Below the pieces are notes generated by a model. That model was not told the DNA's origin, did no database searches, and worked only from the letters and a program-made list of their open reading frames with translations. The position numbers and the translations under genes were made by a program. This document shows positions 1 through 24,000 of a stretch of DNA of 24,000 nt, piece after piece; within the stretch, counting starts at the first letter, position 1, and every line of letters starts with the position of its first letter. Source of the DNA: Dehalococcoidia bacterium (GTDB taxonomy: Bacteria > Chloroflexota > Dehalococcoidia > E44-bin15); NCBI GenBank assembly GCA_030610655.1, contig JAUWRG010000005.1, positions 1-24,000 of the forward strand. The letters run 5' to 3'.

Positions 1-79
1 ACCTGCTCTACTGTTTGTAGACTTTTATCGTTCATGATTAGCAGCATGTCCCAATCATAAACGAGCTGCCTTAGTCCTT

Positions 80-135
80 CAGGCTTATCTTGTGTTAGAA
101 ATCGATACCCTCTCCAGGCTCATCTTGTGTTGGAA
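80..135 (+). repeat. Direct repeat upstream of clpC: two 21-nt copies with a 35-nt period, possibly a regulator binding site
   Basis: caggcttatcttgtgttagaa (80-100) and caggctcatcttgtgttggaa (115-135) differ at 2 positions. They lie just upstream of the putative clpC -10 box. Confidence 0.5.
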
Positions 136-166
136 GAGACTGGCTCTTTTCTTTTCAAGGTGAGTG

Positions 167-175
167 TGTTATAAT
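167..175 (+). promoter_or_regulatory. Putative extended -10 promoter element for clpC
   Basis: tgttataat matches TGnTATAAT about 38 nt upstream of the clpC ATG. I saw no convincing -35 box. Confidence 0.4.
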
Positions 176-212
176 ATAGCCTAATTACTCCTCGCAACTT
201 TCAAGGAGGAAG

Positions 213-2675
213 ATGTCCAGCAGATTCGAGAAGTTTACCGAAAGAGCGCGCAAGGTGCTCACCCTGGCTCAAGAGGAGGCCCAGCGACTCAATCACAACT
301 ACATCGGCACAGAGCATATACTGCTGGGTTTGGTTCGGGAGAATGAAGGTGTTGCGGTAAAGGTTTTAGCCAATCTCGGTGCGGATCCCGATAAAGTACG
401 TGGTGCTGTAGAGTTTATTATTGGACGAGGGGAACGAACCGTTAGTGGCGAGATTGGGCTTACCCCTCGCGCCAAGAGGGTTATTGAGCTCGCTGTAGAC
501 GAGGCGCGCCGCCTCAATCATAACTATATAGGCACTGAGCATCTACTGCTTGGATTACTGCGTGAGGCTGAAGGGGCTGCCTCTAGCGTCTTAGAAAGTC
601 TTGGTGTAAACTTGGACAAGGCCAGGGCAGAGACTTTGCGAATTCTCAGCGAAATCACGCCCCAGGCGCGCGGGAGTGCCCGTTCCACATCCAAAACTCC
701 GACTCTGGACCACCTCAGTATAGATTTGACCGCTGCCGCTCGTGCTGACAAGCTCGACCCTGTTATCGGACGCCACAGGGAGATCGAGCGGGTTATTCAG
801 ATACTCAGTCGGCGCACAAAGAACAATCCTTGTCTTGTTGGAGAACCAGGAGTAGGCAAAACAGCCATTGTGGAGGGCTTAGCCCACCGCATTGTCACCG
901 GCGATATCCCTGAAAGCTTACATGACAAGCGGTTGCTCACTCTGGATATGGGCGCGCTGGTGGCAGGCACGAAGTATCGCGGCGAGTTTGAGGAGCGGCT
1001 AAAGAAGGTTATCGATGAGATAAAAACCTCGACCAACTGTGTGTTGTTCATTGATGAGATGCATACTATCGTCGGTGCTGGTGCTGCTGAAGGAGCTATC
1101 GATGCCTCCAGCATATTGAAGCCCCCACTTGCGCGAGGGGAACTGCAATGCATTGGAGCAACCACCGCTGATGACTATAGGAAACATGTGGAGAAGGACG
1201 CTGCTCTGGAGCGAAGGTTTCAACCAGTCCCAATTGAGGAGCCGTCGATAGAGCAAACCATCGATATCCTCCGGGGTATCAAGAGCCGCTATGAAGACCA
1301 TCACCAATTGAAGATAACTGATGATGCGCTAAATGCTGCGGCTACACTGGCAGCAAGGTATATTCCTGATCGCTTTCTCCCCGATAAGGCAATCGACCTA
1401 GTGGATGAGGCTGCCTCTCGGGTAAGGATCAAGAATTATGCACCCCCAGATAGTGTGAAAGACGCCGATCATGATCTGGAAACAGTGCGCAAAGATAAAG
1501 AGGCAGCTATCGCCTCCCAAGAGTATGACTATGCATCAGAGTTAAGAGAGCGAGAGCTGGTGCTGGCGGCAAAAACAAAGAAGATACGGGAAGAGTGGCT
1601 GGAGGAGCAGAAGCAGGTGGAGAAGGTGGTCAGCGCGGAGGATATCGCTCATGTCCTGAGTATGTGGACTGGGATCCCGGTAACCAGTCTGGCTAGAGAT
1701 GAGACCACTCGTCTCCTTCAAATGGAAGACGTCCTGCACCACCATATCATCGGTCAAGATGAAGCGATCAATATCATCTCGAAAGCCGTGAGGCGCGCTC
1801 GTGCTGGGTTCAAGGACCCGCGGCGACCAATCGGCAGCTTTATCTTCCTCGGTCCCACTGGGGTGGGCAAGACAGAGTTGGTGAGAGTACTTTCCGAGTT
1901 CCTTTTTGGCAACCGAGACGCGTTGATCAGGCTAGACATGTCAGAGTTTATGGAGAGGCATGCAGTGGCTCGCCTTGTTGGTGCGCCCCCTGGATATGTG
2001 GGCTACGACGAGGGGGGGCAGCTCACTGAGGCAGTGAGGCGCAAGGGCTACTCGGCAATCCTGCTTGACGAGATTGAGAAGGCACACCCCGATGTGTTCA
2101 ACATTTTGCTCCAGGTCTTCGACGACGGTCATCTCACCGATGCTAAGGGAAGGCGAGTGGATTTTCGCAACACCATCATCGTGATGACCAGCAACATTGG
2201 CGCTGAGCTGATAAAAAGGGACACGACTCTGGGCTTCGCCGTTAAAGCCGATGATGCGACGGATCAGCAAAAGTCTTATGAGCGAATGAAGGGAAAGGTG
2301 CTCGGGGAGATGAAGAAATTCTTCCGACCTGAGTTTCTCAATCGCATCGACGGCGTTGTGGTATTCCACGGGTTAAACAAGGAGCACATCAGGCAAATCG
2401 TCGATCTCATGCTTCGCGAGGTGTGGAAGGAGCTTGTGGAGAAGACTGTGAAACTTGAGGTCACCAACGCCGCCAAGAACCTCATTGGCGAGAAGGGCTT
2501 TGACCCTGTCTTTGGGGCCAGGCCGTTGCGGCGTACCATTCAGGATATGCTGGAGGACCCGCTTTCAGAGGCGCTTCTGCGCGGGGACTTCCAAGCCGGG
2601 GACACAGTGCTTGTTGATTGCGAGGATGACAAGATCGTCATTCGCACCCTAGCGATGGCACAATCCCCTGCATAA
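213..2675 (+). CDS. clpC: ATP-dependent Clp protease ATP-binding subunit ClpC (class I Clp/Hsp100 AAA+ chaperone)
   Basis: 820 aa. It has two N-terminal Clp_N repeats ([14 protein letters not shown] and [14 protein letters not shown]), two Walker A motifs ([16 protein letters not shown]) and a UVR-like linker. The RBS aggagg lies at 204-209. Confidence 0.93.
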
Positions 2676-2703
2676 ATGGTAAGGGTGGTGCTAAACACTT
2701 TCA

Positions 2704-2760
2704 AAAAGAGCTTAATAGCTCATATTCAGAACTCAAAGAGAGCAACTAAGCTCTTTTTTT
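2704..2760 (+). terminator. Putative rho-independent terminator after clpC
   Basis: aaaaagagctta (2704-2715) is the perfect reverse complement of taagctcttttt (2747-2758), and the T-run continues to 2760. The loop is long (about 31 nt), so the call is tentative. Confidence 0.45.
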
Positions 2761-2783
2761 ATTTCACTTTAGCGGAGTGAACA

Positions 2784-3084
2784 ATGGAAACTAAATTTGA
2801 TCCTCAGAAAACTGCCCTCTTGGTTTTCGATATTTTGCAATACCGACCTCGACCTCTTTCTGCGCACTCGTGGCATCGATACCTTAATAGTGGGCGGCGT
2901 GGTTACCAACGGCTGCGTGGAGAATACCATTCGGGGTGACCGTGAAAGGGATTACCATGTTATTGTGCCAAGTGGTTGCTGCGCTGCCGTAGTAGCTCAG
3001 GCCCACGATCATGCCATTAACAACGTTTTCCCTGGCCTTGGGAGGGTGAGAGCCTCAGACGAGGTTCTGGAAGTAATGAGGTAA
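2784..3084 (+). pseudogene. Isochorismatase/cysteine-hydrolase family gene with an internal deletion and frameshift
   Basis: The ATG at 2784 (RBS ggagtga) encodes METKFDPQKTALLVFDILQ, the family N-terminus with the ALLV-D motif. That frame then terminates. The +1 frame (ORF 2797-3084) encodes the family C-terminus NTDLDLFLRTRGIDTLIVGGVVTNGCVENT...VIVPSGCCAA. Roughly 90-100 central codons, including the region of the catalytic Lys, are missing. Confidence 0.7.
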
Positions 3085-3120
3085 ACCAATAAGGTCGACT
3101 GCTGCACCACTGCTGAATGT

Positions 3121-3151
3121 AAGGTGCGAGGCATTCTCGGCCTCGCACCTT
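3121..3151 (+). terminator. Strong hairpin downstream of the pseudogene
   Basis: aaggtgcgaggc (3121-3132) pairs perfectly with gcctcgcacctt (3140-3151) across a 7-nt loop. There is no clear U-tract afterwards. Confidence 0.4.
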
Positions 3152-3292
3152 CTTATCGCTTGTGGTATCTTCGTCGCCTGCTCTTTTGTGCCTCATGCCC
3201 TTGACACACCTTTACCGCAATCTCCCTCATGTACTCAGTATACCCGTAGTTTAAAAACTGTATAGTATGTCTTGGACACCGCACACCCCCTG

Positions 3293-3322
3293 ATTGAGTC
3301 GCCTGTGTAGCTCATGTATAAT
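3293..3322 (+). promoter_or_regulatory. Putative sigma70-type promoter for radA-larE-larC
   Basis: ttgagt (3293-3298), an 18-nt spacer, then tataat (3317-3322) preceded by tg (extended -10). It lies 33 nt upstream of the radA start. Confidence 0.45.
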
Positions 3323-3354
3323 ACGGTAAACCGCTTGAGGAAAGAGAGGCCACT

Positions 3355-4740
3355 TTGGAAAAGGGTCGCCGCACGGTCTTCATCTGCCAGCAATGTGGCC
3401 GCGAGAGCATAAAATGGTTGGGCCGCTGCCCTGACTGCGAGGGCTGGAATACCTTTGTGGAGACTGTGGTTCGCCCACCAAATAGCCGTCGCAGCACCTC
3501 ACGCGTCCTATCAACTGCCCCTCAAGAGCTCTCTCAGGTCTCCGGTGAGCAGACCCCCCGCCTGACTCTATCCTTCGCTGAATGCAATCGCGTCCTAGGA
3601 GGAGGAGTCGTGCCTGGTTCACTGGTGCTTATCGGCGGTGACCCGGGAATCGGAAAATCAACGCTCCTTCTTCAGGTGTCCGCCGCGGTCGCCCAAGGTG
3701 GTAGGAAGGTGCTCTATGTTACCGGCGAGGAGTCGCCTACGCAGGTAAAGCTGAGGGCGAATCGCCTGGGACTGGGAGGCGAGTGGCTCTTCATCCTGCC
3801 CGAGACGAACATGGAGGTCATCCTAGAGCAGCTCGAGGAAGCATCCCCTGACATGGTTGTCATCGATTCTATTCAAACGGTCTACCTTGACCAGTTAGAC
3901 TCAGCGCCAGGGAGTGTGGGGCAAATCCGTGAGTGCACCATGAAGCTGATGCAATGGGCAAAAAACGCTAATGTGCCTGTTCTGCTTTCAGGGCATGTCA
4001 CCAAGGATGGAGCCATCGCCGGGCCAAGGGTCCTGGAGCACATCGTCGACGCCGTGCTCTATTTGGAGGGCGAGCAATTTAGTGCCTACAGGCTGCTTAG
4101 AAGTGTGAAGAACCGTTTCGGTTCCACCAACGAGGTGGGAATCTTTGAGATGAGGGGGAACGGTCTGGTGGAGGTGCCTAACCCATCCGAGGCTTTCCTC
4201 TCACAGCGGCCTAAAGAAACGGTGGGCTCCGCTGTAGTGCCCACACTGGAGGGAACTAGGCCACTTCTGGTGGAAATTCAAGCGCTCACCAGCACTACCA
4301 GCTTCGGCTTTCCCCGACGCACCGCTAACGGCGTGGACTTCAATCGCCTACTTCTAATCACCGCGGTGCTTACCAAGCGAGCCGGCCTCGCTCTGGGAAA
4401 TCAGGATATTATGGTCAATGTGGTTGGCGGGCTCAGGGTGAATGAGCCTGCCGCCGATCTTGGCATCGCGCTTGCCATCGCTTCCAGCCTGCGTGGCGCC
4501 GCTATAGACCCCAATCTGGTTGCCATCGGGGAGTTGGGACTCAGCGGTGAGCTGCGAGCGGTGCCCCACATAGATAGGAGACTCAGCGAGGCAGCGAAAT
4601 TGGGGTTTAAGCGCTGCCTCGTCCCAAAGGCTACCAAGGAAATCGCCCCCCAACAAATGCAGCTCATCGGCGCAGAGTCGGTTAGAGAAGCGTTACGAAA
4701 GGCGCTAACTAAGGGTGGAGACAAAGCTGATTCAACTTAA
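3355..4740 (+). CDS. radA: DNA repair protein RadA/Sms
   Basis: 461 aa. It has an N-terminal zinc finger (CQQCG...CPDCEGW), the Walker A motif GDPGIGKST, the KNRFG motif and a Lon-protease-like C-terminal domain. The start codon is TTG, with the purine-rich RBS gaggaaagagagg upstream. Confidence 0.92.
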   Translation: MEKGRRTVFICQQCGRESIKWLGRCPDCEGWNTFVETVVRPPNSRRSTSRVLSTAPQELSQVSGEQTPRLTLSFAECNRVLGGGVVPGSLVLIGGDPGIGKSTLLLQVSAAVAQGGRKVLYVTGEESPTQVKLRANRLGLGGEWLFILPETNMEVILEQLEEASPDMVVIDSIQTVYLDQLDSAPGSVGQIRECTMKLMQWAKNANVPVLLSGHVTKDGAIAGPRVLEHIVDAVLYLEGEQFSAYRLLRSVKNRFGSTNEVGIFEMRGNGLVEVPNPSEAFLSQRPKETVGSAVVPTLEGTRPLLVEIQALTSTTSFGFPRRTANGVDFNRLLLITAVLTKRAGLALGNQDIMVNVVGGLRVNEPAADLGIALAIASSLRGAAIDPNLVAIGELGLSGELRAVPHIDRRLSEAAKLGFKRCLVPKATKEIAPQQMQLIGAESVREALRKALTKGGDKADST

Positions 4741-5506
4741 GTCCTTATTAAACGGGCTGGGCTCGGTGGTCATTGCCTACTCTGGAGGCGTCGACAGTAC
4801 CCTGCTTGCTTCGGTTGCCAATGAAATCCTCGGCGAGAGAGCGCTGGCGGTTACCGCTTCCTCACCCATTCACCCCACTTCTGAGACCGCTAAGGCCTGG
4901 TCTTTAGCTCGCCAACTGGGAATTCGCCATATCACAATTGAGACCAGTGAGATGGACAACCCATTGTTTGTAGCTAATGACCCACAGCGCTGTTACTACT
5001 GTAAGCGAGGACTTTTCGCGCAATTAAACCACATCGCTGACAAGGATGGCGCATCCTTCGTGATCGATGGCACAAACTACGATGACCTGCAAGACTTTCG
5101 CCCGGGGAGAAAGGCGGCTGAGGAGTTCGGGGTCATAAGTCCCCTTTCCGAGGTAGTCCTCACCAAGGCAGATATTCGCTCTATTTCCCAAAATAGGGGG
5201 ATTCCCAATTGGGATAAACCCTCCTTGCCCTGCCTAGCCACCCGCTTTCCACATGGCACCCCGATCACAGTTGAACTTTTGGCTCGTATCGCCAACGCTG
5301 AGCAATCCCTTACCAAGCTAGGGCTTTCTCAGTTTCGGGTGCGCCATCACGGCCCCATTGCCCGCATCGAGGTCAGCAATGGAGACTTGGCACTTTTTGC
5401 CGACGACAAAATGCGGCTTCTTGCAGTGGAGGAGCTCCGTGCCCTGGGCTACAGTTATGTTACTCTTGATCTTGCGGGCTACCGCCCTGGGGGAAGAGCC
5501 TCTTGA
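4715..5506 (+). CDS. larE: ATP-dependent sacrificial sulfur transferase LarE (PP-loop ATP pyrophosphatase)
   Basis: 263 aa. It carries the PP-loop YSGGVDST, an LPCLATRFPHG motif with the conserved Cys, and a VTLDLAGYR C-terminus, and it is collinear with LarE. The GTG start overlaps the radA 3' end. Confidence 0.8.
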   Translation: METKLIQLKSLLNGLGSVVIAYSGGVDSTLLASVANEILGERALAVTASSPIHPTSETAKAWSLARQLGIRHITIETSEMDNPLFVANDPQRCYYCKRGLFAQLNHIADKDGASFVIDGTNYDDLQDFRPGRKAAEEFGVISPLSEVVLTKADIRSISQNRGIPNWDKPSLPCLATRFPHGTPITVELLARIANAEQSLTKLGLSQFRVRHHGPIARIEVSNGDLALFADDKMRLLAVEELRALGYSYVTLDLAGYRPGGRAS

Positions 5507-6684
5507 AGATTGGCTATTTCGATTGTTACTCCGGATTGAGCGGCGATATGATCCTGGGCGCCATCCTGGATTGCGGGTTATCCCTTGATTTGCTTACTGC
5601 CGAGCTGGCCAAGCTCCCCTTACAGGGCTACCGAATATTGGCTCAGCCAGCGACACGCGGGATCATCACCGGAACCCAAGTAACGGTCGCTGTCGAGGAT
5701 AGTGTCAAACAGCACCGCGATCTGAAAGATATTCTTGACCTGATCGAAAAGAGCAGCCTGTCTCAGGAGACGAAACGCAAGAGCGCCCTTATCTTCAGTC
5801 GCCTCGCCGAAGCAGAGTCAAAGGTTCATCGCATTCCTGTAGACGAGGTCCATTTTCACGAGGTTGGGGCCATCGATGCCATCGTTGACATAGTAGGGGC
5901 AGTAATTGGGCTTGAGCTCTTGGGGATCGATGCCCTCTTTTCCTCTCCTCTGCCTACGGGAAGCGGCACAGTGAAAACCGAGCATGGCATCATTCCCATT
6001 CCTGCACCAGCGACCTTAGAGCTTATCGCCTCATCGGGGGCGACTGTTCGGCCTAGCGCCTCCCCTGACATGGGGGAGCTGGTTACCCCTACCGGAGCGG
6101 CCATTACTACCACCCTGGCTTCCTTTGACAGCCCGACATTTTCCCTGGAGCGCATCGGCTATGGTGTGGGAACGCGGGAGATTGAAGCTATCCCTAACGT
6201 GCTTCCTCTCTGGCTCGGGGAAAGAACTCACAAAGAGCACCCCCTAGTGCTACTTGAGACCAATATCGACGACATGAGCGCTGAGCTTTACGGCCACGTC
6301 ATGGACCGTCTGTTTACACAGGGTGCACTGGATGTTTGGTTCACCCCGATCCAGATGAAAAAGAACCGCCCGGCGGTGATGCTTAGCGTCCTTTCTCCAT
6401 CTGAAGCGGAGGGGCAGATGATGGAGACGATACTCCGTGAGACATCCACATTGGGGGTTCGAGTGCAGCGGATGGAGCGCCACGAATGTGAGCGCGATAT
6501 GATCCCGTTCGATTCCAGCCTGGGCAGGGTTATGGTGAAGGTGAAGCGTTTTCATGGTAAGCGGATTGGCCTATCGCCTGAGTTTGAGGATTGCCGTCGT
6601 CTTGCTCAGGAACATGGGCTTCCCCTCCAAGATGTTTATCGAATCGTCACCGCTGAGGCCTGCGCCCAACTTCTTAAGAAGTGA
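5503..6684 (+). CDS. larC: Nickel-pincer cofactor biosynthesis protein LarC (DUF111 nickel insertion protein)
   Basis: 393 aa. The N-terminus MKIGYFDCYSGLSGDMILGAILD is typical of LarC/DUF111. The start overlaps the larE stop (ttga). Confidence 0.82.
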   Translation: MKIGYFDCYSGLSGDMILGAILDCGLSLDLLTAELAKLPLQGYRILAQPATRGIITGTQVTVAVEDSVKQHRDLKDILDLIEKSSLSQETKRKSALIFSRLAEAESKVHRIPVDEVHFHEVGAIDAIVDIVGAVIGLELLGIDALFSSPLPTGSGTVKTEHGIIPIPAPATLELIASSGATVRPSASPDMGELVTPTGAAITTTLASFDSPTFSLERIGYGVGTREIEAIPNVLPLWLGERTHKEHPLVLLETNIDDMSAELYGHVMDRLFTQGALDVWFTPIQMKKNRPAVMLSVLSPSEAEGQMMETILRETSTLGVRVQRMERHECERDMIPFDSSLGRVMVKVKRFHGKRIGLSPEFEDCRRLAQEHGLPLQDVYRIVTAEACAQLLKK

Positions 6685-6689
6685 GATCT

Positions 6690-6860
6690 CTTGGGCAGCT
6701 GCCCACCAACGAATCATGGAAAAGCGCTGTGCCAAATGCCGCTCGTGGTGAGCCCTTCGGCTACGCTCAGGACAGGCTTGTCGAACCGTTCGTGGTGAGC
6801 TTGTCGAACCATGAACGGCCCTTCGAGGCCCAGGTTCAGGGCGAACGGAACAAACCTATT
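6690..6860 (+). repeat. Intercistronic repeat element (family whose translation gives spurious GYAQDRL / VVSLSNHERPF peptides)
   Basis: Internal direct repeats are tcgtggtgagc (6743-6753 and 6790-6800) and cttgtcgaacc (6777-6787 and 6800-6810). The 18-mer gcccaccaacgaatcatg (6701-6718) recurs inverted at 16568-16585. cccttcggctacgctcaggacaggc (6753-6777) resembles the minus strand of 10330-10353. Confidence 0.65.
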
Positions 6861-6941
6861 TGGGGAGTGAGCGTGCTTATGTTGCATGAGAGAGACCAAC
6901 GACCCGAGGTTAAGCTGCCTCCTCCGAGAGAGCGAGGTGAG

Positions 6942-7505
6942 ATGTCTGTGGAGGAGGCCATCGCCAGAAGAAGGTCGGTGAGAAGCTATAGGGGGGATAC
7001 TTTGTCACTCCCCGTAATCTCCCAAATATTATGGGTAGCACAAGGGTTGACAGGTACTGGAACATATAGGGCAGCACCGAGCGCCGGCGCTACATATCCA
7101 TTGGAGGTTTACGTTTTTGTCGGCCGGGAGGGCATTGAGGGACTTGAGGAGGGAATCTATCACTACAATATAGAAAGCCATTCCTTGAGCTTGCACAAAG
7201 CGGGAGACCTGAGGGGAGAGCTTTCACAGGCAGCTTTGTATCAGGACTTCATTGCCCAGGCACCGGTGGATATTGTGCTCTGTGCCATCTACGAACGAAC
7301 CTCCCGACGCTATGGAAGGAGAGCAGAAAGATACGTTCACATGGAGGCAGGCCATGTGGGTGAGAACGTTCATCTTCAGGCAGTGGCACTGGGTCTGGCG
7401 GCGGTAATGGTGGGCGCTTATGACGATGAGAAGGTGAGACAAGTGATGGGCTTGGCGGAAGAGTTAAACCCCCTCTATATAATCCCCGTGGGAAAACCGA
7501 GGTAA
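6942..7505 (+). CDS. SagB-type nitroreductase-family dehydrogenase
   Basis: The ORF is open from 6681, but its first ~87 codons are repeat-element sequence. The ATG at 6942 has the RBS gaggtga and gives MSVEEAIARRRSVRSY, a typical nitroreductase N-terminus. PSAGATYPLEVYV and the GHVGENVHLQAVALGL motifs fit the SagB/ThcOx subfamily. An alternative start is the ATG at 6880. Confidence 0.75.
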   Translation: MSVEEAIARRRSVRSYRGDTLSLPVISQILWVAQGLTGTGTYRAAPSAGATYPLEVYVFVGREGIEGLEEGIYHYNIESHSLSLHKAGDLRGELSQAALYQDFIAQAPVDIVLCAIYERTSRRYGRRAERYVHMEAGHVGENVHLQAVALGLAAVMVGAYDDEKVRQVMGLAEELNPLYIIPVGKPR

Positions 7506-7518
7506 CCCGCAGGCAGCA

Positions 7519-9111
7519 CTATGCCTTTTCGGCACTCTTCAGCAGCCAGTACTCAAGGCTATCGGCCAGCGCCAGCCAGCTCGCCTCGATAATGTTGGTG
7601 GAGCTACCCACCGTCCGCCACTCATGCTCCCCATCGCTAGATTCAATGAGCACGCGTACCCGCGATTCCGTGCCTGCCGTTTCTTCTATCACGCGAACTT
7701 TGTAGTCAACCAGCCTCACCGCTGCCAATCGAGGATAGAACACTAGAAGCGCCTTGCGTAACGCGGCATCCAGGGCATTCACTGGGCCGTTCCCCTCGGC
7801 GGCAGTGTGAATTATGTCGTTGCCCACTTTCACCTTGACTGTCGCTTCGGATAACAGCTCCTCCTCGTTCTCCAAAGTCGGAGGGCGTCGCCTCTTTTCC
7901 ACCACTACCATGAAATCGACCAGCTCAAACGGTGGACGATAATCAGGCTGAGAACGATGGATAAGCAGTTCAAAGGAGGCCTCAGCACCGTCATACTGGA
8001 AGCCACGGCTCTCCATAAATTTGACCCGTTCCAATATAGCATGTGCCTGTTCACTCTGATGGGTCAGATCTAATCCCGTCTCCCTGGCCTTCCGTATGAT
8101 AACTCCCTTGCCCGACATCTCAGATACCAATGTTCGCCATTCGTTTCCCACCGATTTGGGGTTGACATGGTGATAGCTTTCCTCCCACTTCATCATGGCA
8201 GCGATATGGAGGCCAGCCTTATGGCTGAAGGCACTGGCCCCCACGTAGGGAAGGTGGCTATCAAGGGTCAGATTAGCCACCTCGCTTACAAAATGAGCGG
8301 CTTCAGTCAGCCTGGCAAGCTGCTTGTAGGGGATACAATCAATGCCCATCTTTAGCTTCAGAGCAGGGATGACGGAGCACAGGTTGGCATTTCCACAGCG
8401 CTCCCCGTAGCCGTTAATGGTGCCTTGAACCTGAATTGCTCCCGCCTGGACCGCGGCTAAGGTGTTGGCCACGGCAAGTTCAGCATCGTTATGGGCGTGG
8501 ATACCTAGCTTGGCTTTGGTTGCCTTTCGCGCCGCCTTGACAGCGACAGTCACATCCGCCGGCAATGCCCCTCCATTTGTATCGCACAAGATGACACATT
8601 CAGCGCCCGCCTCAGCAGCAGCATTGACCGTCTTTAGAGCATATTTAGGATTCGATTTGTAGCCATCAAAGAAGTGCTCCGCATCGAAGAAGACCCTTCG
8701 CCCATTTGATATTAGATAGGCTACAGAGTCAGCGATCATGCTGATGTTTCCATCTAAAGTGGTCTCCAGAACTTCGGTTACATGATGGTCCCAACTCTTG
8801 CCTACCAGTGTTATCACACTTGCTCCAGCGTCCAACAGGGCACGAAGTGTGGGGTCTTTTTCAGCTTTTTCATCGGGCCTTCTGGTGCTGCCAAAGGCAA
8901 CGAGTACCGCTTTGGAAAGAGCCAACTCAGAGGCCCTGGCGAAAAACTCCTCGTCTTTAGGGTTTGCCCCTGGCCAGCCCCCCTCGATAAAGTGTATGCC
9001 CAACTCATCAAGCTTTCTCGCAATCTTGAGCTTGTCCTCAACGCTGAAGGATATACCCTCCCGCCCTGCTCCATCGCGTAATGTGGTGTCATAAAGCTGG
9101 ACTCGCTTCAT
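7519..9111 (-). CDS. cimA: (R)-citramalate synthase (LeuA-related family, long form)
   Basis: 530 aa. It has LYDTTLRDGAGREGISFS, HAHNDAELAVANTLAAV and a C-terminal LeuA-allosteric-like domain. It is a paralogue distinct from the leuA at 16758-18275 and is the last gene of the operon. Confidence 0.72.
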   Translation of the reverse strand: MKRVQLYDTTLRDGAGREGISFSVEDKLKIARKLDELGIHFIEGGWPGANPKDEEFFARASELALSKAVLVAFGSTRRPDEKAEKDPTLRALLDAGASVITLVGKSWDHHVTEVLETTLDGNISMIADSVAYLISNGRRVFFDAEHFFDGYKSNPKYALKTVNAAAEAGAECVILCDTNGGALPADVTVAVKAARKATKAKLGIHAHNDAELAVANTLAAVQAGAIQVQGTINGYGERCGNANLCSVIPALKLKMGIDCIPYKQLARLTEAAHFVSEVANLTLDSHLPYVGASAFSHKAGLHIAAMMKWEESYHHVNPKSVGNEWRTLVSEMSGKGVIIRKARETGLDLTHQSEQAHAILERVKFMESRGFQYDGAEASFELLIHRSQPDYRPPFELVDFMVVVEKRRRPPTLENEEELLSEATVKVKVGNDIIHTAAEGNGPVNALDAALRKALLVFYPRLAAVRLVDYKVRVIEETAGTESRVRVLIESSDGEHEWRTVGSSTNIIEASWLALADSLEYWLLKSAEKA

Positions 9112-9140
9112 CGACTAGCTCCTCTTGCTATTCCCGAACA

Positions 9141-10232
9141 TCAGACTATCTGCCCCGCCACTAAATCACCCATCTCTTTGGTGCCTACCTTAGTCTTGCC
9201 TTCGTCCATTATATCATAGGTGCGGTAGCCCTGTTCCAAAACGTCGCTAACCGCCTTTTCCACCGCTTCGGCTTCCTGCACCATCCCCAGTGAATAACGA
9301 AGCATCATAGCAAGTGAGAGTATGGTGGCGATTGGGTTGGCCATGTTCAGCCCTGTCCTGCTCGGGGCGCTGCCATGAATCGGCTCATACATACCAAAGG
9401 TCCGCTCGCCATCCTTAGGTATTCCCGCCAAGCTCGCCGACGGCAACATGCCCATAGAACCAGCGAGCATAGAAGCCTCATCGGTCAGGATGTCGCCGAA
9501 CATGTTCTCAGTTACGATGACATCAAGATCAGCGGGGCGCTGGATTAACCTCATAGCGCAGGCATCGACCAGCATATGTTGTAACTCTACATCGGGATAA
9601 TCTGACGATAGCTCTATAGCGATCTGCCGCCACAACCGCGATGATTCCAGCACATTGGCCTTATCCACTGATGTCAGTTTTTTGCGCCGCGTTCTGGCAA
9701 GCTCAAAGCCAACCCTAAGAATGCGCTCGACCTCCTTTTCGGAGTATACAAGGCTATCGACCGCCTTTCGGCCTGCGGCGGTCTGCCACTGCTTCTTCGG
9801 CTTACCGAAGTAAAGCCCGCCGGTAAGCTCTCGAACTACGATAAGGTCGACACCCTTAACAACAGCCGGCTTCAAGTTGGTGGAATCGACCAGCATGGGG
9901 AGCACCTTCACCGGGCGCAGGTTGGCGAAAAGCTTAAGTTGCTTTCTCAGACCGAGAAGCCCGTCTTCGGGACGTACCTTCGCCCTAGGGTCATCCCACT
10001 TAGGGCCGCCAACCGCTGCCAGGAAAACCGCATCGCTTCTCTTGCACTTGTTGAGCGTCTCTCCAGGGAGGGCTACCCCGAACTCATCTATAGCCACACC
10101 CCCGATAGGGGCATAATCCAGATGGAAAGAATGTCCAAATCTCTTACCCACTGCCTCAAGAACTTTTACCCCTTCGGCAGCGACCTCTGGGCCGACCCCA
10201 TCGCCAGGAAGCACTGCGATATTGAATCTCAC
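9141..10232 (-). CDS. leuB: 3-isopropylmalate dehydrogenase
   Basis: 363 aa. It has [42 protein letters not shown] and EPIHGSAP motifs. Confidence 0.93.
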
Positions 10233-10286
10233 TTAGACCTCCTCGCTTCTTTGTTTGAAAATACTTCTATTCCTTTGCTAGGGTAG

Positions 10287-10353
10287 GTTGGAGCATCCGC
10301 TCCAACAACGCCTAGAGCCGATGTTCTAGGCCTGTCCTGAGCTTGTCGAAGGG
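10287..10353 (-). repeat. Intercistronic repeat/hairpin element between leuD and leuB (same family as 6690-6860)
   Basis: Hairpin 1 is gttggagc (10287-10294) paired with gctccaac (10299-10306). Hairpin 2 is cctaga (10311-10316) paired with tctagg (10325-10330). The minus strand of 10330-10353 reads cccttcgacaagctcaggacaggc (PFDKLRTG), similar to 6753-6777. Confidence 0.55.
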
Positions 10354-10380
10354 CTACCCAGTATTCTCACGTTTCGTTCG

Positions 10381-10878
10381 TCAGCGCTTACCCATGAGGG
10401 CCTTCCTGGTATGCTCGACGAGCCCTCCTGCCGAGATAAGCTCCAGCATGAAATCCGGGTAGGGCTCAGCCGTATATATCTTGTCCCTGGTGATGTCCCT
10501 GATCTCGCCTTTTTCCAGTTCCACCTCAAGCTCATCGCCCTGCTCTATCTCATTGGCCTGGGCGCATTCAAGTAAAGGCAGGCCGATGTTGATGGCATTT
10601 CTGAAGAAGATGCGGGCGAAGCTCCGGGCGATGACGCACGATATGCCCACTGCCTTGATGGCGATGGGGGCGTGCTCCCGCGATGAGCCGCAGCCGAAAT
10701 TGGTGGTGGCCACTATTATGTCACCCGGCTGTACTCGGCTCAAGAACTCGCTATCGATGTCCTCCATGCAATGCGCTGCCAGTTCCTCCGGCTCAGAGAG
10801 GTTCAGATAGCGAGCCGGGATGATGACATCGGTATCCACATTGGCCCCATACTTATGAACTTTGCCTTTAAGCTTCAA
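10381..10878 (-). CDS. leuD: 3-isopropylmalate dehydratase small subunit
   Basis: 165 aa with the aconitase swivel-domain motif [15 protein letters not shown]. The start is TTG, with the RBS aaggggag. Confidence 0.9.
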
Positions 10879-10894
10879 GCTTATATCTCCCCTT

Positions 10895-11446
10895 TCAGAC
10901 CTCCAAGCAACCGAGATAATAGAAGCCTGGAAAATCTGCAGGAATGGTTAAGCTCTTGATATGAAGAGGAGAAAACTTCCTATTAAACCTATTAACTCCA
11001 TCTGTCCAGTCATCCATGCCACCATTTGCCGTGGTTAGAATTAAAAGGAATTTATTGCCTTCTACGATTTCGTTCAATTTTTCAACATCTGGTTTAATCC
11101 CTACCGAGCTTGGGTCCCCAAAATAGAATTGCGCATTATATTTATATCCTTTTTGATACCCTATTAGCCAATGTTTCAATTCGATCCATGCTGTTAATGC
11201 ACCGGACCCCGTTGGCACTTCAACCTTGAAATCAACCTTCCTTTTTCCCACGCCAAATGAGACTTCTCGGTCAAAGTTAGCTAAACTGCCCGCGGCTTTT
11301 TCATCGTCTAACAAGGATAGAAACTCTCCCTTCATCCAGCCTTCCACTTGCACTCCATACTTGCAAAAACAATTTAGATGTTTTTCCCTGGAGTCCAAAA
11401 CCGCTTTAAATCGAGAAACCAAGTCCAAGATAGCGTGATCGGTCAT
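10895..11446 (-). CDS. Orphan PD-(D/E)xK nuclease-fold protein of unknown family
   Basis: 183 aa. The motif order is E ([10 protein letters not shown]), D (RKVDFKVEV), ExK (AWIELKHW), which is the canonical restriction-endonuclease-like core. The gene is AT-richer than its flanks. Its stop lies 16 nt upstream of the leuD start. Confidence 0.55.
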
Positions 11447-11454
11447 TTCTCACC

Positions 11455-11512
11455 TCCCCCAGCCCCGCGAGGCGTCCCAGTATGGCGCTGGCGGCGGCCA
11501 CCAAGCTGCAAA
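11455..11512 (-). repeat. Degenerate copy 3 of the leuC 3' coding end (cassette boundary)
   Basis: On the minus strand it encodes ...[18 protein letters not shown], against the leuC C-terminus [19 protein letters not shown]. By hand alignment, 11473-11498 matches 14400-14425 at 22 of 26 nt. Confidence 0.75.
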
Positions 11513-11537
11513 GTCCTTGTGGGACAAAATGGCTTTT

Positions 11538-11741
11538 TCATTTGAGAATGACAGAGAGCGGTTTTTGTTCCTCTAATGCGCTCACCTTTAGGATGGAAAA
11601 GCCAATGATGTTTCCTTCCTCGTCAACCTTTTCCATTACCGCATCGTTTCCTGTCTCTCTAAAGTAACCTGTTTTTCGCTCAAACATGACTTCAAGATAG
11701 TCTCCTTCTTTGTCGAACCAAACCTTTATTTCCTTTCCCAT
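11538..11741 (-). CDS. DUF2283-family protein (putative antitoxin partner)
   Basis: 67 aa. VWFDKEGDYLEVMF...DEEGNIIGFSILKVS matches the YDxExDxLYI...GxIxGIEI pattern of DUF2283. It overlaps the upstream gene by 16 nt. Confidence 0.7.
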   Translation of the reverse strand: MGKEIKVWFDKEGDYLEVMFERKTGYFRETGNDAVMEKVDEEGNIIGFSILKVSALEEQKPLSVILK

Positions 11742-12040
11742 AGTATTTCGCCTCCCTTTATTGTGTCTGTAAAATACGCCGTAATAATGAACAAATCATC
11801 ATCCAATAATTTAACTACCACACATAGATATTTCTCAGCTATAAGCGTGGCACTGTAATACCGATAAAACAGTTCAACTTGCGGGTCTATTCTAGATCTA
11901 ACAATTATATCAGGATTCAATAAGGTATTCTCTATTTTATCGATCTGCCCGAACATTTCTGGATGGTCAGCCTCAATATGCTCTCGTCTTTCATTTGTTA
12001 ATCGAATTCGGCGGCCATGGATGTCTTTAAACCATTTCAT
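11726..12040 (-). CDS. Putative toxin, DUF4258-like / barnase-RelE-like small nuclease
   Basis: 104 aa. I recognise the pattern (LTNERREHIEADHPEM...NPDIIV...CVVVK...FIITAYFT). The family assignment rests mainly on the pairing with DUF2283. Confidence 0.45.
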   Translation of the reverse strand: MKWFKDIHGRRIRLTNERREHIEADHPEMFGQIDKIENTLLNPDIIVRSRIDPQVELFYRYYSATLIAEKYLCVVVKLLDDDLFIITAYFTDTIKGGEILWERK

Positions 12041-12043
12041 TTA

Positions 12044-12097
12044 TCTCTCCGCCTCCTCCTCCGGCCCCCCCCGATCCGCCCCAAGATGGCGCTGGCC
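12044..12097 (-). repeat. Degenerate copy 2 of the leuC 3' coding end (cassette boundary)
   Basis: On the minus strand it encodes (M)[17 protein letters not shown], against leu[19 protein letters not shown]. 12067-12095 matches 14391-14419 at 23 of 29 nt. The GGAGG-rich tail doubles as the RBS of the next gene. Confidence 0.75.
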
Positions 12098-12101
12098 ATA
12101 A

Positions 12102-12323
12102 CTATAACAATTTCTCGAAATCTTCTGGAGAGAGTCCTGCTTGCCTCAGGATGTTACTAAGTGTGCCAAGCGGTATTATTCTACGACCATGAAAAGGGAC
12201 AACAACTCGCCTTCCCTCCTTGATATAGGAGCGATGACCCCCTTTAGCATGTGAAAACTGAAATCCTACTCTTAATAATGCGCTCTCCATCTCCCGAGCT
12301 GCGACTCTGGGCAGCCTTTTCAT
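12102..12323 (-). CDS. hicA: HicA-family mRNA interferase toxin
   Basis: 73 aa. It shows the YcfA/HicA pattern (LLRVGFQFSHAKGGHRSYIK...VVVPFHG). An ATGA overlap couples it to the upstream hicB. Confidence 0.8.
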   Translation of the reverse strand: MKRLPRVAAREMESALLRVGFQFSHAKGGHRSYIKEGRRVVVPFHGRRIIPLGTLSNILRQAGLSPEDFEKLL

Positions 12324-12562
12324 AGAGCTATGCCCACCTTCTCTAAAGAAGGAGGCATGTCCTCAGGTATAGGCTCATTGTGAATTTTTAGGTCCTCCAA
12401 GTAGCAAAGGATAGCCTCCTTAATGTTCTCTAATGCTTCTTCCTTAGTAGCTCCATAGCTGAAACACCCAGGGAGTGCGGGAACAGAAGCATTATAATAA
12501 CCCTCGAACTCTGGATCGGTTTCCTGCTCCAAGACAACAGTATAGCTATATTCTTTGACCAT
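12320..12562 (-). CDS. hicB: HicB-family antitoxin (UPF0150, short form without a DNA-binding domain)
   Basis: 80 aa. YTVVLEQE...GYYNASVPALPGCFSYGATKEEALENIKEAI is typical of the HicB N-terminal domain. Confidence 0.8.
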   Translation of the reverse strand: MVKEYSYTVVLEQETDPEFEGYYNASVPALPGCFSYGATKEEALENIKEAILCYLEDLKIHNEPIPEDMPPSLEKVGIAL

Positions 12563-12604
12563 AACACCTCCCCTTTATATCTATATCATATATCTCCTCA
12601 TGAA

Positions 12605-12665
12605 CCACTTCCTCCGCCCCAATATTGCGCTGCCAGCGATCACCTGCTCTGTGAGGTAGACACTT
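12605..12665 (-). repeat. Degenerate copy 1 of the leuC 3' coding end (cassette boundary)
   Basis: On the minus strand it encodes SVYLTEQVIAGSAILGRRKW, against leu[22 protein letters not shown]. The 16-nt core ccccaatattgcgctg (12617-12632) is identical to 14402-14417, and aggtagac (12654-12661) equals 14442-14449, with a 3-nt indel between the two blocks. Confidence 0.75.
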
Positions 12666-12680
12666 GGTTGAGGCTGTCCT

Positions 12681-14282
12681 TCAGGACTTAAAAACGTCTC
12701 TGATTCTGCGATTCAGACCACCACCAATCTTCTCAATGGCTTCACACCTAATTCGGGTAAGTTCTTTCTGTTTCTCCTCAAATTCGGCTGTCGAATAGAG
12801 CTTCTCTGGATGCATGTAGACTTCATCCACCGTCCTAATTGCCTTGGGCACTTTGAAGCCGGTAGGCGAATCCACCCAATCCTCGAGACCCCCTCTCAAC
12901 AAAGAGTCCAATATCCCCATCGTATGTTCTAACCTTATATCCTTGTATTGAGCCTCTTCACCCACGCCTCCTGTATTGAGTAGGTAGTATTTCACATGAG
13001 GAAGGCCCCTCAAGATTTCAATAAACCTGTTGGCGTGCTGTGCTTTATTGCCAGCTATAAATGGATCATAGAAAAACTCGCTCCTTATCCTCCCTGCCTG
13101 GGTTGGGTCACCCGCTGACGACTCCACTGCCTGTCCCAGAACCATCAAGGCTGCTGCTTGACTGCGAGTCAACTTAGATATCGCTGGGATCAATGGCCCT
13201 CTGGTTATGAGGATGAGGTTATCAATCCGATCAACATCGATGTACGGGCTGGCATGCAGGAAATCCCTTCGCCGTATGGTCGCTCTCCCATTCGACGTCC
13301 TGGTGAAGTTATAGAAATCGTAGTCACCGTCGTCGGTGACAAAAACGTTTTCGCACAGCGTATCTGGTTTCAACAAACCGTAGAACACCGCGGTTTGCTC
13401 TCCTGGATTCACGCCCTCTGTTTTCGCATAGATCCCTCCCAACTCAAAGCCGTGGAAAGAACCATCTGGCATGAGCGCTCCACCATCGTCCTGAATAAGC
13501 CAGGACCTTTCCCTTTCCTTCTTTGCCATGATGCGACAGGTTGTGGTTGTCTTGCCGTTGGCGCTCAACGCGACAAGCAGCGTTCTGACAGTTCGATAGT
13601 CGCCGTGGACTGATTGAAGGTAGTCCTCCCTACAACCGGCATGCAAGAAGATCCCACCTCTCCTGGTTTTGACGTTCCAATCCTCCGCTGCGAAAACCCC
13701 CTTCTTGTATTCACCTACGTAGTTACTGTTCCTGACGATCTTGATCACCCTTCCATCGTCCAGCATTGCCAATCTTATGGTGATATCCTTTTGGGAAAGC
13801 GGCTTTGCCCGGTTGGCTTCAAAGGCCTCGTCGGTGAAGAATATGATCTGATATATTGGTGACTTGACTTTCCTATTCACTGGCAGATAAAGATTCCCGC
13901 CACCGTAGGCGAGATGAGCAAATCTCACTGGAACAATCATTCTAACCACTGTTTCACTGCTTTCGTTGCCCACGATCCTATCAACGGAAATCAACTTCTC
14001 CCTGGCAAGCGCCTTTTCACACCGGGAAAGCAGTCGCCTTCCCTCCTCGCCGAAAGTATGGTCAACGCTGTTCTTGGTAAACATCGCCGCTCTCGATGTG
14101 GGCTCGCTTTCAGCAGCAAAATTGCCATATATCGTCTTTCTGATACCAGGCTCGATCTCCGTCAATGTCCTAAGCTCCGCATCAGAGGGATTGTCGACTA
14201 ACCTGTTCTCTTCTATAGCCTTTTTCCTGATTCTATCAACAGTTCTGGCGTATTCTTCTAGGTCAAACCCGTTTGGCATCAC
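12681..14282 (-). CDS. Divergent ATP-dependent phosphoenolpyruvate carboxykinase-family protein
   Basis: 533 aa, collinear with PckA motifs: GEYKKG (GEMKKG in PckA), FLHAGC (MHCSAN), ALSANGKTTTT (GLSGTGKTTLS), LIQDDGG (LIGDDEHGW), FELGGIYAKT (FNFEGGCYAKT), NGRATI (NTRVSY), LLNTGGVG (LVNTGWNG). The likely start is the ATG at 14279, one codon inside the GTG at 14282. Confidence 0.65.
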   Translation of the reverse strand: MMPNGFDLEEYARTVDRIRKKAIEENRLVDNPSDAELRTLTEIEPGIRKTIYGNFAAESEPTSRAAMFTKNSVDHTFGEEGRRLLSRCEKALAREKLISVDRIVGNESSETVVRMIVPVRFAHLAYGGGNLYLPVNRKVKSPIYQIIFFTDEAFEANRAKPLSQKDITIRLAMLDDGRVIKIVRNSNYVGEYKKGVFAAEDWNVKTRRGGIFLHAGCREDYLQSVHGDYRTVRTLLVALSANGKTTTTCRIMAKKERERSWLIQDDGGALMPDGSFHGFELGGIYAKTEGVNPGEQTAVFYGLLKPDTLCENVFVTDDGDYDFYNFTRTSNGRATIRRRDFLHASPYIDVDRIDNLILITRGPLIPAISKLTRSQAAALMVLGQAVESSAGDPTQAGRIRSEFFYDPFIAGNKAQHANRFIEILRGLPHVKYYLLNTGGVGEEAQYKDIRLEHTMGILDSLLRGGLEDWVDSPTGFKVPKAIRTVDEVYMHPEKLYSTAEFEEKQKELTRIRCEAIEKIGGGLNRRIRDVFKS

Positions 14283-14362
14283 AGCCTCCCCTTTCTCTCC
14301 ATTCCCCCACAGAGTTCCTTAAGCAGTGGCATATCAAATCTTCCCTGCACGACGCAATACTT

Positions 14363-15634
14363 TCAACCCTCACGTACTACTCCTTCTGGACTACCAATCC
14401 TCCCCAATATTGCGCTGGCGGCGGCAACTGCTGGATTTGCCAGGTAGACTTCTGACTGAGGACTGCCCATGCGGCCAACGAAGTTGCGGTTGGTGGTTGA
14501 GATGCATCTTTCACCCGCTGCGAGGACCCCCATATGTCCACCGAGGCAGGGACCACAAGTGGGCGTGCTCACCGCTGCCCCCGCCCGGATGAAGGTTTCG
14601 ATCAGGCCGCGGCGCATAGCCTCCAGATACACCTCTTGAGAGCCAGGGATGATGATCAAGCGCACCTCAGGGTGAACCTTTCTCCATTTAAGCACCTCGG
14701 CGGCCATCTCCAGGTCCTCGATGCGGCCGTTGGTGCAACTGCCGATCACCACCTGGTCGATCTTCACCTCACCAACCTCGGTTATGGGCCTGGTATTCGA
14801 TGGCAGGTGGGGAAAGGCAACCTGAGGCTCGATCTTGGAGACATCATATTCGATGACTTTTTCATAATAGGCATCTTCATCGGGTTCGTACACCGTGTAG
14901 GGACGCCCGGCACGAGCCTGAATATAAGCCAATGTCTTCTTATCGACCCTAAAGATGCCTGCCTTGGCGCCAGCCTCGATAGCCATGTTTGCCATAGTGA
15001 AGCGACTACTCATAGGCAGAGACTCGATGGCCTCTCCGCAAAGCTCCATTGCGGCATACAGTGCTCCGTCGACGCCGATGTCGCCGATAGTATAAAGAAT
15101 AAGGTCTTTGCCGCTGACCCACTTTTTCGTCCTGCCGTGATAGATGAACTTGATAGTAGGAGGAACTTTCATCCAAGTCTCGCCTGTTGCCATGGCGCAG
15201 GCGATATCGGTCGAGCCCATTCCTGTGGCGAAGGCTCCCAGAGCGCCATAGGTGCAGGTATGGGAATCAGCAGCCACGACCACATCGCCAGGTAACACCA
15301 GCCCCTGCTCCGGCAGAAGCACATGCTCGATGCCGCCTCTACCTACCTCAAAGTAGACCAATCCCTGCTCCCTGGCGAACTCCTTCATCATCTTCGCCTG
15401 CTCCGCTGAGGGGATGTCCTTATTAGGGACAAAATGATCGGCGACCATCACCACCCTCTGGGGGTCAAAGACTTCAGAGACACCGATACGCTCAAACTCG
15501 TTGATGGCGATGGGGGCGGTAACATCATTTGCCATAACGAGGTCAACCCTGACATTTAGGAACTCGCCAGGGCTGACCTTCTTTTTCCCACAATGAGCAG
15601 CAAGTATCTTCTCAGCTATCGTTGATCCTGTCAC
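14363..15634 (-). CDS. leuC: 3-isopropylmalate dehydratase large subunit
   Basis: 423 aa of the aconitase family ([30 protein letters not shown]). The GTG start overlaps the mgtC stop (gtga). The C-terminus is ...[20 protein letters not shown]. Confidence 0.92.
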
Positions 15635-16038
15635 TCTCCTCCTATCTTCCTGGGAAGCCTGAGCACGATCAGCACAATCAGAGTAGCCACTGGAGCCAAG
15701 ATATACAGGCCTGCGCCAGCAACAAGCCCTATGGCGGCAACCGCCCAGACGCTGGAAGCGGATGTCAAACCGACCACGATTCCCTCCTGTGTCCGTATGA
15801 TCATCCCCGCGCCCAAGAACCCAACACCCACGACTATCCCTGCAGCTATTCGTGCCGGGTCAGCCCCCTCACCGAAGCCGTACATTGAGGCGATGGTGAA
15901 CAGGGCGGCGCCGATACAGATCAGCACATGGGTGCGAAGCCCAGCCGGCTTCCTTGCATGCTGTCGCTCAAACCCTATGAGCGTCCCCAGTGCCACCGCC
16001 AGTAAAAGGCGCAGCACCATCTCTAATTCAGGGGACAA
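15631..16038 (-). CDS. MgtC/SapB-family membrane protein (membrane domain only)
   Basis: 135 aa. [37 protein letters not shown] is the MgtC family signature, and there are 4-5 hydrophobic segments. The start is TTG with the RBS ggaggtga. Confidence 0.8.
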
Positions 16039-16061
16039 GAATCACCTCCTATCCATGTCGG

Positions 16062-16460
16062 CTAGGCTATGGCCTTCTTGAGTTTCCTCAAGTTCCTCAG
16101 GTGTTCATCCTTGTGGCCCGGTTCAAGGAAGGTTAGCTTCTCGCAGGACTCGAACTCATCGCACTGGGCGCAGCTTTCATAGCCCCGTTTCCGGGCGCAG
16201 GTCCTGATTTTGCACCAAGGGTTGCCACCACCCTCGCGGCATCCCTTGCATCTGAGGCTAGCAAGGGCATCAAGGCTCCTCTTAAAAGAGTCATAGTCTC
16301 CCAGGAAGGGAATCGAGGGCCATACCTGCTTTATTTTCTCGGCCCGCATCGTCCGCCGCAACCCCTTGGCCGCCTCGCTTATCGTCTTGGTGTACCCAAA
16401 GCACTGGCTGCAATCAAGGCCGCAATAGGCCATAACGCTACCGGTTTTTATTTCCGCCAT
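16062..16460 (-). CDS. DUF3795-family cysteine-rich protein
   Basis: 132 aa with YCGLDCSQC near the N-terminus plus CKGC, WCKIRTC and CAQC clusters, which matches the DUF3795 pattern. Confidence 0.6.
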   Translation of the reverse strand: MAEIKTGSVMAYCGLDCSQCFGYTKTISEAAKGLRRTMRAEKIKQVWPSIPFLGDYDSFKRSLDALASLRCKGCREGGGNPWCKIRTCARKRGYESCAQCDEFESCEKLTFLEPGHKDEHLRNLRKLKKAIA

Positions 16461-16500
16461 TTTTTCTTCTCTATGTTACTCCGAAAATAGATTTATGAGG

Positions 16501-16591
16501 GCTGAGGGAGTCCTCTCCCTCAGCTTTTCCGTGAAGGAAGGATTCCTTCACGCCTCAGACTATTTTCATGATTCGTTGGTGGGCTGCCGCC
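16501..16591 (-). repeat. Intercistronic repeat element with two tandem perfect hairpins
   Basis: Hairpin A is ctgagggag (16502-16510) paired with ctccctcag (16515-16523). Hairpin B is gtgaaggaa (16531-16539) paired with ttccttcac (16543-16551). catgattcgttggtgggc (16568-16585) is the exact reverse complement of 6701-6718. The element is flanked by tatgagg at 16494-16500 and 16592-16598. Confidence 0.6.
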
Positions 16592-16613
16592 TATGAGGAT
16601 ATGCTATCTGCTA

Positions 16614-16748
16614 CTAGATGATAAGCACCACCAGGACCAATATCAAGGCGATGAAGCTGATACTCAAGCTCATTATGATCAACACCAGCAGCAACTTGCC
16701 AGTGCGCTCCATGCCAGTAAGCCGCTGCTCAATCTTCTCCTCGTCCAT
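16614..16748 (-). CDS. Small single-pass membrane protein (44 aa, below the ORF-track cutoff)
   Basis: The minus-strand ATG at 16748 lies 7 nt downstream of the leuA stop codon, with the RBS aggggg. It translates to MDEEKIEQRLTGMERTGKLLLVLIIMSLSISFIALILVLVVLII, a charged head followed by one clean TM helix. Confidence 0.4.
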   Translation of the reverse strand: MDEEKIEQRLTGMERTGKLLLVLIIMSLSISFIALILVLVVLII

Positions 16749-16757
16749 TCAAACCCC

Positions 16758-18275
16758 CTACTCTTTGCCTTTCGCCGCCAAGAGCCGGTTGAGGGCGTTC
16801 ATATAGGCTTTGGCGCTGGCGACCAGGATGTCAGTGGATGCACCCCGACCAATGTAGGTTCGGCCCTCGCTCTCGATCTTTATGGTCACCTCGCCGATGG
16901 CATCGATACCCTCGGTAATCGATTTGACGCTGAACTCAGTGAGTGTATTGGGCACCTGCACCAAGCGGTTGATCGCTTTGTAGACGGCGTCCACTGGTCC
17001 CGCTCCCAGGGCGGCATCAGCGATAACCTGCCCATCGGGAGCAACGAGCTTGACCGTGGCCGTAGACACGGTGTGATCGCCACAGGAAACCTGCACCTGC
17101 TCCAGGTGGTAGGTCTCCGACACGGTGCGCAACTCCTCGGCAACTAGGGCCTCCAAGTCAGGATCGGTGACTTCCTTCTTCTTATCGGCCAGCTCCTTGA
17201 AAGCGGCGAAGGCGCGGGCAAAATCCTCTTCGCTAAGAGTGCAACCCAGTTCCTCCAGTTTCTGGCGAAATGCATGACGCCCCGAGGTCTTCCCTAATAC
17301 GATCCTGCTTTCGCCGACCCCGATGCTCTTAGGAGTCATAATTTCGTAGGTGGTTCTCTCCTTGAGCATACCATCTTGGTGCAAGCCCGAAGCATGAGCG
17401 AAGGCATTGGCCCCCACAATCGCCTTATTGGGCGGCACCTCCATGCCCATATAGTGGCTCACCAGTCGACTAGTCCTATAGATCTGGGCGGTGTCAACCT
17501 TGGTAGCCAGGTGGAAGAAATCGCTACGGGTTTTGAGAGCCATCACGATCTCTTCTAGGGCAGCATTGCCGGCTCGCTCACCCACACCGTTGATAGTGCA
17601 TTCCACCTGGCGCGCTCCGCACTGGATAGCACGCAGCGAATTGGCCACCGCCTGACCCAGATCATCGTGGCAGTGTACAGATAGGGTGACCTTCTCAATC
17701 CCGGGCACATTGTTGCGTACATACTCAATTAAGGCACCGAATTCGTCGGGTTGGACATAGCCCACGGTGTCGGGAATATTAACCACGGTGGCTCCGGCTT
17801 CTATCGTCGCCGCCAGCACCTGGCAAAGGTAATCCCAGTCGCTGCGAGTAGCATCCATCGCTGAGAACTCGACCGCACTACAATAACGCTTAGCATACCT
17901 CACCGCCTCAACAGCTAACTCGAGTGCCTGTTCACGGCTGATGTGCAACTGGTGTTCGAGGTGAATATCGGAGGTGGACAGGACAACATGGAGAAGGGGA
18001 GCCTCTGCCTCCTTTAGTGCATTCCATGTTGAGTCGATCTGCTCCTGCTTTATGCCGGAGAGCGCCGCAATCTGGCAGTCCCGCAGTTCCCGCGCCAGAA
18101 GCTGCACCGCAGCAAAGTCCCCCGGTGAGGTGTGGGGAAAACCAGCCTCGATGATATCCACCCCCAACCTCTGGAGCTGATGACCGATCTCGTGCTTCTC
18201 TTCAAGGGTCAATGCTCCCCCAGCAGCCTGCTCTCCGTCTCTCAGTGTGGTGTCGAAGATAATCACACGTTCCAT
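16758..18275 (-). CDS. leuA: 2-isopropylmalate synthase
   Basis: 505 aa. It has IFDTTLRDGEQ, HCHDDLGQAVANSLRAI and a C-terminal LeuA regulatory domain. Confidence 0.9.
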   Translation of the reverse strand: MERVIIFDTTLRDGEQAAGGALTLEEKHEIGHQLQRLGVDIIEAGFPHTSPGDFAAVQLLARELRDCQIAALSGIKQEQIDSTWNALKEAEAPLLHVVLSTSDIHLEHQLHISREQALELAVEAVRYAKRYCSAVEFSAMDATRSDWDYLCQVLAATIEAGATVVNIPDTVGYVQPDEFGALIEYVRNNVPGIEKVTLSVHCHDDLGQAVANSLRAIQCGARQVECTINGVGERAGNAALEEIVMALKTRSDFFHLATKVDTAQIYRTSRLVSHYMGMEVPPNKAIVGANAFAHASGLHQDGMLKERTTYEIMTPKSIGVGESRIVLGKTSGRHAFRQKLEELGCTLSEEDFARAFAAFKELADKKKEVTDPDLEALVAEELRTVSETYHLEQVQVSCGDHTVSTATVKLVAPDGQVIADAALGAGPVDAVYKAINRLVQVPNTLTEFSVKSITEGIDAIGEVTIKIESEGRTYIGRGASTDILVASAKAYMNALNRLLAAKGKE

Positions 18276-18667
18276 TTTTCGCCCTCCTGGCGGTCGGGTG
18301 TTGCCCCCTCAATAAGACTAAGGAGCTCACCCACTGCTTTCCTTATGTCCTCGGCGTAAATGTTAATCTCCTCCATACTCAGTCCAGCCTCATAGAAGTT
18401 ACTACGTAAATAACTGGCATGTCCATAGGCATCGAAGATGCTTTTGTTTCCAAGCTCCTTTGCTAGCTCTTTGGCAAATTCTGTAATTTCCCAGTGCGCT
18501 GCAAGCTTTATACCTCTGCTCGCAGCCACTGCTTTCAACGCCTCAGCCATGCTTCCCCAGAGGAACTCTCCTGCCTTCTCAGGGTCGCCTGCTTCTACGT
18601 AATTGAAGGCATTATCCAGATAGTGAATGCTTTGGGCTTTATACTTCTCAGCGCTCTCGTTTGTCAC
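18263..18667 (-). CDS. PaREP1-like (HEPN-superfamily-like) helical protein
   Basis: 134 aa. AEKYKAQSIHYLDNAFNYVEAGDPEKAGEFLWGSMAEALKAVAASRGIKLAAHWEI matches the PaREP1 pattern (EKxWGAxAxAxKAxAxxxGxxLxSH) and contains R-x6-H. An ATGA overlap couples it to the upstream 76-aa ORF. Its last 13 nt overlap the leuA start. Confidence 0.5.
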   Translation of the reverse strand: MTNESAEKYKAQSIHYLDNAFNYVEAGDPEKAGEFLWGSMAEALKAVAASRGIKLAAHWEITEFAKELAKELGNKSIFDAYGHASYLRSNFYEAGLSMEEINIYAEDIRKAVGELLSLIEGATPDRQEGEKWNV

Positions 18668-18894
18668 CGTGTTACATACTCCAAAATGGCCTCTGTGTTT
18701 GCGTCTATTTTTACTTGGGCTATCTTAGTTTCGAACAATCCGACATCGATTTCCACGAGCCAAACATCACCCTCCCTGACAACCTTAATCGGCCTCAAAG
18801 TGAAAAGTGTCGGAGAGAAATACTTGCAAAGATAGGACCGAGCTATCTCGGTAGCTTCTTCGGCGGATTTTACTTCTGCTGGCATATTTCCCAC
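18664..18894 (-). CDS. Small hypothetical protein, partner of the PaREP1-like gene
   Basis: 76 aa from the GTG at 18894. The ATG at 18885 (MPAEVK..., 73 aa) is better placed behind the RBS aggagg. I recognised no family. Confidence 0.5.
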   Translation of the reverse strand: MGNMPAEVKSAEEATEIARSYLCKYFSPTLFTLRPIKVVREGDVWLVEIDVGLFETKIAQVKIDANTEAILEYVTR

Positions 18895-18915
18895 CTCCTA
18901 TTAAAGCATTCTACT

Positions 18916-18958
18916 TCAAGCCTTCAGCCAGGGCATCATCTCCCTGAGCCCTTTGCCC
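18916..18958 (-). repeat. Relic copy of the ilvC 3' coding end
   Basis: On the minus strand it encodes [13 protein letters not shown]-stop, against the ilvC end [13 protein letters not shown]-stop. 18916-18958 aligns with 19233-19275 at a constant offset of 317 nt and 36 of 43 identities. This includes an identical 24-nt core (18926-18949 = 19243-19266) and aligned stop codons. Confidence 0.8.
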
Positions 18959-18972
18959 CTTAATTTCACCCT

Positions 18973-19236
18973 TCAGTGTCTTCCATATTTAAGCTTTGCG
19001 TATAGAAGCATGGCGACAAAGGTCGCCCCCACCGCATTCCACAGGATGACAGGGAACAACTGGAATACTATCCCACAGCCTAACCAGCAAAGCACACCAG
19101 TAAGGAGTAAAAGGGTAAATGGCAGGCTTATCTCACGGGCGCTCTTAAGCCTGAATAGCTTGACCACCTGTGGCACATAGGCCACTGTCACCAATGCTCC
19201 TCCGATAAAGCCAAAGCGAATACCCTTCCTCATCAC
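18973..19236 (-). CDS. SemiSWEET / PQ-loop family small transporter
   Basis: 87 aa with three hydrophobic helices and the PQ-loop motif [18 protein letters not shown]. The start is GTG at 19236 or ATG at 19233, and either overlaps the ilvC stop (gtgatg). Confidence 0.72.
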
Positions 19237-20225
19237 TTCTTGAGCCAGGGCATCATCTCCCTGAGCTTCTTGCCCACCTCCTCAATCTCATGCGCCGCTT
19301 CTCTTCGCCGGTAGGCGTTGAAGCTGGGGCGGCCCGCCTGGTTCTCCAGAATCCACTCACGGGCGAAGGTGCCGTCCTGAATCTCTGACAGGATCTGCTC
19401 CATCTCTTCCCTCACAAACGCATCAATGACCCTCGGCCCCCTGGAGTAATCACCGTATTCCGCAGTATCGCTCACCGAATAGCGCATATAGGCAAAACCA
19501 CCCTGGTATATGAGGTCAACGATGAGCTTTAGCTCATGGCACACCTCGAAATAGGCGATCTCAGGCTGATACCCAGCCTCTACCAGGGTTTCAAAAGCCG
19601 TCTTTATCAGGGAAGTGATGCCGCCGCAGAGCACCACCTGCTCCCCGAAGAGGTCAGTCTCGGTCTCCTCCTCGAAGGTAGTCTCCAGAACTCCTGCTCT
19701 GGTGCAGCCGATACCCTTTGCATAGGCCAGGGCCTTTTCCTTAGCCTTGCCCGAAGCGTCCTGATGCACGGCGACAAGCGCCGGAGCGCAAGAGCCCTCG
19801 GTATAAAGTTGGCGCAGCATATGGCCAGGGCACTTAGGCGCTATCATGGTCACATCAATATCAGGCGGTGGCAGTATCTGATTGTAGTGGATGTTGAATC
19901 CGTGAGCAAACATCAGCATATTACCCTTAGTGAGCCCCTTCTCAATAGAGCTATAGTATACCTGGCGGTGGAGCTGGTCTGGGACAAGCATCACGATAAC
20001 ATCGGAGGCCTTCGCCACCTCATCGGCGGTCATCACCTTAAGCCCAGCCTCGACGGCTGCCGCCCAGGGCTCGCTACCCTCAAGCTCGCCAACCATGACC
20101 TGGCAGCCGCTCTCCTTCAGGTTCAAGGCATGGGCATGCCCCTGGCTACCGAAGCCGATTATGCCGATGGTCTTGCCCTCGAGTAAACTTATGTCCACGT
20201 CACTATCATAATAGATCTTAGCCAT
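19233..20225 (-). CDS. ilvC: Ketol-acid reductoisomerase (class I)
   Basis: 330 aa with the Rossmann motif [19 protein letters not shown] and collinear KARI motifs ([20 protein letters not shown]). Confidence 0.95.
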
Positions 20226-20240
20226 AGCTCTCTCCTTCGA

Positions 20241-20915
20241 TTATTTGCCGATTTTCCCTTTTGCCAACAAGGCTTCTGGGTTATAAAGGTCTTTATTGCC
20301 CGCATTAAACTCGTGCTTGACCTGCACAAGGAGCTTATCAAGAGTGTATATCTCCCAAGCTAGGGGAACAAATGCCATCCCCCCTTTTCTAATTTCTTGG
20401 GCAAGTTGAAAGCTCACTACAAGATGATAAGCATTAGCTGTTATTTTAGGATCGAGGGAAGGGGAGAAATAGAAACTTCTGAAAGTTGTTTCTTTTACCT
20501 CTATATTATAAGTTTTGCAATCTAGATATACTATTCGCCCCTCATCGTCAATTTTGATGTCTGGATAGCCTACTGCCTTTCTCTTTCCGTTTTTTGTTTC
20601 GGGTTTCTCTGCCCTTAATCCAACTTCATTAAGAGCCTCGATAACAAAGGGCTCTATGCGGTTCCCCGCTTCGTTTGGCCTCCTTGCAAATATACCCTCT
20701 ATGTATGCGCTCTCACCAGCTATTTGTGCAGCCCTTATGAGTTTCTTAAGAAGCTCTTCAGTCTCTGGCGCTTCTTTATCAAAAGCAATGACTTCATAGC
20801 CTGTTAGCGCCTTTATTGCAATTGGGAATGGTATGCCTTTTATTGGCTCGAGAAACTTAGCAATTGTTGTCTCTAGGCTCTTGATGTAGTCTTCATTTTC
20901 CACTTTCGTAGCCAC
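20241..20915 (-). CDS. Type II restriction endonuclease candidate (PD-(D/E)xK)
   Basis: 224 aa. GYPDIKIDDEGRIVYLDCKTY gives PD...D-x-K with normal spacing. It is the last gene of an AT-rich three-gene unit with a DNA methyltransferase. The start is GTG and overlaps the 72-aa ORF by 23 nt. Confidence 0.65.
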   Translation of the reverse strand: MATKVENEDYIKSLETTIAKFLEPIKGIPFPIAIKALTGYEVIAFDKEAPETEELLKKLIRAAQIAGESAYIEGIFARRPNEAGNRIEPFVIEALNEVGLRAEKPETKNGKRKAVGYPDIKIDDEGRIVYLDCKTYNIEVKETTFRSFYFSPSLDPKITANAYHLVVSFQLAQEIRKGGMAFVPLAWEIYTLDKLLVQVKHEFNAGNKDLYNPEALLAKGKIGK

Positions 20916-21111
20916 CCTTGGTCAACTTTTCAATAAGGCCATTTATAGCATCTTCGCTCTCCCGAATTAGAGAACTCAAAAGGCTACATCGCTCGGATAT
21001 GTCTTTAGGAAGATATTTGTCTGGGAAAGTTTGAAGCAGTTCGCCAGTCTCTAGGTCACATAGGTTTACCCAACCATCTTCAACTCTCAGTATATGACCT
21101 TCTAATTTCAT
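20893..21111 (-). CDS. Small hypothetical protein bridging the methyltransferase and endonuclease genes
   Basis: 72 aa. It fills the gap between the M and R genes and overlaps both (32 nt and 23 nt). I saw no recognisable HTH, so it is not an obvious C-protein. Confidence 0.45.
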   Translation of the reverse strand: MKLEGHILRVEDGWVNLCDLETGELLQTFPDKYLPKDISERCSLLSSLIRESEDAINGLIEKLTKGGYESGK

Positions 21112-22366
21112 TATTCGCTCCTTTCTGGAAAATCAGGATATTTTCCCTTCGCATTACGTTGTAAAGCCCGAAGATAATCTTGTCGATGTTCCTAACAAGG
21201 TGGAAGCCTAGCTTTTGGCAATGGTCAATAGTGAATCCAACAGTGTCTAACTCTTCACCGTAAAGTGTGGCATTTCCTATTACAATAACGCAAAATTTCC
21301 TTGGTTTAAGCACACGGTGCATCTCTTTAAGACTTTCTCTCAAGTCTTCATTATACAATCGAACTTTGGTTGAGCCCGTTCCGCGAACACCTATAAATTT
21401 CTCCCTCAATTCTGGTAGATCGTAACCTAGTGCCTTCAAAGCATGAGCATCATTTGAAATATAGTCCAAAGCGATGGAGTATGGGGGGGAGGTTATGATC
21501 CCGTCAACGCTTTTGTCTCCGATAGTCAACTGCCTTGCGTCACCGAGTTTGATGTCGACCCTTCCCAAATCAAGGTTAAGCTTTTGTGAAACGTCTTGGT
21601 AGTCCTTGATAGAAGCGAGCATAAGCTCACTATTCTTCAGAAAAGAGCCAAAAAACTCCTTCCTTCTTCTAGCTTTGTCGCTGTGCGCTATAAGTTCGGC
21701 CATTTTATAGAAGTTCCTGACTTTTTCATTAGGGATAGAATCAATCGTCTCGGAAAGATTGTAACCTTCAGGGTTAAACAAGCCGGGACGCATTTTGTTA
21801 AATACATCCTCTTTACACCCTTCTATTTCTTGAATAGCTTCTATTGCCTCTGTTTTAACCCTGCTCTGCAAAACACAAAGTGGAGAGACCTCTATTCCTA
21901 TGCAATTGATGCCCAGAAGCTGAGCCTCTACCGCAGCAGTCCCACTGCCTATGAATGGGTCAAGCATTGTATCACCCTTCTTGAGACCTATGATATTCAA
22001 AAGAGCCCTTATCATCTGAGGGTGGAACTTGCCTTTGTAGGGATATATCCAATGGGTCAAGTATTGATTCACAGAGCGAGTCCTGTTCTCTTGAATAAGG
22101 TTAAAGTAGTCGGTATAGTAAGCGTTCACCACCCTGAAATAGGCAAGCCTCTTTATTAACGTATCAACATCAGGTGCGTCCAGAAGTTTGAATTCCCGCA
22201 AGCTATTGGTGATCTCACATTTTGCACCAAGAGCCTCCAACTCGAACTGAGCCAATGCTAATTCATAAATGAATTGGACATTGTTTAGCAGCACAAGTTG
22301 AGAGCTATCGCTAGGGACGCTTTTCTCATAGGCCCACAAGGTTTTTTGTTCCTTGATTTTCGCCAT
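21080..22366 (-). CDS. DNA methyltransferase (amino-methyltransferase, SPPY motif: N4-cytosine or N6-adenine)
   Basis: 428 aa. Motif I is LDPFIGSGTAAVEAQLLG and motif IV is DGIITSPPYSIALDY about 150 aa downstream. The RBS aaggag overlaps the ilvN stop codon. Confidence 0.8.
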   Translation of the reverse strand: MAKIKEQKTLWAYEKSVPSDSSQLVLLNNVQFIYELALAQFELEALGAKCEITNSLREFKLLDAPDVDTLIKRLAYFRVVNAYYTDYFNLIQENRTRSVNQYLTHWIYPYKGKFHPQMIRALLNIIGLKKGDTMLDPFIGSGTAAVEAQLLGINCIGIEVSPLCVLQSRVKTEAIEAIQEIEGCKEDVFNKMRPGLFNPEGYNLSETIDSIPNEKVRNFYKMAELIAHSDKARRRKEFFGSFLKNSELMLASIKDYQDVSQKLNLDLGRVDIKLGDARQLTIGDKSVDGIITSPPYSIALDYISNDAHALKALGYDLPELREKFIGVRGTGSTKVRLYNEDLRESLKEMHRVLKPRKFCVIVIGNATLYGEELDTVGFTIDHCQKLGFHLVRNIDKIIFGLYNVMRRENILIFQKGANNEIRRSYTES

Positions 22367-22374
22367 TAAGCTCC

Positions 22375-22935
22375 TTATAAATTAGATATTTCTTCAGCGC
22401 CTTTGACCCTTTTGGGGCGGGCTCTCTTGGGCTTCTCCTCCACCACAATGGGACCCCCTGCTCCCCTCGCCATGGCTATTCTCCCGGTGCGGGCGACCTC
22501 CCGGATACCAAAGCCCTTAAGCAAGCGAAACAGGGAATCGACTTTATCCTCATCTCCAGTGACCTCGACCATCATAGAATCGGAGGCAACATCCACGATG
22601 TTTGCCCTGAAGATGTCCACAATTTGCAGGATCTCGCTCCTTGTGGCTGAGGTGCTCTTCACCTTGAATAAGGCAAGCTCCCGAGCCACTAGACCGTCTT
22701 CGGTGATGTCGGTAACCTTGACCACATCGATGAGTTTATCGAGCTGCTTTCTGACCTGCTCCACTGAGGTAGCAGTGCCATCAACTACGATGGTCATCCT
22801 CGATAGCCCCGGAGTCTCGCTATGCCCCACGGCGATGCTCTCGATATTAAAACCCCTTCTACGGAAAAGGCTAGCTACCCGGTTCAACACTCCAGGTCTG
22901 TCTTCCACTAATGCTATTAGGCTGTGCTTGGCCAT
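22375..22935 (-). CDS. ilvN: Acetolactate synthase small (regulatory) subunit
   Basis: 186 aa with the ACT domain LIALVEDRPGVLNRVASLFRRRGFNIESIAVG and an AHAS small-subunit C-terminal domain. The start overlaps the ilvB stop (taatg). Confidence 0.92.
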   Translation of the reverse strand: MAKHSLIALVEDRPGVLNRVASLFRRRGFNIESIAVGHSETPGLSRMTIVVDGTATSVEQVRKQLDKLIDVVKVTDITEDGLVARELALFKVKSTSATRSEILQIVDIFRANIVDVASDSMMVEVTGDEDKVDSLFRLLKGFGIREVARTGRIAMARGAGGPIVVEEKPKRARPKRVKGAEEISNL

Positions 22936-24000
22936 TATACTACCCTAGCCTCCTTCCTAGGCTCCTCCAGGATCTCGTGAATGGCAGCGCCCGGGGGCAC
23001 CATAGGGTAAACGTTCTCCTCAGGCTCGACCTGAAAGTCGATGAGGAATGGACCCTGGTGTTCCATAGCCGTCTCAATAGCGCTGGTCACCATCACCTTA
23101 TCTGTCACCCTCAAGCCGGCAATTCCGTAGGCATCGGCGACCTTGACGAAGTCGGGGCCGCTGAGAGGGGTGGCAACATAGCGACGCTCATAGAAAAGTT
23201 CCTGCCACTGCCTTACCATACCCAGGAAGCGGTTATTGATAATCGCTATCTTCACCGCCAATTTCTCCTGCTCTATAGTAGCAAGCTCCTGTATAGTCAT
23301 CTGAAATCCGCCGTCGCCAGCGATACACCACACGGTTTCCTCGGGACACGCCACCTTAGCCCCCATGGCTGCAGGGAGTTCAAAACCCATTGGTCCCAGG
23401 CCACCGGAGGAAATCCAGGTATTGGGCCTATTATATTCGAAGTATTGGGCGGCCCACATCTGATTCTGCCCCACACCACTGACAATGATGGCATCACCTT
23501 TGGTGACCTCGTATATCTGGCGCACCACATACTGAGGTATGAGATCATCCGTCTCCCTGATCACCGTTGAAGGGTGGTCACGCCGCCACTCATCGAGTTG
23601 GGAGACCCACTCCACATGGTTTTTGGGAGTGATGTCTCTATTAAGCACCTGTAAAACTGCCCCCACATCGCCCACTATGGGTACATCTACCTTCACATTC
23701 TTCCCAATCTCCGCTGGGTCAACGTCGATATGAATGACCTTGGCGTGAGCGGCAAAGCTTGATACCTTTGCCGTAGCTCGGTCATCGAACCTCATCCCAA
23801 TGGCGATAATGAGATCGGCGGCGTTTACCGCCATGTTAGCATATGCCATACCATGCATCCCCAACATACCAAGGCTTAGGATGTGCGATTCGGGGAAGGA
23901 ACCAATTCCAAGGAGGGTGGTAATCACCGGTATTTGAGCCTTCTCCGCTAGCTCCTTGAGATGAGCGGAGGCCCTAGAGATCAGCACTCCCCTGCCAGCG
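22935..24000 (-). CDS. ilvB: Acetolactate synthase large subunit (partial; the N-terminus lies beyond the window)
   Basis: The frame is open to the window edge. It carries the ThDP-binding region GGLGPMGFELPAAMGAK...IAGDGGFQMTIQELAT...NNRFLGMVRQWQ. Confidence 0.92.
   Translation of the reverse strand, partial: AGRGVLISRASAHLKELAEKAQIPVITTLLGIGSFPESHILSLGMLGMHGMAYANMAVNAADLIIAIGMRFDDRATAKVSSFAAHAKVIHIDVDPAEIGKNVKVDVPIVGDVGAVLQVLNRDITPKNHVEWVSQLDEWRRDHPSTVIRETDDLIPQYVVRQIYEVTKGDAIIVSGVGQNQMWAAQYFEYNRPNTWISSGGLGPMGFELPAAMGAKVACPEETVWCIAGDGGFQMTIQELATIEQEKLAVKIAIINNRFLGMVRQWQELFYERRYVATPLSGPDFVKVADAYGIAGLRVTDKVMVTSAIETAMEHQGPFLIDFQVEPEENVYPMVPPGAAIHEILEEPRKEARVV

Follow-up and report, generated by a model that had tools for sequence, protein, structure and literature searches.

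Results

We describe here an ilv-leu-cimA operon from an uncultured member of the Dehalococcoidales. Small, promoter-less, co-oriented modules have probably been inserted repeatedly at the junctions between its core genes, entering serially at the 3' ends of core genes. Within its source contig the operon comprises 25 co-oriented genes, starting upstream with a DHO-dehydrogenase-like gene and ilvD. The window, by which we mean the whole 24,000-nucleotide stretch analysed, contains the core order ilvB-ilvN-ilvC-leuA-leuC-leuD-leuB-cimA intact, with 8/8 genes (NCBIfam equivalogs) collinear on the minus strand; ilvB is truncated by the window end, its 5' part lying outside, and the complete 563-residue version is visible in L081. 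Six independent assemblies are 99.9-100% identical across the layout, which is therefore not an assembly artefact. The final gene, cimA, is convergent with a plus-strand nitroreductase gene, and opposite-strand genes exist nearby, including MarR and a plus-strand block at 213-7505.

Fifteen extra ORFs, 14 of at least 67 aa and one of 44 aa, accompany the core genes, every one on the minus strand (Table 1); for about ten independent modules in random orientation, the chance of complete co-orientation is p ~0.001. A preliminary description of this DNA had counted them correctly, and its annotations are sound (the assignments here being N6_N4 MTase, MjaV-type Type II REase, PQ-loop, PaREP1, DUF3795, MgtC, PEPCK_ATP, HicB, HicA, PBECR2/DUF4258 and DUF2283, with a PD-(D/E)xK nuclease-like fold for the 183-aa ORF), but its picture of the inserts, while real and partly confirmed, was overstated. 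Almost every junction was said to be colonised, whereas extras are present in four of seven (ilvN/ilvC, ilvC/leuA, leuA/leuC and leuC/leuD), and ilvB/ilvN, leuD/leuB and leuB/cimA are without any extra ORF in the window. The leuD/leuB junction, which here holds a dispersed repeat, is only 1-5 nt long in most relatives. The tight spacing it reported holds for the overlaps that it named (GTGA at ilvC/PQ-loop, s76/PaREP1 and MgtC/leuC, ATGA at hicB/hicA, TAATG at ilvB/ilvN (-1), and 13 nt between the PaREP1 end and the leuA start), but there are also seven gaps of 297, 148, 118, 91, 80, 78 and 61 nt.

Table 1. Features of the operon in the window, in order of transcription.
Feature	Position	Strand	Evidence and remarks
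ilvB, acetolactate synthase large subunit	22935..24000	-	NCBIfam NF004710/TIGR00118, E 1e-139 or better
ilvN, acetolactate synthase small subunit	22375..22935	-	NCBIfam; 1-nt overlap with ilvB stop
Type II DNA methyltransferase (N6_N4 MTase, SPPY motif)	21080..22366	-	Pfam PF01555 1.5e-18; PADLOC MTase_II 3e-35; GC3 0.47
72-aa ORF between methyltransferase and endonuclease	20893..21111	-	overlaps both neighbours
MjaV-family Type II restriction endonuclease, 220-224 aa	20241..20915	-	PADLOC REase_II 2.1e-31; PF27324 MjaV (precomputed); GC3 0.39
ilvC, ketol-acid reductoisomerase	19233..20225	-	NF004017, 543 bits
PQ-loop (SemiSWEET-like) membrane protein, 87 aa	18973..19236	-	Pfam PF04193 2.9e-9
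ilvC 3'-end relic	18909..18958	-	repeat search, family D3, 80% over 50 nt
s76, 76-aa ORF upstream of PaREP1	18664..18894	-	4-nt overlap with PaREP1
PaREP1-family protein (HEPN-T clade)	18263..18667	-	Pfam PF05942 1.3e-12
leuA, 2-isopropylmalate synthase	16758..18275	-	NF002086, 766 bits
Single-pass membrane peptide ORF, 44 aa (15th extra)	16614..16748	-	own Shine-Dalgarno; called in L081-L083
Double-hairpin element, 63 nt, in 297-nt leuA-DUF3795 gap	16497..16559	-	fold -45 kcal/mol, z -6.6
DUF3795 protein, Cys-rich	16062..16460	-	Pfam 5e-17; GC3 0.71
MgtC-family membrane protein	15631..16038	-	Pfam 7.6e-38
leuC, 3-isopropylmalate dehydratase large subunit	14363..15634	-	TIGR02083, 695 bits
PEPCK-like protein, 533 aa	12681..14282	-	PF01293 9e-39; NF006821 366 bits (cut-off 369, not reached)
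leuC 3'-end relic g1, QPSVYLTEQVIAGSAILGRR...	12594..12680	-	begins directly after PEPCK stop; also in L001
hicB-hicA toxin-antitoxin pair	12102..12562	-	ATGA overlap; Pfam HicB_lk_antitox 8.8e-11, HicA_toxin 2.9e-16
leuC 3'-end relic g2	12056..12094	-	supplies GGAGGAGGAGG Shine-Dalgarno to next gene
PBECR2/DUF4258 (104 aa) and DUF2283 (67 aa), TA-like pair	11538..12040	-	Pfam; 16-nt overlap; GC3 0.34, 0.46
leuC 3'-end relic g3	11452..11501	-	extends into nuclease gene start
183-aa protein, uncharacterised family, predicted PD-(D/E)xK nuclease fold	10895..11446	-	AF2 pLDDT 94.5
leuD, isopropylmalate dehydratase small subunit	10381..10878	-	TIGR02084/TIGR02087
Non-coding gap leuD/leuB, 148 nt	10233..10380	-	dispersed REP/MITE-like repeat inside; partial copies in L032, L064
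leuB, 3-isopropylmalate dehydrogenase	9141..10232	-	TIGR00169, 498 bits
cimA, citramalate synthase	7519..9111	-	TIGR00977, 725 bits

The co-orientation, start/stop overlaps, Shine-Dalgarno sites and lack of a terminator excess fit polycistronic expression, and read-through transcription of the inserts is plausible from these signals. A Shine-Dalgarno sequence precedes almost every gene, the PQ-loop gene being without a clear one. The claim that terminators and promoters are absent holds only roughly. Terminator-like matches number 11 against a shuffle expectation of 14.8, but there are a very stable double hairpin and two 10-of-12 sigma-70-like promoter sites on the operon strand (20267-20240 and 16646-16618). 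Promoter-like matches number 23 against 15.2 expected, several of them in low-GC inserts and several weaker ones in the low-GC R-M DNA, and internal promoters are possible. The double hairpin between leuA and DUF3795 could split the operon. It may act as a partial terminator or as a stabiliser, or represent a mobile mini-repeat; a second copy interrupts DUF3795 in the sister genome L001.

L001 is closely related (LeuA 92% identical, proteins ~92%, ~88-90% at the nucleotide level), and its collinearity with this genome breaks exactly at four junctions, with 11 of the 15 extra ORFs having no counterpart there. It is without the R-M insert at ilvN/ilvC, differs in content at ilvC/leuA (incompletely known, as the junction includes a run of N), has a single 137-aa ORF between PEPCK and leuD where five genes lie here, and carries a different R-M system (MTase and RE_TdeIII) at leuB/cimA. 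Differences at four junctions at ~10% nucleotide divergence imply fast insert turnover. The preliminary description took an interleaved order that is ancestral and conserved as counting against its own reading, and part of the cargo is indeed the conserved state in the clade; other inserts are patchy or absent from the sister.

By age, the extras can be sorted into three classes. The lineage-conserved guests, all four also in the sister species, are MgtC, DUF3795, the 44-aa membrane peptide (a 45-aa ORF in L001) and the PEPCK-like gene. MgtC is found at leuA/leuC in at least 26 related loci with 53-93% identity and is a long-standing operon member within this order; DUF3795 is a guest conserved within this subclade, at the same junction with 67-76% identity in L001, L033, L047 and L053; and the PEPCK-like gene is common only to L001 (91% identity) among the relatives surveyed. 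The patchy old residents, which other lineages carry at the same junctions, are the s76-PaREP1 pair (ilvC/leuA in at least seven lineages) and the MjaV-type R-M system (ilvN/ilvC in three). Homologues of s76, 41-54% identical, occupy the same junction in L009, L019, L030, L042, L069 and L087, a longer family member has a weak PepSY match, and PaREP1 has been placed in the HEPN-T clade (PMC3710099). The middle genes of homologous R-M loci differ, with none in L087, and Pfam and PADLOC assign no family to the 72-aa ORF here.

The recent low-GC3 imports are the PQ-loop gene, HicBA, the DUF4258/DUF2283 pair and the PD-(D/E)xK-like nuclease. The PQ-loop gene is a newcomer at the ilvC 3' end, with no counterpart among 80 relatives. 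HicB and HicA are 85% and 82% identical in amino acids to a leuC/leuD pair in L073, whose flanks are unrelated. The 183-aa protein has no sequence match in Pfam, PADLOC or PDB, but the top fold matches of its predicted model are R.SwaI, Cas4 and the SPARDA nuclease, E61, D72 and K91 are invariant and E89 nearly so, and a homologue follows leuC in L060; we regard it as a candidate PD-(D/E)xK-like nuclease. GC3 is 0.34-0.47 in the R-M system, TA pairs and nuclease versus 0.59-0.71 in core genes, which agrees with an at least largely foreign origin of the inserts. The R-M system and hicBA are 69-85% identical (aa) to their same-junction counterparts elsewhere, a divergence about that of core genes, so that vertical descent with many losses fits them as well as transfer does.

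Across the 80 relatives surveyed (denominators vary by junction: 30, 37 or 41 loci), leuC/leuD exceeds 300 nt in 25/30 loci (range -10 to 5119 nt), leuA/leuC in 30/41 and ilvC/leuA in 11/41. In L001 the empty ilvN/ilvC junction consists of a clean spacer of 10 nt, and this junction is at most 191 nt in 37/37 related loci; in distant Chloroflexota the operon stays compact. Cargo at leuC/leuD is very diverse and nearly always co-oriented; clade cargo includes defence and TA genes (ThaI R-M, DpnII-like and Mrr-like REases, DarT-Macro, HicAB, MNT) as well as GNATs, methyltransferases, RidA and acetyl-CoA synthetase. Insert ORFs of at least 100 aa at the relatives' junctions are co-oriented in 91 cases versus 12 opposite, several of the 12 looking artefactual in that they are antisense to operon-strand genes. 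One could suppose that nothing special is involved, with gene-dense genomes carrying long co-directional strings in which surviving insertions mimic operon colonisation and modules have their own promoters. The same R-M family does lie in other co-oriented strings (argB/argD in L092, and between nitroreductase and RarA/MgsA-family ATPase genes in L090), and the slight excess of promoter-like matches noted above, several of them in low-GC inserts, points the same way. We consider this quite unlikely, however, as occupancy is strongly uneven (25/30 at leuC/leuD versus 0/37 at ilvN/ilvC), many junctions have start/stop overlaps of 1-32 nt and hence no room for a promoter, MarR and the plus-strand block show that opposite-strand genes do occur nearby, and relics described below show the same site used repeatedly.

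These relics are the main mechanistic clue, which the preliminary description overlooked: the modules are separated by leftover 3' ends of core genes, three decayed copies from leuC, derived from its final ~100 nt, and one from ilvC, recognised by repeat families D1-D3, alignments and translations. All four occurrences of the motif CAGCGCMATMYTGGGR are on the operon strand, against an expectation of zero. The ilvC relic, 31 nt upstream of s76, includes a 23-nt exact repeat (0 expected), with a Smith-Waterman z of 15.6 and a tblastn E of 8e-6. There is a polarity in that the genome-unique PQ-loop gene adjoins ilvC and the old resident s76-PaREP1 pair lies behind the relic. Across the clade, relics can be detected at only a minority of junctions, a Smith-Waterman scan giving 6/184 sense versus 0/184 antisense matches; one of the six is a 62-nt relic, 98% identical, behind a newly inserted acs gene in L080. 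At the R-M insert, the methyltransferase gene at its head uses the AAGGAG Shine-Dalgarno found ahead of ilvC in the sister; two AAGGAG copies flank the insert, a repeat of just 6-7 bp.

Relics between modules indicate that insertions occurred serially at the ends of core genes and duplicated a long stretch of the target; two routes can be considered. In one, the leuC or ilvC 3' end would act as an att site at which a tyrosine recombinase moves small integrative elements, and the arrays would be tandem decayed islets. Direct repeats of the gene 3' end between modules are as expected, the ssrA islands of Dehalococcoides, in the same bacterial class, provide a precedent, being tandem and bounded by repeats of that gene's 3' end (PMC3146451), and in L080 a 62-aa C-terminal tyrosine recombinase fragment (PF00589, 1e-13) lies directly after a leuC relic. 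We nonetheless think this rather unlikely, since neither the window nor the operon in the remaining 79 loci yielded an integrase, the relics range from ~40 to 100 nt and form no fixed core, one inserted unit measures 317 bp and holds a single gene, the repeat at the R-M insert is just Shine-Dalgarno-sized, and none of the 80 metagenome loci that hold the L080 fragment's closest relatives adjoins ilv or leu genes. We infer instead an illegitimate or homology-facilitated illegitimate recombination; the leuA allele is mosaic, with residues 50-200 divergent, which we take as a possible sign of flank recombination.

Discussion

We favour a model in which leuC/leuD, leuA/leuC and ilvC/leuA are the main insertion points in this order, and a module would enter at the upstream core gene's 3' end, duplicating the final 50-100 nt of that gene, including the Shine-Dalgarno that formerly served the next gene. 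The newcomer would then adjoin the core gene, and the old gene end would persist as a non-coding relic before the displaced older module, which would keep a ribosome-binding site because the relic carries the Shine-Dalgarno. Repeated events could thereby generate leuC - PEPCK - relic - hicBA - relic - DUF4258/DUF2283 - relic - nuclease - leuD, and ilvC - PQ-loop - relic - s76/PaREP1 - leuA. Selection would retain only co-oriented, terminator-free insertions, because polar ones would cut off the downstream leu genes. Read-through from the operon promoter most likely supplies the modules' transcripts, with translation from their own Shine-Dalgarno sites. The inferred order has an exception in PEPCK, which with g1 is common to L001 when the modules behind it are not, breaking the rule that the newest module adjoins the core gene; an extra step would be needed, in which modules downstream of g1 were replaced or new ones inserted at relic copies.

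The preliminary description proposed that selfish defence and TA cargo is stabilised by mutual dependence, an addiction by polarity in which downstream leu expression requires transcription through the cargo. This is compatible with the shared orientation, the overlaps and the absence of strong terminators, and the recurrence of the MjaV-type R-M system in three lineages and of s76-PaREP1 in at least seven suggests long residence. The dependence is one-sided, however, in that the inserts need operon transcription but the operon works without inserts. Clean deletion restores the ancestral junction at no cost to the operon (the 10-nt sister spacer, and the rule in 37/37 loci), genomes ~10% apart differ at four junctions and inserts are thus not stable, and much clade cargo is non-selfish (GNATs, RidA, acs, methyltransferases, MgtC), leaving stabilisation of this kind unlikely.

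The converse proposal is that the extras are functional partners in branched-chain amino-acid synthesis, kept by selection for co-regulation and not as hitch-hikers. RidA is a known helper of this pathway, and its gene is within leuC/leuD of L002; the conservation of MgtC at leuA/leuC in at least 26 loci, and the core-like GC3 of DUF3795, PEPCK and the 44-aa peptide, also in the sister species, are of the kind expected. But R-M systems, HicAB, DarT, HEPN proteins and nucleases have no pathway link, content is highly variable with families mostly singletons, and GC3 is low, and we regard this as very improbable for the extras as a whole.

Serial insertion at core-gene 3' ends, as we propose, makes the operon interior a repeated insertion site, which is unusual since new genes normally avoid operon interiors. 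Integration of new genes within operons is rare (PMC5635113), and the preliminary description's view of the location as unusual agrees with that literature. There is precedent for insertion with long target duplication, with repeats spanning start or stop sites (PMC2853133), and for sequential displacement via homology-facilitated illegitimate recombination (PMC5361080).

Results

Organisation of the ilv-leu operon

The ilv-leu-cimA genes belong to an unbroken run of 23 co-oriented ORFs (see the table of positions). Eight of these are the core genes ilvB (truncated by the window end), ilvN, ilvC, leuA, leuC, leuD, leuB, and cimA, all with strong NCBIfam equivalog matches, and the other 15 are interspersed among them, every one on the same minus strand. 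In order of transcription the extra genes encode an N6_N4 DNA methyltransferase, a 72-aa ORF, an MjaV-family Type II restriction endonuclease (PADLOC REase_II, 2e-31; PF27324), a PQ-loop membrane protein, a 76-aa ORF (s76), a PaREP1 protein, a 44-aa membrane peptide, a DUF3795 protein, MgtC, a PEPCK-like protein, HicB then HicA, a PBECR2/DUF4258 protein then a DUF2283 protein, and a 183-aa protein of unassigned family. PaREP1 has been placed in the HEPN-T clade (PMC3710099). The methyltransferase gene adjoins that of the endonuclease and their families match, such that the pair is predicted to be a Type II restriction-modification (R-M) system; the same M-R pairing occurs at five related loci (L087, L090, L092, L093, and L094). 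HicA toxin and HicB antitoxin both have Pfam matches above the gathering score, and their genes overlap by ATGA. The model of the 183-aa protein (pLDDT 94.5) has a predicted fold similar to PD-(D/E)xK nucleases such as R.SwaI and Cas4, and residues E61, D72, and K91 are invariant in its family, with E89 nearly so; a sequence search of PDB chains with this and a 224-aa protein gave no matches.

The layout is real, as six independent assemblies (the identical ENA contig ERZ4220937 NODE_149 and five from different samples) have the same junctions at 99.9–100% identity, which rules out an assembly chimera. Decay of hicA in the strain variant L082, where the gene is uncalled, was also considered and dismissed, the hicA sequence being identical and all seven SNPs lying in leuA. 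The nearest genomes are those of uncultured Dehalococcoidales.

Positions of the operon, dispersed repeats, and inserted elements in the window and at related loci
Feature	Locus	Position	Strand	Context
Co-oriented run of 23 ORFs	window	24000 down to 7519	-	
leuA, mosaic	window	16758-18275	-	
63-nt double hairpin	window	16497-16559	-	leuA-DUF3795 gap
63-nt double hairpin, second copy	sister genome L001	11908-11970		inside DUF3795 gene
REP/MITE-like repeat	window	10233-10380	-	fills 148-nt leuD-leuB gap
REP/MITE-like repeat, copy	L032	370-427		
REP/MITE-like repeat, copy	L064	16757-16780		
Second REP/MITE-like repeat	window	6681-6900	+	upstream of nitroreductase gene
Second REP/MITE-like repeat, copies	L073	14752-14833		leuD-leuB gap
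95-aa ORF	window	2797-3084	+	between ClpC-like and RadA-like genes
Type II R-M system	sister genome L001	17993-20299		leuB-cimA junction; 478-aa N6_N4 methyltransferase and 276-aa RE_TdeIII
MjaV-type R-M system	L092	1258-3192		co-oriented in arginine operon, between argB and argD-argG-argH
leuC relic, then tyrosine recombinase fragment	L080	15101-15411		between new acetyl-CoA synthetase gene and older cargo

Several repeats are dispersed in the region. The second copy of the 63-nt double hairpin disrupts DUF3795 in the sister genome, and thus the element behaves like a small mobile repeat. Two REP/MITE-like repeats also have copies at related loci, those of the first in L032 and L064 being partial, and the 274-aa nitroreductase ORF probably owes its long N-terminal extension to an artefactual read-through of the second. 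The isochorismatase match of the 95-aa ORF is confined to the C-terminal half of that domain (profile positions 96–173 of 175), and the ORF is probably a gene fragment.

Expression signals

A preliminary description proposed that accessory genes occupy almost every junction of this operon, with very short or overlapping junctions throughout and no convincing terminators or promoters between them. The start and stop overlaps that it reported are all correct, the occupied junctions number four of the seven between core genes, and seven gaps span 61–297 nt. Terminator-like sites are indeed not in excess (11 found versus 14.8 expected), but the absence of promoters holds only roughly, as the operon strand has two good promoter-like sites. 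The first is immediately upstream of ilvC, and a transcript starting there would lose the ilvC Shine-Dalgarno sequence; the other lies within the 297-nt gap after leuA, which also contains a double hairpin of very high stability (-45 kcal/mol, z = -6.6) that is not followed by a U-tract. On the source contig the co-oriented run begins at a DHO-dehydrogenase-like gene and ilvD, with a promoter-like site at its start beside a divergent MarR gene. Shine-Dalgarno sequences of their own precede almost all genes of the run, with no clear one at the PQ-loop gene. A search for a riboswitch, T-box, or leader found nothing, and Rfam gave no match in the operon or upstream (none at the gathering score in the window, and none at E up to 1 in the 20.6-kb source locus). 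Read-through transcription of the inserts would most simply account for their co-orientation, the overlaps, and the lack of a terminator excess.

The mutual dependence of inserts and operon that was also proposed turns out to run in one direction only: the inserts rely on the operon, whereas the operon can do without them, because empty junctions are common and clean. What polarity does explain is a filter by which only co-oriented, non-terminating insertions persist. R-M and toxin-antitoxin modules have addictive properties, and these would be a simpler explanation of any persistence of such modules.

Junction occupancy and cargo across the clade

A scan with one genome per species returned 80 Chloroflexota loci, and among the related Dehalococcoidales we counted as occupied any junction longer than 300 nt. 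The leuC-leuD junction is occupied at 25 of 30 loci (range -10 to 5119 nt) and leuA-leuC at 30 of 41, mostly by MgtC, followed by ilvC-leuA (11/41), ilvB-ilvN (2/36), leuD-leuB (2/29), leuB-cimA (2/32), and ilvN-ilvC (0/37). Distant Chloroflexota retain a compact operon. At three such distant loci (L026, L029, and L071) leuD-leuB is the only occupied junction of an otherwise compact operon, leuB being preceded in tandem there by an additional, divergent gene for a leuB-like dehydrogenase.

The cargo is highly diverse and mostly of singleton families, including restriction genes (ThaI, DpnII-like, and Mrr-like), DarT-Macro, HicAB, MNT nucleotidyltransferase, many GNATs, methyltransferases, RidA, EVE, GIY-YIG, and acetyl-CoA synthetase. 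Unrelated genes thus turn over strongly at fixed positions between conserved core genes, as is characteristic of a hotspot. Inserted ORFs of at least 100 aa are co-oriented with the operon in 91 cases versus 12 opposite, and several of the 12 are antisense to identified operon-strand genes and look like artefacts.

Some cargo recurs at the same junction in lineages that are distant from one another: MgtC at leuA-leuC (26 loci), s76-PaREP1 at ilvC-leuA (L009, L019, L030, L042, L069, and L087), and hicBA at leuC-leuD in L073 (85% and 82% aa identity), where a shared mobile unit was sought and not found, the homology ending at the coding region. The MjaV-type R-M system recurs at ilvN-ilvC in L087–L089 (69–70%) and in L095 (78%, then ilvC). 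In L092 its relative, with an endonuclease 64% identical, sits in an arginine operon, and this is therefore a second biosynthetic operon hosting the family.

We also note that at four Dehalococcoidia loci (L014, L043, L052, and L067) the operon is split after leuC or MgtC, with unrelated genes in place of leuD and leuB, which are not found within 8–10 kb; integrase-bearing islands after leuC were considered there and rejected, since nothing but ordinary genes lies beyond the split. Some 4-bp palindromes are extremely depleted at two of the related loci (observed/expected in L087: CTAG 0.03, GGCC 0.18, GATC 0.22; in L019: GATC 0.07, GGCC 0.14), a sign that restriction pressure on these bacteria is strong.

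Comparison with the sister genome

The sister genome L001 (LeuA 92% identical, about 88–90% at the nucleotide level) is collinear with the window save at four junctions, each break lying precisely between two genes. L001 lacks the 2.1-kb R-M insert, and its ilvN-ilvC spacing is 10 nt; the ilvC-leuA content differs, with a run of N at that point such that the L001 content is incompletely known; a single 137-aa ORF stands in place of hicBA, the DUF4258/DUF2283 pair, and the nuclease; and a different Type II R-M system occupies leuB-cimA, where the window has 29 nt. The latter insertion replaced the last leuB codons, and the methyltransferase start overlaps the new leuB stop. Common to both genomes are the 44-aa ORF, DUF3795, MgtC, and PEPCK.

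When the base composition of inserts and core is compared, GC3 is 0.34–0.47 for the R-M system, toxin-antitoxin pairs, and nuclease, 0.47–0.57 for s76, PaREP1, PQ-loop, and PEPCK, and 0.59–0.71 for the core genes, DUF3795, and MgtC, in agreement with the split into genes that are and are not shared with L001. A search for recombination tracts by sliding identity between the window and L001 showed no clear break in ilvC or leuC beside the inserts. The MAKI... start common to the methyltransferase and IlvC was considered as a recombination scar and is taken to be chance, as the two sets of codons have different wobble positions and methyltransferase homologues start otherwise. GTAC avoidance is likewise uninformative as a mark of R-M residence, with observed/expected values of 0.52 in the window, 0.72 in the sister without the R-M insert, and 0.31–0.44 in other relatives.

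The leuA gene is a mosaic in that residues 50–200 are only 42–56% identical to those of two relatives (L018 and L047) whose ilvC and leuC are 84–91% identical, which suggests that leuA may have undergone allelic replacement next to the ilvC-leuA junction. This fits with frequent recombination in the flanks of hotspots (PMC5635113). At another related locus, L002, the 5' part of leuA is 90–100% identical to the window and leuC, leuD, and leuB are only about 78–80% identical.

Relics of core-gene 3' ends

The largest direct-repeat families of the region are copies of core-gene 3' ends. In the leuC-leuD array, the three long gaps (following PEPCK, hicA, and the DUF2283 gene) each hold a decayed copy, of about 40–100 nt, of the leuC end, which encodes a 20-residue stretch. 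A 16-nt motif of these leuC copies has four occurrences against zero expected, all of them on the operon strand. The relics differ in extent, and the repeated sequence also encodes the best-conserved part of the LeuC C-terminus. After the PQ-loop gene comes a similar repeat of the final 50 nt of ilvC, 31 nt before s76, with 80% identity and a 23-nt exact core. A GGAGG-type Shine-Dalgarno sequence closes every relic and precedes the following gene; its counterpart in leuC lies in the conserved ...PEE(V) codons and serves leuD in compact operons. Across the clade, a scan for relics was positive in 6 of 184 sense tests versus 0 of 184 antisense controls, and a peptide-level search revealed a further relic, of leuA, in L002. 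The edges of the R-M insert have only two copies of AAGGAG (a 6–7 bp repeat).

The polarity of insertion is clearest at ilvC, where the PQ-loop gene, unique to this genome, adjoins ilvC and the older s76-PaREP1 pair lies behind the relic. At other loci, such as L087, L019, and L042, ilvC is followed directly by an s76-family gene and PaREP1, these relatives being only about 75% identical. The relic after PEPCK is present in L001 too, and there is no close empty-site genome for the PEPCK or toxin-antitoxin modules. In L080, a new acetyl-CoA synthetase gene adjoins leuC and is followed by a 62-nt leuC relic at 98% identity.

Behind this L080 relic is a 62-aa C-terminal fragment of a tyrosine recombinase (PF00589, 1e-13), raising the question of whether modules entered by way of an integrase, as the Dehalococcoides ssrA islands do (PMC3146451). 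We consider this route less likely, in that the truncated L080 gene is the only recombinase trace, with none in the window, the relics vary in length, one unit is only 317 bp, and relatives of the fragment have no link to leuC. A leuC-targeting integrase family is unsupported, none of the 80 closest metagenome loci being near ilv or leu genes. No integrase or transposase domains were found in the 15 extra ORFs, no shared inverted repeats at module ends, and no tRNA or tmRNA that might provide an att site.

Discussion

We propose that modules would insert where the upstream core gene ends, with duplication of its Shine-Dalgarno-bearing terminal segment, such that the latest arrival lies proximal and earlier ones shift downstream, each keeping a ribosome-binding site. 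A strict order does not fit fully. PEPCK and its relic are shared with L001 and the modules behind them are not, which requires, in addition, that modules be replaced between a relic and leuD or inserted at copies of a relic.

The relics suggest why insertions are viable: the duplicated end supplies both the newcomer and the displaced gene with a ribosome-binding site, and the operon therefore keeps working. New genes rarely integrate within operons and prefer their edges (PMC5635113), and counter to this textbook expectation an essential amino-acid operon tolerates repeated insertions across the order, and may even attract them. The simple model is that streamlined, promoter-poor genomes could gain and test accessory genes, including defence genes, without mobile-element machinery. 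R-M and toxin-antitoxin expression may track branched-chain amino-acid regulation, and gene-end relics provide an annotation marker for finding such arrays and ordering their insertions.

There are several known systems to consider. The array resembles those of integrons in its presumably promoter-less co-oriented cassettes, probable expression from an upstream promoter, and proximal newest member, although it has no IntI, attI, or attC, and the repeats are gene-end relics. A dedicated integron-like capture system without a resident integrase in Dehalococcoidales seems improbable to us; in it, Shine-Dalgarno-bearing 3' ends, above all that of leuC, would be reusable docking sites at which promoter-less cassettes (defence, toxin-antitoxin, transport, and metabolism) stack on a housekeeping promoter, coupling accessory expression to amino-acid supply. 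The ssrA islands of Dehalococcoides are from the same class and also lie in tandem behind one essential gene with direct repeats of the gene 3' end at their bounds, but they are kilobases long with a serine-recombinase integration module and a fixed 20 bp repeat (PMC3146451), and the array here is embedded in an operon whose downstream genes need continued expression.

Insertion with long target duplication, a process without mobile-element genes whose repeats frequently cover start or stop sites (PMC2853133), is similar in several respects: low-GC inserts lack a transposase or integrase, the flanking direct repeats exceed 30 bp and resemble the end of the target gene (50 nt for ilvC, about 40–100 nt for leuC), and the repeats cover the gene stop or start with the target gene left intact. 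However, that process was defined on R-M systems (R and M genes in the original screen, with one Type II system mentioned within an operon-like cluster; PMC2853133), whereas the clear duplications here flank the PQ-loop gene, the PEPCK-like gene, and the toxin-antitoxin pairs, and the R-M insert has only the 6–7 bp repeat. The events here are also serial at one site, inside an essential biosynthetic operon. Sequential displacement is known from T6SS effector-immunity arrays of Vibrio cholerae and from Rhs C-terminal displacement, for which homology-facilitated illegitimate recombination without an integrase has been proposed (PMC5361080). There too a constant upstream anchor gene receives the newcomer at its 3' end and older material moves downstream with orphaned 3' fragments, although their anchor is a toxin gene and ours encodes a housekeeping enzyme, with displaced fragments that are short non-coding relics and cargo functionally unrelated to the anchor.

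Core-flanked transfer hotspots (PMC5635113) share the rapid turnover at a fixed spot, many having no recognisable mobile elements, and the recombination in flanking core genes, here the mosaic leuA, but in the present case several hotspots lie inside one operon. We found no paper on the ilv-leu operon as an insertion hotspot. Each component (core-flanked hotspots, insertion with long target duplication, and displacement arrays) is known; the novelty lies in finding them together within an essential biosynthetic operon throughout an order, where relics hand on the ribosome-binding site.

Follow-up and report, generated by a model that had tools for sequence, protein, structure and literature searches.

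The window, a stretch of 24 kb from an uncultured Dehalococcoidales bacterium, carries an array of small genes inserted between leuC and leuD. All are encoded on the minus strand, in the layout given in a preliminary description of this DNA: leuC, a PEPCK-like gene, relic 1, hicBA, relic 2, PBECR2-DUF2283, relic 3, a nuclease-like gene and leuD, where each relic is an additional copy of the leuC 3' end:

14363..15634, minus: leuC (3-isopropylmalate dehydratase large subunit), intact (Pfam Aconitase, 5.8e-107)
14363-14460, minus: final ~100 nt of leuC, the reference copy of the leuC-end repeat (core at 14403-14417)
12681..14282, minus: cassette 1, PEPCK-like gene, 533 aa (Pfam PEPCK_ATP, 9e-39)
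12594..12677, minus: relic 1, leuC 3' end of own-clade type (score 23, P<0.001)
12320..12562, minus: cassette 2, hicB antitoxin (Pfam HicB_lk_antitox, 8.8e-11)
12102..12323, minus: cassette 2, hicA toxin (Pfam HicA_toxin, 2.9e-16)
12041..12100, minus: relic 2, complete leuC 3' end of foreign type (score 18, P=0.001)
11726..12040, minus: cassette 3, PBECR2/DUF4258-like putative toxin, 104 aa (Pfam PBECR2 and DUF4258)
11538..11741, minus: cassette 3, DUF2283 putative antitoxin partner (Pfam DUF2283, 4e-6)
11447..11503, minus: relic 3, leuC 3' end of foreign type (score 20, P<0.001)
10895..11446, minus: nuclease-like ORF, 183 aa, leuD-proximal (no Pfam family; structure model)
10381..10878, minus: leuD, small subunit (Pfam Aconitase_C)

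Contigs of other samples with the same LeuC carry the array base for base, two of them spanning all of it and two only its leuC-proximal end, and the array is therefore not an assembly artefact. No within-species polymorphism was seen among the contigs that span the whole array and, as these are unchanged, they do not demonstrate current mobility. The GC content is 37-47% across the part from hicBA to the nuclease-like gene versus 52-60% in the flanks. The PEPCK-like protein scored 366 bits against NCBIfam NF006821, for which the cutoff is 369. The PBECR2/DUF4258-like protein matched PBECR2 with 28.2 bits (cutoff 27.1) and DUF4258 at 2.7e-4, and belongs to a family of 70-99% identity that spans bacteria and archaea; its DUF2283 partner is paired with PBECR2 every time at loci L176, L178 and L180.

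The leuC-end family was the top direct-repeat family in an unsupervised repeat search. When the terminal 98 nt of leuC were aligned locally to the 3.5-kb gap, with 1000 Markov-simulated gaps as the null, exactly three outliers emerged, all on the same strand, at 12594-12672, 11476-11501 and 12071-12096, with scores of 23, 20 and 18, respectively (P = 0, 0 and 0.001). The maximum scores of the simulated gaps had a mean of 11.1 (sd 1.3, top value 19), and the next-best real matches scored 12, which is the null level. These three extra matches, each at P<=0.001, bear out the earlier claim that copies of the leuC end lie at the cassette boundaries. In addition, the 15-nt core CAGCGCNATNNTGGG occurs four times in the window, always on the minus strand, with 0 occurrences expected from 100 shuffles. 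A profile HMM of 150+ LeuC C-termini, searched against translated frames, recovered relic 3 (E = 4e-5) and relic 2 (E = 0.02), and detected relic 1 weakly (E = 3.7).

Relic 1 begins immediately 3' of the PEPCK stop codon and, based on a four-way alignment, comprises ~85-95 nt with a 13-nt deletion, with the SPQSEVYL region at one end and the EEVVHEE tail at the other; among 160 leuC ends it is closest to the window's own leuC and then to that of L005. Relic 2, which begins 5 nt 3' of the hicA stop codon, had been read as GGAGGGGGE, but an 8-G run causes a frameshift after which the sequence continues as PEEEAER*, a complete leuC end with a TAA that is immediately followed by the start codon ATG of the PBECR2/DUF4258-like gene. 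This relic differs from leuC at five codons, all of them synonymous, and is closest to the leuC end of the clade-A genome L086 (30, versus 18 for the window's own leuC). Relic 3 begins ~35 nt 3' of the DUF2283 stop codon, has five synonymous and two conservative codon differences from leuC, and is closest to the leuC ends of L124, L095 and L085 (34-30, versus 20 for its own leuC); the ATG that follows it is at the position where the leuC stop overlaps the next start in L176. There are thus four leuC-end copies for three flanked cassettes (n+1), and no relic on the leuD side of the nuclease-like gene. Of the four tandem cassettes described earlier, only three are therefore flanked by copies.

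Comparison with relatives revealed both empty sites and the presence/absence polymorphism between lineages that the preliminary description had suggested looking for. The leuC and leuD genes abut or overlap in the Dehalococcoidia-like L010, L014, L095, L097 and L104, gaps of >200 nt are found at 18 of 35 Dehalococcoidia-like loci versus 17 of 93 loci of other phyla, and the cassette sets vary from relative to relative. L176 has the order leuC, PBECR2-DUF2283, leuC relic, ORF and leuD; its relic (61 nt, 87% identical, z=27) has a TGA that overlaps the next ATG, and its homology to the window is limited to the two cassette genes. In L182 the order is leuC, hicBA, relic and ORF, with a junction between hicA stop and relic identical to that of the window and with different downstream neighbours. 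Cassettes of the window therefore do recur beside leuC-end repeats at other leuC loci. Homologs of hicB (82-91% identity) are immediately behind leuC in L182-L186, and in L184 hicB is joined to PBECR2 through deletion of a window-like segment from hicA to relic 2. The sister genome L005 has leuC, PEPCK and relic 1 in common with the window and is divergent beyond, the homology ending inside relic 1 at ~12612, just 3' of the shared core. The relics and this nested series in relatives support serial insertion at the leuC 3' end with displacement of the older end each time, and the occurrence of the same modules behind leuC elsewhere supports the view of the units as modular cassettes. Three outcomes had been named beforehand as fatal to that account (an identical array in all relatives, relics no closer to leuC than shuffled sequence, and cassettes never flanked by leuC-like repeats elsewhere); all three were examined and none was observed.

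The dS values of the cassettes (0.56-0.99) are 2- to 4-fold below those of the flanking leuA/B/C/D (1.3-3.0), and the cassettes have therefore moved horizontally. Synonymous third positions gave the same picture, with 73% identity for the cassettes versus 54% in the comparison with L176 (Fisher p=3e-5) and a difference also for L182 (p=0.004). The LeuC tree groups the window with L005 and L085 in clade B, and neither of these two has the cassettes in question; every other carrier belongs to clade A. The closer match of relics 2 and 3 to leuC ends of other lineages than to the window's own, and the low GC content of the cassettes, also fit a horizontal origin. For PEPCK, the dS between the window and L005 is 0.34, equal to that of leuC, and this gene has therefore been inherited vertically since their common ancestor. 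Within leuD, divergence from L005 is unusually high over the first ~150 nt; sliding identity is 77-83% at the 5' terminus and rises to 95-100% across nt 180-350. It appears that the part from hicBA to the nuclease-like gene was imported in one piece, with relic 1 and leuD as the sites of recombination, and hence that the array was only partly assembled beside leuC, this block having come in ready-made. An ancient, purely vertical array, diversified by differential loss via deletion between direct repeats, would account for the PEPCK values, for L184 as a deletion derivative and for the junctions that the window shares with diverged lineages (hicA/relic with L182, the hicB-PBECR2 order with L184). 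We consider it highly improbable given the low cassette dS, the foreign GC content, the mosaic leuD 5' end, and carriers that are not monophyletic and whose closest relatives in the tree lack the cassettes.

Scars of the same type were found at other genes, including one at ilvC within the window:

19226..19275, minus: ilvC 3' end, reference copy of a second repeat (repeat family D3)
18973..19236, minus: SemiSWEET/PQ-loop gene, 87 aa, inserted at the ilvC stop codon (Pfam PQ-loop, 2.9e-9; NCBIfam SemiSWEET_2)
18909..18958, minus: ilvC 3'-end relic (50 nt, 80% identity, z=15.3)

The ilvC relic retains its reading frame and stop position. In L090 an intact ilvC end directly precedes the same hyp76-PaREP1 genes and therefore represents the pre-insertion state. 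Relics of 3' ends also accompany unrelated cargo in L088 (RAYT), L107 (OYE) and L153, those of L088 and L107 being without any SAILG core, and a Hadesarchaea homolog of the nuclease-like gene (L165) is situated between 110-nt repeats that are unrelated to the leuC end and whose differences preserve coding. The RM cassette between ilvN and ilvC, which has as its junction a 6-nt microhomology, AAGGAG, points the same way. Based on these scars and this junction, the mechanism is generic and not targeted to leuC.

The nuclease-like gene itself has no Pfam, PADLOC or NCBIfam assignment. We consider its product a probable PD-(D/E)xK nuclease based on an AF2 model (pLDDT 94) whose best Foldseek match is R.SwaI, a restriction enzyme (E 1.7e-3, probability 0.98); Cas4 and SPARDA nucleases come next, and all of these matches have low TM values (a weak fold match, TM 0.33). 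Among 48 homologs, D72 and K91 never vary and E89 almost never does. Such a nuclease raises the prospect of homing, in which PD-(D/E)xK-type genes would cut empty leuC-leuD junctions and repair would copy the occupied allele together with a cleavage-resistant surrogate leuC end, much as mobile ORFs duplicate the C-termini of mitochondrial genes. Consistent with homing, a homolog lies between leuC and leuD in L008, nuclease-like or unassigned small ORFs occupy the leuD-proximal position in L005, L012, L176 and L186 (only that of L012 with a weak UPF0102 match), the family is scattered through bacteria and archaea with coding-preserving repeats around the L165 copy, and the surrogate leuC ends differ mostly at synonymous sites. 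However, the nuclease-like gene is the sole unit without a leuD-side relic, there is no DNA endonuclease gene in the relic-bounded units (PEPCK, hicBA, PBECR2-DUF2283 and SemiSWEET), and the homologs in L167 and L169 are in unrelated contexts where repeats are absent. With the weak fold match and the lack of a family assignment also counting against it, we regard homing as improbable.

The preliminary description had proposed a site-specific or integron-like system acting in trans. As it stated, no recombinase is present in the 24 kb; the cassettes and the annotated surroundings of related loci likewise yielded none. We rate as unlikely, though less so than homing, a recombinase of the tyrosine or serine type, supplied by another part of the genome or by a helper element, that would use the leuC 3' core as attB to integrate and excise recombinase-less cassettes, comparable to CIME accretion, SCC elements at rlmH or integron cassettes. 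Accretion beside a target gene is known behaviour of integrative elements and counts in its favour (PMC5704250), as do the reuse of one site, the identical cassettes behind leuC in several lineages, the n+1 repeats, the identical 16-nt core of leuC and relic 1, the L005 homology break just 3' of the shared core, and the hicA/relic junction of L182 and the window, which shows the left portion of a relic moving together with the cassette upstream of it. Against it, the left ends of the relics vary in position (-33 to -95 nt, counted back from the stop codon), no dyad is conserved in the core, relics 2 and 3 have lost the palindrome CAATATTG that the leuC core contains, and we found neither an attC-like inverted-repeat structure nor an Rfam match. 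The cassettes have no terminal sequences in common, their boundaries yielded no recombinase, attC, dyad, promoter or terminator, scans of viral contigs found neither an attP-like leuC fragment nor a cassette, and ilvC as well as unrelated genes with other cargo bear scars of identical architecture, in L088 and L107 without the core. Heavy decay of four integrative elements, the other option that had been raised, is unlikely since the same minimal two-gene modules occur in several lineages with no integrase remnant. A protein-coding target is not unusual either, as integrative elements commonly use the 3' ends of housekeeping genes (PMC5704250).

Our favoured reading, held with modest confidence, is that the leuC-leuD junction is an accretion hotspot shaped by insertion with long target duplication across the stop codon, followed by homology-guided exchange. 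The junction would accrete small, promoterless, co-oriented gene modules, each insertion spanning and thereby duplicating the last 50-100 bp of leuC; one copy would maintain leuC and the second would be shifted downstream, repeated rounds producing the whole array. Judging from their sequence, the relics may act as translation initiation regions, the PEEV-coding tail (GGAGG) and the stop/start overlap of the downstream copy offering a ribosome-binding context for the next gene. Dehalococcoidia lineages would then swap modules by host recombination, either through double crossovers or through excised circles that integrate in the Campbell manner; leuD would provide the homology at one end and, at the other, the conserved SAILGR-coding core present in leuC and the relics. 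The hicBA-to-nuclease block would derive from an other-clade donor, with one crossover in relic 1 and another in the initial ~150 nt of leuD. A housekeeping operon could in this way turn into a landing pad for mobile, mostly selfish, gene modules.

We infer that no dedicated recombinase takes part, the primary duplications being of the recombinase-independent "insertion with long target duplication" kind, with the stop codon spanned. Long (>30 bp) and variable target duplications lacking mobility genes, often across start or stop codons and sometimes within operons, have been described (PMC2853133); those cases have near-identical repeats and RM cargo, whereas here most differences between leuC and relics 2 and 3 are synonymous and the cargo is TA-like, nuclease or metabolic. 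The reuse of a 60-100-nt site and the presence of the same cassettes in different lineages form the pattern expected of a targeted system, and to that extent speak against the duplication-and-exchange reading. RecA-type recombination is inefficient on 50-90 bp at 80-88% identity, which also counts against it.

Six co-oriented genes separate leuC and leuD in the ilv-leu operon of this uncultured Dehalococcoidales bacterium, whose LeuC is 93% identical to that of the closest genome match. They encode, in order, a PEPCK-like protein, HicB, HicA, a PBECR2/DUF4258-like protein, a DUF2283 protein and a product of 183 aa (the 183-aa ORF). The flanking genes are:

14363-15634, minus strand, leuC
10381-10878, minus strand, leuD

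The leuC gene is intact, and direct repeats containing its 3' end lie downstream of it. We refer to such a displaced copy of a gene's 3' end as a relic (of leuC unless ilvC is named). Relic 1 follows the PEPCK-like gene (cassette 1), relic 2 follows hicB and hicA (cassette 2) and relic 3 follows the PBECR2-DUF2283 pair (cassette 3); every leuC relic in the window is situated at a cassette boundary, and four repeat copies bound three cassettes (n+1 repeats). The 16-nt interval between the 183-aa ORF and leuD contains no relic.

The presence of leuC-end copies at these boundaries, as claimed in the preliminary description, was borne out by alignment statistics and by counts of a core, CAGCGCNATNNTGGG. 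Local alignment of the last 98 nt of leuC with the 3.5-kb leuC-leuD gap gave three outliers, at 12594-12672 (score 23), 11476-11501 (20) and 12071-12096 (18), compared with 1000 simulated gaps for which the maximum score had a mean of 11.1 (sd 1.3, largest 19); the fourth real match was at the null level. The core occurs four times in the 24 kb, all on the minus strand (0 expected), once in leuC and once in each relic, and the leuC-end family was the top family in an unsupervised repeat search of the window. The array is unchanged in contigs from other samples that carry this LeuC, two of which span it completely. Chance or artefact as the source of the repeats is ruled out by the shuffling statistics and by the identical arrays in independent assemblies.

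The locus was compared with 160 leuC loci taken from genomes and metagenomes, and with further contigs found via homologs of the cassette proteins. While leuC and leuD usually abut in other phyla (median gap 13 nt), a gap of >200 nt was present in 18 of 35 Dehalococcoidia-like loci versus 17 of 93 loci elsewhere. Five relatives (L010, L014, L095, L097, and L104) have empty sites at which leuC abuts leuD. The sister genome, L005, has leuC-PEPCK-relic 1 in common with the window; the homology ends within relic 1 at ~12612 and restarts 5 nt before leuD, and the interval in L005 holds one unrelated 137-aa ORF. Cassette 3 was found in relative L176, in the order leuC, PBECR2-DUF2283, leuC relic, ORF187, leuD; this relic (61 nt, 87% identity, z=27) reads LNPAVAPASAIQGRIGGPEGVVS followed by a TGA that overlaps the next ATG. 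Cassette 2 was found in L182/L183, in the order leuC, hicBA, relic, ORF, with the same junction between the hicA stop codon and the relic as in the window. Additional relatives have hicB behind leuC (L185 and L186), hicB fused to the PBECR2 leader through deletion of a window-like segment from hicA to relic 2 (L184), or a homolog of the 183-aa ORF between leuC and leuD (L008). A degenerate DNA pattern search of all loci added no relics to those found with the HMM. The preliminary description had proposed serial site-specific insertion into the leuC 3' end and had treated such comparisons as decisive; all of the outcomes favored cassettes, namely the clean leuC-leuD junctions, the differing cassette sets among relatives and the presence of the same cassettes behind leuC, flanked by leuC-like repeats, in other loci.

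The window relics are ~57-95 nt in length, with left ends that range from -33 to -95 nt, and fall into two kinds. The own-type kind, to which relic 1 and the relic of L176 belong, has differences that are decay-like and mostly nonsynonymous. Relic 1 starts directly 3' of the PEPCK stop codon; it runs from the SPQSEVYL region as far as a tail reading EEVVHEE and has lost 13 nt to a deletion. Of the 160 leuC ends, the window's own matches relic 1 best, followed by that of L005, and the relic's tail (EEVVH) is closer to the tail preceding hicB in L186 and L184 than to the tail of the window's own leuC (EGVVREG). For relics 2 and 3, along with those of L088 and L182, the differences from leuC are mainly synonymous. 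Relic 2 consists of 10 residues, an 8-G frameshift and then PEEEAER with a TAA stop codon adjoining the ATG of the PBECR2 gene; all five of its differing codons are synonymous (5/5), and among leuC ends that of L086 matches it best (30 versus 18 for the window's own leuC). Relic 3 has five synonymous and two conservative codon differences, terminates at the ATG of the 183-aa ORF and is closer to the leuC ends of L124, L095, and L085 (34-30) than to its own (20). Since relics 2 and 3 match the leuC ends of other lineages better than their own, they are either imported or fossils of older alleles. Neutral decay in situ was rejected as the only origin of the relics, based on the 10 synonymous versus two conservative codon changes in these two relics and their closeness to the leuC ends of other lineages. 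In both, the former PEEV codons would form the Shine-Dalgarno sequence of the next gene. The 8-G run of relic 2 lies at 12061-12072, with the frameshift preceding PEEEAER, and could be a slippage-prone stretch just 5' of the PBECR2 start.

Purely vertical inheritance of the array is ruled out by synonymous divergence, the LeuC tree and GC content. Between the window and L176, dS was 0.57 and 0.56 for two cassette genes versus 1.3-3.0 for leuA, leuB, leuC, and leuD, and hicBA showed the same trend relative to L182 and L184, with values below those of the flanking leu genes. Identity at synonymous third positions was 105/144 for the cassettes versus 376/697 for the flanks (p=3e-5), where composition alone predicts ~0.26-0.3. 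The window's neighbors in the LeuC tree are L005 and L085, both of which are without hicBA and PBECR2, and the other cassette carriers are all in a separate clade, to which L086 also belongs. The PEPCK-like gene, on the other hand, has a dS versus L005 of 0.34, equal to that of leuC, and is thus considered vertical since the ancestor of the window and L005 lineages. The leuD gene is a mosaic: relative to L005 (window 10381-10878, L005 11538-12032) its first ~150 nt have 77-83% identity, whereas nt 180-350 have 95-100% identity, which exceeds the locus average of 88-90%. This pattern suggests recombination tracts between the two lineages. Taken with the break of homology in relic 1, the diverged leuD 5' end indicates that the block from hicBA to the nuclease-like 183-aa ORF probably came into the window lineage by recombination, in which a donor leuC end would have paired with the resident relic 1, with a second crossover in leuD.

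Relics are not restricted to leuC. An inserted gene for an 87-aa SemiSWEET/PQ-loop protein (18973-19236) separates the ilvC 3' end (19226-19275) from a repeat of it at 18909-18958 on the minus strand; the repeat (50 nt, 80% identity, z=15) has kept both the frame and the stop position. L090 has the pre-insertion state, in which hyp76-PaREP1 directly follows ilvC, and L088 has SemiSWEET with a decayed relic. The presence of genes differs between the window and L005 at every operon junction. Other insertions in the window are:

20237-22371, between ilvN and ilvC, type II RM system (N6/N4 methyltransferase at 21080-22366, a 72-aa ORF and an MjaV-like ORF at 20241-20915)
18263-18894, between the ilvC relic and leuA, 76-aa ORF and PaREP1 (HEPN-like) gene; relic not detected
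15631-16460, between leuA and leuC, DUF3795 and MgtC; relic not detected

There were no 3'-end repeats at the ilvN/ilvC (RM system) and leuA/leuC (DUF3795, MgtC) junctions (z = 0.2-0.3). The RM system is absent from L005, its junctions sharing only a duplicated AAGGAG that is the ilvC Shine-Dalgarno sequence; a related system, composed of a related methyltransferase and a 276-aa ORF, is located at leuB/cimA in L005 (13299-15568). In two further loci a leuC-end relic abuts leuD behind other cargo: in L088 the insert is IS200-like/REP, and in L107 it is an OYE-like gene. Specificity for leuC is ruled out by the ilvC relic and by relics with other cargo and genes.

The L088 insert is an IS200-like Y1 transposase gene (RAYT-like; 9318-9950) in the leuC tail, flanked by perfect 54-nt repeats (9262-9315 and 9931-9984) with the palindrome GTCAGGTCCCTGACCTGAC; leuC now terminates inside the repeat and the native end, GRIASPEEIMR and its stop codon, still abuts leuD. 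In L153, from another phylum, the C-terminal codons of a gene (CGEFCAMKISSEALHKNS and stop, 478-528) are repeated in frame (FRAMKISSEALKKN and stop, 1863-1913) after an inserted 409-aa gene.

We have demonstrated repeated insertion across the leuC stop region with a 50-100-nt duplication, re-use of the relics as junctions and horizontal exchange of cassettes. The closest precedent has been catalogued since 2000 as insertion with long target duplication (Nobusato et al., 2000; Furuta, Abe & Kobayashi, 2010; PMC2853133), in which inserts without mobility genes are flanked by direct repeats of >30 bp and variable length that are single-copy at the relatives' empty site. Those repeats often span a start or stop codon such that the target gene survives, operon-like clusters are among the targets, and the cargo consists of selfish genes, including the solitary nuclease mcrA (PMC2853133). 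Similarly, the repeats here exceed 30 bp and vary in length (~57-95 nt in the window, 61 nt at 87% identity in L176, 50 nt at 80% for ilvC, 110 nt at 84% in locus L165), are single at the empty sites of relatives (leuC-leuD in the five loci named, ilvC in L090) and have no mobility genes in or beside the window inserts. The differences are that events here are three deep at one site and include a second gene, ilvC, of the same operon; that the cargo is not RM systems but TA-like modules, together with a PEPCK-like enzyme, a transporter and a nuclease-like gene; that two relics, instead of being near-identical in-situ copies, trace to other alleles of leuC and carry synonymous differences; and that relics appear, from their sequence, to be re-used as recombination arms and ribosome-binding regions. 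Novel features are the three-deep stacking at one stop codon with a second site in the same operon, the non-RM cargo, the foreign-allele relics and the apparent exaptation of relics as ribosome-binding regions and recombination arms.

On balance we lean toward the primary events being of the long-target-duplication kind. Later spread and stacking would be homology-guided, either by double crossover or by integration of circles excised between relics. The core corresponds to the conserved SAILG codons and represents the most conserved nucleotides before the variable tail, so it is the final point at which crossover between diverged leuC alleles is possible; two mapped breakpoints fall within ~10 nt 3' of it. 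Its palindrome is not conserved across copies, and the L088 and L107 relics are without the core.

Transposase, integrase and recombinase genes were absent from the ORFs of the 24-kb window (Pfam) and from neighbors and related loci (precomputed Pfam), L088 being an exception elsewhere, and no conserved dyad symmetry or conserved cassette termini were found. A recombinase acting in trans is nevertheless a reading that we retain, at well below even likelihood, because the DNA searched for one was the window and related loci and because the same cassettes have used a single site repeatedly, a pattern that such a system would give. A more ambitious and quite improbable version is a gene-capture system in housekeeping operons of Dehalococcoidia, and perhaps other anaerobes, in which a host- or helper-encoded recombinase would use the conserved codons just 5' of the stop codon as attachment sites and stack cassettes of one or two genes that lack a recombinase; read-through of the operon, with translational coupling from displaced gene ends, would express them. 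If true, it would be a functional integron analog without attC or intI.

The 3' end of rlmH hosts SCC and pseudo-SCC arrays, and trmE hosts SGI1. Integrative elements and CIMEs accrete in tandem at the 3' ends of housekeeping genes (review PMC5704250). Likenesses to such accretion are the repeats holding the 3' end of an intact protein-coding target, the n+1 repeats, the newest element adjoining the gene and the recombinase-less units between att copies. However, those systems rely on a tyrosine or serine recombinase that can be identified and has a short fixed core, and their units, decayed ICEs or IMEs, measure kilobases to tens of kilobases, whereas no recombinase was found here in the window or related loci, the units are 0.5-1.7 kb, the repeat extent is variable and the same scars occur at other genes. 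The topology agrees with accretion of this type, but the searched loci gave no cognate recombinase and the core is a doubtful fit. Phage 21 and e14 in E. coli icd carry surrogate 3' ends, and mobile endonuclease ORFs duplicate the C-termini of mitochondrial atp6/cox genes. As with these, inserted DNA brings a replacement 3' end with mainly synonymous differences and the displaced native end stays downstream as a pseudo-end, but those elements are single and encode their own integrase or homing endonuclease, whereas most units here encode neither and are stacked.

The preliminary description had also raised integron-like and satellite-like carriage, neither of which was upheld. The array resembles integron arrays and CALINs in its small, promoterless, co-oriented one- or two-gene units, frequent TA cargo, expression from an upstream promoter and recombinase-less cassettes. 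It differs in having no intI, attI or attC (no imperfect inverted repeats, no GTTRRRY ends) and in boundaries that are relics of the host gene's coding end; attC sites are ruled out, as the boundaries gave no inverted repeats and no Rfam match and there is no intI in the window or related loci. Xer/dif-like sites (IMEX/pdif modules; 28 bp, with inverted XerC/XerD arms in an 11-6-11 arrangement) were rejected because the boundary sequences derive from leuC as direct repeats and lack that symmetry. Carriage by phages or satellites was rejected based on scans of viral contigs, which gave one coincidental match to the leuC core, inside a phage structural gene, and no PBECR2 protein. Promoters or terminators of their own do not delimit the cassettes, since counts at the boundaries equal the shuffled expectation.

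The range of cargo, from toxin-antitoxin pairs to a metabolic enzyme, argues that the host and not the cargo does the joining. The locus is a natural ordered series, three nested events at one stop codon and a fourth at a neighboring gene with before and after states kept in relatives, which makes the mechanism of long target duplication directly addressable. Displaced gene ends would be recycled as ribosome-binding regions and as homology arms, the latter allowing cassettes to pass between lineages in which the synonymous sites of core genes are saturated. The ilv-leu operon junctions are major sites of strain-level gene flux in uncultured Dehalococcoidia, which needs to be allowed for whenever metabolism is reconstructed from operons or MAGs are compared in this group.

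Cassette 2 is a predicted type II toxin-antitoxin module, hicBA, based on matches to HicA_toxin (2.9e-16) and HicB_lk_antitox (8.8e-11) and genes that overlap by 4 nt. The small cassettes received no names from PADLOC or NCBIfam. The PBECR2-like proteins (P0121-P0240) have a constant length of 104 residues and stay 70-99% identical among very distant bacterial and archaeal hosts, which include Edwardsbacteria, ANME-1, Bathyarchaeota, Methanoperedens and Asgard-related lineages; this fixed length and high identity point to intense horizontal spread of the two-gene module. The 183-aa ORF had no match in profile searches (Pfam, NCBIfam, PADLOC). Invariant D72 and K91, nearly invariant E89, and a predicted structure (pLDDT 94) with weak matches to restriction-enzyme folds (R.SwaI, E 1.7e-3, TM 0.33) make it a probable PD-(D/E)xK nuclease. 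Its family is widespread in bacteria and archaea, and the ORF was rejected as a leuC-linked element since its homologs occupy unrelated archaeal and bacterial contexts. In the Hadesarchaea locus L165, and also in L166, a homolog is flanked by direct repeats of unrelated sequence (110 nt, 84% identity; 3847-3956 and 4570-4679 in L165). The L165 repeats are the 5' end of an opposite-strand gene, with coding kept in both copies (MSFKRLILTPGDFLARKFDKG, MNVKHLILTPGDFLARRFDEG).

Repeats of other kinds were also observed. L172 is a cassette-like array of a different kind, in which ~170-nt repeats (95-100% identity; 1-143, 1999-2170, 4020-4185 and 5466-5637) that are strongly structured (DNA fold z=-8) separate small gene groups, including a nuclease-like ORF homolog and a RelB/ParE pair. 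Dispersed palindromic elements of ~45-160 nt lie between operon genes in L006 (located by position, at 3866-3970, 4572-4677, 7891-7983, 12592-12718 and 13912-14035), L014 (55-99/458-502), L099, L137, and L186 (3100-3380), the last four loci having the motif GTCATTGCGAG...CTCGCAATGAC; all of these look like MITE or REP elements. Lastly, an exact 18-nt repeat, TTGATGGCGATGGGGGCG, occurs in leuD (10655-10672) and leuC (15501-15518) of the window; both copies encode APIAI, and the match is probably a coincidence of two aconitase-family motifs.

Follow-up and report, generated by a model that had tools for sequence, protein, structure and literature searches.

A second ilvC gene end behind a SemiSWEET gene in Dehalococcoidia as a probable scar of recombination at conserved gene ends

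In the window (the whole 24-kb stretch of DNA analysed here), the last 43 nt of ilvC occur a second time downstream of the gene, and one small gene lies between the two copies. How did the end of a housekeeping gene come to stand twice, and how did the enclosed gene get there? The reading that we prefer, with a probability of about 0.6, is that a gene end was displaced by homologous recombination between conserved gene ends and that the 43-nt repeat is the scar left by this event.

The ilvC end repeat and the proposed displacement

The features of the locus are as follows.
19233-20225, minus strand: ilvC, ketol-acid reductoisomerase, 330 aa (Pfam KARI_N and KARI_C; sliding identity computed against L004, L005 and L084)
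19233-19275, minus strand: functional ilvC 3' end, copy 1 (core 19243-19266; stop 19233-19235)
18973-19236, minus strand: SemiSWEET/PQ-loop gene, 87 aa (Pfam PQ-loop E=2.9e-9; PDB 4rng E=6e-15; 485 homologues found)
18916-18958, minus strand: relic ilvC 3' end, copy 2 (core 18926-18949; stop 18916-18918)
18263-18894, minus strand: cargo of the next slot, a 73-76-aa ORF (18664-18894) and a PaREP1-family gene (18263-18667), swapped between L124 and L123

The two ilvC ends are identical at 36 of 43 positions and are spaced 317 nt start to start. Read on the minus strand, the functional end (19275-19233) is GGGCAAGAAGCTCAGGGAGATGATGCCCTGGCTCAAGAAGTGA and the relic (18958-18916) is GGGCAAAGGGCTCAGGGAGATGATGCCCTGGCTGAAGGCTTGA; both are in frame and terminate in TGA. 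They share a perfect 24-nt core, GCTCAGGGAGATGATGCCCTGGCT, which holds a small dyad (CAGGG-N8-CCCTG) and occurs at exactly two sites in the window, with no third site even when 3 mismatches are allowed. Any match to the core was found in 0 of 100 dinucleotide-preserving shuffles, and none is expected by chance. Additionally, blastn-short aligned one copy to the other with E=1e-8, and repeat finding grouped the ilvC ends into a single family (D3; 80% identity over 50 nt). The pattern scan, the shuffles and blastn-short thus confirm the duplication that the initial annotation had described. Its lone SemiSWEET gene, with a start overlapping the ilvC stop, was confirmed as well, as 18973-19236 is the only ORF between the copies. 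Since three independent assemblies from different samples (L001-L003) show the identical arrangement, the repeat is not an assembly artefact.

The 87-aa protein matches PF04193 (PQ-loop) with 37 bits against a curated cut-off of 22. Its alignment to the solved SemiSWEET 4rng spans residues 8-87 of the 94-aa chain, and 5uhs, 4qnc and 9kax are matched at about E=1e-11. By sequence, with a score above the Pfam threshold and matches to solved structures, it is a SemiSWEET/PQ-loop (MtN3) protein. The GTG/ATG start overlaps the ilvC TGA, and the gene has no promoter of its own. Homologues with at least 67% identity lie directly 3' of ilvC in every metagenomic or MAG contig that reaches upstream; in all 40 ilvC-linked loci the gene stands directly behind ilvC, in most of them together with the relic. 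Such a strict tie of one SemiSWEET clade to ilvC suggests a putative pathway-related substrate. To our knowledge, the substrates of bacterial members of the family are mostly unknown. We found no specific prior description of the SemiSWEET-ilvC linkage in the literature.

The differences between the two ilvC ends (7 nt, 2 aa) are biased towards synonymous positions (p=0.003). The same holds for two of the leuC relics presented below, which differ from the true leuC end by 10 nt and 2 aa (relic 3, p=8e-4) and by 5 nt and 0 aa (relic 2, p=7e-4). Moreover, the best matches of the relics are true gene ends from other lineages, with the resident end matching less well. The synonymous bias implies that the copies are the ends of different, once-functional alleles and not a target-site duplication, in which both would come from the same resident source and then diverge neutrally; such a pattern was not found.

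The body of the window ilvC is ~95% identical at the nucleotide level to that of L004 until ~50 nt before the stop, where it switches to a different allele type; L004 and L005 share the other type. On the left, the imported tract and the repeat begin no more than ~10 nt apart. No tract of reduced identity to L005 was seen at the 5' end of leuA, and the right edge of the import is unplaceable in leuA. It should be noted that a tract edge so near the repeat edge agrees with a repeat-bounded unit (a circle, or an exchange of the att type) no less well than with a random short tract of homologous recombination.

From these comparisons we infer the recombination pathway as well as the direction and order of events. 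The incoming DNA would have consisted of the terminal ~45-50 nt from another ilvC allele, the promoterless SemiSWEET gene and a downstream ilvC-end copy, and it would have entered the resident ilvC via the highly conserved ..LR.MMPWL.. coding sequence. One tail copy would have kept ilvC intact, and the second, non-functional one would have ended up behind the cargo, before the original downstream neighbour of ilvC. The pathway would be the general homologous recombination of the cell acting on short tracts, for which a dedicated integrase would not be required. As known from E. coli, RecA recombination on 24-43 nt is of marginal efficiency, which weighs against this pathway. The first duplication possibly took one illegitimate join beforehand. 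Homology-facilitated illegitimate recombination, reportedly described in naturally transformable bacteria by de Vries and Wackernagel in 2002 and by Prudhomme et al. in 2002, resembles such a step, as a one-sided anchor in a conserved gene and a non-homologous join insert DNA and duplicate or delete recipient sequence. It is a candidate for the founding event only, and the later spread apparently ran on two-sided homology. Once established, the two ends would act as a portable homology arm, by which the unit could be copied into every relative whose ilvC end is conserved, or be cleanly deleted. The lineage of the window would have acquired or re-acquired its SemiSWEET unit laterally.

Relics at other gene ends

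The initial annotation compared the ilvC locus with leuC, where it had seen the same architecture, and counted ilvC as the second gene. The leuC array is real: the core of the leuC end (14402-14428) recurs near 12617-12643, 12071-12097 and 11476-11501.
14363-14440, minus strand: functional leuC 3' end, the reference copy for the relic array
12611-12661, minus strand: leuC-end relic 1, behind a PEPCK-like gene (12681-14282); L005 has a more decayed form
12037-12097, minus strand: leuC-end relic 2, behind HicB/HicA (12102-12562); it encodes ASAILGRIG, and its 5 differences are synonymous, with 0 non-synonymous
11445-11501, minus strand: leuC-end relic 3, behind PBECR2-like and DUF2283 genes (11538-12040)

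The TGA of relic 2 overlaps the ATG of the PBECR2-like gene. Relic 3 precedes a 183-aa ORF (10895-11446) and has its best match in the leuC ends of other lineages. The architecture extends further, as 3'-end relics were also found at cimA in L013, at a holA-like gene in L042 and at ilvC with different cargo in L061. Both cargo and junction positions differ among these three and the three leuC relics.

In 1.43 Mb of related DNA scanned with a seed-and-extend script, repeats joining a 3' end to its downstream region clearly outnumbered all five control geometries. After redundancy removal, about five independent 3'-end relics remained, and the same scan of these 1.43 Mb returned no comparable 5'-end relic. 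This 3'-over-5' asymmetry is what 3'-targeting integrases produce, and it speaks against displacement. Within the window, the 3' ends of ilvN and leuA have no relics despite insertions behind both. Recovery of ilvC-end relics depended on the search: a strict protein motif scan returned the window species only, looser nucleotide patterns found more, and translated searches with C-terminal peptides returned only the longest relics. One candidate ilvC-end relic, at position 513 of L014, was rejected as a chance match, since it falls within an oxidoreductase gene and is read there in a different frame. We found nothing specific in the literature on arrays of gene-end relics in Dehalococcoidia.

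A short mirrored duplication (12 coding nt plus the RBS), spotted by eye, involves the 5' end of ilvC.
22355-22377, minus strand: left copy, with the ilvN stop, the RBS and ATGGCGAAAATC (MAKI), now the start of a DNA methyltransferase gene
20241-22366, minus strand: restriction-modification cargo between ilvN and ilvC, absent from L004 and L005
20214-20239, minus strand: right copy, with the RBS native to ilvC plus ATGGCTAAGATC (MAKI); the one copy that L004 and L005 have is identical to it

The insert comprises an N4/N6 methyltransferase (21080-22366), a 72-aa ORF and an MjaV-like endonuclease (20241-20915). Altogether, the branched-chain amino-acid operon in the window has 14 accessory genes in five slots, a restriction-modification system and toxin-antitoxin pairs included.

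These loci bear on the strongest alternative, which we consider unlikely: site-specific integration by a recombinase encoded elsewhere. The repeats would then be attL and attR, the units at the 3' ends of ilvC, leuC, cimA and holA would be reduced, cis-mobilizable remnants like CIMEs or microCIMEs, and the leuC array would result from tandem accretion. The 3'-end bias of the relics, the cassette-limited identity bounded by repeats (see below) and the dyad in the ilvC core agree with it, and the architecture is like that of elements in the 3' ends of streptococcal fda, rpsI and rpmG (PMC7563491). However, no recombinase, integrase or relaxase was found among the ORFs of the window or among 10 larger slot ORFs of the ilv-leu region scanned elsewhere. 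The ilvC, leuC, cimA and holA sites have no common motif, and the search of the repeat boundaries for a shared recombination motif that the initial annotation had proposed thus gave a negative result. The left boundaries of the ilvC relics vary (about -43 for relics of the window type, about -27 for those of the main clade, about -33 for L061), the leuC relics are unequal in extent, and the 5'-end case is mirrored. Furthermore, the SemiSWEET stop lies inside the relic in most lineages; the cargo fits its space to the nucleotide, and a larger element could hardly have decayed to such a fit. With no recombinase among the scanned ORFs, no common motif, varying junctions and a mirrored ilvC 5'-end duplication, we do not uphold the suggested machinery targeting gene 3' ends.

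Spread and decay of the SemiSWEET unit

As the initial annotation had proposed to check, the SemiSWEET gene is absent from the closest relatives, L004 and L005 (ilvC identity 95% and 92%), which have a single clean ilvC end. The tail predicted for such relatives, of the LKA type, is only weakly matched: L004 ends in ..GAAGGCTAA and the relic in ..GAAGGCTTGA, and overall the relic is closer to the true ilvC ends of other lineages than to those of the nearest relatives. Among relatives, homology extends up to the ilvC stop and sets in again ~30 nt ahead of the leuA ATG; the filling between the two differs species by species. We found no SemiSWEET remnants in the spacers of the relatives that lack the gene.

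Most further SemiSWEET loci are followed by the same ilvC relic. Among 37 distinct downstream sequences, 8 have an open frame closed by a stop, 22 are broken although the relic can still be recognised, and the other 7 do not fit a strict pattern; the damage consists of 1-nt deletions, one 19-nt deletion and lost stops. The relic stop codon is the exact end of homology with other SemiSWEET-bearing genomes, and behind it stand leuA, orf76, Mrr or a terminator-like region, depending on the genome. Pairwise divergences of ilvC and SemiSWEET correlate (r=0.89, with two outliers), which shows that inheritance was mostly vertical. SemiSWEET plus relic is thus a widespread unit behind ilvC in Dehalococcoidia, old and mostly vertically inherited. 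From the integration proposed initially, the relic stands as an insertion scar that came with its own ilvC end, and the recent local event does not, as the unit is widespread, co-diverges with ilvC and is decaying.

The first outlier is the window against L084, with third-codon identity of 0.93 in SemiSWEET and 0.69 in the adjacent ilvC (Fisher p=3.5e-5); at the nucleotide level, the cassette is identical at 322 of 344 positions and the adjacent ilvC flank at 66 of 82 (p=7e-4). The second is L089 against the main clade; both have z about 3, and in both the raised identity ends at the relic stop codon. These two pairs indicate lateral transfer of the cassette, bounded by the repeats. At a finer scale, L123 and L124 (~97% identical) differ by a replacement bounded precisely by the relic stop on one side and by the leuA ATG on the other, where the 73-76-aa ORF and the PaREP1-family gene are exchanged for a 190-nt spacer.

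An account by a single ancient insertion and purely vertical descent, with patchiness caused by repeated loss through the direct repeats and nothing mobile today, seems improbable to us. The co-divergence, the decay of the relic in most lineages and the constant position of SemiSWEET next to ilvC are compatible with it, and deletion between direct repeats would give clean ends such as those of L004-L011. It is contradicted by the two outlier pairs, in which the similarity of SemiSWEET far exceeds that of the adjacent ilvC, by the allele switch near the end of the window ilvC, and by the at least four or five independent losses that would be needed among L004-L010. Universal conservation in the lineage, which according to the initial annotation would undermine integration, is nearly reached; the patchy distribution and the two transfer outliers keep mobility alive. 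All three contigs with the exact window ilvC carry the SemiSWEET cassette, and we saw no recombination intermediate or empty-site polymorphism within one population, which counts against displacement.

We regard it as very unlikely that the relic is kept for a function, be it as a regulatory RNA, in termination or processing, or to provide a context of translational coupling that the downstream gene needs. The relic is recognisable across lineages whose SemiSWEET proteins are only ~70% identical, and a conserved hairpin-like and promoter-like stretch lies behind the main-clade relic. Nonetheless, the window has no Rfam matches, the fold of the relic region is weak (z=-1.7, equalled or surpassed by 10 of 200 shuffles), relics carry the deletions and lost stops listed above, their conservation is no better than that of neighbouring non-coding DNA, and different genes follow them in different genomes.

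Some states are specific to a lineage and yet common to both of its copies; this applies to the window, L084 and L153, with the codon that precedes MMPW and, in L153, a GGGGGAT tail. For displacement this is a difficulty, as it calls for extra gene conversion or for repeated excision and integration. By eye, covariation of true end and relic is limited to the window, L084, L153 and L089. A permutation test for concerted evolution of true end and relic gave p=1e-4 and was set aside, as gapped local alignments favour the pair belonging to the same locus. An in-situ duplication of the resident ilvC end (a long target-site duplication or a tandem duplication) with neutral decay of one copy would suit the direct repeats around the insert and the states shared in L153 and L084, but it is barely credible, as the copy differences are synonymous-biased and confined to naturally variable codons, relics are closer to the gene ends of other lineages than to the resident end, identity boundaries differ in each genome, and a transposase is absent.

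Known systems and meaning

[quoted passage not shown] 2025). Such islets hold 1-3 cargo genes, mostly of toxin-antitoxin, restriction and nuclease types, between conserved core genes, and they are patchy among close relatives, with homology breaking at core-gene boundaries; the units described here have all of these properties. Breakpoints lie at conserved coding ends (L123 against L124, L089 against L104, the L004-L011 spacers), and the cargo history is discordant with the flanking core gene (window-L084, L089, the ilvC allele switch). Compared with that account, the slots studied here differ in lying inside one essential biosynthetic operon, and several insertions carry a second coding end of the upstream gene, that is, a built-in homology arm, with tandem relic arrays.

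CIMEs and microCIMEs of Streptococcus are decayed integrative elements that keep att sites at the 3' ends of fda, rpsI, rpmG and rplL; CIMEs are gene-poor (1.2-13 kb), microCIMEs are gene-less (130-220 bp), and both lack recombination genes and form tandem arrays (PMC7563491). Units flanked by direct repeats of housekeeping 3' ends (ilvC, leuC), the absence of a recombinase and tandem arrays are common to both systems. In contrast to CIMEs, the window and the 10 slot ORFs of the ilv-leu region yielded no element with a cognate integrase, repeat extents and crossover positions vary between events, the units go down to one exactly fitted ORF, and there is a 5'-end mirror case.

Orphan rhs-CT/rhsI and cdiA-CT/cdiI modules stand downstream of full-length toxin genes (PMC3967940). 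They share with our loci a main gene followed by tandem start-less 3' fragments with conserved coding, each with a small gene (here, the three leuC relics, each followed by cargo, and the ilvC relic followed by orf76), and homologous recombination between main gene and fragment. However, Rhs/CdiA ends are polymorphic toxin domains under diversifying selection with 522 bp of homology, whereas ours, 25-60 nt long, are conserved tails of housekeeping genes, and the cargo (SemiSWEET, PEPCK-like, HicAB and others) is unrelated to the gene, with no toxin/immunity relationship.

Integron cassettes are likewise promoterless, mostly single-ORF and arranged in co-oriented arrays, depend on upstream transcription and are bounded by repeats that look like recombination sites. 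Unlike integrons, our loci lack IntI, attI and imperfect palindromes of the attC type, and what serves as 'sites' are the coding ends of several host genes. No tyrosine recombinase was found in the 24-kb window, the relic region lacks a strong fold, and the ilvC and leuC relics share no motif.

Going beyond displacement itself, we tentatively raise the idea, which we think rather doubtful, that Dehalococcoidia may hold promoterless 'gene-end cassettes' of 1-2 genes that use the coding end of a housekeeping gene as attachment sequence for homing, read-through expression, stacking and excision. Functionally, these may amount to an integron with essential-gene ends as att sites, driven either solely by the recombination system of the host or by a trans-acting recombinase that has escaped recognition. 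If so, they would home into a given housekeeping gene in any genome, be expressed by read-through from a core operon, form arrays and be excised again.

A displaced coding end with coding-type differences is a signature of gene addition inside an essential operon without breakage in streamlined uncultured bacteria. It can be searched for genome-wide, in order to count events, date them by relic decay and test the involvement of a recombinase. In operon slots, accessory genes gain expression and become hard to lose. The same scar at other core genes may show how Dehalococcoidia fit additional genes into core operons with no integration enzyme of their own for the task.

The ilvC-end repeat and the surrounding operon

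As the initial annotation had proposed, the 3′ end of ilvC is duplicated. The gene end (19275-19233) and its displaced second copy, the relic (18958-18916), lie 317 nt apart, share 36 of 43 bases, and are both in frame and terminated by TGA. The 24-nt perfect core occurs exactly twice, with no occurrence expected by chance, and blastn-short aligned the gene end with the relic at E=1e-8. The single ORF between them, whose start overlaps the ilvC stop, had also been recognized correctly as an 87-aa PQ-loop protein; it matches solved SemiSWEET structures (4rng, E=6e-15). Compared with the related loci L084 (1282-1340) and L153 (8194-8260), the SemiSWEET gene of the window (about 19190-19232) is without 19 nt between two TTTGGCTT repeats. 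The usual N-terminus (M/L-x-x-Q-E-V-FGF) is thereby exchanged for another and the start codon is shifted onto the ilvC stop.

The SemiSWEET gene and relic (the cassette) belong to a branched-chain amino-acid operon on the minus strand, in which accessory genes (in parentheses) are interspersed.

Operon segments of the window, in transcriptional order
Segment 1, minus: ilvB, ilvN, (restriction-modification insert, 20241-22366: N4/N6 DNA methyltransferase, 72-aa ORF, MjaV-like endonuclease), ilvC
Segment 2, minus: ilvC, (SemiSWEET, 18973-19236), ilvC-end relic, (73-76-aa ORF termed orf76, 18664-18894; PaREP1-family gene), leuA
Segment 3, minus: leuA, (44-aa ORF, DUF3795, MgtC), leuC
Segment 4, minus: leuC, (PEPCK-like), relic 1 (12611-12661), (HicB, HicA), relic 2 (12037-12097), (PBECR2-like, DUF2283), relic 3 (11445-11501), (183-aa ORF)
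Segment 5, minus: after the 183-aa ORF, leuD, leuB, cimA

Other genes of the window encode ClpB-like, RadA-like, LarC-like and PP-loop proteins, a nitroreductase and an isochorismatase fragment. The latter, a 95-aa ORF (2797-3084, plus strand), matches only the C-terminal part of the domain (positions 96-173 of 175) and is probably a truncated gene or one with a mis-set start. No recombinase or transposase was found among the genes of the whole 24 kb. Directly 3′ of leuA lies the 44-aa hydrophobic ORF (MDEEKIEQRL.., 16614-16748, minus), which is kept in the close relative L005; two GC-rich hairpins, GTGAAGGAATCCTTCCTTCAC and GCTGAGGGAGAGGACTCCCTCAGC (16461-16613), separate it from the DUF3795 gene. 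The window sequence is contained in a 50.5-kb Dehalococcoidia metagenome contig (ENA ERZ4220937 NODE_149), and contigs of two further samples carry the same ilvC protein and gene order.

Distribution and inheritance of the cassette

In a survey of one genome per GTDB species, which yielded 80 ilvC loci, the order ilvBN-ilvC-leuA-leuC-leuD-leuB-cimA was kept across Dehalococcoidia, while the intergenic spaces differed. In the closest relatives, L004 (95% ilvC identity) and L005 (92%), ilvN abuts ilvC, there is one ilvC end and SemiSWEET is absent. The space between ilvC and leuA is filled differently in each of L006 to L011: with nothing, a 190-233-nt spacer, an HNH-like ORF, a zinc-finger-like ORF, or orf76 and PaREP1. 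Homology among these relatives is lost at the ilvC stop codon and returns some 30 nt upstream of where leuA starts. Judged by these alignments, the SemiSWEET unit is an apparent insertion relative to the nearest relatives. To this extent the earlier insertion reading stands, but the unit is neither local nor recent; it is an old and mostly vertical companion of ilvC.

Some further junctions were observed in the same space. Two genomes of about 97% identity carry either a 190-nt palindrome-rich spacer (L123, 1770-1958) or orf76 and PaREP1 (L124, 2945-3611), and the replacement occupies exactly the interval from the stop of the relic to the ATG of leuA. Such pairs also follow ilvC in L008, L035 and L122, with a mutual identity, L124 included, of only 40-54%. 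The contig of L014 (SOKA01000043.1) terminates exactly within the ilvC 3′ end, an assembly break that the repeated gene end may have caused.

Among 485 SemiSWEET homologues (E<1e-3), those with at least 67% identity lie immediately after ilvC in every fetched context that reaches upstream of the gene. Those with at most 65% are located elsewhere and have no relic, with one exception (L127, 58%) that is still found after ilvC. A recognizable relic comes after most of the SemiSWEET genes linked to ilvC. In most lineages this has a shorter form, ..AGAGATGATGCCCTGGCTGAAGGGCTAG, which contains the SemiSWEET stop codon and hence accounts for the typical C-terminus ..YGRQR*; the longer form, with an additional ..GGCAARRGGCTCAGG, occurs in the window, L084 and L153. 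An open MM.W..stop frame is kept in 8 of 37 distinct downstream sequences, 22 are recognizable but carry 1-nt deletions, a 19-nt deletion or a lost stop, and 7 fail the strict pattern. The relic is conserved no better than the adjoining non-coding DNA, an Rfam search matched no family, and folding of the region is weak (z=-1.7). All this marks the relic as a scar in decay and not a maintained element.

When 27 distinct loci were compared pair by pair, the identities of ilvC and of SemiSWEET were correlated (r=0.89), which points to mostly vertical inheritance. Two sets of pairs are outliers and indicate transfers bounded by the repeats. Between the window and L084, SemiSWEET has a third-codon identity of 0.93 and ilvC one of 0.69 (z=3.1; Fisher p=3.5e-5); over the stretch that begins with the core and ends with the relic, 322 of 344 positions are identical, against 66 of 82 in the ilvC sequence directly upstream (p=7e-4). 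Between L089 and the main SemiSWEET clade the values are about 0.80 and 0.44. In both sets similarity stops at the relic stop codon, and each genome continues with its own sequence (leuA, orf76 and PaREP1, Mrr and NYN, or a terminator-like region). The window ilvC is about 95% identical to that of L004 until about 50 nt before the stop, where it changes to a different allele type from the one that L004 and L005 have in common. The most parsimonious reading is that the lineage of the window imported the cassette together with the last ~50 nt of ilvC. Within the gene body, a tract of about 80 nt (nt 745-830 of the gene, about 19396-19481) has 70-80% identity to L004 and 87-93% to L084, and looks like a short gene-conversion tract.

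The main clade (L021, L091-L121) has no leuA after ilvC. About 30-150 nt past the relic it carries a conserved hairpin-like segment (..GCTTGCTACTGACACACTACTGCGAGC..), whose variants appear to compensate one another, followed by an A/T-rich stretch with a TATAAT-like end; together these may be a terminator plus promoter.

Gene ends of different alleles, and their recurrence

The ilvC copies differ at seven bases, with only two codons altered, both at naturally variable positions (probability 0.003 under seven random substitutions), and the relic is closer to the true ilvC ends of L122 and L100 than to the window's own. In the leuC array (10895-14440, minus), each of the three tandem relics has its own synonymous codon choice for ..ASAILGR... 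In relic 2 all 5 substitutions relative to the true end are synonymous (p=7e-4), and relic 3 has 10 that change 2 residues (p=8e-4); both match the leuC end of L012 best. Where relic 2 ends, its stop and the next gene's start overlap in ATGA, a native operon junction. From these comparisons, each relic formerly closed a working gene, the two copies being ends of different functional alleles.

The proposal that insertion recurs at gene ends proved right in outline. L005 has leuC relic 1 after the PEPCK-like gene in common with the window (first unit only), and its cargo beyond differs. Independent duplications were found in other Chloroflexota MAGs. In L061 the ilvC end (897-919) recurs 1.3 kb downstream (2224-2246; 23 nt perfect, MMSWLKKQQK* versus MMSWLKKGK*) beyond an HsdR_N/RAMA protein. 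In L013 the cimA end is duplicated (10093-10130, 10307-10344) around a 44-aa membrane ORF. In L042 a holA-like gene end (3847-3868 and about 4803-4824, minus; 22 nt perfect) encloses a LuxR-type regulator and a 212-aa ORF, both on the opposite strand. Comparison of the last 60 nt of each gene with the 3 kb downstream (152 loci, 1.43 Mb, 1,074 long ORFs) gave 17 matches, about five independent events after removal of redundancy. Each of the five control geometries yielded only 1 to 4 matches, none of the gene-end-relic kind, and a comparison by exact 16-mers likewise showed a clear excess over the controls. Pfam scans of 10 larger ORFs from the spaces between core genes in other species identified Mrr-like, DarT-Macro, ATL/MGMT-like, GIY-YIG, Usp, SAM methyltransferase and IS200-type transposase proteins, and no integrase.

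Elsewhere, a homologue of the 183-aa ORF lies directly 3′ of leuC in L029. The leuB gene of L057 contains an internal direct duplication (15667-15882; 43 nt perfect at an offset of 155 nt), which reflects either genuine tandem duplication or a fault of assembly.

A 5′ counterpart may exist at the restriction-modification insert. Its methyltransferase starts with ATGGCGAAAATC (MAKI; copy at 22355-22377, minus), with an RBS directly after the ilvN stop. After its own RBS, ilvC starts with ATGGCTAAGATC (MAKI; 20214-20239, minus), exactly as in the one copy of L004 and L005, from which the insert is absent. The differences between the two starts are synonymous, homologous methyltransferases have other, longer N-termini ahead of the conserved KEQ..FWAY block, and the same fusion occurs in L153. 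This suggests that cargo was joined within the first codons of an ilvC allele, with a complete ilvC start kept to its right. The arrangement resembles a mirror-image duplication at the 5′ end of ilvC, in which the relic has been taken over as the cargo's translation start; as the repeat is short, we regard the case as suggestive. In L153 the MjaV-like endonuclease is split into 171-aa and 44-aa ORFs (6531-7191) beside an intact methyltransferase, and the restriction gene of this lineage seems to be undergoing decay.

Probable mechanism: recombination at conserved coding ends

The data agree better with short-tract recombination through conserved coding ends, carried out by the general machinery, than with a dedicated site-specific system. 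We prefer it because the breakpoints lie at gene ends with variable junction positions, the sites in four genes have no common motif, no recombinase was found in the window and no integrase among the 10 scanned ORFs of other species, and both the 5′ case and the mosaic ilvC agree with it. On the same grounds, there is no indication of dedicated machinery behind the 3′-end targeting suggested earlier. Incoming DNA with a gene end plus cargo would be joined upstream of the resident stop, forming a relic that could then provide the homology arm on the right in any genome where the gene end is conserved. Only short repeats would be expected to persist, since long ones would cause the cargo to be deleted.

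The strongest competing explanation is accretion driven by an integrase and then decay, in the way described for CIMEs and microCIMEs located at fda, rpsI and rpmG 3′ ends (PMC7563491). It would explain why relics are biased to 3′ ends, why the edge of the imported tract coincides with the repeat boundary, and why both copies share lineage-specific states in the window, L084 and L153. The variable, motif-free junctions, the 5′ case and the lack of a recombinase in the window and of an integrase among the 10 scanned ORFs speak against it, and we consider it unlikely. Target-site duplication, or in-situ duplication with neutral decay, is highly improbable given the synonymous bias, the better matches to other lineages and the ATGA junction; the copies therefore do not derive from one duplicated resident end.

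Recombination through coding ends has published parallels. Small islets without mobile-element genes have been described as spreading via recombination in flanking core genes (PMC13617665), a mode that the gene-end insertions match, and the relics resemble the displaced orphan ends of rhs loci (PMC3967940). The finding of gene-end insertion reaches well beyond the window.
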